Origin: a virus | Taxonomy: Duplodnaviria > Heunggongvirae > Uroviricota > Caudoviricetes | Strand: one strand, 5' to 3' | IMG/VR virus record: IMGVR_UViG_3300046507_000426 | Length of the DNA: 64,000 nucleotides | Shown: piece after piece, positions 1-64,000 of the stretch | How positions within the stretch are numbered: position 1 is the stretch's first letter | Layout of the letters: every line of letters starts with the position of its first letter | Made by a program: the position numbers and the translations under genes | The notes under the pieces: model-generated | The model's input: the letters and a program-made list of their open reading frames with translations, nothing else | What the model was told of the DNA's origin: nothing | The model's database searches: none

Positions 1-1
1 T

Positions 2-1636
2 AGATCCCTGCATGAAAAACTTTCAGATCACATCAGTGTTGGAGATTTTGGAGCGAAGGGGAATGGCACCGCTGATGATACAAATGCTTTCAAAGCAGCA
101 GTTGCTTATGTACAAAACATAGTCACTACACAAAACTCTGGATATCCTACTCCTTCAATCATGATCCCGTCGGGTATTTACAAGCTCACGGACACGATCA
201 ACATCTTTCCTTGGACACGTTTCATGTCAGAAGGAAGCGTGACCTTGGACTTCTCAGGTCTTGTTGATACTTCAAAGAACGGTATCGTTTGCAGAAATGA
301 ACAGACTACGATTCCTCTTGGTAACATGAAGTTTGGTACGAAGAGTTCGTTCCTGAATGGAACACGTGGAACTATCTGTATTCAAGGTCCGGGCAAAGCT
401 ACATCGACGGGTTGGGGCATCGTAGTAGGCAACACTACAACCTCGTCTAGTCCTATCCGTGACACTGGCGGAGAAGGCGTTATCGTTACTGGCTGGAGAG
501 GTGCGTTAAAGTATGATCCGATCAATACCTACCTGATCACATGGAAGGATTGCCGCTTCGAACAGAATCAAAATGAAAGCGTTTACGTAAGCTTGGCTTC
601 CGGCTCGGTTATGAACAGTGGTGAGCGTATGACGTTCATCAACTGTACATTCGCAGCGGCTTCTAATGCTCTGTACCACAACTGCGACGGCTTTAACTAC
701 GAATTCATCGGGTGCTCGTTTGACTATCACACAGTCCCGTTCCTGTTCGGTCCTCAAGGTCGCTACACAAGCCTTAAAGTTACTAACGCTCACATCGAAG
801 CCTTTGACGGTGCAGTTGTCGACGCTTCCGGTTCAGGCCAATATGTGGAAGTAATCTTTAGCGCTGTGGAAATCTTGCCTACGGCATACGTTAACACGTC
901 AACCGTAGTATGCTCACCAAGCCGTACGTTGTTCAAAGGTAATTCTGCCAATACAATGCGTCTCGCTATTAATGGCATGAATCTTCTTTACACGATTCGT
1001 CCTTACTTGGCTGATACGCCTATCATTGATGACAACGTTCAACTCGTAGGGCTTAATGGCGTTATGTTCCGTTCATGGTACGGGGTTCTTTCACGCTCGA
1101 AGTCACTTGGTCGAGACTACGGCTTCACAGCGAATACCTTAGGTACAAGCGCTGACGCACTTACATATTGGGTTAGAGATACTGGGACTGGCGTTATCGT
1201 AAGCGTTGATGTGCGTGACATTCAGACCTCTACACTAGGTCAATCATTACACTTACATGGCACAGATGCAAGCCTGTCAACCATTACGTTCCACACGGTT
1301 GATACGTTTGTGTGTACTCCGGGACAGATCTTCTATCCTAACTGCGACGTGTACGCTGATGGAACTACAGGTAACCTTGGCGTTCGTGTGTTTGTACGTT
1401 TCTATGACTACTCAGGCGCTCTCGTTACACCTACGTCAGACTTTGGAACTACATATCTACTTTCTGACTTATACGCTGACGCATCGGTTCCTACCTTCTC
1501 TTCAGGCAGAACAAGAGCTGTGGCTATCAATGGCGGTATTGTGATTGCCCCGCCTTTCGCAGCTACATGCAGAGTCTACTTGACGGTTTCTCAATTCTTG
1601 GGCGACGTTTATATCAAGAACGTACGAGCTACCTAA
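2..1636 (+). CDS. Tail fibre / tailspike protein with pectate-lyase-like right-handed beta-helix domain (5' partial, continues upstream of window)
   Basis: Frame of the 161 ORF stays open back to position 2; N-terminal part reads ...GDFGAKGNGTADDTNAFKAAVAYV..., the classic pectate_lyase_3/tailspike motif; Gly/Thr/Asn-rich beta-helix-like body; only plus-strand gene in the left arm. Confidence 0.7.
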   Translation, partial: RSLHEKLSDHISVGDFGAKGNGTADDTNAFKAAVAYVQNIVTTQNSGYPTPSIMIPSGIYKLTDTINIFPWTRFMSEGSVTLDFSGLVDTSKNGIVCRNEQTTIPLGNMKFGTKSSFLNGTRGTICIQGPGKATSTGWGIVVGNTTTSSSPIRDTGGEGVIVTGWRGALKYDPINTYLITWKDCRFEQNQNESVYVSLASGSVMNSGERMTFINCTFAAASNALYHNCDGFNYEFIGCSFDYHTVPFLFGPQGRYTSLKVTNAHIEAFDGAVVDASGSGQYVEVIFSAVEILPTAYVNTSTVVCSPSRTLFKGNSANTMRLAINGMNLLYTIRPYLADTPIIDDNVQLVGLNGVMFRSWYGVLSRSKSLGRDYGFTANTLGTSADALTYWVRDTGTGVIVSVDVRDIQTSTLGQSLHLHGTDASLSTITFHTVDTFVCTPGQIFYPNCDVYADGTTGNLGVRVFVRFYDYSGALVTPTSDFGTTYLLSDLYADASVPTFSSGRTRAVAINGGIVIAPPFAATCRVYLTVSQFLGDVYIKNVRAT

Positions 1637-1649
1637 CTTCAACAAGCTA

Positions 1650-1680
1650 AAAAAAGCCAGGCGATAAACCTGGCTTTTTC
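1650..1680. terminator. Bidirectional rho-independent terminator between convergent genes
   Basis: aaaaaaGCCAGGcgataaaCCTGGCttttt; A-tract, GC hairpin, T-tract, between plus-strand tail fibre and minus-strand gene. Confidence 0.65.
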
Positions 1681-1684
1681 ATTA

Positions 1685-2239
1685 CTACCCTTTGTCTCTG
1701 ATACGATCAATCTTCGGCTTTAACTCGGAGCCAAGCCTCACAATTTCAGCAATGTCTGAAGCTATACTGAAGAAGGGATTTGCTTGCTTTTGTAATTCAA
1801 CAAGCTGCGCCTGAGCAGTGCTTTGGACGTCGACCTCGACCGGCTTTGTAACCTGCTGCACCGATGTAGAGTTTTGGACAACTCTAGGTTGAGGCTGTAC
1901 CGTCTGTCTAGATGGCTCAATTCGGTAGGATACAGGCGGCACTGCTTTAGGAGACTCAGCTTTAACCGGTGCTTTATCCTCATTCTCTCCTTGTTCAAGG
2001 TCATCCAGAATCTGTCTTGCCTTGTTGGCAGTTGTCGTTTCAAAAGTAAGCTCCCCATCAAACTCAGGATTGCTGAGAGTAACCTTCACCCTATCTTCGT
2101 AATACTGAAACAGAACATCAAACTCGATTTTCAGAGTTGTAGTCTCTGCGTCCTCATCCAGCACTTCATCTTTCTTCCTGTACTTATCAGGATCATCAAC
2201 ATTATCATGCCAATGACGATTGTTGTACAACATCTTCAA
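1685..2239 (-). CDS. Hypothetical protein (184 aa), acidic
   Basis: Long minus-strand ORF with no overlaps, stop TAG; no recognisable motif. Confidence 0.45.
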   Translation of the reverse strand: MKMLYNNRHWHDNVDDPDKYRKKDEVLDEDAETTTLKIEFDVLFQYYEDRVKVTLSNPEFDGELTFETTTANKARQILDDLEQGENEDKAPVKAESPKAVPPVSYRIEPSRQTVQPQPRVVQNSTSVQQVTKPVEVDVQSTAQAQLVELQKQANPFFSIASDIAEIVRLGSELKPKIDRIRDKG

Positions 2240-2287
2240 AACTCCAAAAAGCCCGACTAAGCGGGCTCATTACTAATTACTCAAGAA

Positions 2288-3031
2288 TTACACAACATCG
2301 TCGAAATCTCGGATTTCCCAGGCAGTTCGATATACTTCAGCGTAACGTGCTTCCAGGCCAGCTGTGAGTTCTTGCCTAAAAGTTTCAGACTTCGGATTAA
2401 GCGTGGCTGCATATTGAGCCAGCCACACGTTATCTTCGACACCCTCCCAGGTCTTGATATAGAACTCAGGCGTGCTAACATCCTGTGCTCCATAGATACC
2501 TTTCTTATACCCGTTTTTCCACCGAAGTTGATTCAGGCAAACTTTGCCGATGAACAGGGTATAAAACTGGGGAATGGTCAAACCAAGTTTCCAGATGTTT
2601 GCAATGAAGATATCAAGCACATCCGCAAAGTAAACAGGGTCACGTCCTTCCAGATCATACTTAAGAACAGCTTGAGTGAATGCTTTCAAGCCACGCTTGA
2701 CCCGATCCACATTCATCGCTCCTTCTACAAAGTCATACTCCTTTTCATCCTGGATTGCATAGTTAATCTGCTTGATGAAGTCTTCTTCGTAGCCATTAGC
2801 CATGATTTCACTAAACATGAAGTGGCCTACATCAACCCATTCAAGCTTGACCTGATCCCAGTCAATCACACGATCAGTAGCACGCCACCATTCCCAGTTC
2901 AAATGGTTGAAAGCCTCAGTAGCTTCGGTGAACATTGCATCACAATAGTTCCAGCCTTTCTCTTTCCATTCAGGACTGAGTTTGAGGTTGAGTTCGTTTT
3001 GTACTTCGAGGAATTTAGCTGCGATAGTCAT
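2288..3031 (-). CDS. Putative all-alpha NTP pyrophosphohydrolase (dimeric dUTPase/dCTPase-like, dUTPase_2 family)
   Basis: 247 aa; motif EATEAFNHLNWEWWR resembles the WKWW-type motif I recall for the T4 gp56 dCTPase / dimeric dUTPase family; assignment from memory, unverified. Confidence 0.35.
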   Translation of the reverse strand: MTIAAKFLEVQNELNLKLSPEWKEKGWNYCDAMFTEATEAFNHLNWEWWRATDRVIDWDQVKLEWVDVGHFMFSEIMANGYEEDFIKQINYAIQDEKEYDFVEGAMNVDRVKRGLKAFTQAVLKYDLEGRDPVYFADVLDIFIANIWKLGLTIPQFYTLFIGKVCLNQLRWKNGYKKGIYGAQDVSTPEFYIKTWEGVEDNVWLAQYAATLNPKSETFRQELTAGLEARYAEVYRTAWEIRDFDDVV

Positions 3032-3034
3032 TGT

Positions 3035-3667
3035 TTATTTACCGTCTTCAGAAATGTATTGAATTGATTCTTGGGGCATGCCTTCATCCCACACTACTTT
3101 TTTTACGTTGGTAAGAGTTGTTTCTGACAAGCTCTGGTTTTGCGGCAATCCGGCAGTAGGATAAGTTACGCAAGTTTTACCAACACAGGTTGTAGTAAAG
3201 CTAAGGTCAGGCTGTTTTATACCACCGATCAGAGGTCCAGTCGTATCGTAGACTACGCCTGGCTGATACGGAGGATAAAACGGTTGCGGATAAACCGGAT
3301 ACTGCGGTTGTACAGAGATTTTGCCGATTTCCGTCTGGATTTGACTTAGCTCTGAATCGATGTTACTGAGGAGCTGAAGCACGAAATTCTTTGTAGTAGC
3401 GTCGGTTACGATGCTGAGCAACGTTTTATACTCTGCAATCTTTTTCTTTAGCTCAGTAAGGCGTTGTTGAGCAGTAAGAGAAGGCGCAGAAGGAAACAAC
3501 GTAGAAGCTACGTTTACGTTTTGAAGAACATCGTTTATAGCGTTGGCGTTAGCTCCGATGCTCATTTTCGTTTTGTCTGCTTGACTCGTTATTACTCCGG
3601 GGAATTTCCCTTTCACAGTGCCGTCTTCTCCGATGCTTAGTCTTCGTTCATTCATTGTATTATCCAT
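3035..3667 (-). CDS. Hypothetical protein with coiled-coil segment and Pro/Tyr/Gln-rich stretch
   Basis: 210 aa ORF; PQYPVYPQPFYPPYQPGVVY low-complexity region. Confidence 0.45.
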   Translation of the reverse strand: MDNTMNERRLSIGEDGTVKGKFPGVITSQADKTKMSIGANANAINDVLQNVNVASTLFPSAPSLTAQQRLTELKKKIAEYKTLLSIVTDATTKNFVLQLLSNIDSELSQIQTEIGKISVQPQYPVYPQPFYPPYQPGVVYDTTGPLIGGIKQPDLSFTTTCVGKTCVTYPTAGLPQNQSLSETTLTNVKKVVWDEGMPQESIQYISEDGK

Positions 3668-3950
3668 ATTTCTTTTTCAGTTCTTCGTATTTCAAACGCT
3701 CTTGGTTTTCTCGAAACGCAGTTTGAGCCTGTTCGGAAGAAAGTCGAAACTGATATTCTTGATCCGTTTCTTCTCGTGTTTGATACAACCTGACATCGGC
3801 ATAATAATCCCCGATGCTGATATCTATTACCAGATTAGATCCGTATTTGGATCCAAGCTCTGAAAGATTTTTAATAACATCTTCCAGCTTGCCTTCCAAA
3901 TCATAGATACTAAGTTCTTCAAGTTTCGCTTGTACAATTTTCTTAGTCAT
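3660..3950 (-). CDS. Hypothetical protein (96 aa)
   Basis: ORF; 8-nt overlap with the downstream gene 3035..3667 and 4-nt start/stop overlap with the upstream gene 3947..4555, typical operon packing. Confidence 0.45.
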   Translation of the reverse strand: MTKKIVQAKLEELSIYDLEGKLEDVIKNLSELGSKYGSNLVIDISIGDYYADVRLYQTREETDQEYQFRLSSEQAQTAFRENQERLKYEELKKKYG

Positions 3951-4555
3951 CGCGTCACACTCTCACATTCACCGAGCAAACCTGCATAAGCTGCGAGGTC
4001 CACAAAGTCATCACGGTTATACTTACCATTTCGACTACGCACAATCTTCAATACAATCAAGAACATCCACGCATCAGCTTCGCTAAGATCATGCCCAGTA
4101 ATAGCATTGAACACCTTGGCAATCTGTGCTGCAGTCCGCTCACCGTCCTCCGCATCACGCAAAGCTGCACGTTGCTTCATAGCAGTAGATGCTTCTTCGA
4201 GGAAACCATGTGCTGATTCACGCTTAGGCTTGGGCTCACGATTCAATTCCCTTAAAAACGCCTGAGTTGCAATGTCAGGAACTTCAGAAGCAGGATATCC
4301 AAGCGGAGCATTGACGCCAGGAATAGGCGAAGGTATACCCTCGAACTTGAAAGAATCACTGCGAGGCTCACAGTCATTCACATTAATTTGATCATTACGA
4401 ATATTCAACTTCGTTTCCATTCTAGTCACTGCCTCTTCAATCTGTTTTTGTTGTTCTGGAGTAAGTACTGCTTCTGCATGGTCGATCTTATTCATACCCG
4501 GCAATCCGTTAGGGAACAGAAGCTTTGCCAATTGTTCTGCTGATAAGCTACTCAT
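3947..4555 (-). CDS. Hypothetical protein (202 aa)
   Basis: ORF with 4-nt start/stop overlap to downstream gene. Confidence 0.45.
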   Translation of the reverse strand: MSSLSAEQLAKLLFPNGLPGMNKIDHAEAVLTPEQQKQIEEAVTRMETKLNIRNDQINVNDCEPRSDSFKFEGIPSPIPGVNAPLGYPASEVPDIATQAFLRELNREPKPKRESAHGFLEEASTAMKQRAALRDAEDGERTAAQIAKVFNAITGHDLSEADAWMFLIVLKIVRSRNGKYNRDDFVDLAAYAGLLGECESVTR

Positions 4556-4620
4556 TTAAGTCCGCTACTAAAAAGATAAAAAGAGATTGTACTACATAGT
4601 CAATCTCTTGCAAACAACGA

Positions 4621-5484
4621 TCACTCGCCTTCGAGAATCGCTTTGATACCACTTATCGTTGTACGACAACCGGCTGAGTTAGGATGGCCACCACCACCGT
4701 ACTTCTTGGCAATTGCACTGACATCAACGCCTGAGCCCTGTTTTGAGCGTAGTGACAGAATCACTGTGTTGTCATTGAGTACAAACCAACATACACCGAC
4801 GTCAACGTTCAGCGTTTCATCAGAGTACATCGCATGGCCCATCTCTGACACAAGCTGACCCGTGTTCAGAAAACCACACTTGTAACCTTCCCAGTTTACA
4901 ACCTTGACATTACGTGGCACTTGAGCTTCGACCGCTGCCTGATCACGTTCAAGAAGGATTTCACCAGTATCCACAAGGTCTTGTAGAACATTCTCATTAG
5001 ACGCGTATTTGTTCCAAAGAGGCATGTTGCCTTTTAATGTTCCAAGGCCAGCATGAATAAGTTTGCTGTCATTCCCGAACTTGAACTTCCAAAGATCTCG
5101 ATCTTGAACATATTGCAATAGCATCGGAACCGAATCATCGGGATGAAAGTAGTTCCATGCAATTACAGCCCCGCTCCGTTCCATGTCAAACACGACTTCG
5201 ACCTTGGGATGATTACAGCCCTCCAGAGCCTCTCGTGCGGTCTGATGATGGTCGAGTACCACAACCTTGCCACAAGCCTCTCCAAGGGCCTCTAATTCAG
5301 TCCTAGAGGTACTGTAGTCCAGAAAGAATACTTCAGTTTCTGATCCACGTTCAAAATCAGGCAAAGGCTTACCGTACTGACAGGCTAAATAAATAGCCTT
5401 ATCCCCGAACTTTTTCCATGCTGCATATTTGCTGCCGGTACCATCCATGCAGTCTTTGTGATAGAGAATTACTGTGTTTGTCAT
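4621..5484 (-). CDS. DHH/DHHA1 family phosphoesterase (NrnA-like nanoRNase / pAp phosphatase-like)
   Basis: 287 aa; N-terminal DHH-like region (LYHKDCMDG...), C-terminal DHHA1 GGGH motif (KKYGGGGHPNSAG). Confidence 0.6.
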   Translation of the reverse strand: MTNTVILYHKDCMDGTGSKYAAWKKFGDKAIYLACQYGKPLPDFERGSETEVFFLDYSTSRTELEALGEACGKVVVLDHHQTAREALEGCNHPKVEVVFDMERSGAVIAWNYFHPDDSVPMLLQYVQDRDLWKFKFGNDSKLIHAGLGTLKGNMPLWNKYASNENVLQDLVDTGEILLERDQAAVEAQVPRNVKVVNWEGYKCGFLNTGQLVSEMGHAMYSDETLNVDVGVCWFVLNDNTVILSLRSKQGSGVDVSAIAKKYGGGGHPNSAGCRTTISGIKAILEGE

Positions 5485-6263
5485 ATCGAAACATGGTCCG
5501 AGTCTGAGGCGATAACTTCGCCGTTATAGGAAACTTCAATTTCTACTTCAACTTCGCCGTCACTGTGATCGATAGAAATGCGAATGTCGAGATTTCGCAA
5601 GGCTTCAGCCAGGATGTTTTTAACCATGTCAGCAGTTACCGGAGGGTTATGCTGATCCATTTGAATCGTTGTTTGATTCGGGCTTACTTGCCAGGTACCT
5701 CCAAGCCCCGGCGTCATCGTGACGTAAGGTGTATTGTTTATTGACATATGATCCGTTACCCATTGAGTAGCCGAAGTCTGGTTTAGGACATACTCATTTT
5801 GAAGTCGCTCTGCCTCTTGTCTTAGGGCTGGAACATCTCCCGGATCCCAGTTGAACTGGTAAGTACCGGTGTTAGCCATTCCTGAGTTAAATGTAATTGG
5901 AGGATCTTCTCTGCCTTGAGCCCTTCGTCTTTGTGCTTCCTGCTCTCTTAGGCGATCTGCCTGTCTTTGGTTCCACTGTGCCATATCTCTTTCTAACTCT
6001 CTTATGTATTCTCTAGCTATTCCTGAGATAGCCCCTTGATTCAAGTAGAACGTATCAAGAGACACCTGAACTACTCTATGGGACCTTTCCCCATAAGGAG
6101 GCTGAACTACGATTTCTATCTCTTCCGCAAACACTGAGGCATGAGAAGGCCTGCGGATTACCGAGCTGAGAGTCCAGCCGTATTGAACACACAGTTCATA
6201 AGATCTAGCCTGTACCTCTGCTAGTAGTTGATCAATTGCAATATTTGGGTTTGATATAGCCAT
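5481..6263 (-). CDS. Hypothetical protein (start moved to internal ATG)
   Basis: Track ORF begins at a TTG at 6326; first ATG (MAISNPN...) is at 6263, which puts the TTGGTATAAG promoter (6289-6298) upstream instead of inside the ORF. Confidence 0.45.
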   Translation of the reverse strand: MAISNPNIAIDQLLAEVQARSYELCVQYGWTLSSVIRRPSHASVFAEEIEIVVQPPYGERSHRVVQVSLDTFYLNQGAISGIAREYIRELERDMAQWNQRQADRLREQEAQRRRAQGREDPPITFNSGMANTGTYQFNWDPGDVPALRQEAERLQNEYVLNQTSATQWVTDHMSINNTPYVTMTPGLGGTWQVSPNQTTIQMDQHNPPVTADMVKNILAEALRNLDIRISIDHSDGEVEVEIEVSYNGEVIASDSDHVSI

Positions 6264-6288
6264 AAACGGCCTCTGTCTGTACGTCAGC

Positions 6289-6298
6289 CTTATACCAA
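6289..6298 (-). promoter_or_regulatory. Extended -10 promoter motif TTGGTATAAG (minus strand)
   Basis: One of 17 or more intergenic copies of plus-strand CTTATACCA(A), each upstream of a minus-strand gene. Confidence 0.5.
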
Positions 6299-6307
6299 CA
6301 ATGCCAG

Positions 6308-6626
6308 AAAAACTGGACAAACACAAAAACCCGCAAAGCCTTACCCAGCTTGGCTTTCAGAGCTTCGTGTCCAATTTGTCCAAAAAATAAAATGAAACTG
6401 GACAACCGCAAACCTATGTCCAGCTTGGGTTTCAGAGGATTTGTCCAATTGTCCAGAAAAAATTTTCAACCATACCTCACTTTCTAATTGAGTCACACAT
6501 CTTTTTACAAAACCCACAATACCTCTCTTATATATAAATATATTTTTTAAAAAGTTCAAATATTATATATATATAAGACCCCCGGATTCCTAGACACTGA
6601 GGGTAAACCCTATGTTTTTATTTTCT
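6308..6626. repeat. Copy A of 316+ bp near-identical direct repeat (copy B at 63685-64000) containing TGGACAA/TTGTCCA iterons and an AT-rich core
   Basis: Direct alignment of 6308-6626 with 63685-64000 gives about 96% identity; contains ttgtccaatttgtcc, tttgtccaattgtccag, and tatatataaatatattttttaaaaagttcaaatattatatatatataag. Confidence 0.85.
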
Positions 6627-6664
6627 AGTAAATTTATTGTGAAAAAGGAAGTGAGGTATGGTTG
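6467..6664. repeat. 14-bp perfect inverted repeat (CAACCATACCTCAC ... GTGAGGTATGGTTG) flanking a ~170 bp AT-rich core
   Basis: 6467-6480 caaccatacctcac and 6651-6664 gtgaggtatggttg are exact reverse complements; the AT-rich tract lies between them. Confidence 0.7.
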
Positions 6665-6830
6665 AGAAAAAAAACTGGACAATTGGACAAATCGTCTAGA
6701 ACTCAAGCCCGATAAGGCTTTGCGGCTGTCCAATAGTGCAAAGTGAAATTGGACAAATTGGACACGTAGCCAGCAAACCCAATACCAGTAAGGCTTTCAG
6801 AGATTTGGGATTTGTCCAGTTTTTTCAAAG
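6660..6830. repeat. Continuation of iteron array (paired TGGACAA repeats) downstream of repeat copy A
   Basis: actggacaattggacaaatcg, ggctgtccaatag, aaattggacaaattggacacg, atttgtccag; 12 or more copies of the 7-mer in about 550 bp. Confidence 0.6.
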
Positions 6831-6831
6831 C

Positions 6832-6863
6832 TAAAAAAAGCCGAGTCGAAACCCGGCCTTTTG
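6832..6863 (-). terminator. Rho-independent terminator (bidirectional-type)
   Basis: aaaaaaaGCCGAGtcgaaacCCGGCcttttg; a near-identical element recurs at 18571-18602. Confidence 0.5.
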
Positions 6864-6864
6864 A

Positions 6865-7104
6865 CTAGCGAACCATGACCTTCATGAGCAACGCTTCCAT
6901 TTCCTTCCTGGAAGAGTCTTGAAGTTCAAGTTGCTTTGAGAAGTTCTTTTGCAAACTTTCGGATGCTGCCTCGACAGACTTCTCAAGGTCTTTCATGCCA
7001 AGCTCAAGCAGCTCTAACTGCTGAGTCACCGTAAGAGCCTTCAGATACTCTTGAAACTCTTCTCTGCTCAATTTCTTGAGCGATTCGTAATCTTCTTCTC
7101 TCAC
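6865..7104 (-). CDS. Hypothetical coiled-coil protein (79 aa)
   Basis: ORF, charged/helical composition, stop TAG. Confidence 0.4.
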   Translation of the reverse strand: MREEDYESLKKLSREEFQEYLKALTVTQQLELLELGMKDLEKSVEAASESLQKNFSKQLELQDSSRKEMEALLMKVMVR

Positions 7105-7116
7105 GTTGACTCCTTG

Positions 7117-8739
7117 TTAGATACGTCCAGCTATAAATTCAGACATGAAACGCGGCGTCTGCGTATCGAAGCCCACAACATCAAGCATGTTCGGATCCTT
7201 GGGATCTGCGATGCTGAAGTCATTGACTGCCATACCGACTACGATCAGCTTTGCATCAGGCTTGTTCATGCCTTGGCGATACTTTTGCATGGCTTGGAAC
7301 GGATGCTGTCTACCAGCATACGTCTCGTTGTCCGTATAGATACAGAACGCATCCACGTTCCAACGGTGTGCAAGCGCATGTTCAGCAGGCAAAGCACAGT
7401 TCGTAGAACCGAAGTTCCAGTCATGCGCCTTGGTGGTAGCCGATTCAAGCGTATCGTGCTTCGTGATGTTCAGCGGCTTGAACGTCTTAGCGAAGCCCAA
7501 CACTTCAGTCCAAGGTTCCGTACGAGCCGAAACCATAGCCATCAGTGCAGCACCTTCACAACACGTCAACTGCGGAACACCCGGAATAGCCGAACCCATT
7601 GAACCTGACACGTCAAGCGCCAGAACAATATTCTTACCAGACGGTTCCACCGCGTCGAACGAAAGGTAGAACGCCGCTTCAAGCGTATCCTTGACGGTAT
7701 TATCCGGGGTCCAAACCAGCGAACCCTTATCGCCCTTGCCTTGAGAGTAGATCTTCTTAGCAACGATAATCGACATCGGATGCAGACGTTCCTTACGAAG
7801 CTGTTCCACATCCAGAAGCTTGGTCGTGACCAGCTTACTCGTTTCCGAGAAAGGCTTGATCAGTCCAACAGCCGTCAGCTTGTTCAGGTTACGAACCAAT
7901 GCATTCAGGCCCATATGCGGAACGAGTGCTTCCCAAATCTTCGGGTCATTCTTTTGCTCATTAGGGATCATTTCATGCGTCAGCTTGTGATCCTGAATCA
8001 GGTTGACAAGTGCGCTGCCGCTAGCAGTCTTGGCTTCTTCAACTGCAATCAGAAGCTCAGGAACCTGGTCACCCAGAGCAAGTGCTTCCGGACCCTTCAC
8101 GATGTACTTGTAAAGGTTTTGACGAACCGTGTCTTCACCAGGCTTCACATGCGACAGACGCATAACGTCCTTGTGCGACCAACCATCACGTTGCTTGTAC
8201 TTCACAACCTGATAGGCGAGATTCGTCACAGTCTTGTCCGCATACCACTTCTGTGCAACGTTCTTAAGCGAACGACCCCAACCTCTAAGTCCATTCGCAA
8301 ATGCAACGAAGTGCAGGAAGTGCGTGCCAGTACGAGCCACGAGGTTCACTTTGTCCTTGGCATACAGTTTCGTAGCCACGTCACCGTGAGTGAAGACCAA
8401 CGCCATAGCAAGCAACGCGTAGTCATTGTTCTTGGCACGACCAGCCTGGCTGATCTCAACGATACGGTCGACCACAACCTTACCATTCGTTTGGATCAAC
8501 TTGACGATATCGTCGACCTTGGCCTTGGTGATATCTTTCTCGGACTGATAGAACGTACCACCGCTCGTACCGATGATCAGGAAACGATCGAGCTTCTGCA
8601 GAGGCGTTACCTCAAACACAAAGCCGCCAGCGTTGTTCTTTACTTGAGCGACAGAAGCATTACCAGCCGGTTTGGTCTGAACCGTAGTCTTTGCTTGAGT
8701 GCGGGTGTTGGTATTGTTAGAGAGGGAATTGAAAGACAT
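7117..8739 (-). CDS. rsr: Ro60/Rsr orthologue (TROVE domain plus C-terminal vWA/MIDAS domain)
   Basis: 540 aa; the N-terminal region matches the TROVE domain as I remember it; C-terminal NIVLALDVSGSMGS (DxSGS MIDAS motif) is vWA-like; domain order and size match Ro60/Rsr. Confidence 0.75.
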   Translation of the reverse strand: MSFNSLSNNTNTRTQAKTTVQTKPAGNASVAQVKNNAGGFVFEVTPLQKLDRFLIIGTSGGTFYQSEKDITKAKVDDIVKLIQTNGKVVVDRIVEISQAGRAKNNDYALLAMALVFTHGDVATKLYAKDKVNLVARTGTHFLHFVAFANGLRGWGRSLKNVAQKWYADKTVTNLAYQVVKYKQRDGWSHKDVMRLSHVKPGEDTVRQNLYKYIVKGPEALALGDQVPELLIAVEEAKTASGSALVNLIQDHKLTHEMIPNEQKNDPKIWEALVPHMGLNALVRNLNKLTAVGLIKPFSETSKLVTTKLLDVEQLRKERLHPMSIIVAKKIYSQGKGDKGSLVWTPDNTVKDTLEAAFYLSFDAVEPSGKNIVLALDVSGSMGSAIPGVPQLTCCEGAALMAMVSARTEPWTEVLGFAKTFKPLNITKHDTLESATTKAHDWNFGSTNCALPAEHALAHRWNVDAFCIYTDNETYAGRQHPFQAMQKYRQGMNKPDAKLIVVGMAVNDFSIADPKDPNMLDVVGFDTQTPRFMSEFIAGRI

Positions 8740-8759
8740 GTTAAGGCTCCTTGAGGAAC

Positions 8760-9165
8760 AAAGTTTAACTGACTAAAAAAAGAAGGTCTGAAAGCCGAAG
8801 CTAACAGACCTTTGGACTTACCTCATGTGGTGTTAAGAAGAACCATGCTGCAGCTCTTCCCCGGGGTACGACGGGTACCCCCAGCTCGTGCTCCTGGAGC
8901 ACATCCCAGTCAGCGAAGCTGAACCGATATCTGACAGAGTTACTCTATCATCGTTTCATTGAAACAAAATACGTAAGTCTTGGTGTTGCGGGGTTATGAC
9001 CTAACCTCATTGCCCGTTCTGGGGCAGATCTCCTCATCGCCTCCGGGTAGTGCAGCGTAGGTCGTGTAGTGCGAAGCACGTAACGAACGTAGCGGAACGG
9101 ACCGGTGGCAGATTTAACCAGGAAGTTGCTCCCTGACTACCAACATACTACTTGGTTACATACGA
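8760..9165 (-). ncRNA. Structured non-coding region immediately upstream of rsr; candidate Y-RNA-like RNA(s)
   Basis: About 400 bp without ORFs; hairpins GGGGTAC-gacgg-GTACCCC (8869-8890) and GTGCTCC-tgg-AGCAC; a GGTCCG element on the minus strand near 9085; Y RNA genes usually sit next to rsr. Confidence 0.3.
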
Positions 9166-9169
9166 AAGG

Positions 9170-9616
9170 TCATTTTTTACTGCGTCTGTATCTTTTTACA
9201 CAATCTTTACATTGACTGTCTATCCCACTATGTCGGGTTCTGTTTTTCCAAAATTCAGAAATTGGTTTAAACGTTTTACACGAGAAACATTCTTGTTTAC
9301 CATCTACTATATTTTTTCGAGTACTCTCGTAGAATTCTTTTCTAGGTTTATTACATTTGAGATGTGAAAATGCAATGTTGTCTATATCCCAGAATAATTC
9401 AGAACCTACATCTAACCAATCTTTTTTATGCTCAATGCTAAGTTCATTTTCTGTTTCAATATCTTTTGAGCATTTAAAACATATATTTTCTCGGTGTCTG
9501 ACTAATAGAGAAAACATTACTTTTTTTTTGAGCTTATTTGTGGCGGTACCAAACGGCATACCTAACTGTTGTGATTTTTTAGAATTTGAATTAGTTGACA
9601 TGCTAAATACTAGCAA
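9170..9616 (-). CDS. HNH homing endonuclease
   Basis: 148 aa; Cys-rich with SIEHKKDWLD...NIAFSHLKCNKP HNH-type motifs; embedded in the non-coding RNA region. Confidence 0.6.
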   Translation of the reverse strand: MLVFSMSTNSNSKKSQQLGMPFGTATNKLKKKVMFSLLVRHRENICFKCSKDIETENELSIEHKKDWLDVGSELFWDIDNIAFSHLKCNKPRKEFYESTRKNIVDGKQECFSCKTFKPISEFWKNRTRHSGIDSQCKDCVKRYRRSKK

Positions 9617-9729
9617 TGTATAAAACTGAAGTGAGCAAATGAAATTGATCTGGAGGAAATCTTAAAAGGATAATCCAAATCTGAACGGCTCACAAACTTG
9701 AAGCTGAACAAAGAGTGTACTGCGCGTTT

Positions 9730-10430
9730 TACGCGTTATACCAGTTTAACTACAGCACAACCAAGAACACAGAATGCTCTTAATTGTGCCGTCAGGATTC
9801 GAACCTGAAATACGTCCTGATAATGGAGATAACACAATACTAGCGGTTCAGCATAAACGGAAGACGAACAAGAGGTGCAAGGGAGATGGTCTTTCGACCT
9901 AACAGTTTTCACCAATTGAAGTTTGTAGATAACCCTACGCTTTCGGTTCGTCGTGAAACTTGATACGAGCAAGGATTGTCAAGGAGATGCAGGCTTCACC
10001 CGCGATAGCTTTAGCTCAAGCAGAGTACAACGGTGTTAGACCTAGGTACTATTCCGTTTCCGGAAACTGCGTAGTACGCTTTATTCTAACTTTGGCTTAG
10101 TAGATAACCTTGAACATTCGGCTCGTGAAACTGATATGGGCAAAGGGTTGAAATGGAATTGGAGGCGGCTGTCTTTACCAATTTGACTAAACCCAACTTA
10201 ATGGGTTACAGGACTCGAACCTGTATATCGCTGCTTGGGGTTAACCCATTTCTACGGCCCATGAACTTTAATTCCAAAACAGTCAATACGACTGCTTCAG
10301 GATTAAAGCGGGAAGTGAACAAAAAGCATAACTAGGAGGTTCTTAGCAATAGATAACCTAGTTAAATACGGCTCACTAAATCTATTATACCACTAAAACG
10401 AAATTTATTGAAAGAGCAAGTTTATGAACT
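9730..10430 (-). ncRNA. Cluster of 2-3 paralogous non-coding RNA units with tRNA-like modules (acceptor-like stem plus canonical T-arm, D-arm-like hairpin); candidate Y-RNA-like (Yrl) RNAs
   Basis: Minus-strand T-arms TCAGG-TTCGAAT-CCTGA (plus 9794-9810) closed by ATTGTG/CACAAT, and ACAGG-TTCGAGT-CCTGT (plus 10219-10235) closed by ATGGGTT/AACCCAT, the latter followed by a D-arm-like GTC-AAATTGGTAAA-GAC; conserved box TAGATAACC...(T)TCGG(C/T)TCG/AC...GAAAC at three sites (about 9926, 10101, 10351); no ORFs over about 1.3 kb (9620-10930). Confidence 0.4.
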
Positions 10431-11039
10431 TGGATAAAATGCGAAGTGTTAGTCCGCGAGGCGGTAACCCAAATTCGTCGGCTCTATTAGTTTGAACTCA
10501 TTCTGCTACGAAGACGAAGCTTAAGTACATCCGGATACCCATCTGGGGAGGTGAACCTGGTCTCATCGACGACTCAGAATTTGCCTTTACCCAGCCACAA
10601 GCTGGGTAATGGTTTTGCTTTTCGCTGTGTGTGCGAGAAGCGTAGAGCACTGTTACAGATACTCTCTGTCCCGTTGTTTTCAACCAATAGATGGCCTTCC
10701 ACAATGACAGTTTAATACTTCAAACTTCTGCTTTGGCAGAGCTACGAAAACTCTGCTTTACTGCTAGTGTACCATGACGTACTCATGTTTACTACTATTC
10801 ACATCTCTGGTACCTGGACGGGGGGCCGCCACCGGTGACATCCTCATCTCGGCGAAGACATCTCGTGTCTCCGCTCCAGCTGTAAGCTGGGCGGGAGACA
10901 ACTTGAAGCTTGTTGCAAACTTCTAGTAACGTTGTCGTTACAAAATACTAAGTCATGTAAGCAATTCTGCAAGGTAACCCTGGTTGCTCATTCAGGGCAG
11001 GAGAACGGACCTTACTTCCGCATGCAACTTGTTCTTGTG

Positions 11040-11243
11040 TTACGTCAGAAGGGCTTGACGATCACGATCTGTGAGGTAACACCGAGGAAACTGTATTTCA
11101 GTGATCTCAGGGCTGTCCTTTGTAACCATGTACTTGCCTTGAGAATCTTCGATCAAGGCAAAACCTTCTTCGTACTCTGCAACGCTAATAACTTCGTTCA
11201 TCATGATCGCCTCTGTTGTTCCGAGATTTAACAGAAGGGACAC
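11040..11243 (-). CDS. Hypothetical small protein (67 aa)
   Basis: ORF on the dominant strand; weak. Confidence 0.3.
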   Translation of the reverse strand: MSLLLNLGTTEAIMMNEVISVAEYEEGFALIEDSQGKYMVTKDSPEITEIQFPRCYLTDRDRQALLT

Positions 11244-11286
11244 AGCGTTCAGAGGCTATGCCCCAAGTATACTACACAGCGATTAT

Positions 11287-11550
11287 TTACTCAACTTCGA
11301 GTTCACGTTGCAGAAGATCATCCGGCGTGACATTTGCCACATTAGCAATCTTCACGATTGTAGCAATGTTCGGACGATAGTTACCAGCGAGAGCACCGAG
11401 ACGTGCATATTGTTCAATACGCTTGAGCGTCGACACCGACAGCTTGGTTGCTGCGGCCATGTCAGCAAAACTGATGTTGCTTTCTTGACGAAGAGTGGTT
11501 GCGTTGCGAACGAAAGTACGGGCTGCTGCTTGAAGAGAAATAGTAGACAT
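11287..11550 (-). CDS. XRE-family helix-turn-helix transcriptional regulator
   Basis: 87 aa; ISFADMAAATKLSVSTLKRIE is a typical Cro/CI-type HTH. Confidence 0.6.
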   Translation of the reverse strand: MSTISLQAAARTFVRNATTLRQESNISFADMAAATKLSVSTLKRIEQYARLGALAGNYRPNIATIVKIANVANVTPDDLLQRELEVE

Positions 11551-11629
11551 CTTTGTAGAACCTAAACAAAAGCCGCTAATAGTAGAATGAGAGAGAAGTC
11601 AACGCGGCTATGACTTCCCTCACAATTTG

Positions 11630-11639
11630 CTTATACCAC
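11630..11639 (-). promoter_or_regulatory. TTGGTATAAG-type extended -10 promoter (variant GTGGTATAAG)
   Basis: Plus cttataccac upstream of minus-strand regulator gene. Confidence 0.45.
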
Positions 11640-11659
11640 AAACTACGTAAAAATTGAAA

Positions 11660-11968
11660 CTAGGTCCAGACTGGATCCTTCTGGTCGAACACATGAAAGA
11701 CTAATTCTCCATTTTCCATCTGGAAAGTAGATACATAGCTTCCAACTTCGCTGAAGTCAATTTTATGCCCTGTACCGAAAATGAAAATCTTTCGTTTTAC
11801 CGAAGGGTTATTTACGTTACAGAGCGCCCACAAACAAAGTTGTCCATTCTGCATTTGCGCATCCAGAAGTTGGGCATGCGCAGGGATATCAATTTCCTGT
11901 TCGTCAGTTATTTCCAATGGAAATTTCCAAACAGTGTAACCGTATTGCTTTTTAATTTCTTCACTCAT
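11660..11968 (-). CDS. Hypothetical protein (102 aa)
   Basis: ORF. Confidence 0.4.
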   Translation of the reverse strand: MSEEIKKQYGYTVWKFPLEITDEQEIDIPAHAQLLDAQMQNGQLCLWALCNVNNPSVKRKIFIFGTGHKIDFSEVGSYVSTFQMENGELVFHVFDQKDPVWT

Positions 11969-12267
11969 TCCGGCCTTCTATTCCATTTTTCGTATTTAAT
12001 TGCTACTGTATTCATTCCACAATTTTTGTCCAGGCATTTTACAAATCCATATCTAAATACCGTATTGTTTTGAACATACATATTAATAAGGTGGCCTTTA
12101 CCGCCGCAGAAGGGACAATCCTTTACAGGCTTCTGACTTTCTTTCTTAAGCCACTCTTCAGGAGATCTATTCTTGAAACGTTCAACGGCTTCATTGAAAA
12201 TCTCCTTCATATCCCTCAGTCTTTCACCGCTCTCAGTGGCACTTTCCAAAGGCTTAAGTTCAGTCAT
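11965..12267 (-). CDS. Zn-ribbon protein (Lar-like restriction-alleviation fold possible)
   Basis: 100 aa; CPFCGGKGH...C..NC Cys cluster. Confidence 0.35.
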   Translation of the reverse strand: MTELKPLESATESGERLRDMKEIFNEAVERFKNRSPEEWLKKESQKPVKDCPFCGGKGHLINMYVQNNTVFRYGFVKCLDKNCGMNTVAIKYEKWNRRPE

Positions 12268-12488
12268 AACAATGTAATCCTTCCCGTTACTGTTTTAGGG
12301 AACATCACTGCGCTTGACACAGGTAGAGGTACAGTGTCTCTTGATCGAATAACTTGACCATTGACACGTAATGCGCCTTGGTCAAGCAATCGTCTGAGTT
12401 CACTGTTTGAACATGGCCCCGGTTTACGCTCAGTGCTACGAAACTGACAAACCTCATTGAGATTCATAATGTATTCAAGGCCAGTCAT
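12264..12488 (-). CDS. S4-domain RNA-binding protein (Hsp15/RqcP-like)
   Basis: 74 aa; SELRRLLDQGALRVNGQVIRSRDTV matches the S4 domain alpha-L RNA-binding motif. Confidence 0.5.
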   Translation of the reverse strand: MTGLEYIMNLNEVCQFRSTERKPGPCSNSELRRLLDQGALRVNGQVIRSRDTVPLPVSSAVMFPKTVTGRITLL

Positions 12489-12489
12489 G

Positions 12490-12777
12490 TTAACTCTTTT
12501 TAAAGAACTTATCTGCGTAACTATCTGGAAGAGGCCGCGCTATACCTAGAGATTCATAGGTAGCATCATCCGGGACAGATAGCGTGGTGTAATGAAAACC
12601 ATCTCCATCGCAACCAATACCGTTTTCACTATCCATCAAATGCTTGCTATAGGCTTTTGCAAGTTTAGCAATAAGGAGGTAATTGAAAGTAAACTTAGGA
12701 TAGTAACTTCCATCGCCCCCATCATCAACAAGAACGTACAGGCTTTTAGACATGTTGTGCAAGATACTCGTCTGCAA
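12490..12777 (-). CDS. Hypothetical protein (95 aa)
   Basis: ORF. Confidence 0.4.
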   Translation of the reverse strand: MQTSILHNMSKSLYVLVDDGGDGSYYPKFTFNYLLIAKLAKAYSKHLMDSENGIGCDGDGFHYTTLSVPDDATYESLGIARPLPDSYADKFFKKS

Positions 12778-13174
12778 GTCTCTTCAACGTTTTACCGTCG
12801 TACTTACCTGCAAAGTTAAGTTTGAATACGGCCATAATGGCACCGAGCTTATCAATTCCCATATTCTCAATGAGAGTCTTGATTTCCAGCTCAGACAACT
12901 GCGTCGGCATAAACTTCTGCAGCATGTCACGTTCAAGAACCAGCGCGGCTTTCTTGAAGTCGTCCGTTTCCAGCTTGAGCATTTCTGCAAGACCTTCAAG
13001 GCCTTTCTTGATCACGGACAGGACTTCTTCGTCAGTCGGATCACGATTCTCTTTCTTCGTAGCGAGCTGCTTCGCTTCGCCGAGAATGGTGCCAAGCTTA
13101 GTCGAAGTGAAGGTGTCTTTAGCCTTCATTGCTTCGATACGTACTTCTTGCAGATGTTTATACAATGTAGTCAT
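12746..13174 (-). CDS. GatB/YqeY-domain protein
   Basis: 142 aa; the helical, Lys/Glu-rich composition and length fit the GatB_YqeY family. Confidence 0.55.
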   Translation of the reverse strand: MTTLYKHLQEVRIEAMKAKDTFTSTKLGTILGEAKQLATKKENRDPTDEEVLSVIKKGLEGLAEMLKLETDDFKKAALVLERDMLQKFMPTQLSELEIKTLIENMGIDKLGAIMAVFKLNFAGKYDGKTLKRLADEYLAQHV

Positions 13175-13175
13175 T

Positions 13176-13457
13176 TCAAAACCCGTAGCCCTTGAACTCT
13201 TTCTTCAGACGAAAAAATACAACGAAGATACCTTTGACGTCAACGCCGGTTTCTCCTTTGTTCCAGAGTTCATTTTTAATTACATGGAACGTTTGACCTT
13301 CGTACTCAGCAGTCATAAACGGAACGACATAGGGGTGTACCCCCATAGAGAGTTTCACCACGTCCACATCAGGACGGAAGATGTAGTACTCATATTGGTC
13401 GTCACTACCCAGATTCAGAGTAGGTTCAATTTTTTCGAAGCTATCACCATCATGCAT
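13176..13457 (-). CDS. Hypothetical protein (93 aa)
   Basis: ORF. Confidence 0.4.
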   Translation of the reverse strand: MHDGDSFEKIEPTLNLGSDDQYEYYIFRPDVDVVKLSMGVHPYVVPFMTAEYEGQTFHVIKNELWNKGETGVDVKGIFVVFFRLKKEFKGYGF

Positions 13458-13594
13458 TTTTAGATTCCTTTTTAAATGCGTTGTTTTGAAAGGCTTTCAT
13501 TCTATCTTTGTGAGCCTGTTTTTTCAAGCGTTTACTTACGCCACCCATACGTTCGAAGTCACTGCGGACTTGGGAAATGGTTTTAGCTATTGCT

Positions 13595-13852
13595 TCACTT
13601 ACGTTGTTTCTTTCTATTTTGTTCATCTACCCGTTCTCTAATTGATGCACCTATCCAAATTGGAAATTGCAACGTAAACCCAAGTATAAAATATGCTATG
13701 ACTAAAGGCCAGACTACTGAAGCTAATGCGCATACTCCAATGTCTGTTTCGTCCACATATCCTTCATAATCGTATCCGAAAAATCCCAATATAAGCACGA
13801 AGAATACAAATCCTATTACAGAGTACGTAATCCAGAAGACCATTTTTATCAC
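13595..13852 (-). CDS. Small membrane protein (2 TM)
   Basis: Hydrophobic helices VFWITYSVIGFVFFVLILGFF and ALASVVWPLVIAYFILGF. Confidence 0.35.
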   Translation of the reverse strand: MIKMVFWITYSVIGFVFFVLILGFFGYDYEGYVDETDIGVCALASVVWPLVIAYFILGFTLQFPIWIGASIRERVDEQNRKKQRK

Positions 13853-13892
13853 CTAAAGAAAAAGGGCCTATGAAAGCGCCCTTTGAACTACG

Positions 13893-14126
13893 TTAAAGTC
13901 CTAGCAAAGCTAGAAGTGCTGTGCCTGGAATTACCAACGGCCAGAAGACAGTAGCAGTTAGACACTGACCTATTTCCGTCAACTCAATTTCTCTCCAGGT
14001 TATTTCCCTATGGAATGACTCAGAGATTCCAGACCCAACCATAACGCCGCTTACGAATATGAAACCAACGACGTATATGATTAGAAGGATATGGCCCCAG
14101 CTCATTTCAGATCGTACCAAGCCCAC
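13893..14126 (-). CDS. Small membrane protein (2 TM), holin-like topology
   Basis: ILLIIYVVGFIFVSGVMVG and ATVFWPLVIPGTALLALLGL. Confidence 0.3.
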   Translation of the reverse strand: MGLVRSEMSWGHILLIIYVVGFIFVSGVMVGSGISESFHREITWREIELTEIGQCLTATVFWPLVIPGTALLALLGL

Positions 14127-15028
14127 TTGCCCTGATCCTTGGCATCAACCGATTGCCATGCTGGGCTCGTATTTGTGGTCTCTTGCAAGTCGTCGATGTT
14201 CTTCAGGAAGCATGCACGCAGCGCAGTCAAAGCCGACACGAAGCGTGCAGACTTGTATTCACGAGTCACGAACAACGACCGGATCGAAACCGTCGGCACA
14301 CCCGCCGCGTTCAGGTTACGATACGACAGACGCGCAGGTTGATATACCGCCTTCAGCTTGTCCTGGATCGCAGGTTGAATAGGCAAGAGCCTGTATGTGC
14401 TAGGCAACGCTGCAACTTCTGCCATCGGTTCACCGCCAACGATAACCACACCGTCGACCTGACCCGCGCTCAAAGCTTCGAGCGCAGCCTTGTTCGAAGG
14501 AAACTCCGTCACATTGTAACCAATACCCGACTGGGCTTTGATCACTTTCGCAGTGAGAACCGAACCACCGGCAGCGCCGACGCTACGACCATTCAGATCC
14601 GAAATCGTGTTGAAGTGAATGGTCTTGGCACCGAAGCCTAGAACACCACCTTCCTTCACGCCTTCAGCACGTGCGATCAGGTGAACCTGTTCCGAGTGAA
14701 GCGAGAACAGAGTCTTGACCTTGCTGAGATCTTCGGTCTTGCTACGCAGGATCAGCACGTCGGTCTGAACGAATGCGCCATTGACCTGATTGGCCACCAT
14801 CTTGTCGACGTTTTCGTTCGACCCCGACGACGGTACTTCCTTGATGTCAATACCGCTTCCGGTATCGACACCGCAACGCGCATTCAACTCCCTGAACATC
14901 GCGTGATACGTACCTGCAGGCCCGCCAGTTGCTACGGCGAGAGATTGAGCGTGAGCAGCGTGACACACGAGAAATGTGAGCAACGCTGTGAGAATGATCA
15001 AAGGGATACGGGGAACGCGGGACCAAAT
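14102..15028 (-). CDS. Secreted periplasmic substrate-binding-like protein (TAXI/PhnD-type solute-binding fold)
   Basis: Signal peptide MIWSRVPRIPLIILTALLTFLVCHAAHA from internal ATG; mature region resembles phosphonate/TRAP-TAXI solute-binding proteins; assignment from memory. Confidence 0.4.
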   Translation of the reverse strand: MWSRVPRIPLIILTALLTFLVCHAAHAQSLAVATGGPAGTYHAMFRELNARCGVDTGSGIDIKEVPSSGSNENVDKMVANQVNGAFVQTDVLILRSKTEDLSKVKTLFSLHSEQVHLIARAEGVKEGGVLGFGAKTIHFNTISDLNGRSVGAAGGSVLTAKVIKAQSGIGYNVTEFPSNKAALEALSAGQVDGVVIVGGEPMAEVAALPSTYRLLPIQPAIQDKLKAVYQPARLSYRNLNAAGVPTVSIRSLFVTREYKSARFVSALTALRACFLKNIDDLQETTNTSPAWQSVDAKDQGKWAWYDLK

Positions 15029-15834
15029 CATGACTTCTCCTGGGTATTGGAAAGAAAGAGGATGCAGAAAACTTCGGTGTAGCCGAACACACAAACTACG
15101 GCAAGCAGAATTGCCGCTGCGTCAAGCAGCAGATTTGTAATGTCCACTTAGTTCACCTTCAGGTCTTTGAGATTGTTATCGTCCGAGGACGGGGCCGCAG
15201 CCGGAGCCGAGGGCTGGGATACGCCTGTGGAGTCATCAGAGCCCACAGAAGCGGTCGACGTGGTGTGGTCAAAGGCGAAGTAGCCACCCACGCACACCAG
15301 GACCACCAAGAGGCTGGCAATCAGTCTATACACAGTTAGTGTACTCCGAAGAAAGTTCAAGTTTAATTACAGGCTCGTGAAGCCGAGAGCCGTGCATCGG
15401 ATCAATCCAGCAGTACTGCGGAGCAATATCGTGTTCACCATGCCAGATACGCCCTGACTGATGTTCCAATCTTTGACCACAATGACTACAGTAAACATCG
15501 ATAACAGGCACGTTTACCCTCGGTTGAGATGAGACAGTAGAATATCCGCTGAGGTTTCATCCTGAATCGTAACGAGGTAATCACCGTCAGGATCCAGAAT
15601 ATCCCAAGTACCAGTGCCGTCAGGTTGTTTCGTGTACATTAAAAACTCCAGGTATGGATTTCTTTACCGCACTGACCGCAGTTGAACCCATCGTAGCCTT
15701 CACTACAGCCACTCATATCTTTTCCACGATACAGCTCCCGGACTTCGTCGGGCAGATACTCGTTGATGGCTCCGCAGTGAGAGCACGTAACGCGCTTAGC
15801 TACGGAAGTGTCTTGGCCAACTACTTTAGGCATG

Positions 15835-16617
15835 TCAACCTACCTTTGCGACGACCGGACTATGTGCGTCGACAGTATCGAAGTTTGCGACCGGAGTAGG
15901 GTTATTGGAAATTGCCGTTCCCGGCGTAACCGAGAAGTTGACTTCTTCCAGCAGTGACGTTTCCAGTTGAGCCATTGCACTATTCATGCGGCGGCTTACT
16001 TCATCGATGGCAGTCTTCGACTTCAACTCTTCCATCAACTTGTCGGAGTCCATCTGCGCCATCTTGTTAAGAGCTGCCATTTCCACGGCCATCTCATTCA
16101 CAGCACGACACTTCTCGATTTCCAACAGATAAGCTTCCAACGCCCCCTTGGCGACTTTGTAGTCACTGGTCCACTTGGCCAACACTTTTTGAGCGTTGGT
16201 AACGGCCTGGTCGAACATTGCCGCATCGTTGGGCCATTGCTTCTTGAAGCCAACGACCTTGTCTGCGAAGTTTTTGACACTCGCAGAGAGATCGCCGATT
16301 CGCTGAAGGGCTTCCTTCAATCGGTCAGCCCGGTCATTTGCAACATTGACCATCGTCTCGATGGGGTTCGTCTTGGCTTCCTGGACGATCTCTTTGACCT
16401 TCCAGTTCGCAAGTTTCATCGAAATGACGGGCGCACCGTTAACAATCGCCAGACTCACGAGTCCAGCAATAGCGATGCCAATTAGTCCTTTGACTAAAAG
16501 CATGATAGCAGGTGCGAGGAATGCAATCGCTATAGCTCCGATTGCGATCTTAATGATCCCAGCGAACTTCTTGCGTTTCAAATCAGTGTCATTCATGGTC
16601 TCTCCTTGTGTAGGCAT
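15835..16617 (-). CDS. Membrane-anchored coiled-coil protein (260 aa)
   Basis: N-terminal TM helices (IKIAIGAIAIAFLAPAIMLLVKGLIGIAIAGLVSLAIV) followed by a long helical region. Confidence 0.45.
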   Translation of the reverse strand: MPTQGETMNDTDLKRKKFAGIIKIAIGAIAIAFLAPAIMLLVKGLIGIAIAGLVSLAIVNGAPVISMKLANWKVKEIVQEAKTNPIETMVNVANDRADRLKEALQRIGDLSASVKNFADKVVGFKKQWPNDAAMFDQAVTNAQKVLAKWTSDYKVAKGALEAYLLEIEKCRAVNEMAVEMAALNKMAQMDSDKLMEELKSKTAIDEVSRRMNSAMAQLETSLLEEVNFSVTPGTAISNNPTPVANFDTVDAHSPVVAKVG

Positions 16618-16641
16618 AAAAGTATTGTTACTACCAATACT

Positions 16642-16651
16642 CTTATACCAA
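16642..16651 (-). promoter_or_regulatory. TTGGTATAAG extended -10 promoter
   Basis: Plus cttataccaa upstream of 15835..16617. Confidence 0.45.
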
Positions 16652-16811
16652 AACAGCTTTCGTTACTTGAACTTCGATACAGCGCCAAGGGTGCAAAGAA
16701 GACTCGTAAAAGCTTCTGCAATCGCAAGTCCGGTATATTCGCTGTGAACTGCAATAACAAACAGGATTATGTTAATCACAGCCAATACTGCAAATAGGCG
16801 GTTAGCGAAAC

Positions 16812-17435
16812 TCATTCCTGTTCTCCATAAACAACTACGCGGATAGCCTCACGCAGTTTAGGCCATTCATTCCACGTAAAACCCAATTCCGGGTTTTGCT
16901 TCTTTAATTGCCCACCCTTGTTATAGGGCTGTGCGTAATGCAGGTGATCCCATACCGGTTTACGTGAACCTTTGATCGCTGGTTTATCATCGATCAGAAG
17001 GTCGCCGATAACCATCGTCTTGTCCTTCGTGATGATCGTGTTCTTGACCCAGAAAGGTCCGAAGTGAAGATTGGTCCACTGGACCTTTTCTGAATGGCAC
17101 ATCAAGTCTTCGTACTCGACTTCTGGCGAAGTACAGAAGAAAGGATTGATGAAGTCCAGGCAGTTTTCCTCAATGTCTTTCAGGGCTTCTTTCGCCCCCT
17201 CCATCACCGGCAGGAACGTGTAGAAACCTTTCTGACGGGCAATTGCCACAACGTCATCACGGTGTTCTTCCGGATACAGTTCTTCGACGTAGAACTTGGT
17301 CACATCTTCAGGTTTGACATATGGACGATCTGGATACTGCGCCTGATATAATGTCAGAAGACCCGGATACCACTTTGCTACAACCCCATCCATGTCGATG
17401 AGTAGGTCAAATTTTTCAATGAGAGCGTCAGCCAT
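16812..17435 (-). CDS. 5'(3')-deoxyribonucleotidase (HAD superfamily, NT5C-like; dmp-like)
   Basis: 207 aa; N-terminal LLIDMDGVVA carries the DxDG(V/T) HAD nucleophile motif; resembles NT5C-type deoxyribonucleotidases. Confidence 0.6.
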   Translation of the reverse strand: MADALIEKFDLLIDMDGVVAKWYPGLLTLYQAQYPDRPYVKPEDVTKFYVEELYPEEHRDDVVAIARQKGFYTFLPVMEGAKEALKDIEENCLDFINPFFCTSPEVEYEDLMCHSEKVQWTNLHFGPFWVKNTIITKDKTMVIGDLLIDDKPAIKGSRKPVWDHLHYAQPYNKGGQLKKQNPELGFTWNEWPKLREAIRVVVYGEQE

Positions 17436-17620
17436 TACGAATTCCAGTTTTTGGTGTGGTCAGCGAAAATGAAAGCATCGGATGTAAGGAAAATACAATC
17501 GATAATAAACCAGGTCCAGTTATGTGTCGAAAGGTCGTAGCCGACAAGCATCGCAAAAATAAGCATCGTTGCCAGGAAGATAAAGCGATTGCTGAAGAAG
17601 GCTTTTAGTTTTTGTTTCAT
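17435..17620 (-). CDS. Small membrane protein
   Basis: 61 aa, hydrophobic. Confidence 0.3.
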   Translation of the reverse strand: MKQKLKAFFSNRFIFLATMLIFAMLVGYDLSTHNWTWFIIDCIFLTSDAFIFADHTKNWNS

Positions 17621-17880
17621 TTCTTAATCCATCTATAGTAAATAATCAGCCAGGCCCACAGAATGTTGGCAGCGGCCATAAAAAGTCCACCTCGGAAGCT
17701 CCAGTACAATCCATGACTTGGAAAGAAGTAAACGTTCCAGAGTCCCCAGGTAAAGAAAAACAGTGTAGCAAGAAGGCTTACTGCACGAGAGTCCTTGGCA
17801 TTATACATCGCCTTGCAGTGCCCGAGGATAAAGAAAGAGCCTGCGAATTCCAGCAAGCCATTGATCATATCGCTATTCAA
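17617..17880 (-). CDS. Small membrane protein
   Basis: 87 aa, several hydrophobic helices. Confidence 0.3.
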   Translation of the reverse strand: MNSDMINGLLEFAGSFFILGHCKAMYNAKDSRAVSLLATLFFFTWGLWNVYFFPSHGLYWSFRGGLFMAAANILWAWLIIYYRWIKK

Positions 17881-17921
17881 ATTTTCTCCAAACTAAAAGA
17901 GAAGCCGAAGCTTCTCTCTTT

Positions 17922-18122
17922 TTACTTCCTATCCTGCCAAGCTTTGAAAGGGGCTTGACAGTGACAGTGCCTGCATTTGACAAAGTCTTTAATAGGGTTG
18001 TTAGTGTCCATGCAGACTTGCACTTGATCTGACTTACAGAGAGGACACGGTAAGGGTGAAATTTTTGGGCGTACTTTCAAATCTATTGCAACATTGATTT
18101 TGTCCCAATTTACTTCAGACAT
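17922..18122 (-). CDS. Small Zn-ribbon protein
   Basis: CPLC...C..CHC motifs. Confidence 0.3.
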   Translation of the reverse strand: MSEVNWDKINVAIDLKVRPKISPLPCPLCKSDQVQVCMDTNNPIKDFVKCRHCHCQAPFKAWQDRK

Positions 18123-18485
18123 TCAAGCCTCGACGATAATGCCGCCCCACGAATGATGATGATACAGTTCGTCAGGCATAATCCGTTTGTTGAAATGATG
18201 CGGCATCCAACCCGATTCGTCTGCCTTACGCCAGAAGAGACGCAAAGCAACGGCCCTCGGAATACCCGCCATACCAGTTTTGTACATCAAACTCCATGTG
18301 GAGAATGTACCGTCGACTATCTGAAATGCAATACGATAATCAACGTTGAACTGTTCGTAAAGTTCAGTTGCTACTTCGTCTTTCCACACGAAGACCCGGT
18401 CCTTTTCCTTCGAGATAGAAAACAAAGCGGCGATTACAACGCCAACTGCTACCCAGAGAATTACCCACAAAGCGATGGTCAACAT
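18123..18485 (-). CDS. Hypothetical membrane-anchored protein (120 aa)
   Basis: N-terminal TM helix. Confidence 0.35.
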   Translation of the reverse strand: MLTIALWVILWVAVGVVIAALFSISKEKDRVFVWKDEVATELYEQFNVDYRIAFQIVDGTFSTWSLMYKTGMAGIPRAVALRLFWRKADESGWMPHHFNKRIMPDELYHHHSWGGIIVEA

Positions 18486-18570
18486 GATTCTTATAAGTCC
18501 TTGACGTTAGTATAGAAAAAGTAAACTACTCTACTCCAAAACTCTTATACCAAAAATACTTCAGAAAAGT

Positions 18571-18602
18571 AAAAAAAGCCGAGTCGTAAAACCCGGCTTC
18601 TA
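18571..18602 (-). terminator. Rho-independent terminator
   Basis: Minus strand reads GAAGCCGGGttttacgaCTCGGCTTttttttt; paralogue of the 6832 terminator. Confidence 0.55.
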
Positions 18603-18748
18603 ATTACCACACTAGAAAAACGTCCACCGTATTCGTACAAAGCGCATCAGGTTCGAATAGACCATAGTTGGTCTTTTCCGCTTTTCTAATCTCCATCTCT
18701 GCAATCAGGTACTGATGGTCACTGCCACCTATCACGATTTCGGCGTCA

Positions 18749-19243
18749 TCACTTACCGTTTCCAGCATCTTTTTCAGATCCTTGACTTTCACCTTTAATC
18801 CCCATCTGGTTTTTCACAGCATCCACAACGCGTTTCTCAACATCCAACTGAGCCTTGGCTACAGCTTCCTTACCGAGAATGGTGTCGAGACTACCCTCAA
18901 GCACGGCTACAGACTTTGAAGCAATCCGTTGACCGGCATCGCTCTGTGCTGCGGCTACCACCGCTCCACCGGCTACGATAAACGCAGCTTCTTCCTTGGT
19001 TGGGGTGAAGGTGTAAAGCAAACTTGCAATCAACCAAGGAATGCCGAAGGTTAGGTACGTACGTTTAAGCCATTTATAAACATGCGCACTTTTCTCACCA
19101 TCCCTCACGTCAATACAAGTGACGATAGAGAGGAAAGTACCTATACCTAAAGCACCCATAAGGACACCCCAAACGGTACCAGCACCATCATGGATATTGA
19201 TGAAGCGGGTCAACCAATATAGTTCCCACATAGCGTGATTCAT
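18749..19243 (-). CDS. Membrane protein (164 aa)
   Basis: Multiple TM helices. Confidence 0.4.
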   Translation of the reverse strand: MNHAMWELYWLTRFINIHDGAGTVWGVLMGALGIGTFLSIVTCIDVRDGEKSAHVYKWLKRTYLTFGIPWLIASLLYTFTPTKEEAAFIVAGGAVVAAAQSDAGQRIASKSVAVLEGSLDTILGKEAVAKAQLDVEKRVVDAVKNQMGIKGESQGSEKDAGNGK

Positions 19244-19494
19244 TATGCCGTCTCCAGTTTCTTGCCAAGTTGGTAAAGGGTATTACGAGTCTGAAGCGAG
19301 GTTTCGTCATCAGCCAGGTTCTTCACAGCGGACGTGTAAATATGCGTACCATCCGGCCAACGCTTGTCGTTGTAGATGTCACCCTCTGCAACTAACACTT
19401 CAGATTGTGAGCCTGGAAAATACGGATAAACTTCCCAGTTCTCAAGGCGGGGGAACGTACCATCACGTGCAGTAGTCAATTCTTTTTTCTCCAA
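19243..19494 (-). CDS. Hypothetical protein (83 aa)
   Basis: ORF. Confidence 0.35.
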   Translation of the reverse strand: MEKKELTTARDGTFPRLENWEVYPYFPGSQSEVLVAEGDIYNDKRWPDGTHIYTSAVKNLADDETSLQTRNTLYQLGKKLETA

Positions 19495-19756
19495 TTAAAA
19501 CGGGGCCGTAGCCCCGTTGTTCAAACTTCGTCAAGATCCACCTGAGTACGTGCCAATTCACGTAGCCAATGAATTCGTCTATTCGAAACGCAGTAGTTAC
19601 AACCGCCGTGATTGCGGCAGGATCTGTCAAACCCTTTGGAACCTACCCAATCTGGATAAGGTCGACGATTGTCTTTGCGGTTCGGATAAAACTTGTTATC
19701 GAAACTCATGAGAAACTCCATAAATAGAATTACTTCATAGTGTTTCTCCTTTGAGG

Positions 19757-21154
19757 TCAGATTGCTGCGTTGCGACGTACATCGCTAAAAGACTGGTCAC
19801 GAATCAAAACACCATTCGCATATACAGGTTCCAACAGATCTACACGACCCATAGCATTTTCACGACGAATCGTGGTCAACACTCCGTCATTATCTTCGAC
19901 TAGTGCAAGATGTCCGCGCTTGCTGGTCTTGCCACCAGCGATCGGATCCTTGTACACGTCCAGCCATTTACCATCGACACAGACAGACGATGCCTTCATT
20001 GCAAACGAAAGCGTGTCACGGTCAAGCTTTTGATGCAACGCTCCGCCCATGCCGAATGCAACGTTCTCGGCGCTGAATCCAGCCAACTTAAGAGCAGCAA
20101 GAATTTTCTCGATGCTTTCAGGGTTTACACCATCACCTTGAATGACGCGGACCTTGTTCAGGACCTTAAAGCCTTTCGAGTTAACACTGTAACCGAACGC
20201 ATCGGCCAGTAGCCCGACCACCGTAGAAACGACAGATACAGGTTCACCAGAATCTGGACGAACCACAAGAGTACCAGGTTGGGCCAGGACAAAGTCACGA
20301 AGCTCTCCGCCCCAGATATTTTTAACAGCGTTAAAGATATCGTAGCTATCACTGACAACAGCGAATAGGCCTTGGCCGAATTTTTCGCACATATTTCTAT
20401 AAGCGTCAGCTTCGTGCGTACGCCCCCAACTAGTAATAGTGGAATGCTCAGCAGCGGGAATAGAATAACCCAATCCATTGTAGTCAGCTCCGTAAAATTG
20501 ATGTGCATATTCCAGGCCCAACATAGTGTCGGTACCCATGAAATTAATCAGGTGAGCTGCTCCCGCGATTGCCGACGTTTCGGTCGAGCTTGCCCCACGT
20601 GCGCCAAAGTCATGAAGCTTGAAGGGCATTTCGTCGAGCGGCTTATCGCACGTATCGACAAGGTACTTGAAGATGATCTCTTTACAGTGCCTCGAAATTG
20701 AAGCCACCGTAGTACCGAACCACGCTGCACGAAGGATCTGGGTTTCGAAGAACGAACCGATCCAAGGCATTTCTTCGTCAGTAGACATGACATCCACTAA
20801 TATATTCGACATCGGTACTTGCAAGCCTTCCGGGACTGCGCGGATCACCATCGGAGCATGACCACCATGCACTTTTACCAGGCGATCAAATTCTTTCTTA
20901 GCGAAGGGCTCCCCGTGAATAGAATTGACCTTCATTGCGTACTCGACATGCTCAGCGGTGATTGCGTTGAGCAAGTAATCCTTGATGTAACCTTGCAGAC
21001 CAAAGAACGTGGAGTTCTTGATTCCGAACCCGCTGTTGTCCTTGCGTGCTTCTACGTAAGAGTAAAGACCGGTAGTGCCTTTCGGGTATTGGAGAAAATG
21101 TGAATGCTTGTAAGAGTCAGCATTCAGGAGGGGATTGATTTTAAAGTTTGACAT
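19757..21154 (-). CDS. nadV: Nicotinamide phosphoribosyltransferase (NadV/NAMPT)
   Basis: 465 aa; N-terminal NPLLNADSYKHSHF matches the NAMPT signature; size typical. Confidence 0.85.
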   Translation of the reverse strand: MSNFKINPLLNADSYKHSHFLQYPKGTTGLYSYVEARKDNSGFGIKNSTFFGLQGYIKDYLLNAITAEHVEYAMKVNSIHGEPFAKKEFDRLVKVHGGHAPMVIRAVPEGLQVPMSNILVDVMSTDEEMPWIGSFFETQILRAAWFGTTVASISRHCKEIIFKYLVDTCDKPLDEMPFKLHDFGARGASSTETSAIAGAAHLINFMGTDTMLGLEYAHQFYGADYNGLGYSIPAAEHSTITSWGRTHEADAYRNMCEKFGQGLFAVVSDSYDIFNAVKNIWGGELRDFVLAQPGTLVVRPDSGEPVSVVSTVVGLLADAFGYSVNSKGFKVLNKVRVIQGDGVNPESIEKILAALKLAGFSAENVAFGMGGALHQKLDRDTLSFAMKASSVCVDGKWLDVYKDPIAGGKTSKRGHLALVEDNDGVLTTIRRENAMGRVDLLEPVYANGVLIRDQSFSDVRRNAAI

Positions 21155-21206
21155 GATTTTTTAACGCCTCGTTAAATTAAAGTTGCCTACTCTTTGTAGG
21201 ACTTGG

Positions 21207-22355
21207 TTAAATACCGACCAGCTTGCGAATAATGGAAAGATGATCTTCGTAGATCTTATCTGCCATCTTCAGGATTTCGTCGTACGTGAAGAACTTGGCA
21301 TCTGCTGCGTCGTCTCCAGCTTTGATCTTGGGGATTCCAGCTTTCTTATCCGCCCGGTCAAGATCAAAGAGAAAAGCATGGGTAAAAGTACGCCCACGCA
21401 GACTGCGATTAGGATGGTCAAAAACAACGCCTTCGCCCATAGAACCAAGCAACAGATTAGGAGGAAGATCAAGGCTAGTTTCTTCTTTGAGTTCACGAAG
21501 CGCCGCATCTTTAAGTCTCTCATTCTGTTCTACGAATCCGCCTGGCAATGCCCATAATCCTTCACCCGGCGCGGCTTTGCGCTTCACAAGGAGAATGTGT
21601 CCAGCCTTCTTCACTACTGCATCTACAGTAACAAACGTAGGTGCATACGGAGCTGCCTTCCAAGCTTCCTTATACTTCTTGACCATCTGATACTCACGAG
21701 ACAGACGGTAGTATTCCGGAGACTTGATGAAGTCTTTCAGAAAGTCGAAAGTGTACGTAGGAACAAGGCTTTTCAACAGATCGATGAATCCTGGCTTTTC
21801 GAAAATGATTTCCCGAATCGACGTAGCGTCAAATCCGAGTTTCACTTCATCTACCGGAACATAGTCATATTGCGGGAACAGATCGAGATAATACGAACTC
21901 TCGTCTTTCTTATTGCCGACAATCGCAACCTTGATAGGTTTACGTTTTTCAACAGGAGTTGAAGCATCGTGCAAAGGGGTGTAGTATGCGATTTTTTCCT
22001 GAACTTGCTTTGCCCAGTCATCGTCGGAATACATATTATCAACCAAAGCTTCGGTATTAAACCGACCTTCGTTGATAGTGCCGATCTCTTCCTGCGTAAG
22101 AGACATAGCAATCATCGTCGCACGTTCATCGTACGTGAAAGGATTCTTGATGGTGCGGGGGGCGTTTGCAGACCCAATCAATACAAGAACACGATCAGCG
22201 ATCAGCATTCCTTTATTGACGAGAATCTGGTGACCAACATGGTAGGGTTCAAAGCGACCCATTACTACTGCAAGATCATATTCTTTGGGTTTACGTTCCG
22301 TAGAAATGATTTCATACTGCTGCACGATTTCGTGCTTAAGGGACATAATTGACAT
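21207..22355 (-). CDS. nadM: Bifunctional NMN adenylyltransferase / Nudix hydrolase (NadM-Nudix)
   Basis: VVMGRFEPYHVGH carries the (H/T)xGH nucleotidyltransferase motif; C-terminal GGFVEQNERLKDAALRELKEETSL is the Nudix box; pairing with nadV as in KVP40-type phages. Confidence 0.8.
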   Translation of the reverse strand: MSIMSLKHEIVQQYEIISTERKPKEYDLAVVMGRFEPYHVGHQILVNKGMLIADRVLVLIGSANAPRTIKNPFTYDERATMIAMSLTQEEIGTINEGRFNTEALVDNMYSDDDWAKQVQEKIAYYTPLHDASTPVEKRKPIKVAIVGNKKDESSYYLDLFPQYDYVPVDEVKLGFDATSIREIIFEKPGFIDLLKSLVPTYTFDFLKDFIKSPEYYRLSREYQMVKKYKEAWKAAPYAPTFVTVDAVVKKAGHILLVKRKAAPGEGLWALPGGFVEQNERLKDAALRELKEETSLDLPPNLLLGSMGEGVVFDHPNRSLRGRTFTHAFLFDLDRADKKAGIPKIKAGDDAADAKFFTYDEILKMADKIYEDHLSIIRKLVGI

Positions 22356-22412
22356 TCGAGCCTCTCGAAGTTAAAGAAAAGCGGCAACTCTCTGTTACCG
22401 CACAAACCTATG

Positions 22413-22892
22413 TTACTCTTTCTTTCCGAATCCGTCAAACAGATTTTTGACATCATCCAAACTGACATGTTTGACTTCAGCAGTCCCTGTCGAATCCTCA
22501 AGACTCTTCAGCGTTACGTCGTTTTCAAGCATGATGTCCGTAAGTTCATACAGTGCCTGTTCCAGAGCGGCAATTGCACTGGTCTTTTTGGATTCGTACT
22601 TTTGCAGTTCGAAGCCTTTCCACATCACTTCGTTAAGTTCCAGTTCACGAGCTTCCATGAACGGTTTGGTTGCCTGGAAACGATTCCACTGCTTGAGGAC
22701 CATCTCTCTGGTTCTCTTAACGTCGACAAGCGTTTCGTTGATACCAGCACGGATATCATTGAGACTCTCTTCGAGGGAAAGATGCGCGGGAGCACCGAGA
22801 TGAACCAGTTTGCCATCTTCCGTACGTTCCAGGACCAATGCCAAAGCTTCGATCTGGATGAGGGTGTAACGACCGTTATCTGCTTGATACAT
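22413..22892 (-). CDS. Hypothetical protein (159 aa)
   Basis: ORF. Confidence 0.4.
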   Translation of the reverse strand: MYQADNGRYTLIQIEALALVLERTEDGKLVHLGAPAHLSLEESLNDIRAGINETLVDVKRTREMVLKQWNRFQATKPFMEARELELNEVMWKGFELQKYESKKTSAIAALEQALYELTDIMLENDVTLKSLEDSTGTAEVKHVSLDDVKNLFDGFGKKE

Positions 22893-22948
22893 TTAAGTCT
22901 CCTAGACTAAAAAGAAAGTGTCAAGGAAGTAATTTCCCCGACACTTTG

Positions 22949-22957
22949 CTTATACCA
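22949..22957 (-). promoter_or_regulatory. TTGGTATAAG-type promoter (variant ATGGTATAAG)
   Basis: Plus cttatacca in intergenic region. Confidence 0.4.
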
Positions 22958-22973
22958 TAATACCTAAATTTGT

Positions 22974-24371
22974 TTAACTCTTCTTGGTGATGTCTTGCTC
23001 ACCACGACGTACAGTCCAGTTATCTTCATCCCTGTCGTAGTACATAGGAATACCAAAGTCTTCCAACACTCTTGCCATTTTCTGGGCAACCGGGCGAAGC
23101 GTAGCATGTACCGTTTTGCTGGAACGCAGCTCAGCCACGTATACAGACTGCCTGATGTCATACTTCAACACGACCGGAACCACGTTACCCATAGGAAGAA
23201 TGTACTGAGCTTGAGCCCGGGCATTAACGTCAGTGCCATCTGGAACAAGCAGAGCGTAGGTTTCTTCGATTGCATTCAGAAGGATATACGCTTCCTTGCG
23301 TAGATCTTCCGTGAGGTTGTCGTAGTACCAGGGATGCACGCCGAATTCATCTGTCACCATAGGCATGCTGCAATAGCCATTACGATGACGTTGAATATCT
23401 CTGAACGATCCGAAGTCCAGAGTCGCCGAAACATAGACATCCTGCTTACTGAACAAAGAATGCTTATGCAGCTTGCTACGTTTTGTTCGATTGACAAAAC
23501 CGTCCGACAACCGCGCCAGGCCATGAGTCTCTTCATCCAGTTCGACCTCGATCAAAAGATCCTCTGAGCGGCACAACTTGCGACCTTTTTCCGGAACCCA
23601 GATTTGGGTGTAGAAATTATCCATCTCGCTTTCGAAGGCGTACTTCTCAGCCCCTTCGATTTCCGGCAAAGCGCCGTCGACGTTAATGCTGTCGATAAAC
23701 CCAGCGTGATCGAATCTGAACGAGTTGGGGTACTTGGTCCACAACATCCGATACGCTTCCACCGCAAGCTCTTTTACTTCTTTCAGCGGATGATGCATCA
23801 TCCAGGTGAGGTGCTCACCAGCGTTGCTAAATCGGAATGTCCAAGCCACATTGGTAGTAGCACCTGTAGGCAGAAAGCCACGGAGAATATCAAAAGCACG
23901 AGCAGCAATAGCTTTCTCGTAGACAGCCTCTTTGTCTCCTTCCTGGATGGGGAATCGTTCACGCAGGGCAACCTTCAAAGGTTCCATTGAAGACGTATAG
24001 AATGCCCGATAATGAGCGTAGAGATCCTCAATGGCCTTGAGTTCCGCTAACGTACGTCCGTTATTATAGAAATGAGCAGTACTGAAATCGATGTATCGAG
24101 AACTGCACTCCTGTCCGACGAAAAGAGGGTTGTCCTCGATTGCCTTTGCAGCCAGCATCGAGATACCCTCGAAGTAAAGGGTATCACCTCCGCAGTCCCC
24201 AATGGACGCGTGGCCATAGCCCAGGTAATACTGAGACATAAACTTCCCCGACCCAGTCTCCTTGATTTTCTCAAGGTGGGTCGTGACACTCTCTGCGCTG
24301 CGGGAGTACAACGCCTGTAGCATTGCGTTGTCTTCCGCATTATCGCAGGTATGAAGGATTATTTTGGTCAT
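22974..24371 (-). CDS. ThyX-like (flavin-dependent thymidylate synthase family) protein, enlarged/double-domain
   Basis: 465 aa; GYGHASIGDCGG...YFEGIS resembles the ThyX GH(F)SVLEH...GIS block, SSRY resembles SQRY, ARAFDILRGFLP resembles the RxxAR..LP block; RHR present only later (IQRHRNGYCS); from memory, non-canonical. Confidence 0.4.
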   Translation of the reverse strand: MTKIILHTCDNAEDNAMLQALYSRSAESVTTHLEKIKETGSGKFMSQYYLGYGHASIGDCGGDTLYFEGISMLAAKAIEDNPLFVGQECSSRYIDFSTAHFYNNGRTLAELKAIEDLYAHYRAFYTSSMEPLKVALRERFPIQEGDKEAVYEKAIAARAFDILRGFLPTGATTNVAWTFRFSNAGEHLTWMMHHPLKEVKELAVEAYRMLWTKYPNSFRFDHAGFIDSINVDGALPEIEGAEKYAFESEMDNFYTQIWVPEKGRKLCRSEDLLIEVELDEETHGLARLSDGFVNRTKRSKLHKHSLFSKQDVYVSATLDFGSFRDIQRHRNGYCSMPMVTDEFGVHPWYYDNLTEDLRKEAYILLNAIEETYALLVPDGTDVNARAQAQYILPMGNVVPVVLKYDIRQSVYVAELRSSKTVHATLRPVAQKMARVLEDFGIPMYYDRDEDNWTVRRGEQDITKKS

Positions 24372-24595
24372 TATGGTATGGCTGGTATTAAGGCACTGGT
24401 ATGCTTGTGCCGGGGTTTGGATTGGGCTATTGGACTACTCGTTACATGCCAAGCATCGCACTCTTCGCAATAATACGCTTTGAACTGGCTCTTTTCTGTC
24501 CCGTCTTTAGGCTTACTGTTTCTTAGTGAACGTGACATTCTAACAGCATTGTTCTTTGCGTCGATCGATGTCTCTTTCTTCAGTTTGCAGCTCAT
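24371..24595 (-). CDS. Small Zn-finger protein (74 aa)
   Basis: CEECDAWH motif. Confidence 0.35.
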   Translation of the reverse strand: MSCKLKKETSIDAKNNAVRMSRSLRNSKPKDGTEKSQFKAYYCEECDAWHVTSSPIAQSKPRHKHTSALIPAIP

Positions 24596-24672
24596 GGTTA
24601 CCTCTTTGACTTGTAAGTAGGAGTGAGAGTCGCCTCTGTTATAGGTATAGTGTCCAACTTATTTCCATTATT

Positions 24673-24681
24673 CTTATACCA
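24673..24681 (-). promoter_or_regulatory. TTGGTATAAG promoter
   Basis: Plus cttatacca. Confidence 0.45.
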
Positions 24682-24768
24682 AATAACATCTTGGACAATC
24701 AAAAAAAAGGTGCTCAGAAATCGAGCACCAAAAGGAGGGAACCACGAACAGCTACAACTCCAGCAAAA

Positions 24769-25014
24769 TCAGTTCAACGTGACCGAACTTCCGAAGGGGC
24801 ATTCTCCCTTAGGGCACGCCCGATATTCTGTGCTACGAACTTCGTGTCCGCATTGACCGCACACAGCGATAATCGGATTGGGATCCCGGAACGGAACACG
24901 TTCTTTCTTGGGAATCAGAGGAACGCCGAGACGATTGGCCTTCTGTGCGAACGTTTCTTCTTTACCCGCAATGCCGAGATCGGCGAACTTCAGCTCTTTA
25001 ACTTGCTTGTTCAT
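24769..25014 (-). CDS. Small Zn-ribbon protein (81 aa)
   Basis: CGQCGH...C..C. Confidence 0.35.
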   Translation of the reverse strand: MNKQVKELKFADLGIAGKEETFAQKANRLGVPLIPKKERVPFRDPNPIIAVCGQCGHEVRSTEYRACPKGECPFGSSVTLN

Positions 25015-25309
25015 TCCAACTCTTCCTTTAACTCGTTGTCAAGCTTACGCTTATACGTTCGTTTGTCTTTACGGTTCTTATGTTCTCCACCGCCCTTAGC
25101 TTTGGAGACAAGAACCTCGTTCAAACCTTCTCGTCGGGGAGGTCTAATTCGTTGTCGCTGAGACGCCATGCAAGAAAGAATCCTTTGCGTAATACGCGGG
25201 GCTCGGCTGTGTTGCACACGAGGCCATCGTCATCATTGTTACTACGAACAGGAAGATCGCTCTGAGTTTCATGATTGGTTTCCAAAAGAATACTCCTAGA
25301 AAAGACTTA

Positions 25310-25385
25310 GGTCCCGCCTGAGGAACTCGAATCCCCAACAGACGGAGTAGAAATCCGTTATTCTATCCAATTGAATTAAGGCGGG
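25310..25385 (-). tRNA. tRNA-Arg (anticodon TCT)
   Basis: Minus strand: acceptor CCCGCCT/AGGCGGG, D-stem ATTC/GAAT, anticodon arm ACGGA-TTTCTAC-TCCGT, T-arm GGGGA-TTCGAGT-TCCTC. Confidence 0.7.
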
Positions 25386-25389
25386 CCTA

Positions 25390-25584
25390 AAACTTCTCTG
25401 GTGGACCTGACGAGATTCTCACTCGCAGATACGACTCCGCGTATGCCAGATTACGTGAGTTCGGCTCACTATGGCTCAGGCCCATTGGGATATTGTTGGA
25501 GCGGGTTGCGAGCAATGATCTCGCCTCGTCGGTTTGGAAAACCGCTGCACATCCATCTATACCAAACCCGCATTGTAAAACTTG
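25390..25584 (-). ncRNA. Promoter-proximal structured leader / possible small RNA upstream of tRNA-Arg
   Basis: TTGGTATAG promoter-like motif (plus ctataccaa, about 25552-25560); hairpins GCGAG-atcattg-CTCGC; box GTTCGGCTCACTATGG shared with the 9.7-10.4 kb ncRNA units. Confidence 0.3.
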
Positions 25585-25995
25585 TTAGCGCATTGCGCCT
25601 GCGGCGAACGACTTGTACGTCGTAGCCATTACGTCGAACTGACCGGTCCAGGTCCATTCGTTCTGAACGTATTGCTTGAACAGCGTGTTGTCCAGAGTGA
25701 TCTTGTCGTCTTCCGACCATTCCAGCATCTGGATCGCTTCTTCGTATTCCTTCTCGTAGCTGCGAGGAGGAACGTTCTGAACCGAAATCTTCGTAAGCTC
25801 ATTGTGCGACGAGCCGTCGAAATTTGCGAGGGCGTTTTCCAGATCCTGCTTCAGCTTGATGCGATAGCCGGTCTTGGCTTCCGCATAATCCTTCAGGTGA
25901 ATTTCGAGATTTTCTTTAAGCTTTGCAATCAGCTTAACTCGGTCGACGCTAACCGAACGTTCACGGGAGGTCATCATATCGTTGTAATCCATCAA
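25585..25995 (-). CDS. Hypothetical protein (136 aa)
   Basis: ORF. Confidence 0.4.
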   Translation of the reverse strand: MMDYNDMMTSRERSVSVDRVKLIAKLKENLEIHLKDYAEAKTGYRIKLKQDLENALANFDGSSHNELTKISVQNVPPRSYEKEYEEAIQMLEWSEDDKITLDNTLFKQYVQNEWTWTGQFDVMATTYKSFAAGAMR

Positions 25996-26231
25996 TCTAC
26001 TGCGTTGTTGTTCCAGGTCCGTGCTTTGCCGGTGTTGATAATCTTTGGCGCTGCTTTCACGACCTCGGGCTCGGGTTTGACGTAAATCTTGAACTGCGCA
26101 CCGGCAGGAATATCTTCCGCCGAATTGAAAGTCACCACTTCATTACCGATTACGACTTGCAGCGGAAACTCGTGTTTCACTACTGGCAGAACGTGTTCGT
26201 CCATGATTACTCCTGTTGTTAATATTGGCAA
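25992..26231 (-). CDS. Hypothetical protein (79 aa)
   Basis: ORF. Confidence 0.35.
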   Translation of the reverse strand: MPILTTGVIMDEHVLPVVKHEFPLQVVIGNEVVTFNSAEDIPAGAQFKIYVKPEPEVVKAAPKIINTGKARTWNNNAVD

Positions 26232-26300
26232 GTCAGTACGGATTCGAACCGCAATCCCGAGAATTTGGAGTTCTGGATTTTACCGTTAAACTACTGACTT
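26226..26300 (-). tRNA. tRNA (anticodon loop CTCCAAA, probably CCA = Trp)
   Basis: Acceptor AAGTCAG/CTGACTT, T-arm TGCGG-TTCGAAT-CCGTA, CCA encoded; anticodon stem imperfect. Confidence 0.55.
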
Positions 26301-26478
26301 ATTATGTGGTAGGGCTACAGGGTACTGACCCCTATTCTACGGATTAAAAGTCCGTTGCTTCACCTTAAAGCTTTAACCCCACAAATGAAAGCTAGTATAC
26401 ATTGCTTTGAGAAGACCCACAAGGAGTCTTTCCAAAACAAGCTAGGCTCCTTGTGAGAGCCCAGCCGTTTACTTACGC

Positions 26479-27258
26479 TTAACGCGTTTGACGCAGCGAC
26501 GGAACTGCCGGTGCAACCGACTTTACCTGACCCGGCTCGTCGTCGAGACCACCCATCATCATGATCATCGGCAGCATGCCTGCCAGGCCACCCGCTTGAC
26601 CTTGAGCACCACCCAGACCGCCCGTCATCATCAGCAGCGGAAGCATGTCCTTCATGTTGCCGCCCTTCAGGCCACCCGACATCATCATCATTGGCAGGAT
26701 GCCTTGCAGATTCAGGCCCGTACCACCTTGACCCGTCTGGCCTTGCATCAGCATCAGCGGCAGAATCTTGTCGAGATTCACGCCGGAATCGTCGCCCATC
26801 ATCAGCAGCGGAAGCAGATTGCTTTGCAGACCCGAAGCGCCGTCTTGACCGAGCAGGCCCGTCAGGCTCTTGACGACCATGTAGCCGTTCGTGCCGAAGA
26901 TTTGCGTCTTGACCGCCGAGTAGTTCGTGATCTGACCATCCTTCTTCAGAATCTGCAACGAAGCCGCGTTCTTCTTCACGACCCAGCCGAGAATGTCGTT
27001 CGCACCGACGATGATGTCGCCGAGTTCGATTTCCGCGTTGGGCGTATTCACAGCGTATGCCGGAATGCTGAAGCCGAACACGTCGAGCGGATTGAGCGAA
27101 ACGTTGTGAACCAGACTCGTACCTTCGCCCGACGATTCCAGCGTGTAGATACCGTCCAGGCCCTGGATACCGAGCTTACCGCTGGACAGGTCCCACACGA
27201 GGGTTTCGACTTTGCGGATCAGCTTCTTGATACCTTGACCGTTGAACAGGTTTTGCAT
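26479..27258 (-). CDS. Protein with C-terminal Met/Gly-rich tandem repeats (LP(L/M)(L/M)MMxGGL)
   Basis: 259 aa; repeats LLPLLMMGDDSG, ILPLMLMQGQTGQGG, ILPMMMMSGGLKGG, MLPLLMMTGGLGG, MLPMIMMMGGLDD. Confidence 0.5.
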   Translation of the reverse strand: MQNLFNGQGIKKLIRKVETLVWDLSSGKLGIQGLDGIYTLESSGEGTSLVHNVSLNPLDVFGFSIPAYAVNTPNAEIELGDIIVGANDILGWVVKKNAASLQILKKDGQITNYSAVKTQIFGTNGYMVVKSLTGLLGQDGASGLQSNLLPLLMMGDDSGVNLDKILPLMLMQGQTGQGGTGLNLQGILPMMMMSGGLKGGNMKDMLPLLMMTGGLGGAQGQAGGLAGMLPMIMMMGGLDDEPGQVKSVAPAVPSLRQTR

Positions 27259-27639
27259 TTTGTTATTCCTTGAAACAGGTTGGTTGATTCTTCGAAAAGG
27301 GAAAAGTTAACAACAGTACTACGGGTGCAGGAGCCTCTTGGATCAAGTCCGTACAATTAGGCCCCTGCCTCAAACCATGTCATCTAGTGATCTAAGTCTG
27401 AGTTCCACACTTTTAGTCAAGTCGAGCTTACCCCAAGTGTAGTGATGGGTGAACCGGCAACGCTACGGCAGTGAACGCCTAATAGATGATTCCTAGTAGT
27501 TACAGGCTTACCGTGTAATCAGACTCCCGCCCGAATACACACGACCGCACCTGTAAGACAGCCATAAGCGTAGCGGAGCCGGCAAACCTTGCAGTTCACA
27601 GACCCCGACCCTGAGTTGCGCAGGGTTCTACCTAGCGGC

Positions 27640-28053
27640 TTACTTCGATTCCGGCTTCTTGTCCCAGCCTTCCGGCAGCTTGGACTCGTCGATTTTCAGC
27701 AGATCCTTGTTTTCGACACTGCGTTCGTACACCATGCCGACAAGAATACCGAGCGGAACGAAGTTGTTCGTTGCCAGGCCGTACGCTTTGGCTTTATTGA
27801 TTTCAGAAATACGACTTTTGGAAGATGCTTCCTGACGACGAGCCGCCTGAATCATTTTGACGCGATCTTCGATGGCACAATTGGCCTCGTTCAGAAGCTT
27901 CATCACTTCCTGTGCAGCCGATTGTGCAGCTTCCTTCTTCTGCTTCGTTTGCAGCTCTTCGAGAGCGTCTTTCAGGTCGATGCTCAGACCGCCGAAGTCT
28001 TCGACTTCCTTGCTGAATTGCGAATCCGCCAAACGAATGATAGCGTTGCTCAT
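27640..28053 (-). CDS. Hypothetical protein (137 aa)
   Basis: ORF. Confidence 0.4.
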   Translation of the reverse strand: MSNAIIRLADSQFSKEVEDFGGLSIDLKDALEELQTKQKKEAAQSAAQEVMKLLNEANCAIEDRVKMIQAARRQEASSKSRISEINKAKAYGLATNNFVPLGILVGMVYERSVENKDLLKIDESKLPEGWDKKPESK

Positions 28054-28075
28054 GTTGCTGGTTTCCTTTTTTTGA

Positions 28076-28600
28076 CTACTTGGTTGTGTTTAACTGCTCA
28101 TGCACTTCTCGATGACAATTTGAACAAAGCAAATCACATTTATCTAATTCTCTCTTCAAAATATCATCTAATTTTCTATACCATTGTTTGGCAATTCCAA
28201 AATCTTTCTCTTTAGGATCTCTGTGGTGAAACTCTAAGGCAGCATGAGATTTATTGTATCCACACAGTTGGCATTTACCGCCTTTATATTCAACTGCCGA
28301 ACTTTTAGTATTTACTCTTATTTCCTTTAAGTGATTTGAAATACAACTTTTACACGAAGTTCTATATCGTTCTGTATTTTTTATTTTTTGAAATTCCGTA
28401 ATAGGAAATTCAAGTTTGCAAGTAGAGCATCTTCTCCAATCAGGTTTCCCTTCAACTTTTAAATATGAAAAAGTCGATGTTTTAAGATCGTGTTTATAAA
28501 GATGGTATCTGATACTAGATTGGCTAACTCCAAAATGGGCCGCGATTTTTCTAGTTGACCATCCTTCTTTAGTCATCTGTTCAAGTTCTTGTTTTGTCAT
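28076..28600 (-). CDS. HNH homing endonuclease (HTH plus Zn-ribbon plus HNH)
   Basis: LEFHHRDPKEKDF...CDLLCSNCHREVH; paralogue of 38183..38728. Confidence 0.7.
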   Translation of the reverse strand: MTKQELEQMTKEGWSTRKIAAHFGVSQSSIRYHLYKHDLKTSTFSYLKVEGKPDWRRCSTCKLEFPITEFQKIKNTERYRTSCKSCISNHLKEIRVNTKSSAVEYKGGKCQLCGYNKSHAALEFHHRDPKEKDFGIAKQWYRKLDDILKRELDKCDLLCSNCHREVHEQLNTTK

Positions 28601-28968
28601 TATTAACTCATTAAGCTTTTTAATTATTTTAGCTTACTGAGTTAGACATTTCAAGCGTTGAGTTCCTCTAAATGCTTCGCTAGTGTTAATTCACCTGTCT
28701 CTCGACCTTTCGATCAAGTACTCACATTTCATTCCGTTATCCAGAATGGAAGGTCCACAGTAGCCCTTCAATAGGAAACCCGTACTGGACTACGGGGGTT
28801 CTGCGTTTTATTTTCGGTGGTCCAAACACCTAGTCGGGTAACGTTCCGACGCGTTTATCCTAAACCCCGGCACGACGTGCAGGATTAGGGGATGCCTTCG
28901 TATCAGAGTAGGCTACTGTAAAACACACCTTCTCGCAAAGTGTGAACTCAACGCAGACGGTTGAGGTG

Positions 28969-29247
28969 TTACTTACCCTTCACGGCAGAAGCGCCGCTAG
29001 CAGGCTTTGCTGCAGAAACATGACCGACCGGCACGATAACCGGGGTCTTGGCTACGGGAGCCTTTGCGACGGGTGCCTCGTGAGCAACCGGAGCAGTGTG
29101 GGCTTCAACAACTGCGGTGTGAACCGAAGGTGCCGAGTGAGCTGAAACGGAAACATGACCAGCAGAAGCGTGGCCACCGGAAACGCCATAAGCCATAGCG
29201 GACGTTGCGATAACCATTGCAGCAGCAGCGAGCATCAGTTTTTTCAT
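28969..29247 (-). CDS. Secreted His/Ala/Val-rich small protein
   Basis: Signal peptide MKKLMLAAAAMVIATSAMA; mature part HASAGHVSVSAHSAPSVHTAVVEAHTAPVAHEAPVAKAPVAK repeats. Confidence 0.45.
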   Translation of the reverse strand: MKKLMLAAAAMVIATSAMAYGVSGGHASAGHVSVSAHSAPSVHTAVVEAHTAPVAHEAPVAKAPVAKTPVIVPVGHVSAAKPASGASAVKGK

Positions 29248-29331
29248 TCTTACTTCTTCTTGTTAAATTTGAAAAGGGAAAAAAGGAAGAACCATAATAA
29301 ACTATAGTGCTTCCTAATTAACTTATACCAA

Positions 29332-29340
29332 GTCGTACGT
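29332..29340 (-). promoter_or_regulatory. TTGGTATAAG promoter
   Basis: Plus cttatacca upstream of 28969..29247. Confidence 0.45.
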
Positions 29341-29359
29341 ACGTAATTGAATTACAGGC

Positions 29360-29728
29360 TTACAAACAGCGGTCAATGACTCGGGCGATCTTCTTGAAGC
29401 TGAGTTGGTCAGTGTCGTTCAACGTAGAAAGCTTAGTTTCTTTCCCACGATACGTGACTTTGACATCGGTCGGTACATCAGCCGAGTCCAAAACAGAAGG
29501 ATTGAGTCCAGCCCATTCAGCTACCGCCAGGGGAAGCAAGCCACTAGCGCCCATATATTCGTCTGGCCAGGGTTCTTTCGCCGCAACTTCAGGATGTTCC
29601 TGAGCATGGATGTTGCATAGAACGCCGAGGCAACAGAAACCTTCGTCGTCACGCAACGCACCCGTAGTCTGTTTGTAATCACCGCCGCGCAGTGCCTTGA
29701 TCCATTTGTTCTTGATACGCTTTTTCAT
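29360..29728 (-). CDS. Paralogue 6 of tandem six-gene family (conserved termini, variable core)
   Basis: MKKRIKNKWIKALRSGDYKQ...FCCLGVLCNIH...LSFKKIARVIDRCL. Confidence 0.55.
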   Translation of the reverse strand: MKKRIKNKWIKALRGGDYKQTTGALRDDEGFCCLGVLCNIHAQEHPEVAAKEPWPDEYMGASGLLPLAVAEWAGLNPSVLDSADVPTDVKVTYRGKETKLSTLNDTDQLSFKKIARVIDRCL

Positions 29729-30081
29729 AGTTGTGCTTCGATGAGATCAGCTAGTTGGTTGAAAGAAAATTGCTTGATGTCGTTAAGAACAGAAATATGA
29801 GTTCTCCATTCTTTTGGATAAGCCAGCGAAGCTGGTTGACGCATGTACGGGTTGTTTTCTTCCAAACCCGCCCACTCTTTTACATGATCAGGTAATTCTC
29901 CCGCGATGCTTTCAAACGATTGCTCGCAGTTTAGTTCCTTGTCATGCAAATCACAGAGAACACCAAGACAGCAAAACTTGGGATCTATACCTTCATAAAC
30001 AGTTTTGAGTCTGGTTAAACCCTGTTTGTATTCACCGCTCCGAAGAGCGGCTACCCATTTGGCTTTGACTTCGTTGTTCAC
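29725..30081 (-). CDS. Paralogue 5 of tandem family
   Basis: MNNEVKAKWVAALRSGEYKQ...FCCLGVLCDLH...FSFNQLADLIEAQL. Confidence 0.55.
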   Translation of the reverse strand: MNNEVKAKWVAALRSGEYKQGLTRLKTVYEGIDPKFCCLGVLCDLHDKELNCEQSFESIAGELPDHVKEWAGLEENNPYMRQPASLAYPKEWRTHISVLNDIKQFSFNQLADLIEAQL

Positions 30082-30434
30082 AGTGCGTATTGAATGATGT
30101 CAGCGATTTGAGAAAATGGCAGACCCGAGTCGTTTAGATCTACAAGCGAAACAGAGTCAGTAGTCGGAGTCTCTACGCCAGTGTATCCGAGGTCACTTCC
30201 AAGCTCAGACCATTCTCTAACTTCAATAGGAGGAACGGAATAACCATTGAGCATATGCTTTTCCGGACCTCTTTCTTCTCTGTCAACCCATTCAACTCCG
30301 GTTTCTTTGCCATACAGGTCACAAAGAACGCCTAGGCAACAGAACCCACTAGGACCATTCAGAAATGCATGGCCTTGTTTATACTCTCCGCTGCGAAGCG
30401 CAGCTACCCACTTGGCTTTGATTTCTTGGTTCAT
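30078..30434 (-). CDS. Paralogue 4 of tandem family
   Basis: MNQEIKAKWVAALRSGEYKQ...FCCLGVLCDLY...LPFSQIADIIQYAL. Confidence 0.55.
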   Translation of the reverse strand: MNQEIKAKWVAALRSGEYKQGHAFLNGPSGFCCLGVLCDLYGKETGVEWVDREERGPEKHMLNGYSVPPIEVREWSELGSDLGYTGVETPTTDSVSLVDLNDSGLPFSQIADIIQYAL

Positions 30435-30790
30435 AGTGCGAATTGAATCACGTCAGCGATTTGGTTAAAAGTGAATCCGGAATCGTTAAGAACTGTGAGT
30501 TCCTCAGTTATTCCATCGCGGTTTTTAATATCATTGAGGTATCCGGTTCTGGAGGGAAAACCGGACCAGTCCTGGACTTGGGTAGGAGGAGTACCGATTC
30601 TGTCCAGAAAGATAAACTCTGGCTTGTTATCCTTTTCAGGAACCCATTCAGTTTCAGTATCCTTGGCGTAAATATCGCAGAGGACTCCGAGACAGCAGAA
30701 TCCCTCGTCATTACGCAAGCAATTTTTGGTTTGAGCATACTCACCGCTGCGAAGCGCAGCTACCCACTTGGCTTTGATTTCTTGGTTCAT
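30431..30790 (-). CDS. Paralogue 3 of tandem family
   Basis: MNQEIKAKWVAALRSGEYAQ...FCCLGVLCDIY...FTFNQIADVIQFAL. Confidence 0.55.
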   Translation of the reverse strand: MNQEIKAKWVAALRSGEYAQTKNCLRNDEGFCCLGVLCDIYAKDTETEWVPEKDNKPEFIFLDRIGTPPTQVQDWSGFPSRTGYLNDIKNRDGITEELTVLNDSGFTFNQIADVIQFAL

Positions 30791-31143
30791 TAGAAGAAGT
30801 ACTCGATAACGTCAGCGATTTGAGAAAAGGTGAATTCACCGGAGTCGTTCAGGCTTACCAAGCCTTCCCCATCCCCTTCTCTGGTAAGCAAACCAGGAAC
30901 GAGAGAAGTTTCTGCGAATTCAGCCCAATTAAGAGTTACTTGAGGGGGATACCCCCCACAGCGTTCAACCTCTTGAATCCCAGAGCCAGCATGTTCCCAT
31001 TGCGGACCTCCTTCCTTTGCGTGAACATCGGAAAGGACTCCGAGGCAACAGAACCCATCGTCTCTTTTCAAGTAGCCGACGCTCTGTTTGTACTCACCGC
31101 TGCGAAGCGCAGCTACCCACTTTGCTTTGATTTCTTGGTTCAT
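30790..31143 (-). CDS. Paralogue 2 of tandem family
   Basis: MNQEIKAKWVAALRSGEYKQ...FCCLGVLSDVH...FTFSQIADVIEYFF. Confidence 0.55.
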   Translation of the reverse strand: MNQEIKAKWVAALRSGEYKQSVGYLKRDDGFCCLGVLSDVHAKEGGPQWEHAGSGIQEVERCGGYPPQVTLNWAEFAETSLVPGLLTREGDGEGLVSLNDSGEFTFSQIADVIEYFF

Positions 31144-31556
31144 AGCGTGAATTGAATAACGTCAGCAATCTGGTTGAAGGTAAGCCCACCGTCGTTGAGT
31201 TCGGCCAAAGAATACCCCAAGTAGCCAGGGGTATCTTCAAAGGACTTTGTAAATCCCTGGTAAATTCCAGTATTGGGATTTTCCTTGTCGAGATCGGCCC
31301 ATTTCATAACACTAGCAGGAGGTACAACTTCTGACCCTTCAAATGTACCAATGGAAGTATACTTTTGCAAAACCCTGCTATCTTCCTCCTTAGCGGTTCT
31401 CGGCACCCATTCACCTTCTCCAGTTTTCTTCATGTAAAGATCACAGAGAACGCCAAGACAACACATGCCGCCGTCACCGTTCAAGACATGTTTGGCTTGT
31501 TTGTATTCGCCGCTACGCAGAGCAGAGATCCATTCCTGTTTGATTTCGTTGTTCAT
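31140..31556 (-). CDS. Paralogue 1 of tandem family (start at internal ATG MNNEIKQEW)
   Basis: MNNEIKQEWISALRSGEYKQ...MCCLGVLCDLY...LTFNQIADVIQFTL; longer variable core. Confidence 0.5.
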   Translation of the reverse strand: MNNEIKQEWISALRSGEYKQAKHVLNGDGGMCCLGVLCDLYMKKTGEGEWVPRTAKEEDSRVLQKYTSIGTFEGSEVVPPASVMKWADLDKENPNTGIYQGFTKSFEDTPGYLGYSLAELNDGGLTFNQIADVIQFTL

Positions 31557-31720
31557 TTCGTTACTCCGAGTTTTGCTGTTAGTAGAACGCAGGTGAATCC
31601 AACTACGACACACATGACGTAGCCTGCGAATTTAAGGGTATTACGGCGACGCATTTTGACCAACCAAAAAAGAGAGATGCAGAATTAAAGGCTACTTCTT
31701 ATACAACTCTCTTATACCAA

Positions 31721-31729
31721 AAATGAAGG
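31721..31729 (-). promoter_or_regulatory. TTGGTATAAG promoter
   Basis: Plus cttataccaa upstream of the paralogue array. Confidence 0.45.
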
Positions 31730-31735
31730 TTTAAA

Positions 31736-32266
31736 TTAGCCTCCAGAAGACCAGCCTTCCCGTTCCATCATGGCCATAGCTTCGCCTTCAAAGGCGTCTT
31801 TTAGCAATGCCGGGTCGGCTTCTCTTAGCGCCAGCATCATTGCCAGATTTGCAATGTCTACGGGATCCCCTTTGGGGACATGGCTGACAAGAAGATTCGC
31901 TAATCGTTTTGTACTGCATTGTTCTGGATCATCCCAACCGCTTCTACCCTTCTCACGAGACTTTGCAAGCTTCGCTTTCATCATGGCTGCGAACTTGTCT
32001 ACTGCGAAATCGTCAGGATGAGGCTCCGATACTTTGGAACCTTCCCACACATAGACTAGCTCTTCGAGTTCTTTCAAGGCCGCGTTTCTGTTCTTGTGTT
32101 GACTGCGTTCTGTAATGCATTCGGTCACAATACCGCTAGGGATGTGCGTGATTCTCACACCATTAGCCATTCCTACTCTTTGACCACCTACGGCACCGCC
32201 ATAACAGTCGATGCGTAGGTCTTTAGGGTTAATCGAAACCAAAGGTGTCTGACGCTCTTCTTTCAT
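31736..32266 (-). CDS. Peptide-chain-release-factor GGQ-domain protein (ArfB/PrfH-like peptidyl-tRNA hydrolase domain) with novel acidic C-terminus
   Basis: 176 aa; [46 protein letters not shown] closely resembles RF1/RF2 domain 3 (SGAGGQHVN..VRITHIPTGIVVQCQ.ERSQHKN); lacks codon-recognition domains. Confidence 0.7.
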
Positions 32267-32334
32267 TCTCTTCTTCTCTTAGCCGTTTAACTTCATCAGC
32301 CAAAGCAATGGCTGCCTTAGCTGACGTGCTGATG

Positions 32335-32538
32335 TTACCGTTCTTCTTGCATTCTTCTGCAAATTTCAAGGCTTCGCTCAAATCCATTTTGAAACTCCTC
32401 GTTAAAAGCTTCTGTATAACGATACGCATCGCAACCGAATGTGCTGTTGTAGTCGTCACCTTTGTGAAGTTCTCCTCCTAAGGCTGTTTTCTTAAGGGGG
32501 ATCTTTGCCCTGCAACCATCACATTGATTCATGCTCAT
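32335..32538 (-). CDS. Small Cys-containing protein (67 aa)
   Basis: CDGC...C motifs; overlaps alternative ORF 32229..32459. Confidence 0.3.
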   Translation of the reverse strand: MSMNQCDGCRAKIPLKKTALGGELHKGDDYNSTFGCDAYRYTEAFNEEFQNGFERSLEICRRMQEER

Positions 32539-32609
32539 ACAAAAAGAAAGGTTTAGAGTTAAGGAACTGGAACCAGCCTAAGCCAGTTCCAGTACGTTTA
32601 CTTCAGTTG

Positions 32610-32816
32610 TTACAGACGGGGATGATCCGGACCCTTCCTGATCTTGAAGGGCATCAGTGCCGTTGCTTTGCCGATGTTTCCATCGTTATCGGCGATTGCC
32701 TTGTTCAGATCGAAGCCTGCTTCCTTGTTCAACTGATCACGAACCTTCTTCAGTTCTTCTTTGACTTCATGCGAGTGTTCGCCGTTCGTGCCACGGATGA
32801 TCCAAACTTTCTTCAT
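32610..32816 (-). CDS. Hypothetical protein (68 aa)
   Basis: ORF. Confidence 0.35.
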   Translation of the reverse strand: MKKVWIIRGTNGEHSHEVKEELKKVRDQLNKEAGFDLNKAIADNDGNIGKATALMPFKIRKGPDHPRL

Positions 32817-32942
32817 TTACAACTCCGGTTTGATATTTGTTTAACGATGAGCCACGAAGCGCCTTCGCCCAGACTCCATCCAAGCACGGTACCGCCGATG
32901 GCGAATGCCAGGATTAGAGCAATACCGTGCATGGGTTTCATG

Positions 32943-33365
32943 TTACTTACCCCGACCGCCAGCCATCTTGTACGTCAGGGTAATACGTTCGTTGCCCTTG
33001 CCGGTGACGACAGTGCGGTTACGCTTGCCGTTGCACGAATTGTACGGGAAGTTTGCCGCCGTACGCTTGCTGTCGTTCATCCAGCTTGCACGGCTTTGCT
33101 TGTTCTCGTAGTTACGGCGAGCCGCGCCGTTAGCTGCGTCACGAGCAGTCTTGCCGACACGGGGACGGCTGTGCGTTTCCGGAGTGACGAGCATTTCCTT
33201 CCAGAAAATCTTCGTTTCGCCGGTCTTCGGGTTAACTTCGGTGCGCTTGTGACCATCGATGAACGTCTGGATCTCAGCTTTGTTCGCACCGGCCTTGTTG
33301 AAAGGCTTCTTGCCTTGGGTGTTGGTCTTGGTTTGGCGATTGTCTGCCATTTGAATACTCTCCAT
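32943..33365 (-). CDS. Basic Lys/Arg-rich protein (possible nucleic-acid binding)
   Basis: 140 aa, highly basic. Confidence 0.4.
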   Translation of the reverse strand: MESIQMADNRQTKTNTQGKKPFNKAGANKAEIQTFIDGHKRTEVNPKTGETKIFWKEMLVTPETHSRPRVGKTARDAANGAARRNYENKQSRASWMNDSKRTAANFPYNSCNGKRNRTVVTGKGNERITLTYKMAGGRGK

Positions 33366-33653
33366 TTATATGCGAAAACTTCAGCGAGTTTGGGAAGGGA
33401 AAAACAAAGTACTACAATTGCTGCGACACTACTCGACGTTGCTTTCGGTAGTGTACCAGTACTGGTGCTGCTGACTGATTGTCCAGAATCACTCTGCTGC
33501 GATGTTCTGCACAGGTTTTCGGAATTTGTTCCTCATCGATCGAAACGACTGGATTCGTATCAATGCGGAAAAGGTCACGGATGACTTTAGGAAGAAACAC
33601 GGTTTCACCTGAAGAAGAACGGAACAACTAAATTATAGGTGTTCCGTAATGTA

Positions 33654-33662
33654 CTTATACCA
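33654..33662 (-). promoter_or_regulatory. TTGGTATAAG promoter
   Basis: Plus cttatacca. Confidence 0.45.
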
Positions 33663-33863
33663 AGTCGTTAAGAGAAACTTGAAACTACTTACTGCGAGGA
33701 AACGGCCACGGTTCAGGATCAGGCTTCTTACTTTCGTCAGAACCCACGACCATATCCTTGAGTTCCTTAAGACCTTCATTTACGTCTTCTCTGCCCGCAT
33801 CATCGAGACCAATGTATCGTTCAACACATTTTGCAGCTACGAAAGCAAGTAAGCCTAACATGA

Positions 33864-34709
33864 TCAGTTACCCATTTTCGGAAGCTGGATAAGAGCCGAA
33901 CTGCCACTGCCGAGTTGATACGTCGGAAGTTGACCGTTCCACTTTTCGATCCACATTTGTTGCAGAATCTCCGGGTTCTTGGCCAGTGCCTGACCACGAA
34001 TAGCCGTAGCTTGTGCTTCGTTTGCAGCGATCTTCAGGTCGGCATCCGAATTGGCAATACGCTTTGCAGCATCTGCCTGGGTTTTCTGCAGCTGGTTCTG
34101 CGACGTGATAGCGTCCATCTTTGCCTGTTGCTGAGCATTGATGGAATCCTGAATCGCAGGAGGCCAACGGAATGCGCCTACGTTCGAGAGCAGTTCAACC
34201 GACAACCCGCTAGGTGCTGCACGCTTGGCGAGTTCAGCGTTAACAGCAACCATGAAGGCCGGAATGTCATTGCTGATCTGCTCGAAGGTAAGCTTACCCG
34301 CGATTTCGTTAAGACTGTCACGGATAAGGTTACGCAAAGGACCGTCGGTAATACCGTTCAGATCCTTGTGGTACTTCTGGAACACAAGCGGAGCACTGTC
34401 TGCAGCGATGTGATACGCAACACCGAAGTCAGCATTGATGGCAACGCCACCCTTTGCCTGGAACGTGATCGACTCGTCGGCCGGATGACCTTCTTCCGGA
34501 GCCTTGCTGTACACGTAGTTTTCCGTGAACGTCGGATACTCGTACACAGTCGTGTTCCAGCCGGTGAAGTACGAACCCGGGCCGAGAACCTTGTTCTGGA
34601 CGCCACGGTCACTGCCGTAGTTATCCACCTGAACACCGACGAAGCCTGCGCCAACCTTGGTACAGGCACCGAGCATGAATACAACGACGATAAGAAGAAG
34701 TTTCTTCAT
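33864..34709 (-). CDS. SPFH/band-7 (prohibitin/HflKC-like) lipoprotein
   Basis: Start at internal ATG gives MKKLLLIVVVFMLGAC lipobox; the body (about 280 aa, Gln/Ala-rich helical C-terminal region) resembles band-7/SPFH proteins. Confidence 0.6.
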   Translation of the reverse strand: MKKLLLIVVVFMLGACTKVGAGFVGVQVDNYGSDRGVQNKVLGPGSYFTGWNTTVYEYPTFTENYVYSKAPEEGHPADESITFQAKGGVAINADFGVAYHIAADSAPLVFQKYHKDLNGITDGPLRNLIRDSLNEIAGKLTFEQISNDIPAFMVAVNAELAKRAAPSGLSVELLSNVGAFRWPPAIQDSINAQQQAKMDAITSQNQLQKTQADAAKRIANSDADLKIAANEAQATAIRGQALAKNPEILQQMWIEKWNGQLPTYQLGSGSSALIQLPKMGN

Positions 34710-34906
34710 TGTGTTTTTTGTTTCTTTGGTTTGAGGAAGAAATACCAACCGCCAAAGGCGATTAGCGGGATGGTCAACCACAGCAGCGGCACGAAGTAAA
34801 TCAGGTCGCCTCCATTATTAACCAACTGCTGTGTTACGGGCAACAGCAGGAACAACAGATAGAGCGTTGCCAAAATCCCGTAGGCAACTGCTGCGATTTT
34901 CTTCAT
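34706..34906 (-). CDS. Small 2-TM membrane protein (possible NfeD-like partner of SPFH protein)
   Basis: 66 aa; two hydrophobic helices; 4-nt overlap with SPFH gene. Confidence 0.4.
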   Translation of the reverse strand: MKKIAAVAYGILATLYLLFLLLPVTQQLVNNGGDLIYFVPLLWLTIPLIAFGGWYFFLKPKKQKTQ

Positions 34907-34912
34907 GGTTTG

Positions 34913-35395
34913 TTATTTGAAAAATGCCAGCGTCTTTGCTGCTGCAATGACACGCGTTTCGCCAACTGCAGCGACTGCTGCCTTTGCAGCTTCGACTGTC
35001 TTGAAACGAGCGTAGATAGTCGACGGAATTGCGTCCGTACATTTGCTGGACTGGTACTTGATTGTACCATTGCGCTGCGGAATTACAACCACCGAAGTTT
35101 CATGAGGTTCCGGAACCATCATGCCAGGCTGTATACGCATTTCCAGAATGGTCTGGATTGCATTCGCAAAGTCCATTGCCTGGGTTTTGTTACCAAACAG
35201 AGGACGACGCGAAAACGCAGGAGCGCCAGTGTTTGCGGAGGTTTTGAACGAACCGTCGAAGTCTTGATAGATCCGATGATACGTATCCCCCGCCGCTGCC
35301 TTCTTAAAGCCAGGAGCCCGAGCTTCAGCGGCGATCTGCAGTTTCACAGCAGCGAGTTCAGCTTCCAGTTGCTTTAGTCTTTCAATCGGATCCAT
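34913..35395 (-). CDS. Hypothetical protein (160 aa)
   Basis: ORF. Confidence 0.4.
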   Translation of the reverse strand: MDPIERLKQLEAELAAVKLQIAAEARAPGFKKAAAGDTYHRIYQDFDGSFKTSANTGAPAFSRRPLFGNKTQAMDFANAIQTILEMRIQPGMMVPEPHETSVVVIPQRNGTIKYQSSKCTDAIPSTIYARFKTVEAAKAAVAAVGETRVIAAAKTLAFFK

Positions 35396-35775
35396 TATTT
35401 GTACGCCTCGATCAGGTTATCGATACGTTGAAGGAAGAGCTTTTTGTGAGAGAGATACCCTCCCCACGCTTCATTGTGGAAAACCGGGCCGAACAGATCA
35501 CCAGCTTCGTTTTCTGAAACACCCAGAAATTCAGCCAGGGCTTCGAAGTTGTCTTTGGACCTATAGGTAATTTTCCACAGTCCGTGCTCGTCTTCGACGA
35601 GATACAGGCCTTTACCAACGAACACGTCGGTTGTGATCCAGGCCGCAGGGCACATCACAGAGTCTGTGTATGTAGCCCCATTCGTCGTAACAAACTTGTC
35701 CAAGTCGATGTTCTTGCCCGGAATGTTCTTGACCAGACGGCGAATAGCCTTCAACTTTTTCAGTACTTTACTCAT
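35395..35775 (-). CDS. Hypothetical protein (126 aa)
   Basis: ORF. Confidence 0.4.
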   Translation of the reverse strand: MSKVLKKLKAIRRLVKNIPGKNIDLDKFVTTNGATYTDSVMCPAAWITTDVFVGKGLYLVEDEHGLWKITYRSKDNFEALAEFLGVSENEAGDLFGPVFHNEAWGGYLSHKKLFLQRIDNLIEAYK

Positions 35776-35824
35776 TGTATTCTCCCGAGAGAAAGCCGGG
35801 ACTAAGCCCGGCCTTCGTTACAGA

Positions 35825-37888
35825 TTACTTAACGTCTTTGAACTCGACGTCAGCAACGACGTGAGCATCCTTGTGCATGCCCAGCAACGTCATGTCGTTT
35901 TTGCCACCACGTTCGAACACCGCCTTCTGGAATTCCAGACCCTTGTTGAGGATCAGTTGGAAGTCCTTGATGTCCGTCGGACGCTTGCCTTTCAGTGCCA
36001 GAGCCGAAGCGTTGCGAGTAGCCGTCTTGATCTGACGACCATTGATCTCGTAGGTTTCGGCAAGGTAAAGAATTTCCGTCGCGGTGAGTTGCACCGAATT
36101 CATATTGAGGTTGTTCTCCCAAATTTGAACACGGTCACCAGTAGTCAGCGCAGGGAAGTTAATCGCCATGCTGATACGGGAGTAGAACGCCTTGTCGATG
36201 TTGCTTGCACGGTTCGACGTCAGGAACAGAACGCCTTGATAGTATTCCAGCAGACGCAGGAAAACACCGACCATAGCATTCCGTTGGATATTGCTATCCG
36301 TACGGGCTTCCATGAAGATGTCGCATTCGTCAAGCAGGAGCACTGCATTCCACGTCGCGGCGATATCCAGAACCTGACGCAGATTGTCTTCCAGCTCGCT
36401 GGCACTCGTCCCGAGTTCGCCAACGCCAACCATGTACAGCGGACGCTTCAGATGCTCTGCCGTAACTTCAGCAGTAAGCGTCTTGCCAGTACCCGGTTCA
36501 CCGGCCAGCAGGAAAATCGTGCCACCACCCTTGCCATCGATGATGTCGACCTTCTTGCCTTCCAGCTGGGTTTCCACCAGCGACACGATCATTTCCTTCT
36601 GATCTTCGTCCATCACCAGCTTGCCGTAAGCATCCGTACGGAACTGAATCGGAGTGATGTTGTCGACCAGCATTTCACCCCAGACCTTCGACAGGAACGA
36701 GAAGCCATAAACATACGGCGAGAACGTCAGATACACGTCATCGCTCAGCTTCACCGTTTCAGCCTTGGCCGTGTAGCCGTACGAGTCACGATCCTGAGTT
36801 CCGCCAAAGAACTTGCGGTAGTTCGGATCCATGATACGCATTGCCTGGAAGTCGATCATGACACGACCCGTCGAACGGAAAGCCGTGTTGCTCCAGTAGC
36901 CGCGACGAACCAGATCGCCCTTGTACTGCATGTACGACGACGAAGCCGTAACTTCGACACCGCGCTTGCCACGAGCGAGGAGACGGGCTTTGAGTTCAGC
37001 ATCCGATTCCAACGGCGTGATGCCCAGTTCCTTCAGGCTCTTCTTGCCGTCGTAACCACCGAAGTAGTACTGATGCGTGAATTGCTGAATTTCCTGACCG
37101 TTACGTGCGTACATATGCCCAGCTGCAGCGATGTACGGGCCGCTCATGCTCATCTGCTGACTTGCAGCGTGAGTCGTAACACAAACCAGGGCGAAGTCGT
37201 CTTCGACAACCAGCTTGATGCCAGGCTGAGCCAGGAGAACGGCGAGTTCGTCATACGTGAACTCGTTGTTGACCGACAGATTGCTGATATTGCCGAGAGT
37301 GTTTGCGTAGAACGCATTCACTTCTTCGAGGATACGGGTCATCTGCGAACGAACACGTTCGATGAAGTCCTGATCGTCGTTGTAGTCGTCCAGGTTGTTC
37401 AGGTACGATTCGATGTTCGAACGGTTCTTGAAGATTTCCAGACCGCCAACCATACCCGCGCCACGAGCAACGTTGAACTGTGCCGGGTTGTTGATGTAGT
37501 TGAACTCGTTCGTGGACGTGTTCATACGGCTGCCGATGACACGACCATAGTTGTTCATGTCCGCACGAATGTCATACGGAACATAAACCTTGATCTGTCC
37601 AGTACGGCCCGGAATCACTTCTGCAATCGGACGGGAAGCGACAGGCATTTCGTCGCTGCTGATCGAGATCGCCGCGATTTCTGCGATCGGATCCGTCTTG
37701 CCAAGACCGGCGTTTTCGAGAGCAGCCTTGACCACTTCTGCGATCATTGCAGCTTGTGCAGCCGCCGCAGCGACTTCCGGAGCGACAGCGGGTACATCAG
37801 CCTTGGCAACTTCGCCAATAGCAGCGCCTGCATTCGATTCCGCGATTTGTTCTTGAATGTCACTCACGTTGATTTCCTTCGTTTCCAT
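35825..37888 (-). CDS. AAA+ ATPase (start at internal ATG METKEIN)
   Basis: Walker A GEPGTGKT, Walker B LLLDECD, sensor region; about 687 aa with long N-terminal domain. Confidence 0.65.
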   Translation of the reverse strand: METKEINVSDIQEQIAESNAGAAIGEVAKADVPAVAPEVAAAAAQAAMIAEVVKAALENAGLGKTDPIAEIAAISISSDEMPVASRPIAEVIPGRTGQIKVYVPYDIRADMNNYGRVIGSRMNTSTNEFNYINNPAQFNVARGAGMVGGLEIFKNRSNIESYLNNLDDYNDDQDFIERVRSQMTRILEEVNAFYANTLGNISNLSVNNEFTYDELAVLLAQPGIKLVVEDDFALVCVTTHAASQQMSMSGPYIAAAGHMYARNGQEIQQFTHQYYFGGYDGKKSLKELGITPLESDAELKARLLARGKRGVEVTASSSYMQYKGDLVRRGYWSNTAFRSTGRVMIDFQAMRIMDPNYRKFFGGTQDRDSYGYTAKAETVKLSDDVYLTFSPYVYGFSFLSKVWGEMLVDNITPIQFRTDAYGKLVMDEDQKEMIVSLVETQLEGKKVDIIDGKGGGTIFLLAGEPGTGKTLTAEVTAEHLKRPLYMVGVGELGTSASELEDNLRQVLDIAATWNAVLLLDECDIFMEARTDSNIQRNAMVGVFLRLLEYYQGVLFLTSNRASNIDKAFYSRISMAINFPALTTGDRVQIWENNLNMNSVQLTATEILYLAETYEINGRQIKTATRNASALALKGKRPTDIKDFQLILNKGLEFQKAVFERGGKNDMTLLGMHKDAHVVADVEFKDVK

Positions 37889-37920
37889 ATCGATTAGGCT
37901 ACAAAAAGTGCTGCAAAGAA

Positions 37921-37946
37921 AAACCCCTCTAGACTTCAGAGGGGTG
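37921..37946 (-). terminator. Rho-independent terminator after tRNA pair
   Basis: Minus strand CCACCCCTCtgaagtctaGAGGGGttt. Confidence 0.5.
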
Positions 37947-37972
37947 GTTATAAAGCTTCTCAATAAACTTCT

Positions 37973-38056
37973 TGGGCGCGGTGGGATTCCAACCCACGAT
38001 GGGATTTCTCCGACGGCTTATGAGGCCGTTACCTGCCAGCGCACGGTGTCACGCCC
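37973..38056 (-). tRNA. tRNA with anticodon CAT and extended variable region (Met/Ile2-type anticodon, atypical structure)
   Basis: Acceptor GGGCGTG/CGCGCCC, anticodon arm ACGGC-CTCATAA-GCCGT, T-arm GTGGG-TTGGAAT-CCCAC (non-canonical T-loop), 15-nt variable region. Confidence 0.45.
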
Positions 38057-38072
38057 AAGAAGTTTACTAAGC

Positions 38073-38142
38073 TAACAAAAGGGGGATACGAGCCCCCAGC
38101 CTCACAAGAGTATGTGCGCTCTACCAATTGAGCTATTTTGTT
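38073..38142 (-). ncRNA. tRNA-like RNA with canonical acceptor, D- and T-arms but a 6-nt anticodon loop
   Basis: Acceptor AACAAAA/TTTTGTT, D-arm GCTC-AATTGGTA-GAGC, T-arm GGGGG-CTCGTAT-CCCCC, anticodon region CACA-TACTCT-TGTG. Confidence 0.35.
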
Positions 38143-38170
38143 TATAAAAGAAATGTTCTTTCACAATTCT

Positions 38171-38179
38171 CTTATACCA
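38171..38179 (-). promoter_or_regulatory. TTGGTATAAG promoter upstream of tRNA pair
   Basis: Plus cttataccaa. Confidence 0.45.
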
Positions 38180-38182
38180 AAC

Positions 38183-38728
38183 TCAATCTAGTTTAATGAG
38201 TCCTGCATGAACCTCACGGTGACAATTGGAACACAGTAAAGCACATTTATCTAATTCTGTAAATAAATCTTTGTCATTTAAAGTAGCGTCTCGTCCGTAT
38301 CTAGAAATAAGAAAGTCTTTTTCTTTAGGATCTAAATGATGAAATTCTAAAGCGCCTTCATATTTGTCGTATCCGCAACACTGGCATTTATTACCTTTAT
38401 AATCTAAGGCCTGTTTTTTAATACTATTTTTAGCTGCATAGTTTTGTTGCTTTACACACGCTTTGCAATAAGAGCCGGGTTTTTCTTTACCAGATATAAC
38501 AACTTTTCTAAATTCAAAAACAGATTTTTCTAATTTGCAAGAGCGGCAAATTTTAGTTTTTAATTGTTCATACGAAACGTATGAATCGTACTTTTGGGCA
38601 AGCTGGGTTTTAATACCCAGTTTTTTCATGTAGTACTTTACTTTATGAATTGAACAGCCAAGATGTTCACTCATTTCTTTGGCTGTCAATCCCATATCTA
38701 TCAAGGGTTGAAGTATGTCAGAGTTCAT
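38183..38728 (-). CDS. HNH homing endonuclease (HTH plus Zn-ribbon plus HNH)
   Basis: LEFHHLDPKEKDF...CALLCSNCHREVH; paralogue of 28076..28600. Confidence 0.7.
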   Translation of the reverse strand: MNSDILQPLIDMGLTAKEMSEHLGCSIHKVKYYMKKLGIKTQLAQKYDSYVSYEQLKTKICRSCKLEKSVFEFRKVVISGKEKPGSYCKACVKQQNYAAKNSIKKQALDYKGNKCQCCGYDKYEGALEFHHLDPKEKDFLISRYGRDATLNDKDLFTELDKCALLCSNCHREVHAGLIKLD

Positions 38729-38774
38729 ATTTCTATTTTACTCTAAACATACATCTAAAGAAAAGTTGTAAAGA

Positions 38775-39002
38775 TTAATTTATCAACGCCTCACCATCCT
38801 TGATCGTCAACGTACCTTTAACAACGAGACACGCCTTGGTACTAGAGTGGTCGGGCCTCTCCTTGGTCGAGAAGCCAATGCCACTTCCGATTGTAATATG
38901 ATTAACATTGTATGTCTGACCTTTAGATTGGCAGACCCACGGCGGTATTGAGGTATCAGTGTTATGCGCCTTATTGTAGAAGATAAGAATCCTATCGTTC
39001 AT
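38775..39002 (-). CDS. Hypothetical protein (75 aa)
   Basis: ORF. Confidence 0.35.
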   Translation of the reverse strand: MNDRILIFYNKAHNTDTSIPPWVCQSKGQTYNVNHITIGSGIGFSTKERPDHSSTKACLVVKGTLTIKDGEALIN

Positions 39003-39326
39003 TTAGGGTCTCCACAAAGGCAAATTACTAAAGAGCTTACGATCTTCCTGATTAATAGACACGGTCGTGATCGACGTCCAACCCATGTCATCGTCAGGCT
39101 CGTGGAACGTGCTGTGAACGATGCCTGCAGCCTTAAGTTTTTTGTGAAGCTCAAGCAAGGCTTCTTCGTTTGGCACCTGCAAGAGGACCAGCGAAGGGAT
39201 TTCACAATCTAATGCCGCACCGTTTTTCGGATCGGCTTGGCCAGCGTGAAATGCGGAATGCGCAGTCTGAACGATCTGATCTGCGAGGGGAATATCTTTG
39301 CGAATGATTGAATAAATGTAAGACAT
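39003..39326 (-). CDS. Putative PTH2-family peptidyl-tRNA hydrolase (divergent)
   Basis: 107 aa; IIRKDIPLADQIVQTAHSAFHAG resembles the PTH2 vvRtDL...aAQ.aHAa block. Confidence 0.4.
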   Translation of the reverse strand: MSYIYSIIRKDIPLADQIVQTAHSAFHAGQADPKNGAALDCEIPSLVLLQVPNEEALLELHKKLKAAGIVHSTFHEPDDDMGWTSITTVSINQEDRKLFSNLPLWRP

Positions 39327-39440
39327 GATTAATTTCCTTAAGTAAAAGTGTAGGTACTACGGTGCTTTTAGGTAAGGTTGTCTTACGGAGGCTTCGTAAC
39401 CTAGAGCTTATCGAGCTTCATGGTAATTCCTTTAAATGTT

Positions 39441-39516
39441 TGGTAGGAACATCGGGGCTCGAACCCGAGACCTTCAGATTTAGAATCCGCTGCTCTGCCA
39501 ACTGAGCTATATTCCC
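39441..39516 (-). tRNA. tRNA with anticodon CTA (putative amber suppressor)
   Basis: Acceptor GGGAATA/TGTTCCT, D-arm GCTC-AGTTGGCA-GAGC, A26, anticodon arm GCGGA-TTCTAAA-TCTGA (U33, anticodon C34-U35-A36, A37), T-arm TCGGG-TTCGAGC-CCCGA, A73-CCA. Confidence 0.5.
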
Positions 39517-39792
39517 AATACTGCTAGTTTAATAAAACACAGTTAGCGTGTCAAGATCCAGATAAACGCTACGAACGCAAATGCGCATCCTACTGTTGCG
39601 AAAGCTTCAGGCCAGCTCATCGATCGTATGCTCCAAAACCAGTTGGGTGCTTCGCCTTTTCACAAGTAACAGTAGCTTCACCTCTGTCCCCGAATTGTAT
39701 TTCTTTAACAGAGAGGCTCATTCCTTGTGTATTCACGTAATTCTTAATAGCCTGTTTTACTTCTTCTGTTGTAAGTTGAACTTTGACTTCCA

Positions 39793-40410
39793 TTACTCAA
39801 CTCCGTCATGAAGGGGGTCAATCTGATCTACTGCCTGTTTATATGAAGCACGATCGGCATATCTCCAAACTGGATGCAGGGCTTCAGTGCCTCGGGGAAC
39901 CAGTTCATATACATCGTACCCAACTGGATTAACCGAGCCCCGTGCAAGGGCTATAGCCACGTCCAAAGAGGTAACCGGTAGGTGTGGTTCTCGGACTGGA
40001 CCACCGTAGTATACTCGTGAGGTTTTAACCAGGACGTATTCTTTTGGAAATTGGATTTCCGGCTCGACAATTTTACGCTGAAATACAAGGGAGCCTACAA
40101 GCGCATGCACTGCGCCTTTGCCATCAAATTCATAGCCCCAAAATTCACCTCTGTTGTCGCCTTCAAGCGAAGCGAAACAGATCCTGCCTTCAACCTTGTT
40201 CTTCGTCAGTACTTCCAGTAACTTTTCGTCTGTTAAAAAGTCCATGTGTTCGGAGTGATCGGGGTTGAAGTAAAGCTTACCCTTGTAAGTTACTTCAAAT
40301 CCGTTGCTCCAGAATTCTCCCTTATAGCTTTGGGCCTTAACTAACTCTTCCGCAATCTTTGCAGAAACTTCGACAGTATTCTCAAGCAGGGCGATGCTCC
40401 AGCTCATGAT
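39793..40410 (-). CDS. Hypothetical protein
   Basis: ORF, start at internal ATG MSWSIAL. Confidence 0.4.
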   Translation of the reverse strand: MMSWSIALLENTVEVSAKIAEELVKAQSYKGEFWSNGFEVTYKGKLYFNPDHSEHMDFLTDEKLLEVLTKNKVEGRICFASLEGDNRGEFWGYEFDGKGAVHALVGSLVFQRKIVEPEIQFPKEYVLVKTSRVYYGGPVREPHLPVTSLDVAIALARGSVNPVGYDVYELVPRGTEALHPVWRYADRASYKQAVDQIDPLHDGVE

Positions 40411-40448
40411 TTCTCCAAATAAAAAGCCCAGCCTAAGCTGGGCGTTGT

Positions 40449-40850
40449 TCAGTCCCACGGCAAGAGATTCTTGCGGGGAATTTGTACTTCGTAATCAGGG
40501 TTCTTGCGGTACTTGTCGAGTTCCAACTTGGCATCCATACGGTACTGGACCTGGGTGTGCCCTCGGACAAATTTGCAAGTGTCCTTTCCGTAGAGACGAC
40601 GCCAGGCGTAGCCGTGATCCCCGAACCAGAAAGCCATTTGCTGACCGAAAGCTTTGTTAGTTCCGTAGCGGAACCACTGCCCGTTAACCTTTGCGTAACC
40701 CTTGTACCAACCGGGGATTTTTCCACGGTAGAAGTTCTTGGGATCGGTCAGACGTTCAGCGTCTTCTGCATCCGGGCCTTTGAGAGGCTCAGTCGCATCG
40801 ATAACGTATTTAGGAACGTAACCCTTTTGACGGCGATAAGTGCGTGACAT
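40449..40850 (-). CDS. Hypothetical protein (133 aa), Trp/Tyr-rich
   Basis: ORF. Confidence 0.4.
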   Translation of the reverse strand: MSRTYRRQKGYVPKYVIDATEPLKGPDAEDAERLTDPKNFYRGKIPGWYKGYAKVNGQWFRYGTNKAFGQQMAFWFGDHGYAWRRLYGKDTCKFVRGHTQVQYRMDAKLELDKYRKNPDYEVQIPRKNLLPWD

Positions 40851-40907
40851 AGTAGTTTCCTCTATATGGTCTACTATGCCAATTGTGAAAGTATGCGTCG
40901 TTAAACA

Positions 40908-41123
40908 TTAAACCAATGCTCCGTAAAGAATTTCAGGAATATCCGCCAGCGGAGTATCGGCCTGAAACTTCTCAAGTTTGTAATCGTCGAATTGAACGTT
41001 GAGTTGATCTTCTACAGCCATTACGATTTCTACGACGTCAAGACTATCGATGAAACCACTATTGGCTTTGTATTCAGGATAAACACGATCCACAACAAGC
41101 TTGATTTGATATAGGGTTGTCAT
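40908..41123 (-). CDS. Acyl-carrier-protein-like small acidic protein
   Basis: DSLDVVEIVMAVEDQL resembles the ACP DSL phosphopantetheine-attachment motif; start trimmed to avoid tRNA-Pro. Confidence 0.35.
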   Translation of the reverse strand: MTTLYQIKLVVDRVYPEYKANSGFIDSLDVVEIVMAVEDQLNVQFDDYKLEKFQADTPLADIPEILYGALV

Positions 41124-41134
41124 AGTGAAAAGAG

Positions 41135-41212
41135 TGGTCCGAGTGGCAGGATTCAAACCTGCGATTTTCTGCTCCCAAAGCAGACGACTTAATCTGGCTA
41201 GCCTACACTCGG
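41135..41212 (-). tRNA. tRNA-Pro (TGG)
   Basis: Acceptor CCGAGTG/CACTCGG, anticodon arm TCTGC-TTTGGGA-GCAGA, T-loop TTTGAAT, CCA encoded. Confidence 0.7.
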
Positions 41213-41222
41213 GCTGTTGAGG

Positions 41223-41465
41223 TTACCCTTCAAACTCGTAAGTTTTAAGAGCTTCTAATTGTGAACGTTCCTGAAGAGTTAAACACTCGCTCTTAAACCA
41301 CTTGTGTCTACGAGGATTTCCACACCCGGAGCAGGAACACATCTGCGGATGTTGTACTACTGCACCGAGTTGCCTGGGTGTCAACGGTTCTTTACGCCAA
41401 CCGTATGCTTTGCGTGTTTCTTTTAACCTTTCGACGTGGTGTCTGCGTTCTGATCGATCAAACAT
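41223..41465 (-). CDS. Small basic Zn-binding protein (80 aa)
   Basis: CSCSGCGNPRRH motif. Confidence 0.4.
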   Translation of the reverse strand: MFDRSERRHHVERLKETRKAYGWRKEPLTPRQLGAVVQHPQMCSCSGCGNPRRHKWFKSECLTLQERSQLEALKTYEFEG

Positions 41466-41601
41466 TCTCTGTTCCTTCTTTCACATTCGTCTGTATGTAA
41501 AATCCAGCAACTACACTTGTACAACCTGTCTCCAACCATTTCTTTAAGCTGCGCTCTACACCAGGCTGCTTCTTCTTCTAGGTGGTTCATATTGCTTTGT
41601 T

Positions 41602-41679
41602 TGGTCCCTGCTCCTGGCGACGATCCAGGCACCTCTCGATTATCGGTCGAGTGCTCTACCAGACATGAGCTAAGCAGGG
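41602..41679 (-). tRNA. tRNA-Ile (GAT)
   Basis: Acceptor CCCTGCT/AGCAGGG, anticodon arm CTCGA-CCGATAA-TCGAG, T-arm CCTGG-ATCGTCG-CCAGG (unusual T-loop). Confidence 0.6.
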
Positions 41680-41684
41680 TATTA

Positions 41685-41906
41685 CTAAGATTTAGGCAAT
41701 TCTTCAATTGCTGCTGTAAACTTTTCAATAAACTGCGGATTGTGTTTGCTAACTTCTAGCAAAAGCATGTGTACACACTCTTTCCAACTCGCATTGTCTT
41801 TCTCTAACTTCTCGATAAGGTCAGCGGCTTCGTGAGCCATCGGCCAACCGTTCTCTTTTTTATAACTACGAAATACTCGGACAATTTCTTTACTATCTGT
41901 TGCCAT
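41685..41906 (-). CDS. Hypothetical protein (about 74 aa)
   Basis: ORF trimmed to internal ATG (MATDSKEIV) to avoid tRNA-Val. Confidence 0.35.
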   Translation of the reverse strand: MATDSKEIVRVFRSYKKENGWPMAHEAADLIEKLEKDNASWKECVHMLLLEVSKHNPQFIEKFTAAIEELPKS

Positions 41907-41923
41907 GATTACCTCGTTTTGTT

Positions 41924-41999
41924 TGGTAGGAACTGACGGGATCGAACCGCCGACATTCTGAATGTAAATCAGACGCTCTACCATCTGAGCTAAGTTCCC
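41924..41999 (-). tRNA. tRNA-Val (TAC)
   Basis: Acceptor GGGAACT, D-arm GCTC-AGATGGTA-GAGC, anticodon arm TCTGA-TTTACAT-TCAGA, T-loop TTCGATC. Confidence 0.7.
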
Positions 42000-42005
42000 G
42001 TTGTT

Positions 42006-42081
42006 GGTTGCGGAGGGGGGATTTGAACCCACCGACCTTCAGGTTATGAGCCTGCTGAGCTACCGGGCTGCTCTACTCCGC
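42006..42081 (-). tRNA. tRNA-Met (CAT)
   Basis: Acceptor GCGGAGT, anticodon loop CTCATAA, T-arm GTGGG-TTCAAAT-CCCCC. Confidence 0.65.
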
Positions 42082-42092
42082 TACTGTTAACC

Positions 42093-42168
42093 TGGTCCCC
42101 GAGAAAGGACTCGAACCTCTGACGCGCAAGTCTTCAGCCTGCCGCTCTACCAACTGAGCTACTCGGGG
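42093..42168 (-). tRNA. tRNA-Phe (GAA)
   Basis: Acceptor CCCCGAG/CTCGGGG, D-arm GCTC-AGTTGGTA-GAGC, anticodon arm GCAGG-CTGAAGA-CTTGC, T-loop TTCGAGT. Confidence 0.7.
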
Positions 42169-42175
42169 GAATTAC

Positions 42176-42250
42176 TGGTGCCCGCACCAAGAATCGAACT
42201 CGGAATCTTCGCATTACAAGTGCGCTGCAGTACCATTATGCTATACGGGC
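42176..42250 (-). tRNA. tRNA-Thr (TGT)
   Basis: Acceptor GCCCGTA/TGCGGGC, anticodon loop CTTGTAA, T-arm CCGAG-TTCGATT-CTTGG. Confidence 0.65.
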
Positions 42251-42255
42251 GTGTG

Positions 42256-42580
42256 GACAAAAGTTTAGCGACATTGTCCAGGTCGTAACGGCCATACCCC
42301 CCCGCAGATCTAATCCCTGAACGGAATGTCTGTTTAACTTCTGGCAGTGAGCTTTAACGCTCAGCGTCTAGAATTGGGATGCCGAGAATTTACGTCACTC
42401 GGGCCTGACGTTTCCCATGTACGAGGGAGCGATCCGTATGGGGTACTGCGCAACCTAACGGAGGAGGTTCTTTGTAGTAGCCCTGGTGCGCTAAACACTG
42501 GTCTCGGCTTTACGCTGTTCCAAGCGTGGCTACCTAATTCTGGCTGCTTTCTTTATCAGGTAGCAGCAGACCTGTAGTAA
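42256..42580 (-). ncRNA. About 325-nt structured non-coding region between tRNA-Thr and tRNA-Cys (unassigned RNA candidate)
   Basis: No credible ORF; multiple hairpins (GAGCGTTAAAGCTC, CGCTTGGAACAGCG, CCGAGaatttacgtcaCTCGG, G7 run); does not fold as tRNA. Confidence 0.3.
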
Positions 42581-42581
42581 C

Positions 42582-42655
42582 TGGAGTCGAGGAATGGATT
42601 TTAACCACTCTGGGGAAGGTTGCAGCTTCCAGCCTAGTCACTCGGCCACCCCGAC
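42582..42655 (-). tRNA. tRNA-Cys (GCA)
   Basis: Acceptor GTCGGGG/CCTCGAC, D-stem GCC/GGC, anticodon arm GGAAG-CTGCAAC-CTTCC, T-arm AGTGG-TTAAAAT-CCATT (non-canonical T-loop), CCA encoded. Confidence 0.55.
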
Positions 42656-42664
42656 ACTGAAACT

Positions 42665-42883
42665 TTAAGCCTTCTTAACTTCTGCTTCTACGGCTTGAAC
42701 AACCGGTGCAGCTGCTGTCTCAACCGCCTGGACAATCGGTGCTGCAGTGGTTTCTGTTGCCTTGATGTCTGCTTCGACAGTCGGAGCTACTGCAGCTTCT
42801 ACTACCTTTGCCTTACCGAAGAATTCTTCCACTTTTTCTACTGCGGCTTTAATTTCGGTTTCAATTGTTTGTACGATGCTCAT
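42665..42883 (-). CDS. Small Ala/Val/Glu-rich repeat protein (72 aa)
   Basis: Repeats AAPIVQAVETAAAPVVQAVEAE. Confidence 0.35.
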   Translation of the reverse strand: MSIVQTIETEIKAAVEKVEEFFGKAKVVEAAVAPTVEADIKATETTAAPIVQAVETAAAPVVQAVEAEVKKA

Positions 42884-42892
42884 TTTAAATCC

Positions 42893-43303
42893 TTAAAGTA
42901 GCGGTAACCCACCGGTCACCGTATCTATCTTATCTTCAAAATCCGGACCTACTGCGATGCAAGTATTAGTAGGTATTCCGTGAAATTCTGTAAGACCAGA
43001 ATCTGTAATCAATGAAGTTATGATACCAGCTTCTTTTGCCTTTGCATAGAGTGCGAGTAGTTCTTCTTCGGAATTTACATATACACACACTTTTTTGAAG
43101 TTGCCCAGGAGCCAGTCATGCATACGGTTGTCGACTTTCAGTCGAAACTCTGCAGTGACTTCTCCGTTGATCCGGTCGTTTTCTTTAATGTAATGACCTT
43201 GATTCAAAATCGCTGCTAGACTTGCATGGGCACCTTGTGCCACAGCTTTTCCGGTGCGCATTTTGAGGTCTTTTCTAATTACAATAATTTGCTTGTGACT
43301 CAT
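42893..43303 (-). CDS. PTH2-family peptidyl-tRNA hydrolase
   Basis: 136 aa; IVIRKDLKMRTGKAVAQGAHASLAA matches the PTH2 signature strongly. Confidence 0.7.
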   Translation of the reverse strand: MSHKQIIVIRKDLKMRTGKAVAQGAHASLAAILNQGHYIKENDRINGEVTAEFRLKVDNRMHDWLLGNFKKVCVYVNSEEELLALYAKAKEAGIITSLITDSGLTEFHGIPTNTCIAVGPDFEDKIDTVTGGLPLL

Positions 43304-43319
43304 CTTGAGTCCTTTAAAC

Positions 43320-43403
43320 GGTGAGGTTGGTAGAATTCGAATCTACTCACCCGAGGGAACGATTTTACAGACCGCTGCAACTCTCCAACTTTGCCGCAAC
43401 CCC
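43320..43403 (-). tRNA. tRNA-Tyr (GTA), type II
   Basis: Acceptor GGGGTTG/CAACCTC, D-arm GCAA-AGTTGGAGAG-TTGC, anticodon arm GCGGT-CTGTAAA-ATCGT, long variable arm TCCCTCGGGTGA, T-arm GTAGA-TTCGAAT-TCTAC. Confidence 0.65.
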
Positions 43404-43457
43404 ATTTGTTTACATAGAGGTTCAAATCAATTATAATACTATAAAAGGATTTGAACT

Positions 43458-43997
43458 ATGTCTAATAAAAATCTCAAAGAACAAATTATAACACTTAAAC
43501 AACGAGGACTATCTTATAAAGATATCCAAAAACAACTCAACTGTTCCAAGGGAACGATATCGTATCACTTGGGAGAAGGTCAGAAAGAAAAAACGTATAA
43601 CAGAACAATTGAACTTCGTAAGCAAAATACTCTTCTTCAAAAGAAAGATCATTTTCTAGGAGCTAGAACTAAGAAAAATTTCCAAGAAAGAACAAGAGCG
43701 TTTCAGTGCATCGACAATGGTTCTAAAACCTCTGATAAAATCCAATCTAATTTTACCTGGCAAGAACTTTTAGAAAAGTTTAATGGTACTTGTTACTTAA
43801 CAGGAAGACCTGTAGACATTACTAAATCTGCAGAATATCAATTAGATCATATCGTTCCTAGATCTAAAGGAGGCCCCGACACCTTAGACAATTGCGAATT
43901 TGCGTGTAAGGATGCAAATTTTGCAAAGAGTAACCTATCCCTGGATGAATTTAAACAACTCTGTCTAGACGTTGTAAATCACTTCGGCCTTAAATAA
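43458..43997 (+). CDS. HNH homing endonuclease (plus strand, inside tRNA cluster)
   Basis: 179 aa; DHIVPRSKGGPDTLDNCEFACKDANFAKSN HNH motif; N-terminal HTH. Confidence 0.7.
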   Translation: MSNKNLKEQIITLKQRGLSYKDIQKQLNCSKGTISYHLGEGQKEKTYNRTIELRKQNTLLQKKDHFLGARTKKNFQERTRAFQCIDNGSKTSDKIQSNFTWQELLEKFNGTCYLTGRPVDITKSAEYQLDHIVPRSKGGPDTLDNCEFACKDANFAKSNLSLDEFKQLCLDVVNHFGLK

Positions 43998-44087
43998 TGG
44001 CGGTAACTGTAGAATTCGAATCTACGGACCCCGTGAAGGGTCGGTCGGTTAGCAACCGACTTCCTTAAGCCACTCAGCCAAGTTACC
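43998..44087 (-). tRNA. tRNA-Ser (GCT), type II
   Basis: Acceptor GGTAACT/AGTTACC, anticodon arm GTCGG-TTGCTAA-CCGAC, long variable arm, T-arm GTAGA-TTCGAAT-TCTAC, CCA encoded. Confidence 0.7.
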
Positions 44088-44095
44088 TATGTCAA

Positions 44096-44170
44096 TGGAG
44101 TCGCATGCGGTACTCGAAACCGCGTTAACAGGATGAAAACCTGTGGTCCTAACCTCTAGACGAATGCGAC
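44096..44170 (-). tRNA. tRNA-Glu (TTC)
   Basis: Acceptor GTCGCAT/ATGCGAC, anticodon arm ACAGG-TTTTCAT-CCTGT, T-arm GCGGT-TTCGAGT-ACCGC. Confidence 0.7.
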
Positions 44171-44180
44171 AAAATATCAG

Positions 44181-44274
44181 TGCGGAAGATTACGGGGTCG
44201 AACCGTAAAGGCTATTTCTAGCTCGCTTGTTTTCAAGACAAGTTCCGTCGCCAGCTATCGGATTGATCTTCCGC
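44181..44274 (-). tRNA. Type II tRNA with anticodon TGA (Ser-type) and an apparent 9-bp acceptor stem
   Basis: GCGGAAGAT pairs perfectly with ATCTTCCGC; anticodon arm CTTGT-CTTGAAA-ACAAG; long variable arm; T-arm TACGG-TTCGACC-CCGTA; no encoded CCA. Confidence 0.5.
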
Positions 44275-44287
44275 AATGATATCTAAT

Positions 44288-44361
44288 TGGTAGGGCCATC
44301 AAGGCTCAAACCTGAAATAACGGAATCAAAATCCGTGGTGTTATCAATTACACTATAGCCC
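44288..44361 (-). tRNA. tRNA-Gln (TTG)
   Basis: Anticodon arm ACGGA-TTTTGAT-TCCGT; acceptor GGGCTAT/ATGGCCC; T-loop TTTGAGC. Confidence 0.6.
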
Positions 44362-44370
44362 AACTAAATT

Positions 44371-44455
44371 TGGTCCCTTCGGTCAGACTCGAACTGACAA
44401 GCCCTAAGGCGCTGCGTTCTAAGCGCAGTGCGTTTACCGATTTCACCACGAAGGG
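44371..44455 (-). tRNA. tRNA-Leu (TAG), type II
   Basis: Acceptor CCCTTCG/CGAAGGG, anticodon arm CTGCG-CTTAGAA-CGCAG, long variable arm, T-loop TTCGAGT, CCA encoded. Confidence 0.7.
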
Positions 44456-44456
44456 G

Positions 44457-44534
44457 TGGTGGAAGATACCGGGGTCCAACCGGTCACCTCTGCATTGCAA
44501 GTGCAGCGCTCTCGCTACCATGAGCTAATCCCCC
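44457..44534 (-). tRNA. tRNA-Ala (TGC)
   Basis: Anticodon arm CTGCA-CTTGCAA-TGCAG; acceptor GGGGGAT/ATCTTCC with two G-U pairs; T-arm ACCGG-TTGGACC-CCGGT. Confidence 0.6.
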
Positions 44535-44551
44535 GAATCCTATCGATGCTA

Positions 44552-44626
44552 TGCTCCGAAACCTGGACTTGAACCAGGGACCCACGCATTAACAGTGCGT
44601 TGCTCTACCAACTGAGCTATTCCGGA
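44552..44626 (-). tRNA. tRNA-Asn (GTT)
   Basis: Acceptor TCCGGAA/TTTCGGA, D-arm GCTC-AGTTGGTA-GAGC, anticodon arm ACGCA-CTGTTAA-TGCGT, T-arm CCTGG-TTCAAGT-CCAGG. Confidence 0.7.
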
Positions 44627-44688
44627 ACAAAGCACCGACAGGTAAAAATGATTTTAATACGGAAACACTATATGTGTCAACAATTTTA

Positions 44689-44949
44689 TCACATAGGCTT
44701 ACACGGCCTATGCAACGCTCCCATAATGACCTCCAGATCTTCAGGCCGGGCATCTAGGTTAAAGCCCTCGGAGCGGCCATACACATAGAGTTTCCCGTGT
44801 TCGTCAGCACCGAGATACCCTGCTCCAGTAACATGTCTACTTCCAAGCTCCCCGCCTACCATATCAGCTGCATCGCTATGGTAGATACTCGCGGGAAATA
44901 CTACAGCAGAGTGTTCATTGATGATAATGTATTTCATGGTATCTGGCAT
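44689..44949 (-). CDS. Hypothetical protein (86 aa)
   Basis: ORF. Confidence 0.35.
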   Translation of the reverse strand: MPDTMKYIIINEHSAVVFPASIYHSDAADMVGGELGSRHVTGAGYLGADEHGKLYVYGRSEGFNLDARPEDLEVIMGALHRPCKPM

Positions 44950-44961
44950 TTTAACCCCGAA

Positions 44962-45330
44962 TCATTTGAAAGTCACATAGGGTGGACTATACGAAGCGTA
45001 CTTCCCATTATGTGTAAGTCCATTTTTAGTGATCTTGTGATCGAACCTGTCTTTGAGCGTTTCACTATACCGTTCTCTAGCCTCTTTAAGAGTAGCCGGT
45101 TTGCGTCCACCAATACTAATTTTCCTGTCTGAACGATAGTGCCAAAGAGCGAGGATACCCCACTCTTTGACGTTCGTTCTTTTAGGAGCTTTAAATCTCT
45201 GCCCTACATTGACTGTAGCTTTTCTGCAATGCGGACAGAAATGAGTACCGGCAAAACAAACCCTACAATCGAAGCAAGCGTATTTTTGCCCGTTGGCGTA
45301 ACTTGATCTTCGTTTGTAGAGGAACATCAA
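44962..45330 (-). CDS. Zn-finger protein (122 aa)
   Basis: CFDCRVCFAGTHFCPHC motif. Confidence 0.4.
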   Translation of the reverse strand: MMFLYKRRSSYANGQKYACFDCRVCFAGTHFCPHCRKATVNVGQRFKAPKRTNVKEWGILALWHYRSDRKISIGGRKPATLKEARERYSETLKDRFDHKITKNGLTHNGKYASYSPPYVTFK

Positions 45331-45581
45331 TGCACCGTCTTGCCAAACGAAGTGTCAACCTCGAAGGTTTGACCTTCACCTTCGACCTTCTGGTTATCAA
45401 TGTTATTTAGAAGCTTCTCATAAGCCTCCGGATCTTCTGCTGCAAGTTGGTCCAGATCAACAGGTTCTGCTTCACTAAAGAAAGAGCCGTCAGCAATCGC
45501 AGCTTTAATCTCTGCAATAATCTCTTCTTTCTCTTCTTCCGTAATGCCGTCAAAGGCACCTTCTGCAATTACGACTTTCAT
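45327..45581 (-). CDS. Small acidic protein (84 aa)
   Basis: ORF. Confidence 0.35.
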   Translation of the reverse strand: MKVVIAEGAFDGITEEEKEEIIAEIKAAIADGSFFSEAEPVDLDQLAAEDPEAYEKLLNNIDNQKVEGEGQTFEVDTSFGKTVH

Positions 45582-45985
45582 ACTGCATCCTTGTTAAAAA
45601 GTACGTCGGTATTGAGGAGACTCAGTTTTGCAAAGTAAATCAGCTCATGATACCACTCATCTACTGGGGTATTATCGTGGATCATTTGAAGACTGTCCAA
45701 GAAAAACACTTCATCGTCGATTACATTTTCCTCAAACAATTCCTGTAGCCGTGCGTCACATGCAATTACACTGCTTGAGGTTTGTTCTTCGATTGACGGA
45801 TCGTACAACTCGTCAGGGATCAAACAGCCAACTGCGCACATAAGGCCGTTATTACCACGATACATGCACTTCGTCATCTGCTTACCCGTATGCGGATTTT
45901 CTCCGTCAGGGGCAACGCTTTTCTCATACTGCTTCAACAGATGCAACGAAACCTTGTTAAACACGTCTTGTTTGCTAAGTGCCAT
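45578..45985 (-). CDS. Hypothetical protein (135 aa)
   Basis: ORF. Confidence 0.4.
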   Translation of the reverse strand: MALSKQDVFNKVSLHLLKQYEKSVAPDGENPHTGKQMTKCMYRGNNGLMCAVGCLIPDELYDPSIEEQTSSSVIACDARLQELFEENVIDDEVFFLDSLQMIHDNTPVDEWYHELIYFAKLSLLNTDVLFNKDAV

Positions 45986-46011
45986 TTTGCAACCTAAAGA
46001 AGAAATGGAAA

Positions 46012-46096
46012 TGGTCCGACTGACCAGACTCGAACTGGTACGCCAAAAGGCGACGGATTTTAAGTCCGTTGCGGCTACCGATTACGCCACAGTCGG
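46012..46096 (-). tRNA. tRNA-Leu (TAA), type II
   Basis: Acceptor CCGACTG/CAGTCGG, anticodon arm ACGGA-CTTAAAA-TCCGT, long variable arm CGCCTTTTGGCG, T-loop TTCGAGT, CCA encoded. Confidence 0.7.
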
Positions 46097-46138
46097 GTAT
46101 GGGTTAAAGAGCAAGGAGAAATTTTTCTCCGTACTTCT

Positions 46139-46147
46139 CTTATACCA
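46139..46147 (-). promoter_or_regulatory. TTGGTATAAG promoter upstream of tRNA-Leu
   Basis: Plus cttataccaa. Confidence 0.45.
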
Positions 46148-46152
46148 AAGAA

Positions 46153-46554
46153 TCAGCTTTTTACGATTCCGATATTTCGAACGCCGTCAAACACCAGAAT
46201 ATGTTTAAACAACATTTCGATCGTTACCCCAGCCATCAGGGGATAGGGGCGTCCAAGCTCAAGAATGGCTGCGAGTCTCTCTGGACTCATTACGATCAAA
46301 TCCCTGCCCGGATTGAACTTTGTAGTCATCAGTTCGTAATCCAGTTCAGCCTGAGTCTTTTTGGGTTTCTCTTCCTCGATCTTACCAAGACTACCCTCGT
46401 TGATAATCTGCTCAAGAGGACGATTGAATCGGTCCATCTCATGATCAACGATGATCTGTTGCATAGCCCAAAGTGCTTCGGTGTCTTTATTTGAAGCCTG
46501 GGACGAACGGAAGAGCTGCGATACAAATCGCATCAGATTCGTGATTAGTTTCAT
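46153..46554 (-). CDS. Hypothetical protein (133 aa)
   Basis: ORF. Confidence 0.4.
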   Translation of the reverse strand: MKLITNLMRFVSQLFRSSQASNKDTEALWAMQQIIVDHEMDRFNRPLEQIINEGSLGKIEEEKPKKTQAELDYELMTTKFNPGRDLIVMSPERLAAILELGRPYPLMAGVTIEMLFKHILVFDGVRNIGIVKS

Positions 46555-47017
46555 GCTTTGCGTTATCAGTTAAGCAGTTAGCAGCGGCCACGCTGAATTT
46601 CTTGTCTAGCTTGTCACTTGGATTCGTAAATTTCTTCCACTTGAACAAAGCTTTAACAAGGCCTGTTTTCCACTCAATAGCACGGACCATTTTAGTCCCG
46701 GCACTATTGTAGTAGTTCAATCCAACCATCAAGGCCCCGATCATCATAAGGATGTTCTCAGCCTCAGCGGTGTTCACATTCTGGTACGAAACGTAACGTT
46801 CCATTCCCGTATAAATCGTTGCCTTTTCATGATCGGGGATATGCTTCTCTATAATCCTGCACGTTTCTTTAAGAGCCGGAATTATACCTCCAAGCTCTGC
46901 AGGATTCAAGACGCAGGAATGAACGAGACTTACTTTCTCAGAGCCTACTTCTCTACTGACAATGGCAAGACCTATATTTTTCCAGCCTGGGTCAATGCCG
47001 ATTCCATATTCGGTCAT
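46487..47017 (-). CDS. RuvC-like Holliday junction resolvase
   Basis: MTEYGIGIDPGWKNIGLAIV; the GIDPG motif is characteristic of the RuvC family; 176 aa. Confidence 0.6.
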   Translation of the reverse strand: MTEYGIGIDPGWKNIGLAIVSREVGSEKVSLVHSCVLNPAELGGIIPALKETCRIIEKHIPDHEKATIYTGMERYVSYQNVNTAEAENILMMIGALMVGLNYYNSAGTKMVRAIEWKTGLVKALFKWKKFTNPSDKLDKKFSVAAANCLTDNAKHETNHESDAICIAALPFVPGFK

Positions 47018-47301
47018 ACTTTAAACGGAAACTGTCCAGCAATCTGAATACGATTTACGTGCTTCTTTGCTTCTTGCTCCATCGCATAGCTGATGAAGTT
47101 CACAATAGCATTCGGACCATAAAGAGCATGCATCGTTTCAATAGCCAGATTCTGGTAGAGATCGTTAGCCTCTTTCATCCTGCCTGCCGCAGTTTCTTCA
47201 GCGGCTTGTGCGGCAATACCCTTTACCAAACTCCAATCGGGATCTGCCAGCTGAACTAGCATCGGACCTTCTACTTCAACGTTTGTATTCTCAGCCTTCA
47301 T
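47014..47301 (-). CDS. Hypothetical protein (95 aa)
   Basis: ORF. Confidence 0.35.
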   Translation of the reverse strand: MKAENTNVEVEGPMLVQLADPDWSLVKGIAAQAAEETAAGRMKEANDLYQNLAIETMHALYGPNAIVNFISYAMEQEAKKHVNRIQIAGQFPFKV

Positions 47302-47533
47302 CTTTCATAATCTCATTCATTACCCGGATAACATCCGAGGCGATTCTCTCAATAATACCCTTACCATACAAAGCTTCAATCGCATAGCACACTAAAGCTG
47401 ACTGCATGTTCTCCAGATCCTTTGCAGTCGTTTTCGTAAACGCTGCTTCTCCGGAAACAAGGCTCATGTACTCACGAGCCACTTCCCGAAGTTCTGTAAG
47501 ATCCGGATTTTCAATCTGTTCCGGAGTTTTCAT
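47291..47533 (-). CDS. Hypothetical protein (80 aa)
   Basis: ORF. Confidence 0.35.
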   Translation of the reverse strand: MKTPEQIENPDLTELREVAREYMSLVSGEAAFTKTTAKDLENMQSALVCYAIEALYGKGIIERIASDVIRVMNEIMKDEG

Positions 47534-48643
47534 TTATAGTTCGATATCGTCGAACGAATTCTCATTCAACGTGTTAACAATGCCTTTGACGTAAGAAGTC
47601 TTTTCGGTCTCTTGCGGTGCAGGTTGCATTTCACCTTCATTCAGCCATTTGCTCATCCACGGAAGCGGACGGGTTTTCGGTGCAGGATTAGGGTACTGCA
47701 TATGAACAGCACGCATACGCTTATCGGCCAGGTGATCGATTTCAAGATCCAACATGTGTTGGTTCAATCCGATCAGCGAACCTTCCTGGAAAAGGAACTT
47801 GTTAAAAGTCTTTTCTTCAGATACTACTTCCATAAAGATGTGCATGGACTCTTCCAGGCATTCTTTACGAATTACAAAGAACTCTTCGTCGTCTTCTGGC
47901 AACGTTCTAAGTAAAGCCGTAGTGAACGCTACATGCAATAGTTCATCGTTTGCAATCAACTTTATAAGACTGGAGTTACCAATCATACGACCAGTTTGAC
48001 CAAACGAGAAACTACACGCAAATGAAACAAAGAATCGAATGCCTTCCAAAGCATTGATCGACTGTAGTGCCAACCAGAGCTTCTTCTTCAACTGGTGAAG
48101 CGTCGTCATATTAAGACGATACTTTGCAGTTTCCATAAGTAGATCATCGTAGTAACGACTGATGCTTTCGCCAGCCTTTACGATAAGATCCATATGCTTA
48201 ATGCTTTCCGTTACTTCCGTCGGATCATTATACACGTTCTTAAGAATATGTTCATACGTCATATTATGAACTTCTTCGAAATACGTGATGATATTGATAC
48301 AACGCTTAATCATAGGATCCGAAGCCAGAGGCAGCAAAGCTTCTGCAAGGCCTAGACTTTGAATCGTGTCCAGCATCATCTGACGTTTAAGATTAGACGT
48401 AAAGATGAATTGATCGTTAGTGCTGAGAACATCATAAAAATCGATCTTGTCTCGGGTCAGAATAACTTCTGTTCGTTCCCATTTAGACTCGTCCATCTTC
48501 TGAGCCTGTTTTTCAAAGATCGGATACTTCACAATGTCAGAACGGGAAATATCCACCGTCCCCGATTCATCGAGAAATAGCTTGGTGTCAAGCGGAGATT
48601 TATCTCGAATCTTAAATACGTGTAGCGGTGTTGCTTGGGTCAT
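47534..48643 (-). CDS. nrdB: Ribonucleotide reductase class Ia beta subunit (NrdB)
   Basis: 369 aa; SFACSFSFGQ...ELLHVAFTTAL ferritin-like diiron/tyrosyl-radical region; directly downstream of nrdA. Confidence 0.8.
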   Translation of the reverse strand: MTQATPLHVFKIRDKSPLDTKLFLDESGTVDISRSDIVKYPIFEKQAQKMDESKWERTEVILTRDKIDFYDVLSTNDQFIFTSNLKRQMMLDTIQSLGLAEALLPLASDPMIKRCINIITYFEEVHNMTYEHILKNVYNDPTEVTESIKHMDLIVKAGESISRYYDDLLMETAKYRLNMTTLHQLKKKLWLALQSINALEGIRFFVSFACSFSFGQTGRMIGNSSLIKLIANDELLHVAFTTALLRTLPEDDEEFFVIRKECLEESMHIFMEVVSEEKTFNKFLFQEGSLIGLNQHMLDLEIDHLADKRMRAVHMQYPNPAPKTRPLPWMSKWLNEGEMQPAPQETEKTSYVKGIVNTLNENSFDDIEL

Positions 48644-48661
48644 TGCTCAACTTCTAGTGGT

Positions 48662-48688
48662 AAAAAAAGCCGGGGTTCCCCCCGGCTC
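48662..48688 (-). terminator. Rho-independent terminator
   Basis: Minus strand GAGCCGGGGGGaaCCCCGGCttttttt. Confidence 0.6.
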
Positions 48689-48691
48689 TCG

Positions 48692-48907
48692 TTAATCTTC
48701 TACTCGGTCTTCGTCTGTGACTTTAACTTCGTCAGTTCCGAAGAGATCAAAGAACGCCAACGTATACGCCGACGCCTTCTCATATCCCTTGTCGCGGTAA
48801 TAGTCTCCGAATTCATGAAGAACTTCACCATCCATTTCGACAGTCACTTTCGTGTACATGTCGCTGCACTCCTTATCGAAGTGTCTAACCAGAACTAGAT
48901 TGTACAT
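48692..48907 (-). CDS. Hypothetical protein (71 aa)
   Basis: ORF. Confidence 0.35.
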   Translation of the reverse strand: MYNLVLVRHFDKECSDMYTKVTVEMDGEVLHEFGDYYRDKGYEKASAYTLAFFDLFGTDEVKVTDEDRVED

Positions 48908-48915
48908 CTTTCACC

Positions 48916-51210
48916 TCAAATGTGGCAAGCGCCACCTTCACAACCTGCTGCGCTTGTATCTTCTACGAAGCCCAGAATGTCCGATTCGCCTGGCTTTTTA
49001 GTATTTTGGTAATAACCGTTTTTATGGCCCAGACTGTAAGCGTACATAATGTCTTTACCAAGAGTTTCTGTATCAAGCTTTTCATCTTTAAAGAACTTCG
49101 GGTTATACGAAAAATTAATGGACATACCTTGGTCCATGTGCTTTTGAAGTACTGCTGTCACTTCCAGATAACCACGGGGGCTTTTCGATTCCCACAGCCA
49201 ATCGTAAGCATACATCAATTCATCAACTTCGGGTACTGCAATCGGAGGTGCTGCATCTTTCGACGGCTTGACAATCACCGGACCCATAGCTTTTTCAAAG
49301 CCATTGGTTTCGTTTGACAGCTGCGAACTCGTTTCGCTAGGCATCCCTGCCATCAGCGTGCTGTTACGAATACCATACTTCAACAGGTCTGCTCTAAGCT
49401 CGTCCCACGGCATCCTGGTCTTGTGCGGCAGGATTTTATCCAGCCCAGCTGCACGAGTCATATGTGGGAACCAACCATCCGAATACTTCGTTTCTTTCCA
49501 CAGCGGACAAGGGCCTTTTTCCTTTGCCAAATCAACAGAAGCTTTGATCAGGTAATACGACCAGGCTTCAGCAAACTCATCGATAAGACCAAGCGAGATA
49601 CGGTCATACGGCAGACCCTTCTTCGCCAGGAAGTGAGCGAAGCCGATGATACCGATGCCTATAGGTCTACGAGCCATTGTAGACTGCCTTGCTGCCTCTA
49701 CTGGATAGTCCTGGTAGTCGAGTACTGCATCTGCAATTCGGACGGCCATACGGCACGGTTCTTCAAAATCCGAAGGCTTGTTAATCTTGCCCCAGTTAAT
49801 AGCACCAAGGGTACAGATACTAATTTCTGACGGGAATCCTGCTTTAATATCGTCAAGCGGAGTCGTAGGCAGAGTGATCTCTACGCACAAATTCGTCATG
49901 TAGATAGGTACCTTGAACGATGAACGTTCATTGACCGTATCTACGTTACTGAAATACATACGACCTGTGTTACTACGTTGTGTAACAAAGTCGTTGAATA
50001 GCTTTTGTGCTGACATCGTACGACGACGGATGCTAAGGTCAGCCTCATACTTCTCATACAGATATTCAAACTTCGCCTGATCGCTGAAGAAAGCTTCATA
50101 GAGGCCAGGTGTTTCATAAGGACTGAACAGCGAGATATCCTTATTGTCTTTAACACGTTTATAAATAAACCTGTTGAACTGAACACAATAATCTGCTTGA
50201 CGATTCGTCTGCTCTACCGGAAGGGTCGAGTCTTTAAGCAAAATCAGTTCTGGAGCTTCGTAGTGCCAGATCGGAAAGTTGAACGTTACTGCACCATCTC
50301 GCATACCGCCTTGCGAACAGCTTTTCGTGCCCGCAGTCAGATCCTTGATAAATCCAATCACTCCGGTGTGAATCGCTTCTCCCCCTTTAATCGGCGCGCC
50401 AAGTCCACGATTACGACCGACGTTTACACCAAGACCTGCCTTGTTCGAAACATACTTCAGAATTGCATGATGTGAAGCACCGATACTATCAATCGTGTCA
50501 TCGACGTCAATCAGAACGCACGACGAGAACTGCTTCAGAATCGTACGAACGCCCGACATAATTGGGCTTGGTTGACTGATATCAAACAAGCTCAGATTGT
50601 CATACGCTTTCTTGATTTCCTGCATACGGTTCTTTTCATTGCGGAACAGAACTGCAGGGACAAGAATAAACGGAATCTGAAAACTTTCGTAAATCTGTTT
50701 CGTTACACGGTTCTTGCTCAGATATTTGATACGCATCTGCTCTGCACCAGCCAAACGGAAAAGTTCGTCACGACTGTGATTAATCATCGCATCAAGCTGT
50801 TCCCATTCTTCTGCCGTATACATTGCAGGAATGTCGGGATCATAGCGCCCAATGGCTACGTTCTTGCTCACGATGTCAAACAGTTTCGGGGATTTGAATT
50901 CTCCGTATGCTTCCTTCCGTACGATGTAAGAAAGAGCTTTACCGCCAACCTTGTCATAGTGATACTTGCCTGCTGACATAAGGCTTTTACAGGCTGAAAC
51001 AAATTGTTCGTTAATCTCTTTGGTAGGAATTCCATCATATAGATGCTGAGAAATTTCCATTTCCAACTCTGAGGGAGATACGCCCTCTACGCCTTCACAT
51101 GCAAATTCTGCAAACTTGTGCAGCTTGTCTAGGTTCTGGGCTTCTTTACTACCATCATTCTTGGTTACAAACTTCATATGCTTTACTTCAATTTCGGTGT
51201 TATCTAGGTT
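48916..51210 (-). CDS. nrdA: Ribonucleotide reductase class Ia alpha subunit (NrdA) with ATP-cone
   Basis: ATP-cone VTKNDGSKEAQNLDKLHKF resembles V(I/T)KRDGS.E.FD..KI; long catalytic body with C-terminal Cys pair; start set to internal ATG because the GTG-initiated extension to 51396 would run through a terminator hairpin. Confidence 0.8.
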   Translation of the reverse strand, partial: NLDNTEIEVKHMKFVTKNDGSKEAQNLDKLHKFAEFACEGVEGVSPSELEMEISQHLYDGIPTKEINEQFVSACKSLMSAGKYHYDKVGGKALSYIVRKEAYGEFKSPKLFDIVSKNVAIGRYDPDIPAMYTAEEWEQLDAMINHSRDELFRLAGAEQMRIKYLSKNRVTKQIYESFQIPFILVPAVLFRNEKNRMQEIKKAYDNLSLFDISQPSPIMSGVRTILKQFSSCVLIDVDDTIDSIGASHHAILKYVSNKAGLGVNVGRNRGLGAPIKGGEAIHTGVIGFIKDLTAGTKSCSQGGMRDGAVTFNFPIWHYEAPELILLKDSTLPVEQTNRQADYCVQFNRFIYKRVKDNKDISLFSPYETPGLYEAFFSDQAKFEYLYEKYEADLSIRRRTMSAQKLFNDFVTQRSNTGRMYFSNVDTVNERSSFKVPIYMTNLCVEITLPTTPLDDIKAGFPSEISICTLGAINWGKINKPSDFEEPCRMAVRIADAVLDYQDYPVEAARQSTMARRPIGIGIIGFAHFLAKKGLPYDRISLGLIDEFAEAWSYYLIKASVDLAKEKGPCPLWKETKYSDGWFPHMTRAAGLDKILPHKTRMPWDELRADLLKYGIRNSTLMAGMPSETSSQLSNETNGFEKAMGPVIVKPSKDAAPPIAVPEVDELMYAYDWLWESKSPRGYLEVTAVLQKHMDQGMSINFSYNPKFFKDEKLDTETLGKDIMYAYSLGHKNGYYQNTKKPGESDILGFVEDTSAAGCEGGACHI

Positions 51211-51372
51211 CATTATTGTATCATTGCTGAAGTGGGCCGTAATTTCAGACCCTGAATTCTTGGAGGGAATTCTTAGTATAACGGTTTCTGGGAAACTGTT
51301 AGCAATGATATCGTCGGTATTTTTTACGTTAGCAGAAAGCGTCGCTGCTATATATGCTTTCTTTATCCGACT

Positions 51373-51398
51373 AAAAAAAGAAGGTGCGCTTGGCACCC
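51373..51398 (-). terminator. Rho-independent terminator
   Basis: Minus strand AGGGTGCcaagcGCACCttcttttttt. Confidence 0.55.
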
Positions 51399-51405
51399 TC
51401 TTCTC

Positions 51406-51756
51406 TTACTGTACGGCCTTAATCAGCTCATTTGACAGGCGATCCGCGAGTGCCTTGTCTTGTGCTTCAGTCGGATCATCCTGATTGACAGGTTCACCGG
51501 TTGTGATGTACAGCCAACGACCATTCTTGAGGGTTCCGATCTGCGAAGCCTCTGTAATTTCCGGACATACTTCCCAACCGGGTTCGAGTCTGGAATGAAA
51601 CCGACAGTCAGTCTCTCCATAACTCGAACATGCACAATACTTCGTGCGAATTGCTACCGGATAAACGATAGCTTCACCAGCAGCATTAGCCGCAGTGAGT
51701 TGTTCAATGAGATCCAGTTCAGTTTGACGGATCTCTCCCAAATTACGTTCAGACAC
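51406..51756 (-). CDS. Hypothetical Cys-containing protein (116 aa)
   Basis: ORF. Confidence 0.4.
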   Translation of the reverse strand: MSERNLGEIRQTELDLIEQLTAANAAGEAIVYPVAIRTKYCACSSYGETDCRFHSRLEPGWEVCPEITEASQIGTLKNGRWLYITTGEPVNQDDPTEAQDKALADRLSNELIKAVQ

Positions 51757-52069
51757 TAATTTCTCCTTGATTTGTTACGTTGGTCACTTCGCAACACGTA
51801 GGGGTATTCCGGGCGAGCTTTTAGTTCAAGAGCCCGAATTATACACCAGGGAGTTGCTCCCTGGCTTTCGGTTTAACAATCTAAAACGAACAGATACTTG
51901 CGAAGCTAGCCGAAAACATCTCGGCCTGGTTACGGAATAACCTCGTTGGGCGTGGCCCGGAACCCAGCGTAAAGTTCTGTTTCAGAACTTGGAGCTGGGA
52001 GAGTATATGGGTAAAGTTACTCTACCCTCTCACTTACGACGTAAATGAAGCATACGTTATTCCAATTCA

Positions 52070-52078
52070 CTTATACCA
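52070..52078 (-). promoter_or_regulatory. TTGGTATAAG-type promoter (variant GTGGTATAAG)
   Basis: Plus cttatacca(c). Confidence 0.4.
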
Positions 52079-52098
52079 CTAAAGCCTTGTTTCTTTAA

Positions 52099-54522
52099 TT
52101 ACAAACGCGGATCCAGCGTCTTTTCTTCATTCAGTTGCGAGATCATTTTCACAACCAGTTCAGTCAGAGCAGGGCCATTGTCTGCTGTCAGCATTGCCAG
52201 TGCAAGATCGTGTTCCTTGATAGAAACCTTCAGCTTACCGCCGACACGTTTTTGACGACACAGGGCTTCATAACGGTTCTTGTAATCATAGCCATACACA
52301 AGAGTCAGGTAATTTTCATTCCGAACCTTCATATACGGTGCAACATCTGCCGTACCGTCAAGAGGCTTGATTACAAGGCCTTCCATCTTTTCATCAACGG
52401 TTTTACAGTTGAAGAAAGTCTTTGCATTTTCCAAAACCTCTTTATCGTTTTCAAGGTCGATGATTACGATGTCGTCCTGGTTAACCAAGTCAAAGGAATC
52501 TGCAATCTGGAATTTGTCACCAAACACCTTACCGTCAACCTTCAGAATAGAGAACGCACTGTATTCCGGACGGCTTTCCTGAGCATAAATATCAAGGGTT
52601 TCGCCGAATATCTTCAGATCAACCTGACGAGCTTCGACGTCGATTTTTGCCTTGAATCCCAACTTGGCAAATTCCTCATCGTTAGCCAATGCATCCAGTT
52701 CGTAATGTACCAAACCTTCATACGCACGGAACTGTTCGTCAACCAGACTTTTACCAAGGGTCGTCCACGGCAGAAGTTCACCGTCAAGAATCAGTTCTTC
52801 TTGCCAGAAGTCAATACTTTCCCCTTCGTACTTAGCAAGCAATTCCTGAATCATAACGGTGAGGTCTTCTGTCATGCGAATCTTAAAGCCATTACGAGAA
52901 ACCAGGAAACACTCTTCCGGTTTACCGCGATACAGATATGCCTGACAACGTGAACCCATGTACTTCGGTTGAAGCATGACCCGCTTCGTTCCACGACTTT
53001 TGAAATACTCAAGTCCAGCTTCAAGACTTTCGATTTCAGTGTTAGTCGACGGAGCAGGGGCCATCGTTCCTGAAATGTACTGAACTCGGTTTGCGATAGT
53101 ACGCTTCAGAAATCTCATATCTTCCGGCGACAGTTTGTAGTCGTAGATATTGAACGACTTCTGCGGAGGTGCTATCGGAGTCGTCAAGAAGTTCTGAAGA
53201 CCCTTGTGAACTGTTACCTTTTCAGCTGCCTGAACCGAATCAAACCAGTAACGATTTCCTTTATAACAGAAAGCAGTAAGCTTGCCGCCATAAACAGCCC
53301 CAGTATCGAGAAACACCTTGTTACGATGTTCCAGTTTGGCTGCATTGTGAGCAACGTGCCCAAACACATGCAAAGGAAAATTCCCAACAGCTTCCTTGAA
53401 AATAAACTCATAAGCCTTCCGGTAGTCTTCTTTTCGATCACCGTACAGATTGCGCTGAGCCTTAAGTGCTGCAGAATTCATCTTACCCAAATACTTCTGC
53501 TCGCACGGAGCATGGGTTACGTAAACTGTACGGACTTGGTTGCCGTGAATCTTCAAGAACGGAACAGAACAGCGATCGAACAAGTCCACAAGCTCTGCTG
53601 CCAACGTTTCGTCTTTCAACAGAACGTCAAGCGAACTCATGTACTTCGATTCCATCTCCAGATCAGGATTTTTGATTTCACCCTTGATACGCTTCACCGC
53701 ATACGACTCGTGATTGCCGTGGAGAATAATGCCACCGTCGGTGTGAAACTTCCTGGCGAAGGCAATTGCTTTGGCAGTATCATTGCCTTTGTCAATGTAA
53801 TCACCGACAAGAACATTGATGCTATTTGCACCGACCTTAGCTACAAGCTGTTCAGCAGCTTCCGTGTGTTCATGTACATCTCCGATGATATTCACCTGCA
53901 TGTCTCGACCAAGATAGAGCTGAGTAGCTGCGTATTTGCCCAAATCTTCGATTTCAACTTCCAGATCTATCCACTTTTTGGCGTCTCGTTCACGGATACG
54001 AATACAATCATCGTGATCTTTACGACCGAGATTCGGAAGGACGCTTTGTTTGAATCGCTTGGCGCTCGATTCTACAACCCGTTTTTCTTCCTCATTCGAT
54101 TCCGACCAGTACTGATAGTTCGGATATTCAAACGTAATCAATTCAGTACGATATTCGTTTTCTTCAGCGAGTTTACGAATTTCCTTTCGAAACGTATCAT
54201 TCATACCAGTAGTATCAACGATTACGAATTCACTGTTGATCGGGAACGCAATCGCCGCTTTAAACTTCGCCATCATCACGTTGAAAGCTGCTTCCGAAGC
54301 TTCCATCATGACCGGGGCGTAACGATGGAGACTCAAATCATCCAAGACGTTCATTCGTTCAGCATCAGAATTCAAGTTTACAACCTTCGAACCTGCAGCA
54401 AGTCCTGCTTTCATCAACTGAAAGTTCAACGCAAGTTCGAACTGTTTCGAGAATGTGGTTTTACCGCACATCGAAGGGCCAACCAAAATGAAGACTGTGT
54501 GGAGTTTAGTTTGAATTTTCAT
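52099..54522 (-). CDS. pnkp: Bacterial-type polynucleotide kinase-phosphatase with C-terminal ligase domain (Pnkp)
   Basis: 807 aa; N-terminal P-loop GPSMCGKTT (kinase); central metallophosphoesterase motifs IIGDVHEH...GDYIDKGND...LHGNHESY; C-terminal nucleotidyltransferase/ligase KVDG motif (SILKVDGKV). Confidence 0.75.
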   Translation of the reverse strand: MKIQTKLHTVFILVGPSMCGKTTFSKQFELALNFQLMKAGLAAGSKVVNLNSDAERMNVLDDLSLHRYAPVMMEASEAAFNVMMAKFKAAIAFPINSEFVIVDTTGMNDTFRKEIRKLAEENEYRTELITFEYPNYQYWSESNEEEKRVVESSAKRFKQSVLPNLGRKDHDDCIRIRERDAKKWIDLEVEIEDLGKYAATQLYLGRDMQVNIIGDVHEHTEAAEQLVAKVGANSINVLVGDYIDKGNDTAKAIAFARKFHTDGGIILHGNHESYAVKRIKGEIKNPDLEMESKYMSSLDVLLKDETLAAELVDLFDRCSVPFLKIHGNQVRTVYVTHAPCEQKYLGKMNSAALKAQRNLYGDRKEDYRKAYEFIFKEAVGNFPLHVFGHVAHNAAKLEHRNKVFLDTGAVYGGKLTAFCYKGNRYWFDSVQAAEKVTVHKGLQNFLTTPIAPPQKSFNIYDYKLSPEDMRFLKRTIANRVQYISGTMAPAPSTNTEIESLEAGLEYFKSRGTKRVMLQPKYMGSRCQAYLYRGKPEECFLVSRNGFKIRMTEDLTVMIQELLAKYEGESIDFWQEELILDGELLPWTTLGKSLVDEQFRAYEGLVHYELDALANDEEFAKLGFKAKIDVEARQVDLKIFGETLDIYAQESRPEYSAFSILKVDGKVFGDKFQIADSFDLVNQDDIVIIDLENDKEVLENAKTFFNCKTVDEKMEGLVIKPLDGTADVAPYMKVRNENYLTLVYGYDYKNRYEALCRQKRVGGKLKVSIKEHDLALAMLTADNGPALTELVVKMISQLNEEKTLDPRL

Positions 54523-54531
54523 TGTTGATCC

Positions 54532-55833
54532 TTACTTGTTTTTCGTTACGACAAGCATCGTCGAAGTATGAACGCCATTTACTGCATCGCCGATACCTTG
54601 GCCGATGGTCGAAATTGCATGGGACTTAGAGATTTTCCAGAGCCAATCGTAGAAGTCCTGTTCATTCATTTCCCACTTGTGATCATCGTGACGGAACTGA
54701 TCTTCTGTCATCAGATAATTCACATTGAAAGCCTTGTTCGGAACCGTGATAACCAACTTGTTAAAGTCAGTCTTCAGAACGGCATCAACAAGCTGTTTTG
54801 CATCTTTAAGAGGAATGTGCTCCAGAACTTCTGTGATGAGCACGTCTGCTCCGCTAAAGAGCAAGGAACACTCATCAATCGATTCGGGAGTTGCAGCATC
54901 TCGGAGAATAACGTTTTCGACTTCTCGTCCCTTGAGTTTTTCAAGCATGTTCTCGCGGAGTTCGTCATCCGCTTCAAACGCAAGGACTTGTTCATATTTC
55001 GAACTGAGCGGGAGCGTGTAATTGAGTTCACCGCACCCAATGTCAATGAGTGTCGCTCCTCCTCCCAGATGGGGGAAGATAGCTTCTTTACGCTGAGCAA
55101 GGGTGTCACCGTGCCAGAGGTCGATCGTGTCCGTATCAAGCAGCGATTTGTTCTTAAGAAATGTGTCACGATTTGAGAATACATTCCGTTTGAAGAGGTA
55201 ACGAATGAAGTACGGTGCATTGATACGATTTATCGCAGCAATATACTTCTCGACGATATCGCCCTTGAGATTGACGTAAATGCTTTTTGTCGAAACGCAG
55301 AACATCAGGAAAATTACCATTGCCGCATTGAGCATTTCGTGAACTGTAGGCCCCGAGATAGTGACCTTGTACGCACAGCCTGCGATATGTTCGGCTACAA
55401 AGCTGTACCCATTGTCCAACCCGAAGGAACCATTGAAGTGTTGATTCAGATGATTCAACATGCTGGCGCTGCGAATTTCGACCGTAGTTTCCAGGTACGC
55501 ACTCCAAGATTCCGAAGTGTCTTCTTCCTGATGTGTTTTAAACGCTGTTGCCAAACAGTTCGTAATCAGCGAAATCGGCAAGTAGGGAGACGCATAGCGG
55601 GTACGGTCAAGATATTCAAACTCTTGGCCAATGCCCTCCGCAAAAGAACAGTTCTGAGGACTGTCTTTAAACCAAAGCCGAAAGCTTTGATCATCGGCTC
55701 CGAACCATCCATACGCCATACCTTGACGGATCGATTTCTTGTAGGGCTCTGCACTTTCACGAATCGTTGCAGGGTTCTTGGAAATGATCCAGGAAAACTT
55801 GGGGTTCGAAGACCCGATAGTAAGTACGGCCAT
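54532..55833 (-). CDS. hen1: Hen1-like RNA 3'-terminal 2'-O-methyltransferase (bacterial Hen1, Pnkp partner)
   Basis: 433 aa; C-terminal Rossmann SAM-MTase motif I LIDIGCGELN plus acidic motifs; N-terminal domain of Hen1 size; immediately upstream of and co-directional with pnkp, 10-nt spacing. Confidence 0.65.
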   Translation of the reverse strand: MAVLTIGSSNPKFSWIISKNPATIRESAEPYKKSIRQGMAYGWFGADDQSFRLWFKDSPQNCSFAEGIGQEFEYLDRTRYASPYLPISLITNCLATAFKTHQEEDTSESWSAYLETTVEIRSASMLNHLNQHFNGSFGLDNGYSFVAEHIAGCAYKVTISGPTVHEMLNAAMVIFLMFCVSTKSIYVNLKGDIVEKYIAAINRINAPYFIRYLFKRNVFSNRDTFLKNKSLLDTDTIDLWHGDTLAQRKEAIFPHLGGGATLIDIGCGELNYTLPLSSKYEQVLAFEADDELRENMLEKLKGREVENVILRDAATPESIDECSLLFSGADVLITEVLEHIPLKDAKQLVDAVLKTDFNKLVITVPNKAFNVNYLMTEDQFRHDDHKWEMNEQDFYDWLWKISKSHAISTIGQGIGDAVNGVHTSTMLVVTKNK

Positions 55834-55901
55834 TATTTCACCTTTTGGTTGAGGAGCTAAAAGAGATAAAGATAGGATAGCGTTCCTACCACAATACTTT
55901 T

Positions 55902-55910
55902 CTTATACCA
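55902..55910 (-). promoter_or_regulatory. TTGGTATAAG promoter upstream of hen1-pnkp
   Basis: Plus cttatacca about 60 nt upstream of the hen1 ATG. Confidence 0.5.
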
Positions 55911-56090
55911 AGATTCAGAGATATTGATTAAGCGGACCAGCTGGGTCACGCATACGGGTAAACGTTGCCGAAGGTCCTTTGAACGAATCTTCAACATAGC
56001 CACAAGTTTTGCATTCAAACCAGATAGGCGTGTTTACAATCTTGGACTTTTTGTCCTCGCCGCATTCAGGGCAGTGTTCAAGAGCTTCAG

Positions 56091-56348
56091 TCATTTAAAT
56101 CCCGTTATGTAAGGTGAAGGAATGCCTTTTTCATAGTAGTCACGTGCTGCACCGGAGTAGTACTCGATCTTACCACACAGAGAACATTTCAGACGATGCA
56201 GGTCAAGATCATTCAGGGCACTTTCCGTACGGTTGTATTCCCACTCTCCGCACTCTTCTCCGGTCCAGCTATCTTCCCAGGTTACATACCGATCCGGTAG
56301 TCTGATTATGTGATCGCAAGTCATTTCAAAACTCCTGCAATAATCCAC
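56091..56348 (-). CDS. Small Zn-finger protein (85 aa)
   Basis: C..H...C..C motifs. Confidence 0.35.
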   Translation of the reverse strand: MDYCRSFEMTCDHIIRLPDRYVTWEDSWTGEECGEWEYNRTESALNDLDLHRLKCSLCGKIEYYSGAARDYYEKGIPSPYITGFK

Positions 56349-56527
56349 GAAATCATGGACAGAATAGAAGCAGGTACGAATGCGAACAGATTAGTAAGTC
56401 CAGAAAGAAAACCATGACCGTCATCGAAAGGCCAGAATAAAGCCCAGCTGAAACTAAGAATAGTTATCAACGTAGGAATCATCCACCATTGAAAATGAAT
56501 AGTGATAGTCATAACTGCTTTTCCCAT
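56321..56527 (-). CDS. Small membrane protein (68 aa)
   Basis: Two hydrophobic helices. Confidence 0.3.
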   Translation of the reverse strand: MGKAVMTITIHFQWWMIPTLITILSFSWALFWPFDDGHGFLSGLTNLFAFVPASILSMISWIIAGVLK

Positions 56528-57516
56528 TCTTCAAATACACGTTTAACATGAGCTTCGACTTGTTCTGAAGTCATCGACTCAATTCTCTTCAGAAACGCTT
56601 CCCGGTCGTTGCCTCGGTAGTCCGCCATAAATCCGCCAAGCTCTTTACCTTGTAACCCTGTCCAGAGGCCGACGAATTCACCGTTGAACTTCTTCTTGAC
56701 TTTTTCGACTCTGAAGTAATCAAACGTGGCGTGGATAAATTCCATTGCGACGTCTGGACGTTCTTTTGCGGCGATAAGAAATCCATGATCCCTCGGCATA
56801 CGTTCGGACGGAAGATTCTTGTCTTTCATCCATTCCAGAAAATCCATATACGTCTTGCGTTTCTTATCCCGTACACGGCCAACAGCGTTTCGATTCTCTA
56901 GTTGGTAATTCCACGTAGTGAAGAATTTGCTTTTACAGGTGAAAACAAAAATGTCTTCGAGGTTACGAAAACCAGCGTTGTACTCAAACATGCTGTAGCC
57001 CAGAAGATGAAGAGCCACAGCGAAGTCTTTCGTAATGCAAATTTCTTTGACAAGTTGAGTATCTACAATGTATTTATACCACAGACCATCGTGGCCGAAC
57101 TTAAGTCCAACGCCATGAGCAGTCTGGCCGATAAGATTGCCTAAATCGTTATAGGCAAAGTACTTCAAAGCGAAGTCGAAATCTTCGTCAGGCACGGTGA
57201 TGAAGTCGATTTGAAAAATAGCCCGTTTCATCAACAGGGCTGTGATTTCCAAACCGAACGATAAGACGTTACCGTTCTGATGATATTCAGGAGAAACTAA
57301 AGCCTTCTCCACAAACTCCCGAAGCTTATCCATCGGGATGCCTGAAATCAGAATGTCCAAATCTCCAAAGCTTTCCTTTTCTTCATATGCAGGAATAACT
57401 GCAACCTTAGCATCGGGAAAAGCCTGTTTCAAAACATCAGAAGTCCCAGCAGCTACGTGTTCATAGTACTTTTTTTCTAATCTGACTGTTTGAAGTTTGA
57501 GTGCATTACCGCCCAT
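56509..57516 (-). CDS. Putative Pol-beta-superfamily nucleotidyltransferase
   Basis: 335 aa; N-terminal MGGNALKL... with the acidic motif ESFGDLDILISG resembles the NTase active-site hG(G/S)...DhD pattern; helical C-terminal domain; function speculative. Confidence 0.3.
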   Translation of the reverse strand: MGGNALKLQTVRLEKKYYEHVAAGTSDVLKQAFPDAKVAVIPAYEEKESFGDLDILISGIPMDKLREFVEKALVSPEYHQNGNVLSFGLEITALLMKRAIFQIDFITVPDEDFDFALKYFAYNDLGNLIGQTAHGVGLKFGHDGLWYKYIVDTQLVKEICITKDFAVALHLLGYSMFEYNAGFRNLEDIFVFTCKSKFFTTWNYQLENRNAVGRVRDKKRKTYMDFLEWMKDKNLPSERMPRDHGFLIAAKERPDVAMEFIHATFDYFRVEKVKKKFNGEFVGLWTGLQGKELGGFMADYRGNDREAFLKRIESMTSEQVEAHVKRVFEEWEKQL

Positions 57517-57523
57517 GACTACC

Positions 57524-57757
57524 TCACTTGATAACTTTTAAAAGTAACAATACGATTCCGTACATAACGGCGATACCTGCGATAATAGGCAAAGCCACCA
57601 CCCATGCTACTGAAATTATCAATGCAATTGCGATTGGGAAAATCAGAGCTTCTCTATCTTCAAACATAGGCCATTTCAACTTGTGAATCTTTACAATTCC
57701 GGCAGTCAATCCTAGCCAAATGAAAAAAGCTATGGTGAAATATAGGGGTTCATTCAC
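57524..57757 (-). CDS. Small membrane protein (77 aa)
   Basis: Hydrophobic. Confidence 0.3.
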   Translation of the reverse strand: MNEPLYFTIAFFIWLGLTAGIVKIHKLKWPMFEDREALIFPIAIALIISVAWVVALPIIAGIAVMYGIVLLLLKVIK

Positions 57758-57758
57758 T

Positions 57759-58502
57759 TTAATTCTCCGCTAGAGTTTTCTTCGCTTTCTCAAGCACGTC
57801 AATTACTTTGTCAATGTCAAACTTATCTTCAGTCCGAACTCCAGATTCCATGTCGATCCAGAAGAACCCTTCTGTTTCGTCACGATGCATCTGAAGCAAA
57901 TTGAACAAAGTCTGTTCTACGTTTTCCGGATTGATTCCGCCTGCGTAGCCAACCGCCAACCTACTCGCAAACGGTTCAGGTGCGTCTGGCCAACCGCCAG
58001 TTTCAAGATAAGAAGTACCGCGTCCACCAGAAGCATCAAGCAGGATTTTGATATCGTTAGGAACTTCATCTTCGAACATCCCATTTAGTAACACGTCTGT
58101 CGACGAGTTGTATTGTAGAATAACGTCACAGCTCTCACCTCGCTCTTTAGCGAATGTGAAAATTTGGCTCTTGTTTTCTTCAGTAAGCTTATTGAACTGA
58201 ATTGCATTAAAGCCCATCGTTACTTCGTTTTCAAAGTAATCGTATGAGGCTAAAAATGTGTCTACTGATTTGCCGCACAGGTGTGCAGAAATCGAATAGA
58301 AATTACCACGGTGATACGTTGCTCCATAAAACTGCTCTCTCCATTGAGCAGTCGGATAACGCGGTTGGCCTTCTCGTGATTTTGAAAACAGAATACCCCA
58401 TTCTACAGATAGGACATCAGAATACTCTCGACCGATTTCATCGAGAATTTCTGGATTAACTTCATCGTCTGCACCGGTAATTGTTACGCCAACCTCAATC
58501 AT
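57759..58502 (-). CDS. TIM-barrel protein resembling phosphoribosylanthranilate isomerase (TrpF-like)
   Basis: ILLDASGGRGTSYLETGGW...LAVGYAGGINPENV...IDMESGVRT resembles TrpF blocks; from memory. Confidence 0.3.
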   Translation of the reverse strand: MIEVGVTITGADDEVNPEILDEIGREYSDVLSVEWGILFSKSREGQPRYPTAQWREQFYGATYHRGNFYSISAHLCGKSVDTFLASYDYFENEVTMGFNAIQFNKLTEENKSQIFTFAKERGESCDVILQYNSSTDVLLNGMFEDEVPNDIKILLDASGGRGTSYLETGGWPDAPEPFASRLAVGYAGGINPENVEQTLFNLLQMHRDETEGFFWIDMESGVRTEDKFDIDKVIDVLEKAKKTLAEN

Positions 58503-58505
58503 TTC

Positions 58506-59009
58506 TTATTCCTTTTCTGGGATTGATGATACTGCTAGTTGATCTACCGCTTCGTTCCAGGTATTGCCTGAATGACCCTTTACCCACTTCCACTTCAAAT
58601 TACTAAACTGATTAACTGTGGAGTCAAGTCGTTCCCACAAGTCTCTATTTTTAACTGGCTTTTTATTTGAACCAATCCAGCCTTTTGCTTTCCAACCTTT
58701 GATCCACTCAGTAATGCCTTGTAAAACGTATTTCGAATCAGTTACTACTGTGATGTCTAAATCCGGTTTATGATTTAGATTGTATAGACCGCTTATTACT
58801 GCCATAAGCTCCATACGATTATTAGTAGTATCTTCTTCTCCCCCACTACCCCGTGCTGTTTCTGAATACAACTTAAGAGTCTTTGAAGGATTTAACGGAT
58901 CCATAATAGCAGGTGCAATACCTTCAACTACTCTGATCCAACCCCACCCGCCAGGTCCAGGATTACCTGAACAAGCCCCATCCGTATAAATAGTTACTTG
59001 TTCAGTCAT
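58506..59009 (-). CDS. rnhA: Ribonuclease HI
   Basis: 167 aa; VTIYTDGACSGNPGPGGWG followed by a typical RNase H fold. Confidence 0.8.
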   Translation of the reverse strand: MTEQVTIYTDGACSGNPGPGGWGWIRVVEGIAPAIMDPLNPSKTLKLYSETARGSGGEEDTTNNRMELMAVISGLYNLNHKPDLDITVVTDSKYVLQGITEWIKGWKAKGWIGSNKKPVKNRDLWERLDSTVNQFSNLKWKWVKGHSGNTWNEAVDQLAVSSIPEKE

Positions 59010-59010
59010 A

Positions 59011-60714
59011 TTACGCTCTCATCTTCATCAACATATCATTCACAGCTTGCTGCGTAATGCCAGGCTTCACTTCTTTTACCTGACCCCAGTTAAAACCAAT
59101 TTCACCTTCCACGCCAATCGGAAGGTCCAGCCAATCGAAATGCTCTACGGGCCATTCGTTCATGTAATAGAACGCTGTCTCGATCACTTCTGCTGCACGT
59201 TCAATCGGTACTTCGAATTCTACCGAATCATACACGGTACAGATACTCTTACAACGTGGATCGATCTTTTGAATCGCCTGGTCCAAATGTGCAAACGTTA
59301 CAAGACCAAGCGTAGACGTTGCACTTTGAATACGAACGTTTTGTGCATTGCGCAGCGATGCGTTATATGCTGCGGTACGCTTGAACGCAGGCTGAGCAAC
59401 ATACTCGTGCTTGTACTGACCAAACGGAGTCCATACTTTCTGGTTCAACAGTGCCATCTGATGCGATTCTTCAATGTAGTCTTTAACGCCGGGATAAGCG
59501 TTGAAGTACATATTGACCAGTCGCTCTGCCTCACTCTTTTCTAACTGCAACTGCATTGCAATACCATTCACTGACGAGCCATATAAAATTGAAAAAGTTA
59601 AAACTTTTGCAACTTGTCGCATACGCTTGTACTCTTTCTTCAGAGGATGCGAATCATCTTCCAGGATATGGATATAGTCTTCGTACGGCACACCCATCAT
59701 CGCACTTGCCGAAAATGAATGGAAATCCAAACCTTCAGCAATTGCACGAAGCATATTCTTGTCTTTACAGATAGCTCCTAAGATTTTTACTTCTGCTGAC
59801 GAGAAATCAAAAGCGATGAACACATTACCGTTAGCAACAGTGTAGCACTCTCGGACATTATAACCATGCTTTGGACGGGGAAGCTGAGTTAAATTGGGTG
59901 AATCTGCGGTTATTCTAAAACTGCTAGTGCCAAACATGTTGTAACTAGGATGAATACGTCCATCCGTACGAACGAAATCTTCTACATACGTTTTAATAAA
60001 AGTATTATGGACGCTATTGATATCTTTTCGTTTAGCCATATCAGCTAAAAACTGTTTTTCAGGATCCGGGGCTGTATATTGATTAGCTAACGGATTCAAT
60101 CCAGCCAACGTCAAAAGCGCAGCACCATCAGTTGCGTCATCGCCAGACTTAGTCTTGAACGGTGCTTCAAGTCCTAGTTCACCATAAAGATACTGAGACA
60201 CTTCAACGCCAGAGTCTAGATTGATTCGCTTACCAATTGCACTGAAAATCTTCTCATCAAACTCTGCTACTTCCTGGACCATCTGCTGCGAGATTGCCCG
60301 GTTCCTAGCTATATCATAAAGCATCCCATTAATTTCGAGATTAATAATGAACTCATGACAAAGCATTTCCGTCTCTAGAACGGACTTGATAATACCAGGT
60401 GCTGTTATTTTCTTAGGTTGCCCATTTTTCTGAGGCATCAATAACTCTTGTGGCTTTACTAAAGCAGGCCACAATGCAGTAAGAACTTCTGAAGTTACTA
60501 TATTATCAATTCCTGCATACAACATCAAATCAGAATAGTTAAAGTCTTCATATGTACGGTAGATTTTCTTCTCTTCAGAAATCTCAACTACCGTCGGTTC
60601 TTTCTTCTTTCGAGCCTTTTTACTAGCCGGGGCTTCTACAGCTTTTTCGACAACCTTGTCTCCTAGTACTTCTGCGATAGGTTTTTTGGATTTAGGTACA
60701 ATACGTTTAATCAT
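59011..60714 (-). CDS. Family A DNA polymerase, polymerase domain (C-terminal part of split PolA)
   Basis: 567 aa; motif A-like FDFSSAEVKI, motif B RMRQVAKVLTFSILYGSS, motif C VYDSVEFEV. Confidence 0.75.
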   Translation of the reverse strand: MIKRIVPKSKKPIAEVLGDKVVEKAVEAPASKKARKKKEPTVVEISEEKKIYRTYEDFNYSDLMLYAGIDNIVTSEVLTALWPALVKPQELLMPQKNGQPKKITAPGIIKSVLETEMLCHEFIINLEINGMLYDIARNRAISQQMVQEVAEFDEKIFSAIGKRINLDSGVEVSQYLYGELGLEAPFKTKSGDDATDGAALLTLAGLNPLANQYTAPDPEKQFLADMAKRKDINSVHNTFIKTYVEDFVRTDGRIHPSYNMFGTSSFRITADSPNLTQLPRPKHGYNVRECYTVANGNVFIAFDFSSAEVKILGAICKDKNMLRAIAEGLDFHSFSASAMMGVPYEDYIHILEDDSHPLKKEYKRMRQVAKVLTFSILYGSSVNGIAMQLQLEKSEAERLVNMYFNAYPGVKDYIEESHQMALLNQKVWTPFGQYKHEYVAQPAFKRTAAYNASLRNAQNVRIQSATSTLGLVTFAHLDQAIQKIDPRCKSICTVYDSVEFEVPIERAAEVIETAFYYMNEWPVEHFDWLDLPIGVEGEIGFNWGQVKEVKPGITQQAVNDMLMKMRA

Positions 60715-61345
60715 ATTTCTTACGATAATTAATTGTGGATAAGGCTTTTTCTAAAGGCCAGTTATTTTTCAAACGAGTATGTAGAGTTGTAACTGAAATG
60801 CCTAATTTTTCAGCCCACTGTAATTGTGTCATGGTTTCGTTTTTGAAAGTGATAATTTTCGTAGAACGTCTGTTATTACTTTGTTCTTTATTATCGGACC
60901 ATTTACAATTAGCTTTACAATAATTCCCATTTACATCTATACGATCTATGGAAAGTCCCTCTGGCCTTTCTCCCATATCTTTTAGAAATGCTTCAAATGA
61001 TTTCCACCGTTCATCTACGGATATACCCCTTCCACCGTAGTTTGGATAATTATCTTGAGCCTCATCCGTACAGCGAGCCCACATACTTATCCAAGTTTTA
61101 TACGTCTTGGTTTTACTTAGTCCATGCGTCTGACTTCTGATAACAGTTAATTCTTTAGCCAAACAGCCACAAGAGTTACTATCTCCACCTCTAAGTGAAG
61201 CTCCTGATATAGATTTAATATTTCCACAACTGCATTTACAAATCCAAAAAGGCCGTTTAGAAACTCGTTCGACGTCTATACCTGTAACGGTTAACCTACC
61301 AAAGACTTTACTTGTTAAGTCGATGTATCTACTTTTCATCTTCAA
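60707..61345 (-). CDS. Free-standing homing endonuclease (HNH-type) splitting the DNA polymerase gene
   Basis: 212 aa; Cys-rich N-terminus, W...RC...YPNYGGRGISVDERW block common in phage homing endonucleases; sits exactly between the exo-domain and pol-domain ORFs. Confidence 0.45.
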   Translation of the reverse strand: MKMKSRYIDLTSKVFGRLTVTGIDVERVSKRPFWICKCSCGNIKSISGASLRGGDSNSCGCLAKELTVIRSQTHGLSKTKTYKTWISMWARCTDEAQDNYPNYGGRGISVDERWKSFEAFLKDMGERPEGLSIDRIDVNGNYCKANCKWSDNKEQSNNRRSTKIITFKNETMTQLQWAEKLGISVTTLHTRLKNNWPLEKALSTINYRKKYD

Positions 61346-62582
61346 CCTCGACTTCTCCTAATTCTTCCAAATCTTTTGTTTTGGTAAGTTTCGGAAGTAA
61401 GTCTTCATAGCCACCAAGCCCAGTCCAAGGCACAATATCCCATACAGCAGTCTTGAGCGAGTAAGTGTTTTGCGCTCCCGAATCTAGGCTATGTAGAAGA
61501 AGAAGAGTATCAAACGCAACATTCTTAACTCGGACTTTCGTTGTAAACCAAATATATAGTATGTCGAACTTCGCATTGTGCAAAACTTTAGGTCTGTCAC
61601 CTTCTAAAAATGGCTTCACCAATTCCCACGCTTCATCTCCGCTATAGAATGTATTTTCTCTATGCCACAGCGGTACAACTAAAGCTTTAACCAACTTATC
61701 AGCCGGATCTCTATATCCGAACTGAATACACAACAACTTTGCGTCAGGCGCTAGTCCATCGAACCCCGTAGTCTCAGTATCTACACTGACAATCGAATTC
61801 TCAGGAAGAGCCCAGAGGATGTCCATGTACTCTTTTACGTCCTCAATAGACTCTGCAACACGAATTCTGTTCTGCTTGTAAAACTCAATTGCTTCCAGTA
61901 GCGGAGCTGGCTTTAGATCACCCCTAGCCATCGCTGCTGCCTTCTTGAAGTCACGGAGGATCACTCCATATAACTCCTGTCCCCAGAAGGCTCCTGAAGC
62001 GTTTTGACGAATCATTGTCAATGCTCTGGGATGAATCGTAATCACGACATTGTCAACGTACTCACCCCTATTACCCGTATTACTGTGTTTCTTGTAACCC
62101 AACGCTTTAGTCACTGCAGTTGCCAGACTAATGATCACCTTAGGTTTACAGGATTCAATCTCCTGCCAAAGGTAAGGTCTACACTTCATCAGCGTTGTTG
62201 CTGTCGGAGCTTTACCATTTGGAAAATCTGCTTCTGTCGGAGGACACTTCAACAGATCTACCATGCGATATGTCAGGTTCCCGAACCCAGCTGCCTTACA
62301 CAGATGGAAGATGATGTCCTGCATCAGCTTTTCTTGCTGACCTTCAAACTTGTCCCACTTACCGTCCGGTGCTGCATGATCCTGGATGATAAGAATGTCT
62401 ACTTCTTTCTTGGCTAAAAAGACAGATTCGTATTGCTTGCACTTCAGCTTACAGACCTTCTCACAATACGTCGGGCTGATCTTACTGAAATCCTCTTTAA
62501 CATGAATAACTGCCTCTACTGTACTTGTAATCTTTGGTTTTGCATACAAGTCGTTTAGCGCCATGTCGGCGAGTTTTACCAC
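61329..62582 (-). CDS. N-terminal part of split family A DNA polymerase: UDG-like domain plus 3'-5' exonuclease domain
   Basis: 417 aa; Exo I SVDTETTG, Exo II/III HNAKFD; N-terminal about 250 aa with HP motif (VVITIHPRAL) reminiscent of family 4/5 UDG-like domains. Confidence 0.65.
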   Translation of the reverse strand: MVKLADMALNDLYAKPKITSTVEAVIHVKEDFSKISPTYCEKVCKLKCKQYESVFLAKKEVDILIIQDHAAPDGKWDKFEGQQEKLMQDIIFHLCKAAGFGNLTYRMVDLLKCPPTEADFPNGKAPTATTLMKCRPYLWQEIESCKPKVIISLATAVTKALGYKKHSNTGNRGEYVDNVVITIHPRALTMIRQNASGAFWGQELYGVILRDFKKAAAMARGDLKPAPLLEAIEFYKQNRIRVAESIEDVKEYMDILWALPENSIVSVDTETTGFDGLAPDAKLLCIQFGYRDPADKLVKALVVPLWHRENTFYSGDEAWELVKPFLEGDRPKVLHNAKFDILYIWFTTKVRVKNVAFDTLLLLHSLDSGAQNTYSLKTAVWDIVPWTGLGGYEDLLPKLTKTKDLEELGEVEVEDEK

Positions 62583-62638
62583 TGTGTTACCTCACTAAAA
62601 ACAATATTGTACCACCAAGCTATTTGCCCGGCAGTACG

Positions 62639-62647
62639 CTTATACCG
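62639..62647 (-). promoter_or_regulatory. TTGGTATAAG-type promoter (variant CGGTATAAG)
   Basis: Plus cttataccg. Confidence 0.35.
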
Positions 62648-62664
62648 CAATTGTTGCTACTAAT

Positions 62665-63504
62665 TTAGGCAACGTTGGCTTGATCGTGGAAGAGCCTGAA
62701 ACTACCATCGCTTACCGTCAACGACGTAAGCTTCGGAATGTTCGTGAGCCTCACGATCGCACTACGTTCTACTTCCCTGCTACCGCGATGCTTCTCCGGG
62801 ATACGATTCCAGGTTCCGTCATCGATCAGCATGATCTTCTTAACTTTACGGGTGAACGTGCCTTGACGGAACGACTCTGGGTACTCTGCAAAGTTGATGC
62901 CTTTCTCACGTAACATTTCAATTTTCTCAGCAGTGTTCTTCTTGTGAAGTTCACCATGAAAAAAGACACTGTGTGCAGCCATGCTTACGCTATTCTTTCT
63001 GGCGTCCCACTGCCTCCAGATAAAATAATCGTATGCCAGGTCCCAACGAGGATACTGATATACCCGAGCATCGAAGACTGGGCGTTCAGCAAACTTGTTT
63101 GGTAGAAAGCCCTGCAGGTACGAGTTAAAAATAACCGAACACTTTGCTGCATACACACTCAACCACTTCTGAACGCTACCATCAAACTCAAGAGGTTTCT
63201 CAGTATCGAGATTGAACCAGAAGAGGCTGATCTCATCGCTTTGATGATATGCGAGATCAGGATTCAAATCTCGAATCAGATCGTCGACCGTGCATTGGAA
63301 TGTCTGTGCCAGATCCTTGTCGTAAGGCTTGCTAAGGTTCTTTGTGAACGTGTGAAAAGCGTTGCCGTCGAAACGGATGACCGTGGGAAGACCAGGCATC
63401 AGTTTTTCACTGAAGTAGTTCTTCTCATATTTCTTATGCATGTCACCTAGCGCCTTGAAGTCTAGGTGACGGATTTGTTCGATAGTTTGTACGTTGTCGT
63501 TCAT
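62665..63504 (-). CDS. Thg1-like protein (tRNA-His guanylyltransferase family 3'-5' polymerase; tRNA 5'-end repair)
   Basis: 279 aa; VIRFDGNAFHTFTK (Thg1 VVRIDGRAFHNFTK), QSDEIS (QSDEYS), FDARVYQYP (FDGRVVLYP), YFIWRQWDARKNS (YLSWRQVDCHINN). Confidence 0.7.
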   Translation of the reverse strand: MNDNVQTIEQIRHLDFKALGDMHKKYEKNYFSEKLMPGLPTVIRFDGNAFHTFTKNLSKPYDKDLAQTFQCTVDDLIRDLNPDLAYHQSDEISLFWFNLDTEKPLEFDGSVQKWLSVYAAKCSVIFNSYLQGFLPNKFAERPVFDARVYQYPRWDLAYDYFIWRQWDARKNSVSMAAHSVFFHGELHKKNTAEKIEMLREKGINFAEYPESFRQGTFTRKVKKIMLIDDGTWNRIPEKHRGSREVERSAIVRLTNIPKLTSLTVSDGSFRLFHDQANVA

Positions 63505-63513
63505 TTCAATTGA

Positions 63514-63552
63514 CCAAAAAAAACCGGATGAAGATTGGGGATCAGCTTCCGG
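63514..63552 (-). terminator. Rho-independent terminator immediately upstream of the Thg1-like gene start
   Basis: Minus strand CCGGAAGCTGATCCCCAATCTTCATCCGGtttttttt. Confidence 0.6.
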
Positions 63553-63650
63553 TAAAAGACCAACTTGTCAAGGCCCTACGAAATCGTAAGCCCAATTCAA
63601 GGTAAGGGGAACTCTGCTGAAGGCGAAATCAACAGTTCTCTCCATACTTT
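63553..63650 (-). ncRNA. Short promoter-to-terminator transcription unit (about 100 nt): candidate small RNA or 25-codon micro-ORF
   Basis: TTGGTATAAG promoter at 63652-63660 and terminator at 63514-63552 bracket about 100 nt; contains ATG...TGA ORF MERTVDFAFSRVPLTLNWAYDFVGP. Confidence 0.3.
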
Positions 63651-63651
63651 A

Positions 63652-63660
63652 CTTATACCA
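63652..63660 (-). promoter_or_regulatory. TTGGTATAAG promoter
   Basis: Plus cttatacca. Confidence 0.45.
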
Positions 63661-63684
63661 AAAGAGGACCTGAATGATGACTTT

Positions 63685-64000
63685 AAAAAAACTGGACAAA
63701 CCCAAAAACCCGCAAAGCCTTACCCAGCTTGGCTTTCAGAGCTTCGTGTCCAATTTGTCCAAAAAATAAAATGAAACTGGACAGCCGCAAAGCCTTATCC
63801 AGCTTGGGTTTCAGAGGATTTGTCCAATTGTCCAGAAAAAATTTTCAACCATACCTCACTTTCTAATTGAGTAACACATCTTTTTACAAAACCCACAATA
63901 CCTCTCTTATATATAAATATATTTTTTAAAAAGTTCAAATATTATATATATATAAGACCCCCGGATTCTTAGACTCTAGGTGTAAACCCTATGTTTTTAT
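63685..64000. repeat. Copy B of the 316+ bp direct repeat (iterons plus AT-rich core), truncated by window end
   Basis: About 96% identical to 6308-6626 by direct alignment. Confidence 0.85.

Follow-up and report, generated by a model that had tools for sequence, protein, structure and literature searches.

RNA repair by Pnkp-Hen1 has been characterized biochemically (PMC4411300, PMC3675462). Among phages, Yoshikawa et al. (2018; PMC5852040) reported for the Xanthomonas jumbo phage XacN1 a complement of 56 tRNAs and two Thg1 genes along with PNKP, Hen1, PTH, a CCA enzyme and an amidotransferase-like gene, and a 2021 jumbo-phage survey by Iyer, Anantharaman, Krishnan, Burroughs and Aravind describes an RNA-repair and ribosome-rescue repertoire, which it reads as counter-measures to attack on the translation apparatus (PMC7824862). 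The reasoning that host attack on tRNAs or ribosomes is answered by tRNAs of the phage, by RNA-repair enzymes and by peptidyl-tRNA hydrolases is published there, and experiments have shown that viral tRNAs can neutralise the PARIS defence and retrons (PMC11464382, PMC11555353). Ro60 of the Thermus phage phiLo binds Y-like RNAs and host PNPase, and Thermus phage Ro60 together with Yrl RNAs attenuates host PNPase (PMC12135203).

Here we analyse a 64,000-nucleotide stretch of DNA (the window), which represents the arm of an uncultured tailed phage that holds replication and accessory genes. Our analysis confirms the RNA-repair and translation-maintenance gene set proposed for it: 10 of the 11 components listed in the original prediction are upheld by HMM, motifs or structure, the exception being an S4 call that lies below threshold.

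Composition and retention of the gene set

Every feature of the set is encoded on the minus strand, within or close to positions 7117-63504. Comparative genomics bears out their co-occurrence. Four diverged, syntenic phage contigs from IMG/VR (the related contigs are 88-181 kb long) keep the whole set together, with the exception of the S4-like ORF, at 45-94% amino-acid identity. Several neighbouring small ORFs, unlike the set members, are not kept in these contigs, and retention of all but the S4-like ORF indicates that the gene set is more than chance. The genes are not one module; they form no single operon but are scattered across 56 kb, interspersed with genes for replication and nucleotide metabolism (RNR, PolA, ThyX, NAD salvage), and co-regulation is therefore only assumed.

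The same region holds an NAD+ salvage pair, which is outside the present finding and shares the counter-defence theme. This pair is also annotated in Salmonella phage Arash and is discussed in PMC7824862.

19757-22355, minus strand: NAMPT (Pfam NAPRTase and NAMPT_N), then NMNAT-Nudix (CTP_transf_like and NUDIX)

Pnkp and Hen1

52099-54522, minus strand: Pnkp, polynucleotide 5'-kinase, 2',3'-phosphatase and RNA ligase in one chain, 807 aa
54532-55833, minus strand: Hen1, RNA 3'-terminal ribose 2'-O-methyltransferase with Pnkp-activating N-terminal domain, 433 aa

The predicted Pnkp-Hen1 system consists of a three-domain Pnkp and an adjoining Hen1. Pnkp matches Pfam PNKP_ligase (77 bits), Metallophos (37.6 bits) and AAA_33 (25.7 bits, just below the cut-off), and contains the P-loop GPSMCGKT at position 15, GNHE at 269 and ligase motif I, KYMGS, at 520. 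In the PDB it is matched best by the Rnl chain from the Pnkp1-Rnl-Hen1 complex of C. gingivalis (E 4e-36). Hen1 matches Pfam Hen1_N with 175.7 bits (E 1e-51) and C. gingivalis Hen1 (4XRP_C) over its full length (E 2e-26), and the methyltransferase motifs DIGCGE, EVLEH and HDDHKWE align between the two proteins. The hen1 gene ends 9 nt upstream of pnkp, and the pair is kept in all relatives. Since Pnkp, Hen1 and Rsr (see below) score far under the NCBIfam equivalog cut-offs, their activities may differ from those of the bacterial enzymes.

No cultured-phage record matches at least 80% of Pnkp; five match its ligase part. One phage, Vibrio phage RYC, carries a Pnkp-ligase and Hen1 pair but neither tRNAs nor the remaining parts of the set (in the two-thirds of its genome examined), indicating that parts of the set can work alone.

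Thg1-like protein and nucleotidyltransferase

62665-63504, minus strand: Thg1-like protein (3'-5' nucleotidyltransferase), 279 aa
56509-57516, minus strand: Pol-beta-superfamily nucleotidyltransferase (NTase), 335 aa

The Thg1-like protein matches Pfam Thg1 with 91 bits (E 6e-26), and in the PDB it is closest to the Bacillus thuringiensis Thg1-like protein 4KGK (E 1e-33), against which the carboxylate motifs FDG and HQSDEIS are aligned and conserved. Judged by its sequence, the protein is of the bacterial type. Bacterial-type Thg1-like enzymes are repair polymerases.

The NTase has no Pfam match even at E 10. It matches phrog_24943, labelled 'DNA polymerase' (E 4e-39), and has 1613 homologues without a Pfam label; residues G51, D52, D54 and D104 are invariant. 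The AlphaFold model (pLDDT 93.8), with Pol lambda, beta and mu as best Foldseek matches (E 4e-7, TM about 0.4), resembles Pol X in its palm and thumb and has a helical domain at the C-terminus. In other phages the gene neighbours PolA-RNaseH and a kinase-phosphatase, or an RNA ligase and RNase H; in a more distant phage, from which Hen1 is absent, it adjoins PolA-RNaseH, and a kinase-phosphatase alone occupies the Pnkp position. The invariant residues and the model uphold the Pol-beta-type assignment. The possible role in 3'-end or CCA repair was not upheld, the protein being Pol-X-like and sitting beside PolA-RNaseH in the distant phage without Hen1; it falls into no CCA or RlaP family, and we rejected both a CCA-adding enzyme and RlaP as its identity.

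The gene order in the distant phage and the DNA polymerases as best structural matches of the NTase would fit independently acquired accessory genes, each with its own role in the accessory arm of a big phage and without any coordinated system. Some of these genes might then act on DNA, the NTase as a gap-filler and Pnkp in healing DNA ends. The interspersion of unrelated genes over the 56 kb points in the same direction, as do the very unequal numbers of cultured-phage records with homologues (Rsr 377, Thg1-like protein 161, YqeY protein 46, PTH2a 33 and Hen1 5). We nevertheless regard independent acquisition as improbable, because all parts but one occur together in four contigs whose shared proteins have diverged to 45-94% identity, hen1 and pnkp adjoin tightly, PTH2a lies inside a tRNA cluster and the Y RNAs lie beside rsr.

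tRNAs and peptidyl-tRNA hydrolases

25310-26380, minus strand: tRNA cluster A, Arg(UCU), Gly(UCC) and Trp(CCA) by ARAGORN, Lys(UUU) via Rfam
37972-38142, minus strand: tRNA-Met(CAU) by ARAGORN and an adjoining tRNA-like gene by Rfam
39003-39326, minus strand: PTH2b, divergent Pth2-fold protein, 107 aa
39441-39516, minus strand: tRNA with CUA anticodon (ARAGORN; Rfam tRNA, 60 bits)
41135-46096, minus strand: tRNA cluster B (ARAGORN, Rfam), 15 tRNAs: Pro, Ile, Val, Met, Phe, Thr, Cys, Tyr, Ser, Glu, Gln, Leu, Ala, Asn, Leu
42893-43303, minus strand: PTH2a, canonical Pth2, 136 aa

The count of 20 or more tRNAs holds. ARAGORN finds 20 in the window and Rfam adds two, giving a total of about 22; the relatives have 20-21 each. 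The Rfam-only gene at 26310-26380 resolves as tRNA-Lys(UUU), and the one at 38073-38142 is an odd tRNA-like gene (Rfam tRNA, 49.5 bits) with an aberrant 6-base anticodon loop according to relaxed ARAGORN. No tRNA-His gene was found in the window (ARAGORN) or in the examined parts of the relatives. The tRNA with the CUA anticodon is a potential amber suppressor, and its ARAGORN label 'Pyl' rests on the anticodon alone. It is present in three of the four relatives and replaced by a UCA tRNA in the fourth.

Both predicted PTH2 proteins were recovered, one canonical and one divergent. PTH2a matches Pfam PTH2 with 107.5 bits (E 6e-31) and NCBIfam TIGR00283 with 100 bits (cut-off 82), is 67-77% identical in the four relatives and is embedded, together with an HNH gene, within cluster B. 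PTH2b remains slightly below the Pfam PTH2 cut-off (22.4 versus 23 bits), but the PDB chains matched by its family profile are all Pth2, and its AlphaFold model (pLDDT 87) has the Pth2 fold, the best 15 Foldseek matches all being Pth2 (E 4e-7, TM 0.75-0.82). The conserved lysine is absent from PTH2b, in which the invariant D16-Q17 align to G18-K19 of PTH2a; the protein is about 64% identical in the four relatives.

Rsr and its Y-RNA-like array

7117-8739, minus strand: Rsr, Ro60 orthologue with TROVE ring and vWA domain, 540 aa
9630-10487, minus strand: tandem array of seven Y-RNA-like units upstream of rsr
10487-10411, 10377-10314, 10263-10135 and 10127-9964, minus strand: units U1, U2, U3 and U4
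9952-9863, about 9852-9705 and 9694-9630, minus strand: units U5, U6 and U7

Rsr is identified by its Pfam domains vWA_Ro60 (E 1.2e-57) and TROVE (E 1.3e-36); it reaches 475 bits with the NCBIfam Rsr equivalog (cut-off 900) and is 74-76% identical in six IMG/VR contigs. The case for Y-RNA-like RNAs proved stronger than originally stated. A motif-plus-pairing detector, run over both strands of the window, finds units at the array alone, and the relatives carry seven to eight units beside rsr. The inner stem was left out of the detection criteria; it pairs much better with its own partner than with the partners of other units (-9.2 versus -4.2 kcal/mol, p 3e-17). The closing helix has a conserved ..CCG.. 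5' strand and a CUUUUG.. 3' strand. U3 and U6 contain a tRNA-like module of T-arm, stem-loop and D-arm resembling YrlA. All units are below the Rfam YrlA gathering threshold: the match in the window is weak (23 bits, E 0.14, at 9735-9810), and an orthologous unit in L007 aligns to the whole YrlA model with 39.8 bits (E 1e-6).

The PNPase attenuation described for Thermus phage also suits a different account, in which the set serves phage take-over. With host RNA degraded or outcompeted and codon usage differing, the tRNAs, PTH and quality-control factors would sustain a high translation load, and Rsr and the Y RNAs would mainly restrain host PNPase and protect phage transcripts. The XacN1 paper treats its tRNAs in terms of codon usage (PMC5852040), and no recognisable anti-nuclease inhibitor is present in the window. 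The lineage also retains a suppressor tRNA (CUA or UCA), and this speaks for translational reprogramming, not for repair. However, the sole known role of Pnkp-Hen1 is the repair and protection of cleaved RNA, the best match of the Thg1-like protein (4KGK) places it with repair polymerases, and the retention of break-sealing enzymes is not explained by take-over, which we consider rather unlikely as the main function of the set.

GGQ protein, YqeY protein and S4-like ORF

31736-32266, minus strand: GGQ (RF-1 domain) protein with fused C-terminal domain, 176 aa
12746-13174, minus strand: YqeY-domain protein (GatB C-terminal-like), 142 aa
12264-12488, minus strand: S4-like ORF, 74 aa

The release-factor-like protein of the original prediction has a Pfam RF-1 domain (residues 10-75, 56 bits, E 4e-15) with an intact GGQ and matches domain 3 of RF2/RF1 (E 1e-15). 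The PrfH match is weak (31.7 bits, cut-off 166), no known ribosome-binding partner domain was detected, and an ArfB-type factor was rejected, since there is no ArfB match and the C-terminal domain is unrelated. This C-terminal half matches phrog_8298, which stands alone in many phages. The fusion is kept in the four relatives, and no cultured-phage record matches at least 80% of it. The YqeY-domain protein is well over the Pfam YqeY cut-off (43.3 versus 27 bits, E 5e-11), matches phrog_1460, 'tRNA amidotransferase' (E 7e-25), and is 66-68% identical in five related contigs. The predicted S4/Hsp15-RqcP-like protein did not hold up: Pfam S4 is sub-threshold (19.4 versus 22.8 bits, E 9e-4), the ORF corresponds to phrog_28515 of annotated function unknown, its six homologues in total carry no Pfam label, and no match exists in the four related contigs. 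This ORF is possibly outside the set.

A proposed role in keeping translation running under tRNA attack

A counter-defence reading of the set is plausible. We think it fairly probable that the phage lineage accumulated and kept genes that sustain translation when infection brings cleavage, trimming or depletion of tRNAs. Each part is validated by HMM, motif or structure; hen1 and pnkp stay together in relatives, PTH2a lies within its tRNA cluster and the Y-RNA arrays are conserved beside rsr; and all but the S4-like ORF are retained while several small neighbour ORFs are not. The published Pnkp-Hen1 biochemistry, the large-phage concept, and the viral tRNA and phage Ro60 results also argue for it. 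Arguing against it are the missing lysine of PTH2b, the GGQ protein without a known ribosome-binding partner domain and the Thg1-like protein without a tRNA-His gene, as well as the scattering of the genes over 56 kb, the low equivalog scores of Pnkp, Hen1 and Rsr, and the stand-alone pair of Vibrio phage RYC.

Known anticodon nucleases target tRNA-Lys(UUU), Tyr, Asn, Arg(UCU) and Met. If translation is indeed sustained in this way, the roughly 22 phage tRNAs, which include all of these types, would stand in for lost host isoacceptors. Pnkp would take off the 2',3'-cyclic phosphate, phosphorylate the 5'-OH and seal the tRNA break; before sealing, Hen1 would methylate the 2'-OH at the break, so that the mended tRNA could not be recleaved at that site. 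The Thg1-like enzyme may refill acceptor stems truncated at their 5' end, and PTH2a, perhaps with PTH2b and the GGQ protein, may free peptides from peptidyl-tRNAs that have fallen off ribosomes or are jamming them. Rsr carrying one of the seven Y RNAs would deal with misfolded or damaged RNA, probably via host PNPase. We infer these substrates and their timing, with host defence as a possible trigger and the parts possibly cooperating.

Comparison with known systems

As in bacterial Pnkp-Hen1 and Pnkp1-Rnl-Hen1 (PMC3675462, PMC4411300), the kinase, phosphatase and ligase modules are present with their motifs, and Hen1 has both its N-terminal and its methyltransferase domain. Unlike these systems, the present pair is phage-encoded in the order hen1 to pnkp, and its ligase domain, although fused as in classical Pnkp, most resembles the Rnl that is a protein of its own in the three-protein system.

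Bacterial and phage Rsr-YrlA/YrlB systems (Chen et al. 2014, PMC4201824; phiLo, PMC12135203) likewise have Y-like RNAs directly upstream of rsr, at least one with a tRNA-like module, and the closing-helix strands found here resemble the Ro-binding motif GGUCCGA quoted in one of these papers. However, each phage here has seven to eight tandem units, compared with two per species and up to four in vertebrates (PMC4201824, PMC12135203). The GGQ protein shares the intact GGQ-bearing RF-1 domain with stand-alone rescue factors of the ArfB, PrfH and ICT1 type, but the phrog_8298 domain replaces the basic tail or PrfH-type domain.

XacN1 has in common with the present phage many tRNAs, tRNA-His guanylyltransferase (Thg1) genes, PNKP adjoining a Hen1-like methyltransferase, a peptidyl-tRNA hydrolase and a 'glutamyl-tRNA amidotransferase'-type gene, and is among the only five cultured-phage records that match the present Hen1 and Pnkp ligase domain. 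It differs in its jumbo size of 385 kb, in the placement of its 56 tRNAs within terminal repeats and in having a CCA-adding enzyme; neither a Ro/TROVE protein nor a Y RNA nor a release-factor-like gene is mentioned in its paper (PMC5852040). Its Pnkp match spans just 43% of the present Pnkp, and since identity is about 30%, the two sets were assembled independently. The 2021 survey shares the concept and has an almost identical list of parts, naming TROVE with a tRNA-like partner, Thg1, PTH2, Pol-beta NTases, phage tRNAs, NAD+ salvage, and RNA ligases accompanied by kinases and phosphoesterases; it covers phages larger than about 200 kb, compared with 88-181 kb for the related contigs here, we found no mention of Hen1 in its text, and sealing in the present phage would fall to a bacterial-type Pnkp-Hen1 pair in place of Rnl1, Rnl2 or RtcB (PMC7824862).

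The XacN1 set and the jumbo-phage TROVE proteins with tRNA-like partners are comparable to the present set, and the claim that no described phage module combines all of these parts was overstated. Because such large-phage gene sets are already described, the locus adds a rich further example without establishing a new principle. What is new is the combination of full-length Pnkp-Hen1 with Rsr and an array of seven to eight Y RNAs, together with the GGQ fusion.

Conservation of the set in related phages

The RNA-repair and translation-maintenance genes of the window, which had been predicted to form a counter-defence arsenal, are kept in four syntenic IMG/VR contigs of 88-181 kb, the S4-like ORF excepted. 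Rsr, YqeY, the GGQ fusion, PTH2a, PTH2b, Pnkp, Hen1, the nucleotidyltransferase (NTase) and the Thg1-like protein follow the same order in all four, with 45-94% identity, and several small ORFs adjoining the set are not common to the relatives. The rsr region is also common to two further contigs.

Components of the set (window positions, strand, description)
7117-8739, minus: Rsr, Ro60 orthologue; TROVE (HEAT-repeat ring) and Ro60-vWA domains, both well over Pfam cut-offs
9630-10487, minus: Y-RNA-like array; seven head-to-tail units in 860 nt, bounded by an inserted HNH gene and an ORF-poor stretch
12264-12488, minus: S4-like ORF; Pfam S4 19.4 bits (cut-off 22.8), 26 residues covered
12746-13174, minus: YqeY-domain protein; PF09424 43.3 bits (cut-off 27)
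31736-32266, minus: GGQ protein; RF-1 domain intact
39003-39326, minus: PTH2b, divergent Pth2-fold protein; Pfam 22.4 bits (cut-off 23, 0.6 bits short)
42893-43303, minus: PTH2a, canonical Pth2; between tRNA-Cys and tRNA-Tyr
52099-54522, minus: Pnkp; ligase, metallophosphoesterase and P-loop kinase domains
54532-55833, minus: Hen1; Hen1_N E 1e-51, full-length match to C. gingivalis Hen1
56509-57516, minus: NTase; family of at least 1613 uncharacterised proteins, no Pfam model
62665-63504, minus: Thg1-like protein; Pfam Thg1 91 bits, E 6e-26

The window has a G+C content of about 45% and carries nearly all its genes on the minus strand. A megablast of 20 kb against cultured phages returned tRNA-sized matches only and thus no close cultured relative at the DNA level; judged by the family A polymerase (PolA), Salmonella phage Arash comes nearest among cultured phages with 48% identity, followed by three Vibrio phages at 44%.

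Among 50,697 cultured-phage records, Rsr occurs in 377, Thg1 in 161, YqeY in 46, a PTH2a-like protein in 33, Hen1 with the Pnkp ligase part in five and full-length Pnkp in none. The closest Hen1 holder is Vibrio phage RYC, and the two-thirds of its genome examined lack tRNAs and every other part, Rsr included. The organism counts of the Rsr matches argue against an Rsr in the two Hen1-positive Stenotrophomonas phages.

Pnkp and Hen1

Pnkp combines three catalytic modules in a single polypeptide: a P-loop 5'-kinase, a binuclear metallophosphoesterase and an adenylyltransferase ligase with the motif I lysine. The motifs GPSMCGKT, GNHE and KYMGS are all found, and Pfam returns PNKP_ligase and Metallophos, with AAA_33 slightly below its cut-off (25.7 bits against 27). 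In a PDB search the ligase part finds its closest counterpart in the Rnl chain from the Pnkp1-Rnl-Hen1 complex of C. gingivalis (E 4e-36), and the CthPnkp ligase and phosphatase are matched as well. Hen1 possesses both the N-terminal, ligase-activating domain and the C-terminal SAM methyltransferase domain; it aligns over its full length with 4XRP_C, including the methyltransferase motifs, and with the methyltransferase domains 3JWG and 3JWH. The end of hen1 lies upstream of pnkp, with a gap of 9 nt. The predicted Pnkp-Hen1 pair is therefore present. Both proteins miss the equivalog cut-offs (Pnkp 124.6 bits against 750 for TIGR04075; Hen1 62.7 against 340 for TIGR04074), and we take this Pnkp to be a divergent phage version.

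In Vibrio phage RYC (locus L006, 10937-14154) the ligase homologue is a standalone 350-aa ORF, and the Hen1 homologue makes up the N-terminal portion of a 717-aa ORF whose annotation is polynucleotide kinase. RYC thus has the same repair system as the window phage, but with its domains arranged differently.

Thg1-like protein and nucleotidyltransferase

Thg1-like enzymes refill 5'-truncated tRNAs. The family identity of the predicted 5'-end repair polymerase is borne out by its Pfam score and by its catalytic carboxylates: among known structures, sequence similarity is highest to 4KGK, the Thg1-like protein of Bacillus thuringiensis (E 1e-33), with which the metal-binding motifs FDG and HQSDEIS align and are conserved. 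The protein is nearer to this bacterial Thg1-like protein than to eukaryotic Thg1. It may act in G-1 addition to tRNA-His or in general 5'-end repair. A phage tRNA-His was considered as its target; neither the window nor the portions retrieved from the relatives contain a tRNA-His gene.

The NTase is a member of the Pol-beta nucleotidyltransferase superfamily. Residues G51, D52, D54 and D104 (GS/GD-x-D plus the third palm carboxylate) are invariant in 32 sequences, and the palm and thumb of the structure model (pLDDT 94) superpose on Pol lambda, Pol beta and Pol mu. The superfamily assignment in the original prediction therefore stands, but the suggested 3'-end or CCA repair does not follow from family membership: a Pfam search at E up to 10 returned no family (PolyA_pol/CCA and PF10127 included) and the fold is that of family X DNA polymerases, so that both a CCA-adding enzyme and RlaP are rejected as identities. 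In the compost phage, a more distant relative, the NTase gene lies beside PolA-RNaseH, only a kinase-phosphatase homologue occupies the Pnkp position and no Hen1 is found nearby; the NTase gene of a Burkholderia-associated element has an RNA ligase and an RNase H nearby. The NTase therefore associates with end-healing or sealing enzymes and with replication genes, and its substrate may be either RNA or DNA.

Between the RNase H and NTase genes lies a 247-aa protein with a weak PRAI-like match (57759-58502, minus strand), which is kept in all relatives and in the compost phage.

Peptidyl-tRNA hydrolases and other translation-associated proteins

Pth2 recycles peptidyl-tRNA. PTH2a matches over its full length above both cut-offs (PF01981, 107.5 bits; TIGR00283, 100.2 bits against 82). 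For PTH2b, a single-sequence PDB search gave no match, and a profile-profile comparison with PTH2a yielded only a 28-column match (59% probability). That PTH2b has a Pth2 fold is settled by its family profile and structure model: the profile of 31 members matches only Pth2 chains in the PDB, and the top 15 Foldseek matches of the model (pLDDT 87) are all Pth2 (TM 0.75-0.82), with nothing else significant. A conserved lysine before helix 1, reported to be catalytic in archaeal Pth2, is absent from PTH2b; at this position all 31 family members carry D16-Q17, in place of the G-K or K-K of PTH2a and the Pth2 chains. Because an invariant Asp-Gln replaces Gly-Lys or Lys-Lys, the activity of PTH2b may differ from that of Pth2. 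Of the two predicted PTH2s, one is thus canonical, and the other has the Pth2 fold but scores below the Pfam cut-off and lacks the conserved lysine.

The predicted release-factor-like GGQ protein has an intact RF-1 domain fused to an uncharacterised phage domain, phrog_8298, which forms its C-terminal half and stands alone in many phages. Family models for RF1, RF2 and PrfH match in the GGQ domain only. We reject ArfB as its identity, as no ArfB model matches and phrog_8298 takes the place of the basic tail of ArfB. No cultured-phage record covers at least 80% of the fusion. Between the GGQ gene and the tRNA-Met gene (33864-37963, minus strand) are encoded an SPFH/Band 7 protein, with 80-88% identity in relatives, and an AAA ATPase of 712 aa.

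The YqeY-domain protein passes its Pfam cut-off. The S4-like ORF is the sole listed component to fail: besides its sub-cut-off Pfam score, it has no NCBIfam or PDB sequence match and only six homologues, and it was not found in the related contigs. We therefore drop the Hsp15/RqcP label.

Rsr and the Y-RNA-like array

The NCBIfam Rsr model is matched over positions 19-530 of 531. Each unit of the adjacent array has a closing stem of 6-7 bp, a second stem and a GGUUAUC motif, as well as conserved unpaired bases, which on the 5' side read CCG and on the 3' side CUUUUG. Our detector used the 5' motif and the closing stem, leaving the second stem out of detection, and on both strands of the window its matches are confined to the array. 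The second-stem strands pair far better with their own partners than with those of other units (mean -9.2 against -4.2 kcal/mol; Mann-Whitney p 3e-17 for 27 distinct 5' strands, a value that overstates independence because the units are related). In units 3 and 6, T-arm, variable stem-loop and D-arm follow one another in the permuted arrangement that is typical for YrlA.

At gathering thresholds Rfam reports no Y RNA in the window; scores for RF02553 (gathering score 69) are 23.3 bits in the window and 39.8 bits (E 1e-6) in relative L007, where one orthologous unit aligns to the entire YrlA model. Recovery of these RNAs required a permissive Rfam search together with comparison with the relatives, all of which carry 7-8 units. 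The predicted RNAs are YrlA-like in lying near rsr, in their long end stem with a motif resembling the conserved Ro-binding one and, in at least one RNA, in a tRNA-like T-arm/D-arm module. The originally predicted Rsr and Y-RNA-like RNAs are both supported. Phage Y RNAs beside Ro60 have been known since 2014 (PMC4201824) and the structure of one phage Ro60 has been characterised (PMC12135203); in these two papers a bacterium or phage has two Y RNAs, and a vertebrate as many as four (PMC4201824, PMC12135203).

This large array could reveal the purpose of multiple Y RNAs, an open question in Ro60 biology. It is conceivable, though we consider it improbable, that the 7-8 differing Y RNAs are adaptors tethering the single phage Rsr ring to differing partners, which would make Rsr a triage hub that sends damaged tRNAs to repair or degradation. 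Candidate partners under this improbable scheme would be host PNPase, tRNA-recognising enzymes bound via the tRNA-like modules, and the phage Pnkp-Hen1 or Thg1-like enzymes. If true, it would provide a physical link between parts that are presently only co-retained.

Two further minus-strand stretches lie next to these genes. The 550-nt ORF-poor stretch immediately upstream of the array (10490-11040) has a predicted MFE of -187 kcal/mol, 72% identity over 472 nt with relative L009; Rfam, searched at E up to 5, gives no match. This stretch may represent a further large structured RNA or a long leader. The 430-nt G+C-rich non-coding stretch from the HNH gene to the rsr start (8740-9170) is conserved in relatives only in its last ~110 nt and a 44-nt block, and ends directly before rsr in a terminator-like hairpin with a U run.

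tRNA genes

The predicted count of 20 or more tRNAs is confirmed: ARAGORN finds 20 and Rfam adds two, a tRNA-Lys(UUU) and a tRNA-like element with a six-base anticodon loop. The relatives have 20-21 tRNAs each, plus a suppressor-type tRNA in every one. In the window, a tRNA with a CUA anticodon (39441-39516, minus strand), which could act as an amber suppressor, is located 115 nt upstream of PTH2b; it is retained in three relatives and replaced by a UCA tRNA in the fourth (loci L015, L016, L029-L031, L013/L032). Such a tRNA brings stop-codon recoding to mind; among the window genes TAG is a rare but normal stop (4 of 54), and recoding may concern late genes.

Neighbouring genes

The window also encodes replication and nucleotide-metabolism genes typical of phages: a ribonucleotide reductase, RNase H, ThyX, a deoxynucleotidase, NAMPT and NMNAT-Nudix. 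Its family A polymerase is interrupted by an HNH gene, with the UDG-exonuclease part upstream.

Further genes of the window
19757-22355, minus: NAD+ salvage pair (NAMPT, NMNAT-Nudix)
14102-15094 and 16812-17435, minus (coordinates listed jointly): TRAP/NMT1-like solute-binding protein and NT5C deoxynucleotidase
9170-9616, minus: HNH-type homing-endonuclease-like ORF
28076-28600, minus: HNH-type homing-endonuclease-like ORF
38183-38728, minus: HNH-type homing-endonuclease-like ORF
43458-43997, plus: HNH-type homing-endonuclease-like ORF
60707-61345, minus: HNH-type homing-endonuclease-like ORF

Vibrio phage RYC and Salmonella phage Arash have annotated genes similar to the NAD+ salvage pair, the solute-binding protein and the deoxynucleotidase; these genes agree with a published proposal on how NAD+-depleting defences are countered. 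Of the five HNH-like ORFs, one separates the Y-RNA array from rsr, one the exonuclease/UDG part of PolA from its polymerase part, and two lie among the tRNA genes. In phage T6, a homing endonuclease is reported to amplify anti-defence tRNA loci (2026 paper, PMC13096335). Five tandem paralogous ORFs of 117-122 aa at 29360-31143 (minus strand) have the motifs KWVAALRSGEYKQ, FCCLGVLCD and LNDSG..F.QIAD in common and no Pfam match.

Discussion

The biochemistry of the Pnkp-Hen1 family is established (PMC3675462, PMC4411300). By analogy, Pnkp would heal and seal breaks with 2',3'-cyclic-phosphate and 5'-OH ends, and Hen1 would methylate the junction nucleotide and so protect the site from re-cutting. 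The Thg1-like enzyme would refill 5'-truncated tRNAs, Pth2 would recycle peptidyl-tRNA, and Rsr with Y RNA would direct PNPase. Together with replacement tRNAs, these putative activities fit a layered response to tRNA damage. The damage most likely stems from host defence nucleases rather than from the phage's own take-over, a choice that sequence does not decide; the counter-defence interpretation is plausible and agrees with published reasoning. The original observation holds except for the S4 call, but the wording "coordinated module" is too strong.

Nor is it the case that no such phage set had been described. The XacN1 paper reports 56 tRNAs, two Thg1 genes, a CCA enzyme, PNKP, Hen1, PTH and an amidotransferase-type gene, and mentions neither a Ro protein nor a release factor (PMC5852040). 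A 2021 jumbo-phage survey put forward the same concept, with TROVE proteins and tRNA-like partners, Thg1, PTH2, Pol-beta NTases and NAD+ salvage (PMC7824862). Because the lineage is uncultured and the concept already published, the gain is a well-defined test case and no new principle. New are the complete three-domain Pnkp with Hen1, the presence of Rsr and an unusually large Y-RNA array in the same lineage as Pnkp-Hen1, the GGQ fusion unseen in cultured phages, the second Pth2 without the lysine, and the occurrence of all parts together in a phage lineage below jumbo size.

tRNA-cleaving defences are increasingly seen to form a major branch of bacterial immunity (PrrC, RloC, PARIS, retron-Eco7, Septu, OLD and Schlafens). 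Known phage answers are single items: individual decoy tRNAs, or Pnkp paired with Rnl1 in T4. Replacement tRNAs, Pnkp-Hen1 (whose mended sites would also resist re-cutting), repair of 5' ends, recycling of peptidyl-tRNA and an Rsr/Y-RNA machine, stably kept in one mid-sized lineage, would offer a compact natural system that could show how such layers add up.

Follow-up and report, generated by a model that had tools for sequence, protein, structure and literature searches.

Tandem DUF8296 paralogues in a tailed-phage genome: organization, evolution and possible function of a six-gene array

Organization of the array and its operon

The window analyzed in this study is a stretch of 64,000 nucleotides from a virus of the class Caudoviricetes (IMG/VR record IMGVR_UViG_3300046507_000426). 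Six consecutive paralogous small genes encoding proteins of 117-138 aa, as reported in the initial annotation, occupy positions 29360-31556 of its minus strand and were designated c1 (31140..31556, 138 aa, pI 4.7), c2 (30790..31143, 117 aa, pI 4.5), c3 (30431..30790, 119 aa, pI 4.5), c4 (30078..30434, 118 aa, pI 4.5), c5 (29725..30081, 118 aa) and c6 (29360..29728, 122 aa, pI 7.6). All six ORFs are intact, and c6 is the sole non-acidic copy (c1-c5 have pI values of 4.5-5.2). Pairwise identity among the proteins is 35-53%, with 24 invariant columns, and the genes are evidently old, diverged paralogues. An assembly duplication artefact was ruled out, as the DNA of the copies is too diverged and a separately assembled, independent JGI contig (L002) matches it with 100% identity across 9,897 nt.

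The N- and C-terminal motifs quoted earlier for the six copies were found to be correct by alignment. Mean identity between copies is 67% in the N segment, 26% in the middle and 46% in the C segment. The middle had been described as a hypervariable core unrelated between copies, which proved to be overstated: the loops there are indeed variable, but they surround a conserved (L/P)P..V..W(A/S)G(L/F) helix, whose P and W are invariant in all six copies. The two variable, indel-rich loops on either side of this helix comprise about 13-34 and 17-27 residues and are kept between orthologues. Among the individual copies, c2 has its third Cys replaced (CCLGVLSD), and c5 carries a 5-aa insertion ahead of the CCLG motif and begins with a GTG start overlapping the c4 TGA. 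The genes had been said to abut or to overlap by 4 nt; four junctions do show 4-nt ATGA or GTGA overlaps, whereas c2 and c3 share a 1-nt TAATG overlap.

The array lies directly downstream of a GGQ release-factor-like gene, as noted previously, since an RF-1 gene (31736-32266; Pfam RF-1, E 3.8e-15) adjoins it upstream. The flanking genes encode the RF-1-domain protein, a secreted 92-aa protein, an HNH endonuclease, an SPFH protein and an AAA protein, and no reverse transcriptase was seen among the flanking genes scanned. The phage DNA polymerase is 48% identical to that of Salmonella phage Arash and 44% identical to those of Vibrio phages D69/D181/D148. A megablast search of deposited phages with the locus returned no match, and the phage is without a close cultured relative.

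A promoter near 31721 had been proposed to drive the array as one operon. Between the RF-1 stop and c1 lies an extended -10-like motif, TGGTATAAG (31711..31719, minus strand). The window contains 14 exact copies of it, every one on the minus strand, where 0.41 would be expected; the extended consensus is tTGGTATAAG..aAtTg. The motif is kept at the same place upstream of the array in L002 and in three relatives (L009, L018 and L005). Inside the array it is absent, being confined to the two ends, and the same holds in four related phages. We infer that TGGTATAAG functions as a promoter; the argument rests on its over-representation, because a generic sigma-70/terminator scan performed no better than shuffles. 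The motif is followed by a 5' leader (31655..31710, minus strand) that is nearly invariant in an alignment of four phages despite flanking proteins that are only 46-60% identical. An Rfam scan of the locus and leader gave no credible match, with one sub-threshold snoRNA chance hit.

Next comes a small ORF of 33 codons, MRRRNTLKFAGYVMCVVVGFTCVLLTAKLGVTK (31553..31654, minus strand), whose translation has a basic N-terminus and about 20 hydrophobic residues, and whose TGA overlaps the c1 ATG (ATGA). Hydrophobic ORFs of 31-33 aa with conservative substitutions were found at the equivalent position in L009, L018 and L005. This ORF is lineage-specific (4/115 locus groups vs 0.7% background), and these numbers rule it out as a general DUF8296 companion. 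An in-frame fusion of the first copy of L018 and L005 to a transmembrane segment was also considered and rejected, as the extension upstream is no more than a stretch lacking stop codons, the hydrophobic peptide being encoded by a separate overlapping ORF in another frame. A Shine-Dalgarno sequence (GGAG) is present for c1 only, while c2-c6 lack one and begin at overlapping stop/start codons; c2-c6 are thus evidently translationally coupled. The downstream boundary (29278..29330, minus strand) consists of the next TGGTATAAG at 29322-29330, then a hairpin at 29284-29315, then a U-run at 29278-29283, and this order after the last copy is kept in L009, L018 and L005. The hairpin and U-run were not flagged by the generic terminator scan; the hairpin would serve as the array terminator and/or as the 5' stem-loop of the next transcript. 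The proposal of one operon is borne out by the motif at both array ends and the coupled cistrons, which support the array as a self-contained phage operon with promoter motif, leader, 33-codon small ORF and six coupled genes.

Family membership, predicted fold and distribution

The family, which was not recognized in the initial annotation, is held in databases as Pfam PF26948 (DUF8296), equivalent to PHROG phrog_18067. All six copies are full-length members (phrog_18067 E 1.7e-23, 3.6e-18, 4.3e-23, 5.2e-22, 8.3e-22 and 2.7e-23 for c1 to c6, covering profile positions 1-126/129 or more). The Pfam copy used for the Pfam-A search of the six proteins contained no DUF8296 model, and the PF26948 assignment was made through the precomputed PF26948:DUF8296 tag of the L002 proteins, which are identical to c1-c6. 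DUF8296/PHROG 18067 is a catalogued family without an assigned function; cluster names in public sources were "hypothetical protein" only, and a literature search on PF26948, DUF8296, phrog_18067, the family motifs and phage paralogue arrays found nothing relevant.

The family-invariant residues W9, L25, C32-C33-L-G-V-L, W75, N102-D103, F108 and I115 (c3 numbering) are present in 6/6 copies and are 96-100% conserved among 214 unique family copies. Every array copy also keeps the near-invariant S15, Q20 and G35. The layout of conserved ends and variable middle is a trait of the whole family, single-copy members included, and is not specific to arrays. With a median pI of 4.66, DUF8296 members are mostly acidic, cytoplasmic alpha/beta proteins of about 115 aa.

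Modelling of a representative, as suggested earlier, gave a confident, globular AlphaFold2 (AF2) model of c3 (pLDDT 94.2, pTM 0.89), in which the variable segments form separate elements. A PDB fold search with this model found no related solved structure, and none of the solved anti-defence proteins (e.g. the Ocr, ArdA, Acr, Tad, Acb and Gad families in the PDB) matched it in fold. At the sequence level, a PDB search with the six proteins or their profile gave nothing significant and no enzyme or sponge similarity, NCBIfam returned nothing for the six proteins, and PADLOC models gave no match to the six copies at E<=1. Pfam-A immunity families (Imm/SUKH) did not match the six copies either, the sole sub-threshold chance match being ATS3 (17 bits vs a cut-off of 27). 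No informative extra domain was found in longer proteins with the N-terminal module (L145, 521 aa; L149; L114; L118).

A total of 44,862 representatives of DUF8296 (clusters at 50% identity) were obtained at E<=1e-3. Matches in IMG/VR numbered at least >570, vs 79 in 185,579 species genomes, and a plasmid collection contained two, both unannotated. By these counts, DUF8296 is mainly phage-borne and spread over many bacterial phyla. For the locus census, HMM hits of DUF8296 were fixed before gene calling. Neighbour clustering over 115 locus groups revealed no recurrent partner gene, the best neighbour cluster occurring in only 7/115, and in cultured phages the DUF8296 genes lie in accessory, early-type neighbourhoods. 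Alteromonas phage AD45-P1, a cultivable relative, has one copy. In five arrays (L095, L032, L003 from phage B23, L079 and L080), the nearest relative of each copy is found in its own array, and arrays have evidently arisen independently in at least five unrelated lineages. We argue that several diverged copies are selectively useful, because these lineages expanded DUF8296 independently.

Evolution of the array

Syntenic relatives with the slot SPFH-p68-p76-RF1-(array)-p137 carry 4, 6, 6 and 8 copies, so that copy number does vary among related phages, as the initial annotation had suggested checking; a single fused gene was not seen, the relatives carrying separate genes. An RF-1 gene as neighbour is confined to this phage lineage. 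Orthologous relationships could be assigned to individual copies: c1 is closest to L009_c2 (59% identity), c2 falls within a c1-c4 clade, and c5 shares 78% identity and a GTG start with its orthologue L009_c3. The best conserved copy, c6, is 67-73% identical to its orthologues in L009, L018 and L005 and is the last array gene in all four sister phages. The array is evidently a real, actively evolving gene-family expansion, because six diverged copies lie head-to-tail and sister phages carry 4 to 8 copies.

The paralogue-specific loops show 29-82% identity between orthologues vs 11-15% between paralogues. Omega values of 0.08-0.15 for the scaffold and 0.14-0.41 for the loops never exceed 1, in a test that is weak and compatible with episodic positive selection, as dS is near saturation (pS 0.56-0.90). 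The loops of each paralogue thus appear to be maintained by purifying selection between orthologues, with synonymous sites near saturation, and the middle does not look hypervariable in the arms-race sense.

A repeat search identified four junction-spanning direct repeats of ~115 nt each (30023-30137, 30376-30490, 30732-30846 and 31085-31199, minus strand), roughly 355 nt apart, each made up of the 3' end of one gene plus the initial ~58 nt of the gene that follows. Copies of repeat family D1 are 61-84% identical to the reference copy (78%, 61% and 84%), and a second family, D2, was also found. Comparison of c2, c3 and c4 gave identical codons at 16/19, 16/20 and 18/19 positions over codons 1-20, and at 8/13, 6/12 and 1/13 in the conserved block that follows. 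At third codon positions, identity reaches 92% and 79% at the 5' end, amounts to 40% across the CCLGVL block and lies between 52% and 80% at the 3' end. The junction DNA, synonymous sites included, has evidently been homogenized, and the junction repeats would be a suitable substrate for unequal crossing-over or gene conversion. Since the gene junctions are homogenized and copy number varies, the array evidently evolves by birth and death.

Possible function and comparison with known systems

In the mechanism we propose, each copy would be a stand-alone binder or inhibitor, with a shared core carrying out one common action and paralogue-specific loops directing that core at distinct variants of a target that belongs to the host (or to a competing element). 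The array would then be a multi-specificity counter-defence or host-takeover battery, working like a polyimmunity locus, and recombination at the junction repeats would enlarge or shrink it as the host repertoire shifts. DUF8296 proteins possibly block host defences, and a role of the copies as anti-defence proteins or multi-target binders is a plausible hypothesis; such a reading fits because the proteins are small and acidic, are located in accessory regions, have been expanded repeatedly and independently, and have no obligate partner gene. Taken as a whole, the explanation (a coupled operon of old DUF8296 paralogues, a birth-and-death array and a multi-specificity battery) is offered tentatively, as somewhat short of probable. 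Its more ambitious form would make DUF8296 a new-fold, pan-phylum phage effector, with one action in an invariant Cys-Cys/Asn-Asp core and specificity in two exchangeable loops, amplified into junction-repeat arrays against variants of host defences or toxins; this we regard as speculative and rather unlikely.

The conserved polar Cys-Cys/Asn-Asp site would also be compatible with an enzyme or ligand-binding role. DUF8296 might be a small enzyme or a binder of small molecules or metals (e.g. with a thiol-dependent activity, or as a signalling-nucleotide sponge), in which S15, Q20, N102-D103 and the invariant Cys-Cys pair that begins helix 2 would form the active or ligand site; the loops would adjust the range of substrates or the choice of partners, and dosage or range would come from the array. 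The polar residues are almost invariant over 214 unique copies from many phyla (C32 99%, C33 96%, N102 99%, D103 99%, Q20 96% and S15 96%), C32 and C33 open helix H33-45 in the confident c3 model, and a target common to such diverse hosts would more likely be a small molecule or a universal macromolecule. However, the PDB holds no enzyme or sponge alike in fold or sequence, neither a His nor any other evident catalytic partner is conserved, and the occasional replacement of C33 by A or V, together with the 84% conservation of C38, fits a packing role, which makes this explanation an unlikely one, if still a serious competitor.

Alternatively, the copies could be subunits of one hetero-oligomer, the array encoding one multi-subunit machine or scaffold rather than a set of six separate effectors. 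Natural proteins with two or three DUF8296 domains fused in frame, which occur in other lineages (P0121, P0122, P0123, P0231, P0252, P0253 and P0267), and a locus with two adjacent two-domain genes (L160) are consistent with such an assembly, and translational coupling favours co-ordinated, near-stoichiometric synthesis. The AF2 model of the two-domain protein P0121 also has a confident helical linker, but its pTM of 0.71 comes without a PAE map and from an alignment of little depth over the second domain. In most genomes the domain acts by itself, being single-copy in 114/158 sources (about 72%, with two or more copies in 44/158), and sister phages with 4, 6 or 8 copies are not expected of a fixed complex; we consider a hetero-oligomer improbable.

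Largely neutral or selfish amplification, in which a recombination-prone repeat yields redundant copies with no functional diversification, would account for the junction repeats promoting unequal recombination and for the differing copy numbers of relatives. Against it stand six intact ORFs with all family-invariant residues, old copies (35-53% identity) whose orthologues are nevertheless kept across phages at an omega of about 0.1-0.4, and independent expansions in at least five unrelated lineages, and its probability is accordingly very low. Programmed hypervariation by a diversity-generating retroelement or similar cassette, or an assembly artefact, agrees only superficially with the pattern of conserved ends and variable middle and has next to no probability, being refuted by a repeat content of junction and coding-motif repeats with no template/variable repeat pair, by loops differing through indels and at all residue types, by the identical independent assembly and by four diverged relatives with the same architecture.

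DUF8296 ranks among the larger components of phage "dark matter": it comprises about 45,000 clusters at 50% identity, its fold is predicted with confidence and has no solved relative, and no literature on it was found. The locus and its sister phages provide a natural experiment, as the number of diverged copies in one genomic slot is 4, 6 or 8 and the junctions display the substrate for recombination. For screens of anti-defence or host-takeover activity the family is a well-defined and tractable choice, and the six copies and the c6 orthologue group are ready-made specificity variants for pull-downs and structural studies. If the effector reading is true, DUF8296 would be a phage counterpart of bacterial polyimmunity loci and among the largest uncharacterized counter-defence families; if the function is mundane, the array would still be a clean case, in a phage genome, of birth-and-death evolution in which concerted evolution is limited to the junctions.

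Compared with the PF26948/PHROG 18067 family at large, the array copies are typical in length, acidity and layout of conserved ends and variable loops, with nothing different in kind; the difference is six copies at this locus vs one at most loci. Synechococcus phages B3 and B23 (Kyanoviridae; gp84-86 and gp88) likewise carry diverged copies head-to-tail in abutting or overlapping genes, within an accessory region of small hypothetical genes and with homogenized 5' coding DNA (in B23, identity is 90-97% over the first 60 nt but only about 50% between the proteins). These phages, however, belong to an unrelated lineage with independent expansions (the B23 copies are mutually closest), and the B23 array is interrupted by the unrelated gp87 and has neither an RF-1 gene beside it nor a small hydrophobic ORF in its leader.

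The closest analogy for the working of the array is provided by the polyimmunity loci of polymorphic-toxin systems, with SUKH/SMI1-KNR4 and Imm families, which Zhang, Iyer and Aravind (2011-2012) reportedly described as tandem small diverged paralogues with a shared scaffold and varying copy number, read as breadth against target variants. The analogy is functional only and does not imply membership, as the DUF8296 array has neither an Imm/SUKH sequence match nor a PDB fold match, has no polymorphic toxin adjacent, and is phage-encoded in an early-type operon. The hyperplastic internal-protein (IP) locus of T4-like phages holds a variable number of small tandem genes with a conserved N-terminus and a divergent rest; at least IPI* is anti-restriction, and the conserved part is a capsid-targeting peptide of ~10 residues, which is removed by cleavage. 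The array resembles this locus as a variable tandem set of small genes with a conserved N-terminus, but its conserved N-terminal ~45 residues are integral to a confidently predicted fold, its C-terminus is conserved too, and nothing indicates packaging. In poxvirus gene accordions (K3L), recombination expands and contracts a tandem host-antagonist gene whose copies are recent and near-identical. Recombination-driven tandem expansion and contraction is the shared feature here, whereas the paralogues of the DUF8296 array are ancient, individually conserved and homogenized at their junctions only.

Array genes and the DUF8296 family

Six consecutive paralogous genes were found on the minus strand exactly where the initial annotation had placed them: c1 (31140-31556, 138 aa), c2 (30790-31143, 117 aa), c3 (30431-30790, 119 aa), c4 (30078-30434, 118 aa), c5 (29725-30081, 118 aa, GTG start) and c6 (29360-29728, 122 aa). 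Adjacent genes overlap at ATGA or GTGA in four junctions and at TAATG in the fifth. The proteins share 35-53% pairwise identity and 24 invariant columns, and their homology is far beyond chance because each matches the phrog_18067 profile full-length (E-values from 3.6e-18 to 1.7e-23). Proteins c1-c5 are acidic (pI 4.5-5.2) and c6 is neutral (pI 7.6), the family median being 4.66. Averaged over all pairs, identity is highest in the N-terminal segment (67%), lower in the C-terminal segment (46%) and lowest in the middle (26%). The middle, described earlier as unrelated between copies, does contain two variable, indel-rich loops, but a conserved (L/P)P..V..W(A/S)G(L/F) helix lies between them. 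An assembly duplication artefact, a possibility raised in the initial annotation, was ruled out by the high divergence of the c1-c6 DNA and by an independent JGI contig (L002) that is 100% identical across 9,897 nt.

The family had not been recognised at first and is already catalogued as PF26948 (DUF8296) in Pfam and as PHROG 18067, the latter entry being labelled 'unknown function'. The DUF8296 name was taken from precomputed annotations, and the Pfam copy searched directly was without the PF26948 model. NCBIfam, PADLOC and PDB sequence searches with the array proteins returned no match, and the DUF8296 identifiers and motifs were found in no paper. The family is very large: a word-indexed search gave 7,102 matches among 8,000 candidates, and HMMER, run exhaustively against 1.84 billion representatives, gave 44,862 (E<=1e-3) or 30,364 (E<=1e-10). 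It is mainly phage-borne, since at least 570 IMG/VR stretches carry it against 79 matches in 185,579 species genomes (Proteobacteria, Actinobacteria, Bacteroidota, Cyanobacteria, Deinococcus, Chloroflexi, CPR and some archaeal MAGs). Among deposited phages, single-sequence tblastn matched just 12 records, every one annotated as hypothetical.

Conserved ends and a variable middle are present in the array but are a trait of the whole family. Among 113 unrelated members, entropy is high and gaps are frequent at positions 50-67 and 79-97, and in many members the N (1-45) and C (93-118) modules alone are kept, with a shorter or different middle. Across 214 unique copies (c3 numbering), a hydrophobic core including W9, L13, G35, V36 and F108 is near-invariant, as is a polar set of S15 (96%), Q20 (96%), C32 (99%), C33 (96%), N102 (99%) and D103 (99%); conservation of C38 is lower, at 84%, and c2 has Ser in its place. 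A 521-aa protein from a Dehalococcoidia MAG (L145, 6409-7974, plus strand) carries at its N-terminal end the N-terminal module only (profile positions 7-41), the remainder giving just a weak Big_12-like match; the N-terminal module may thus be separable.

Operon structure and genomic context

Fourteen copies of TGGTATAAG, a motif resembling an extended -10 element, are present in the window where chance would give 0.41, every one of them on the minus strand (5' ends at 6297, 11638, 16650, 18552, 22957, 24681, 29330, 31719, 33662, 38179, 46147, 52078, 55910 and 63660). The extended consensus of the motif is tTGGTATAAG..aAtTg, often directly followed by a hairpin and U-run, and the copies have no clear -35 element. 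One copy (31711-31719, minus) lies between the stop of the release-factor-like RF-1 gene (31736) and c1, and the next (29322-29330, minus) lies 30 nt past the c6 stop, followed by a hairpin and U-run. Such a terminator-like element 3' of a -10-type motif is an unusual order. The motif is found at both array ends also in L002 and in the sister phages L009, L018 and L005. The putative promoter and a leader of about 60 nt are near-invariant in an alignment of four phages (window 31655-31735, minus; L009 7818-7896; L018 6266-6346; L005 5832-5912), where the flanking proteins are only 46-60% identical; non-coding DNA is here far better conserved than coding DNA. An Rfam scan of the array locus and leader gave no real match, and a generic sigma-70/terminator scan of the locus was uninformative.

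The first cistron is a 33-codon ORF, MRRRNTLKFAGYVMCVVVGFTCVLLTAKLGVTK (31553-31654, minus), located between the leader and c1 and encoding a basic, then hydrophobic, single-TM-like peptide; its stop codon overlaps the c1 start. Counterparts of 31-33 aa were found in all three relatives (L009, L018 and L005), although this ORF is lineage-specific and not a general DUF8296 companion. A Shine-Dalgarno sequence (GGAG) is present only at c1; c2-c6 lack one, and the start codon of each overlaps the preceding stop codon, implying translational coupling. The proposal of one operon with its own promoter is therefore borne out at the level of sequence features. Because of the bracketing motifs, the conserved leader and the cistron coupling, the array is predicted to have its own promoter and would not be co-transcribed by default with the RF-1-domain gene.

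That gene (31736-32266, minus), which encodes a GGQ protein with a C-terminal domain of unknown function (phrog_8298), neighbours the array together with genes for an SPFH/Band-7 protein (33864-34781, minus), an AAA ATPase, an HNH endonuclease and a secreted 92-aa protein. The last (28969-29247, minus) begins with a signal-peptide-like segment and continues as a repetitive body rich in His, Ala, Val and Pro, matched no PHROG or Pfam entry, and is the first gene after the array, with its own promoter-type motif; L009 has a signal-peptide gene in the same position. Farther away are RNR and a Pnkp-like kinase-phosphatase-ligase (52099-54522, minus). The RF-1/GGQ and Pnkp-like proteins look like a toolkit for translation rescue or tRNA repair after host attack, synteny of the RF-1 gene with the array being confined to this phage lineage. 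Twenty tRNA genes were identified (25310-46096), including one with the amber-reading CUA anticodon (39441-39516, minus). Among 76 long ORFs of the window, TAG is the rarest stop codon (5, with TAA 39 and TGA 32) but does terminate some genes, the HNH gene among them. The CUA tRNA, the rare TAG and the RF-1/GGQ gene may point to suppression or translation-rescue biology.

Neighbour clustering across 115 DUF8296 locus groups revealed no recurrent partner gene, the best clusters, DNA methyltransferase and HNH endonuclease, reaching 7 locus groups each. An SPFH/Band-7 gene lies within a few kb of DUF8296 in this lineage and again in Alteromonas phage AD45-P1 (L158, 7523-8312), which is unrelated to it; SPFH was not recurrent in the clustering, and this proximity may be coincidence. 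In cultured phages, single DUF8296 copies are located in early, nucleotide-metabolism or recombination accessory regions.

Copy number, paralogue lineages and junction repeats

The gene order SPFH-p68-p76-RF1-[array]-p137 is common to the window and four contigs. Copy number, which the initial annotation had proposed to compare among related phages, does vary in this slot: 4 in L009 (a 134-kb contig), 6 in L018 and 8 in L005/L006. All four phages have a clear orthologue of the last gene, c6 (67-73% identity). L009_c3 is the counterpart of c5 (78%) and L009_c2 that of c1 (59%); c1-c4 and L009_c2 form one clade. The L018 and L005 arrays are collinear, L005 having two extra genes. Array orthologues of the window and L009 are 59-79% identical, comparable to the neighbouring accessory genes (RF1 53%, p137 57%, p140 60%), so the array genes are not unusually fast-evolving. 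Loop identity is 29-82% between orthologues versus 11-15% between paralogues, and omega, where estimable, lies at 0.08-0.15 for the scaffold and 0.14-0.41 for the loops, a weak test with synonymous sites near saturation. Each paralogue thus represents a separate lineage that has been maintained.

Over the first 18-20 or so codons, c2, c3 and c4 share 16/19, 16/20 and 18/19 identical codons, whereas the next, equally conserved CCLGVL block shares only 8/13, 6/12 and 1/13. At third codon positions, identity falls from 92% and 79% at the 5' end to 40% in the CCLGVL block and rises again to 52-80% over the final 20 codons; an independent search found four repeats of about 115 nt across gene junctions. 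This junction-limited homogenisation points to gene conversion or unequal crossing-over and provides a substrate for copy-number change; alternatively, junction identity may reflect selection on the mRNA sequence for re-initiation. The same 5' homogenisation is seen in an unrelated cyanophage, Synechococcus phage B23 (L003), where the first 60 nt of the copies are 90-97% identical and the proteins about 50%. The B23 array (gp84, 85, 86 and 88) is interrupted by an unrelated 120-aa gp87 (L003 5731-6093).

Such arrays are common, two or more copies being present in 44 of 158 sources. In L095, L032, B23, L079 and L080 the closest relative of every copy sits in its own array, so expansions were independent in at least five unrelated lineages.

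Possible function and comparison with known systems

Very probably the locus is an operon complete in itself, in which six old DUF8296 paralogues are translationally coupled and undergo birth-and-death evolution via junction repeats. Its function is a far more tentative matter. The anti-defence, multi-target role first suggested is still the likeliest reading. The array could be a battery of independently acting binders or inhibitors that share one core action and differ in their loops from paralogue to paralogue, comparable in operation to a polyimmunity locus or a group of anti-defence proteins. This battery is favoured because the proteins are small and acidic, the location is accessory and early-type, no partner gene recurs, expansions are repeated and independent, and distinct loops are retained.

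Somewhat less probably, DUF8296 is a small enzyme or ligand-binding protein, the main rival, for which the polar Cys-Cys/Asn-Asp/Gln/Ser set, invariant across hosts from many phyla, argues. It is unlikely that the copies are subunits of a hetero-oligomer, an idea kept alive by natural in-frame fusions of two or three domains (P0121, P0122, P0123, P0231, P0252, P0253 and P0267); obligate assembly is opposed by the single copy in most genomes and by array size differing among sister phages. Two adjacent two-domain genes at L160 169-1739 bring four domains together. The AF2 model of the two-domain P0121 (pLDDT 84, pTM 0.71, from a shallow second-domain alignment and with no PAE map) has a confident helical linker, and its pTM exceeds expectation for two independently tumbling domains of about 115 aa, which is suggestive only. 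Neutral amplification, a DGR mechanism and assembly artefact were rejected or judged unlikely as explanations of the array.

The array is a good and clearly delimited target for experiments. DUF8296 and its tandem arrays are already in databases (Pfam, PHROGs and the deposited phages B3 and B23), as a known kind to which no function is attached; new here are the copy-number series across sister phages, concerted evolution limited to gene junctions, repeated independent expansion of the arrays, a family without any solved structural relative, and an operon anatomy that includes a conserved leader and small ORF.

Follow-up and report, generated by a model that had tools for sequence, protein, structure and literature searches.

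Gene and Domain Organization

The window analyzed here is a stretch of 64,000 nucleotides that clearly derives from a large phage, one richly equipped with genes for translation and RNA repair. At positions 31736–32266, on the minus strand, it encodes a protein of 176 amino acids, with the ATG at 32266 and the TAA stop codon at 31736–31738, exactly as the first-pass annotation of this DNA had listed it. The first 38 nt of the gene overlap the end of an upstream open reading frame (ORF) of 52 amino acids. Scans for sigma-70 promoters and terminators around the gene returned a number of sites not above that of shuffled sequence.

The protein joins a release-factor GGQ domain to a four-helix domain that is widespread in phages. 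The N-terminal domain (N-domain; residues 10–78, positions 32033–32239, minus strand) is an RF1/RF2-type release-factor domain 3, delimited by Pfam, by alignment to RF2, by the family phrog_20323, and by the structural model. Its GGQ motif (G27, G28, Q29) is encoded at 32180–32188 (minus strand), as located by the RF2 alignment and the position of the motif. The core of the C-terminal domain (C-domain; residues 83–150, positions 31817–32020, minus strand) is a four-helix bundle, and the protein ends with a variable acidic helix and tail (residues 151–176, positions 31739–31816, minus strand) with a calculated net charge of −4. The AlphaFold model of the whole protein, based on 120 homologs, reached a pLDDT of 88.6. 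In this model, the N-domain contains strands at residues 17–22, 36–41, and 47–50 and a helix at 56–78, while the separate C-terminal four-helix bundle comprises helices 84–105, 119–132, 135–147, and 152–169. The functional statements made below draw on sequence, predicted structure, and comparative genomics.

Release-Factor Domain 3

The Pfam RF-1 profile (PF00472) matches residues 10–75 with E = 3.8e-15 and 56.3 bits, above the gathering score of 35, and the match covers only profile positions 5–73 of 116. In a phmmer alignment, residues 10–78 correspond to residues 232–302 of E. coli RF2 (E = 1.4e-15, approximately 52% identity), with GGQ placed on GGQ, and E. coli RF2 and RF1 are the best solved relatives of this domain. 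The ERSQHKN block is common to the N-domain and RF2; within the conserved block, the stretch initially read as IPTG is in fact IPSG. The domain also matches phrog_20323 (E = 2.4e-17, profile positions 2–65 of 73), and Foldseek superposes it on domain 3 of RF1 and RF2 in many ribosome complexes. The original assignment to RF1/RF2 domain 3 with a GGQ motif is therefore supported by profile, alignment, and model alike. In RF1 and RF2, it is domain 3 that extends into the 50S A site and the peptidyl-transferase center (PTC).

The remainder of a release factor is missing. Neither a PCRF domain nor a codon-recognition domain was detected in the protein with Pfam and NCBIfam profiles, in agreement with the earlier view that codon recognition is lacking. 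The full-length NCBIfam profiles score far below their cut-offs, at 59.3 versus 370 for prfB and 58.8 versus 423 for prfA. Among the orthologs described below, the release-factor signature residues P14, D16, H41, P43, G45, R54, N59, and A63 are invariant.

C-Terminal Four-Helix Domain

Residues 77–151 match three PHROG families whose function is unassigned, namely phrog_8298 (E = 4.4e-21), phrog_16645, and phrog_5040. The signature HPDDxAVDxFAxxMKxKL...RxKGRxGW...C...H..KGDxxDxAN..MM..R is nearly invariant in an alignment of 109–129 homologs. An exhaustive profile search recovered 6,440 cluster representatives with an E-value of at most 1e-3, of which 4,061 reached 1e-10 or better. The domain is found either by itself or joined to highly varied partners, most of them unannotated; named partners are sporadic and include Lar, Ead/Ea22, HTH, DUF551, R67-DHFR-like, and Pol III beta-like domains. 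In bacterial genomes, it is found in proteobacterial prophage regions (Zobellella, Aeromonas, Chromobacterium, Rhizobium, Burkholderia, and others). One fusion is informative: gp295 of Caulobacter phage CcrSC combines the C-domain with the N-terminal region of an HD hydrolase of the RelA/SpoT type (Pfam HD_4, E = 1.5e-7; TIGR00691, E = 1e-11).

The C-terminus had been described as an acidic region. The C-terminal half as a whole is indeed mildly acidic (net charge −4, pI 5.1), but the core (residues 83–150) has a net charge of +1 and the acidity resides in the last 26 residues. The structure prediction that had been proposed for this region yielded a four-helix bundle with a pLDDT of 90.8 when the C-domain was modeled alone. 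The C-terminus is a folded and independently widespread phage domain, not a tail.

No match to the C-domain was obtained in Pfam, in PDB sequences (profile search, E ≤ 10), or in PADLOC, and a BFVD fold search returned only uncharacterized phage proteins. Judged from the model, the C-domain may resemble the all-alpha NTP pyrophosphohydrolases, in fold only. [quoted passage not shown] A profile–profile comparison (hhalign) between the C-domain and the dimeric-dUTPase-like (dUTPase_2) protein encoded in the window gave a probability of 0.04%, and the C-domain alignment shows no EExxE...ExxD metal-binding motif. The conserved residues are instead HPDD/D90, H129, D134/D137/N140, and R104/K106/R108/W111. 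Considering the up-down topology of the helices, H83/D85/D86/D90, H129/K132, and D134/D137/N140 are predicted to lie together at one end of the bundle, and R104/K106/R108/W111/R148 at the opposite end. Such an arrangement would suit a metal or ligand site together with a phosphate-binding patch.

Genomic Neighborhood

Upstream of the fusion gene lie genes for an AAA+ ATPase (approximately 700 aa), a Band_7 protein, and small ORFs without assigned function. Downstream, an array of six DUF8296 paralogs occupies positions 29360–31556. Two PTH2 genes, a suppressor tRNA, and an S4/Hsp15-like gene had been placed beside the fusion gene, and this description needs correction. A clear PTH2 gene (42893–43303, E = 6e-31) is located approximately 10.6 kb away; the other PTH2-like ORF (39003–39326) is below threshold, with 22.4 bits versus a cut-off of 23; and the CUA-anticodon tRNA (39441–39516) is approximately 7 kb away. 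These genes lie 7–11 kb upstream, in a gene block where tRNA and HNH-endonuclease genes are numerous. An S4/Hsp15 domain was not found in the approximately 40 ORFs scanned, in a motif scan, or among the Pfam matches for genes up to 10 kb away.

The translation and RNA-repair kit of the window comprises 20–22 tRNAs, PTH2, Pnkp/Hen1, a Thg1-like gene, and Ro60. RtcB was not seen among the window ORFs scanned, where Pnkp/Hen1 is present instead. The window also encodes ribonucleotide reductase, ThyX, and NAD-salvage genes. TAG stop codons are nearly avoided, ending 3 of 59 ORFs, one of the three being spurious.

Distribution of the Fusion

The identical protein (P0001) is encoded on 4–5 metagenomic contigs of up to 131 kb, and eleven further two-domain proteins are 51–69% identical to it. 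Additional fusions were recovered from IMG/VR (L008, L009–L011) and from a scan of JGI metagenomes (L221, with GFQ in place of GGQ). At all loci with flanking sequence, the gene order is the same: AAA+, Band_7, small ORFs, the fusion gene, a gap of approximately 175 nt, and 3–7 DUF8296 genes, followed by ThyX and then a NadR-like gene. The fusions are thus orthologous, and the large, uncultured phages that carry them form a single clade. At other viral loci that encode the C-domain, DUF8296 is nearby in just 1 of 76 cases, so that the linkage to DUF8296 reflects the synteny of this clade only.

Outside the clade, the combination was not encountered. A megablast search of 50,697 phage records with the surrounding 4 kb as query gave no match, and tblastn found no phage record containing both halves of the fusion. 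The best homologs of the AAA+ neighbor in cultured phages are only 39–42% identical. Among 185,579 bacterial species genomes, no fusion of a release-factor domain with the C-domain was detected, the only hits being prophage genes for the C-domain alone.

Decay of the GGQ Loop

The loop that carries the GGQ motif is two residues shorter than in RF2, as two one-residue deletions flank the motif, and RVGMANG follows GGQ in place of the universal cellular HVNxTxSA. The motif itself varies among the orthologs. It is intact in only 3 of the 14 distinct sequences, a small and entirely metagenomic set whose counts are given without phylogenetic correction: the window protein P0001, P0002/L008, and P0004. 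P0003 carries GGM, P0005 carries GYQ, and P0006, P0010, and L221 carry GFQ. In P0007, P0008, P0009, P0011/L009, L011, and P0012, the motif is unrecognizable. It had been suggested that a careful alignment of the GGQ glutamine would be informative; the window protein retains this residue, whereas most of its orthologs do not have an intact motif.

Conservation differs among the segments of the protein. [quoted passage not shown] In a neighbor-joining tree calculated without the loop, degenerate states of the motif occur on both main branches, which points to several independent losses of GGQ.

No segment of cellular release factors is more conserved than the GGQ loop, and changing either glycine abolishes release. 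Here the loop decays while the core and the C-domain are conserved, which suggests that selection maintains the domain-3 scaffold and the C-domain rather than hydrolysis. Peptidyl-tRNA hydrolysis, the activity initially proposed for this protein on account of its GGQ motif, is probably not the selected function of the gene family, since the motif is intact here but lost in 11 of the 14 orthologs.

Other Viral Domain-3 Proteins

An IMG/VR scan with the N-domain yielded 51 loci, most of which encode standalone proteins of 64–76 aa belonging to phrog_20323, referred to here as mini-GGQ proteins; the annotation of this family reads 'RF-1 domain peptide chain release factor'. Their loop has the form ...RGGQHVGTxPGVRVTHIPSG. 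The GGQxVG...G pattern and its spacing are common to the window protein and the mini-GGQ proteins and differ from the cellular motif. GGQ is kept in 20 of the 24 standalone viral proteins that are unique, complete, and at most 100 aa long. By comparison with the 3 of 14 fusion orthologs, Fisher's test gives p = 3.5e-4, on sequences that are phylogenetically non-independent. There is a weak association of mini-GGQ genes with neighboring tRNA genes, with only one subfamily located next to tRNA-Met (6 of 38 loci).

Viral domain-3 modules that are joined to other sequence usually lack GGQ, as illustrated by L100 (196 aa), L130 (155 aa), L132, L139, and L140. Genes annotated as 'RF1' in cultured phages behave similarly: gp006 of Pseudomonas phage phiPsa315 has GGM, and the LPPA15 gene has no such motif. 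In phiPsa315 gp006, the GGM-type domain 3 is coupled to KVQMIKDVRQRVGCGLKEAKEAVD, which matches the factor-binding helices of L7/L12. The match to the L7/L12 C-terminal domain has E = 1e-5 in Pfam, just above the gathering score, and E = 1e-3 with the NCBIfam L12 profile. Together with the SpoT-type HD fusion of the C-domain, this L12 fusion hints at an action of domain-3 and C-domain fusions near the A site of the ribosome and its GTPase center, each of the two fusion types being represented by one lineage. In the literature, we found no functional study of phage GGQ-domain proteins of this kind, of the C-domain, or of DUF8296, and no experimental work on standalone mini-GGQ proteins or on the fusion.

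Functional Interpretation

We propose, with a probability of roughly 40%, that the domain-3 module serves mainly for binding, either to the A site and PTC or to another partner of release-factor domain 3, and that it is tethered to a C-domain supplying the conserved activity. The module would bind the 50S A site and PTC, or the alternative partner, and the bound module would bring the C-domain to the translation apparatus or anchor it there. The activity supplied by the C-domain could be oligomerization, or the binding or hydrolysis of a nucleotide or alarmone. In the present phage, the intact GGQ may additionally permit stop-codon-independent peptidyl-tRNA hydrolysis on ribosomes with an empty A site, an activity that would be dispensable in the sister phages. 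The fusion protein does not sense an empty mRNA channel in the manner of ArfB.

Several observations are consistent with such a binding role. The fusion is kept as an ortholog in an unchanged gene order; its domain-3 core and C-domain are strongly conserved while GGQ has been lost repeatedly; and other viral domain-3 fusions are usually devoid of GGQ, which standalone proteins keep. The L7/L12 and RelA/SpoT HD fusion partners point to the translation apparatus, and the phage itself carries PTH2, Pnkp/Hen1, Thg1, Ro60, and 20 or more tRNAs. Other observations argue against it. We know of no isolated GGQ domain that binds the ribosome productively. ArfB, for instance, needs its basic tail (PMC3950681). 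Furthermore, many partners of the C-domain (Lar, HTH, DUF551, R67-DHFR-like) are not related to translation, so the release-factor module may be just one interchangeable partner. Finally, GGQ persists in the window protein and in its two closest relatives, and hydrolysis could be the main role in that subclade.

This last point leads to the alternative that the protein actively hydrolyzes peptidyl-tRNA independently of codons and thereby frees stalled ribosomes in the manner of ArfB, ICT1, or mtRF-R, for example after stalling caused by host anticodon nucleases or mRNA cleavage, with the four-helix bundle replacing the ArfB tail. We regard this possibility as less probable than a binding role, though it deserves serious consideration. 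It would explain the intact GGQ of the window protein and of its closest relatives P0002 and P0004, and it is in line with the 52% identity to RF2 domain 3. The GGQxVG...G loop is kept in 20 of 24 mini-GGQ proteins and is hence evidently functional somewhere. The genome also offers a suitable context, with PTH2, Pnkp/Hen1, Thg1, and many tRNAs, and both published links favor rescue: genes for RF-1-domain proteins and PTH2 are known from the tRNA arrays of phages and mycobacteria (PMC5966550), and in jumbo phages PTH2 has been linked to rescue after tRNA cleavage (PMC7824862). Conversely, 11 of the 14 orthologs at this locus no longer have GGQ, and the loop, which counts among the least conserved parts of the protein, is both devoid of HVNxTxSA and two residues shorter. 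The protein has neither a linker nor a basic tail, its C-domain being folded with an acidic end, and no S4/Hsp15 partner was found in the regions scanned. Thousands of C-domain proteins, moreover, have no release-factor domain at all. In a further alternative, the C-domain alone is functional, as an enzyme or through oligomerization, and the N-domain derived from a release factor is neutral or unrelated to translation. The near invariance of the C-domain (74%), its huge spread with unrelated partners, and the decay of the GGQ loop would all fit. However, the domain-3 core is constrained (57% identical, with invariant release-factor signature residues) and the N-domain is kept in every ortholog, whereas loss or scrambling would be expected of a neutral appendage; we consider this alternative improbable.

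The same conservation of the domain-3 surface core, without conservation of catalysis, could be expected of a mimic or decoy that titrates a binder of release-factor domain 3, such as PrmC or a host defense or toxin that monitors release factors. Termination might, for example, be weakened while the phage CUA-anticodon tRNA reads UAG; that tRNA is present, TAG stops are nearly avoided (3 of 59 ORFs), and the RF1–PrmC structure (2b3t), which is among the matches, shows domain 3 as a protein-recognition surface. Yet PrmC recognition centers on the very segment that decays, the GGQ loop, and the CUA tRNA and the fusion gene are 7 kb apart in different gene blocks. With an argument that is purely inferential, the decoy appears more improbable still. 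Both the decoy and a function of the C-domain alone are less likely than either a binding role or rescue. The gene could also have been a pseudogene, that is, what remains of a once complete prfA or prfB, a notion favored by the match to only the middle of the RF-1 profile. The first-pass annotation had itself named a fragment of a decayed release factor as a point to check. The ORF is intact, however, and at least 14 distinct phage sequences have the same domain boundaries and the same C-terminal fusion; the flanking ORFs contain no PCRF remnants or release-factor similarity; and the model predicts a confident fold for each of the two domains. We therefore reject this explanation, which has almost no probability left.

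A broader version of the binding role may also be envisaged. Phages might reuse domain 3 as a noncatalytic address label for the A site and GTPase center, to which varied effectors are attached. The effector would here be the C-domain with its NTP-pyrophosphohydrolase-like character, which elsewhere is fused to a SpoT-type (p)ppGpp-hydrolase domain, and in phiPsa315 it would be the L7/L12 factor-binding motif; the present protein would then be a ribosome-tethered modulator of translation or of the stringent response. This proposal is speculative and rather unlikely. If it were true, the window protein would not be a rescue factor, and the 70-aa mini-GGQ proteins would represent a separate, truly minimal release factor.

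To our knowledge, all characterized GGQ proteins (RF1/2, ArfB/ICT1, PrfH, mtRF-R) pair catalysis with an element that selects the ribosome. Two viral groups break this rule, namely the GGQ domains of approximately 70 aa and the fusions to unrelated phage domains that lose the motif. The striking part is this pattern, that is, the occurrence in viruses of minimal GGQ domains and, separately, of GGQ-less domain-3 fusions. It could reveal a minimal release or rescue activity, which would be relevant to the escape from defenses that target tRNA or mRNA; alternatively, it could reveal a new viral way of docking effectors on the ribosome. In addition, the C-domain is among the more abundant uncharacterized phage domains, with thousands of clusters, and the assignment of its function would annotate many genes.

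Comparison with Known Systems

The fusion protein has the domain-3 fold and the signature residues in common with RF1 and RF2, but it does not contain domains 1, 2, and 4 and therefore cannot read stop codons. Its loop also differs from that of RF1 and RF2, being two residues shorter and devoid of HVNxTxSA.

Like ArfB (YaeJ) and ICT1, the fusion protein is a small GGQ protein without codon-recognition domains, and by analogy codon-independent release may be possible in principle for it too. The helix inserted in the GGQ domain of ArfB and ICT1 is, however, absent, as the RF2 alignment shows no insertion ahead of VTEC. The flexible linker and basic C-terminal helix of ArfB are also absent, and a four-helix bundle with an acidic end is found instead. 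In ArfB, the basic tail residues R118, L119, K122, K129, and R132 are needed for ribosome binding and activity (PMC3950681). The initial suggestion of an ArfB- or PrfH-like protein is not upheld by the family profiles, with 14.4 bits versus a cut-off of 100 for ArfB (NF006718) and 31.7 bits versus 166.65 for PrfH (TIGR03072), the latter over profile positions 105–161 only. PrfH is a truncated release-factor homolog tied to RNA-damage responses, and the present phage has Pnkp/Hen1 RNA repair. PrfH retains a domain-2/4-like module that recognizes the damaged decoding center. This module is absent from the fusion protein, and PrfH entries in the PDB match with only E = 3e-3.

The mitochondrial factor mtRF-R (C12orf65) is also a small GGQ protein, with a weak direct match (7a5h_C, E = 1.8e-6). 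By analogy with it, a GGQ domain without a part that binds the small subunit would fit an action on split large subunits. The mtRF-R/MTRES1 pair involves an S4-like partner, whereas none was found among the ORFs scanned here, and the C-terminal region differs. On the side of the C-domain, no sequence-profile link to MazG, HisE, dimeric dUTPase, or AF0060 was obtained, and their canonical acidic metal-binding motif is not evident.

The mini-GGQ proteins of phrog_20323 have the same domain boundaries and the same loop type, GGQ-x-V-G...G-V-R/K-x-T-H-x-P-S/T-G. They are single-domain proteins that mostly keep GGQ, whereas the fusion has the extra C-domain and its orthologs are mostly GGQ-less. 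The window protein is thus a member of the RF-1 superfamily and of PHROG families, distinct from RF1/RF2, ArfB/ICT1, PrfH, and mtRF-R, and both of its halves are already known as database entries.

Conserved neighborhood of the GGQ gene

The GGQ gene (31736-32266, minus strand) lies within a set of genes whose order is retained among related uncultured large phages. Upstream, on the same strand, are a Band_7/SPFH lipoprotein-like gene (33864-34781) and a large AAA+ ATPase gene (35825-37963) with weak PADLOC similarity to IetA, and every related contig keeps both of them 5' of the GGQ gene. Directly 3' of it in the window, six paralogs are arranged in tandem (29360-31556, minus strand); they encode proteins of about 117-138 aa each and are assigned to Pfam DUF8296. 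These paralogs share the motif W..ALRSGEY.Q...CCLGVL...LND...F.QIAD, and every related phage contig carries such an array, with 3-7 copies, at this location. For DUF8296, neither a solved homolog nor literature was found.

Between the GGQ gene and the array lies a 28-nt element, GGTATAAGAGAGTTGTATAAGAAGTAGC (31691-31718, minus strand), which contains the direct repeat GTATAAGA and occurs once in the window. The element is nearly invariant, with 24 of its 28 positions kept across seven divergent phage loci whose flanking proteins share no more than about 50% identity. One possible role is that of a phage-specific promoter or regulator site. The element is followed by a conserved 33-codon ORF (31553-31654, minus strand) encoding the hydrophobic peptide MRRRNTLKFAGYVMCVVVGFTCVLLTAKLGVTK; indels in this ORF between loci are multiples of three, and its stop codon and the start codon of the first DUF8296 gene overlap in an ATGA.

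RNA-related and NAD-salvage genes in the window

Phage-encoded RNA repair is represented by a minus-strand pair (52099-55833) comprising Pnkp (807 aa), which is of the bacterial kinase/phosphatase/ligase type, and Hen1 (433 aa). A 3'-5' nucleotidyltransferase resembling Thg1 (Pfam Thg1, E=6e-26) is encoded at 62665-63504 and a Ro60 protein (TROVE + vWA) at 7117-8739, both on the minus strand. Adjoining the Ro60 gene, about 3 kb (roughly 9700-12500) is devoid of convincing ORFs. This stretch could hold Y-RNA-like RNAs; Rfam at the gathering threshold reported none there.

An amber-suppressor tRNA with a CUA anticodon, labeled 'Pyl' by ARAGORN, is located at 39441-39516 (minus strand). TAG serves as the stop codon in only 3 of the 59 minus-strand ORFs of at least 80 aa, and one of these three is spurious, overlying tRNA genes. 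Rfam recovers two further minus-strand tRNA-like genes (38073-38142 and 26310-26380) that are absent from the ARAGORN list. Scattered through the tRNA array are three HNH (homing) endonuclease-like genes, at 38183-38728 and 9170-9616 on the minus strand and at 43458-43997 on the plus strand.

Two minus-strand genes at 19757-22355 appear to form a phage NAD-salvage pair. The 465-aa product is predicted, from sequence reading alone, to be nicotinamide phosphoribosyltransferase (NAMPT)-like, and the 382-aa NadR-like product combines CTP_transf_like and NUDIX domains according to precomputed Pfam hits for locus L001.

Comparison with related viral proteins

Standalone viral GGQ-domain proteins form a sizeable family of only 64-76 aa in the IMG/VR loci compared (L091-L140), with RGGQHVG conserved; in one subfamily the gene lies 0.7-1.7 kb 5' of a tRNA-Met gene. 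Pseudomonas phage phiPsa315 gp006 (MT670419.1; comparison locus L088, 2531-2980), annotated as 'peptide chain release factor 1', carries GGM in place of GGQ, and in its C-terminal segment it matches ribosomal protein L7/L12 over the factor-binding helices (Pfam E=1e-5). The C-terminal domain of the window protein recurs in a fusion, Caulobacter phage CcrSC gp295 (MH588547.2; comparison locus L301, 958-1758), where its partner is the N-terminal portion of a RelA/SpoT-type HD (p)ppGpp-hydrolase domain.
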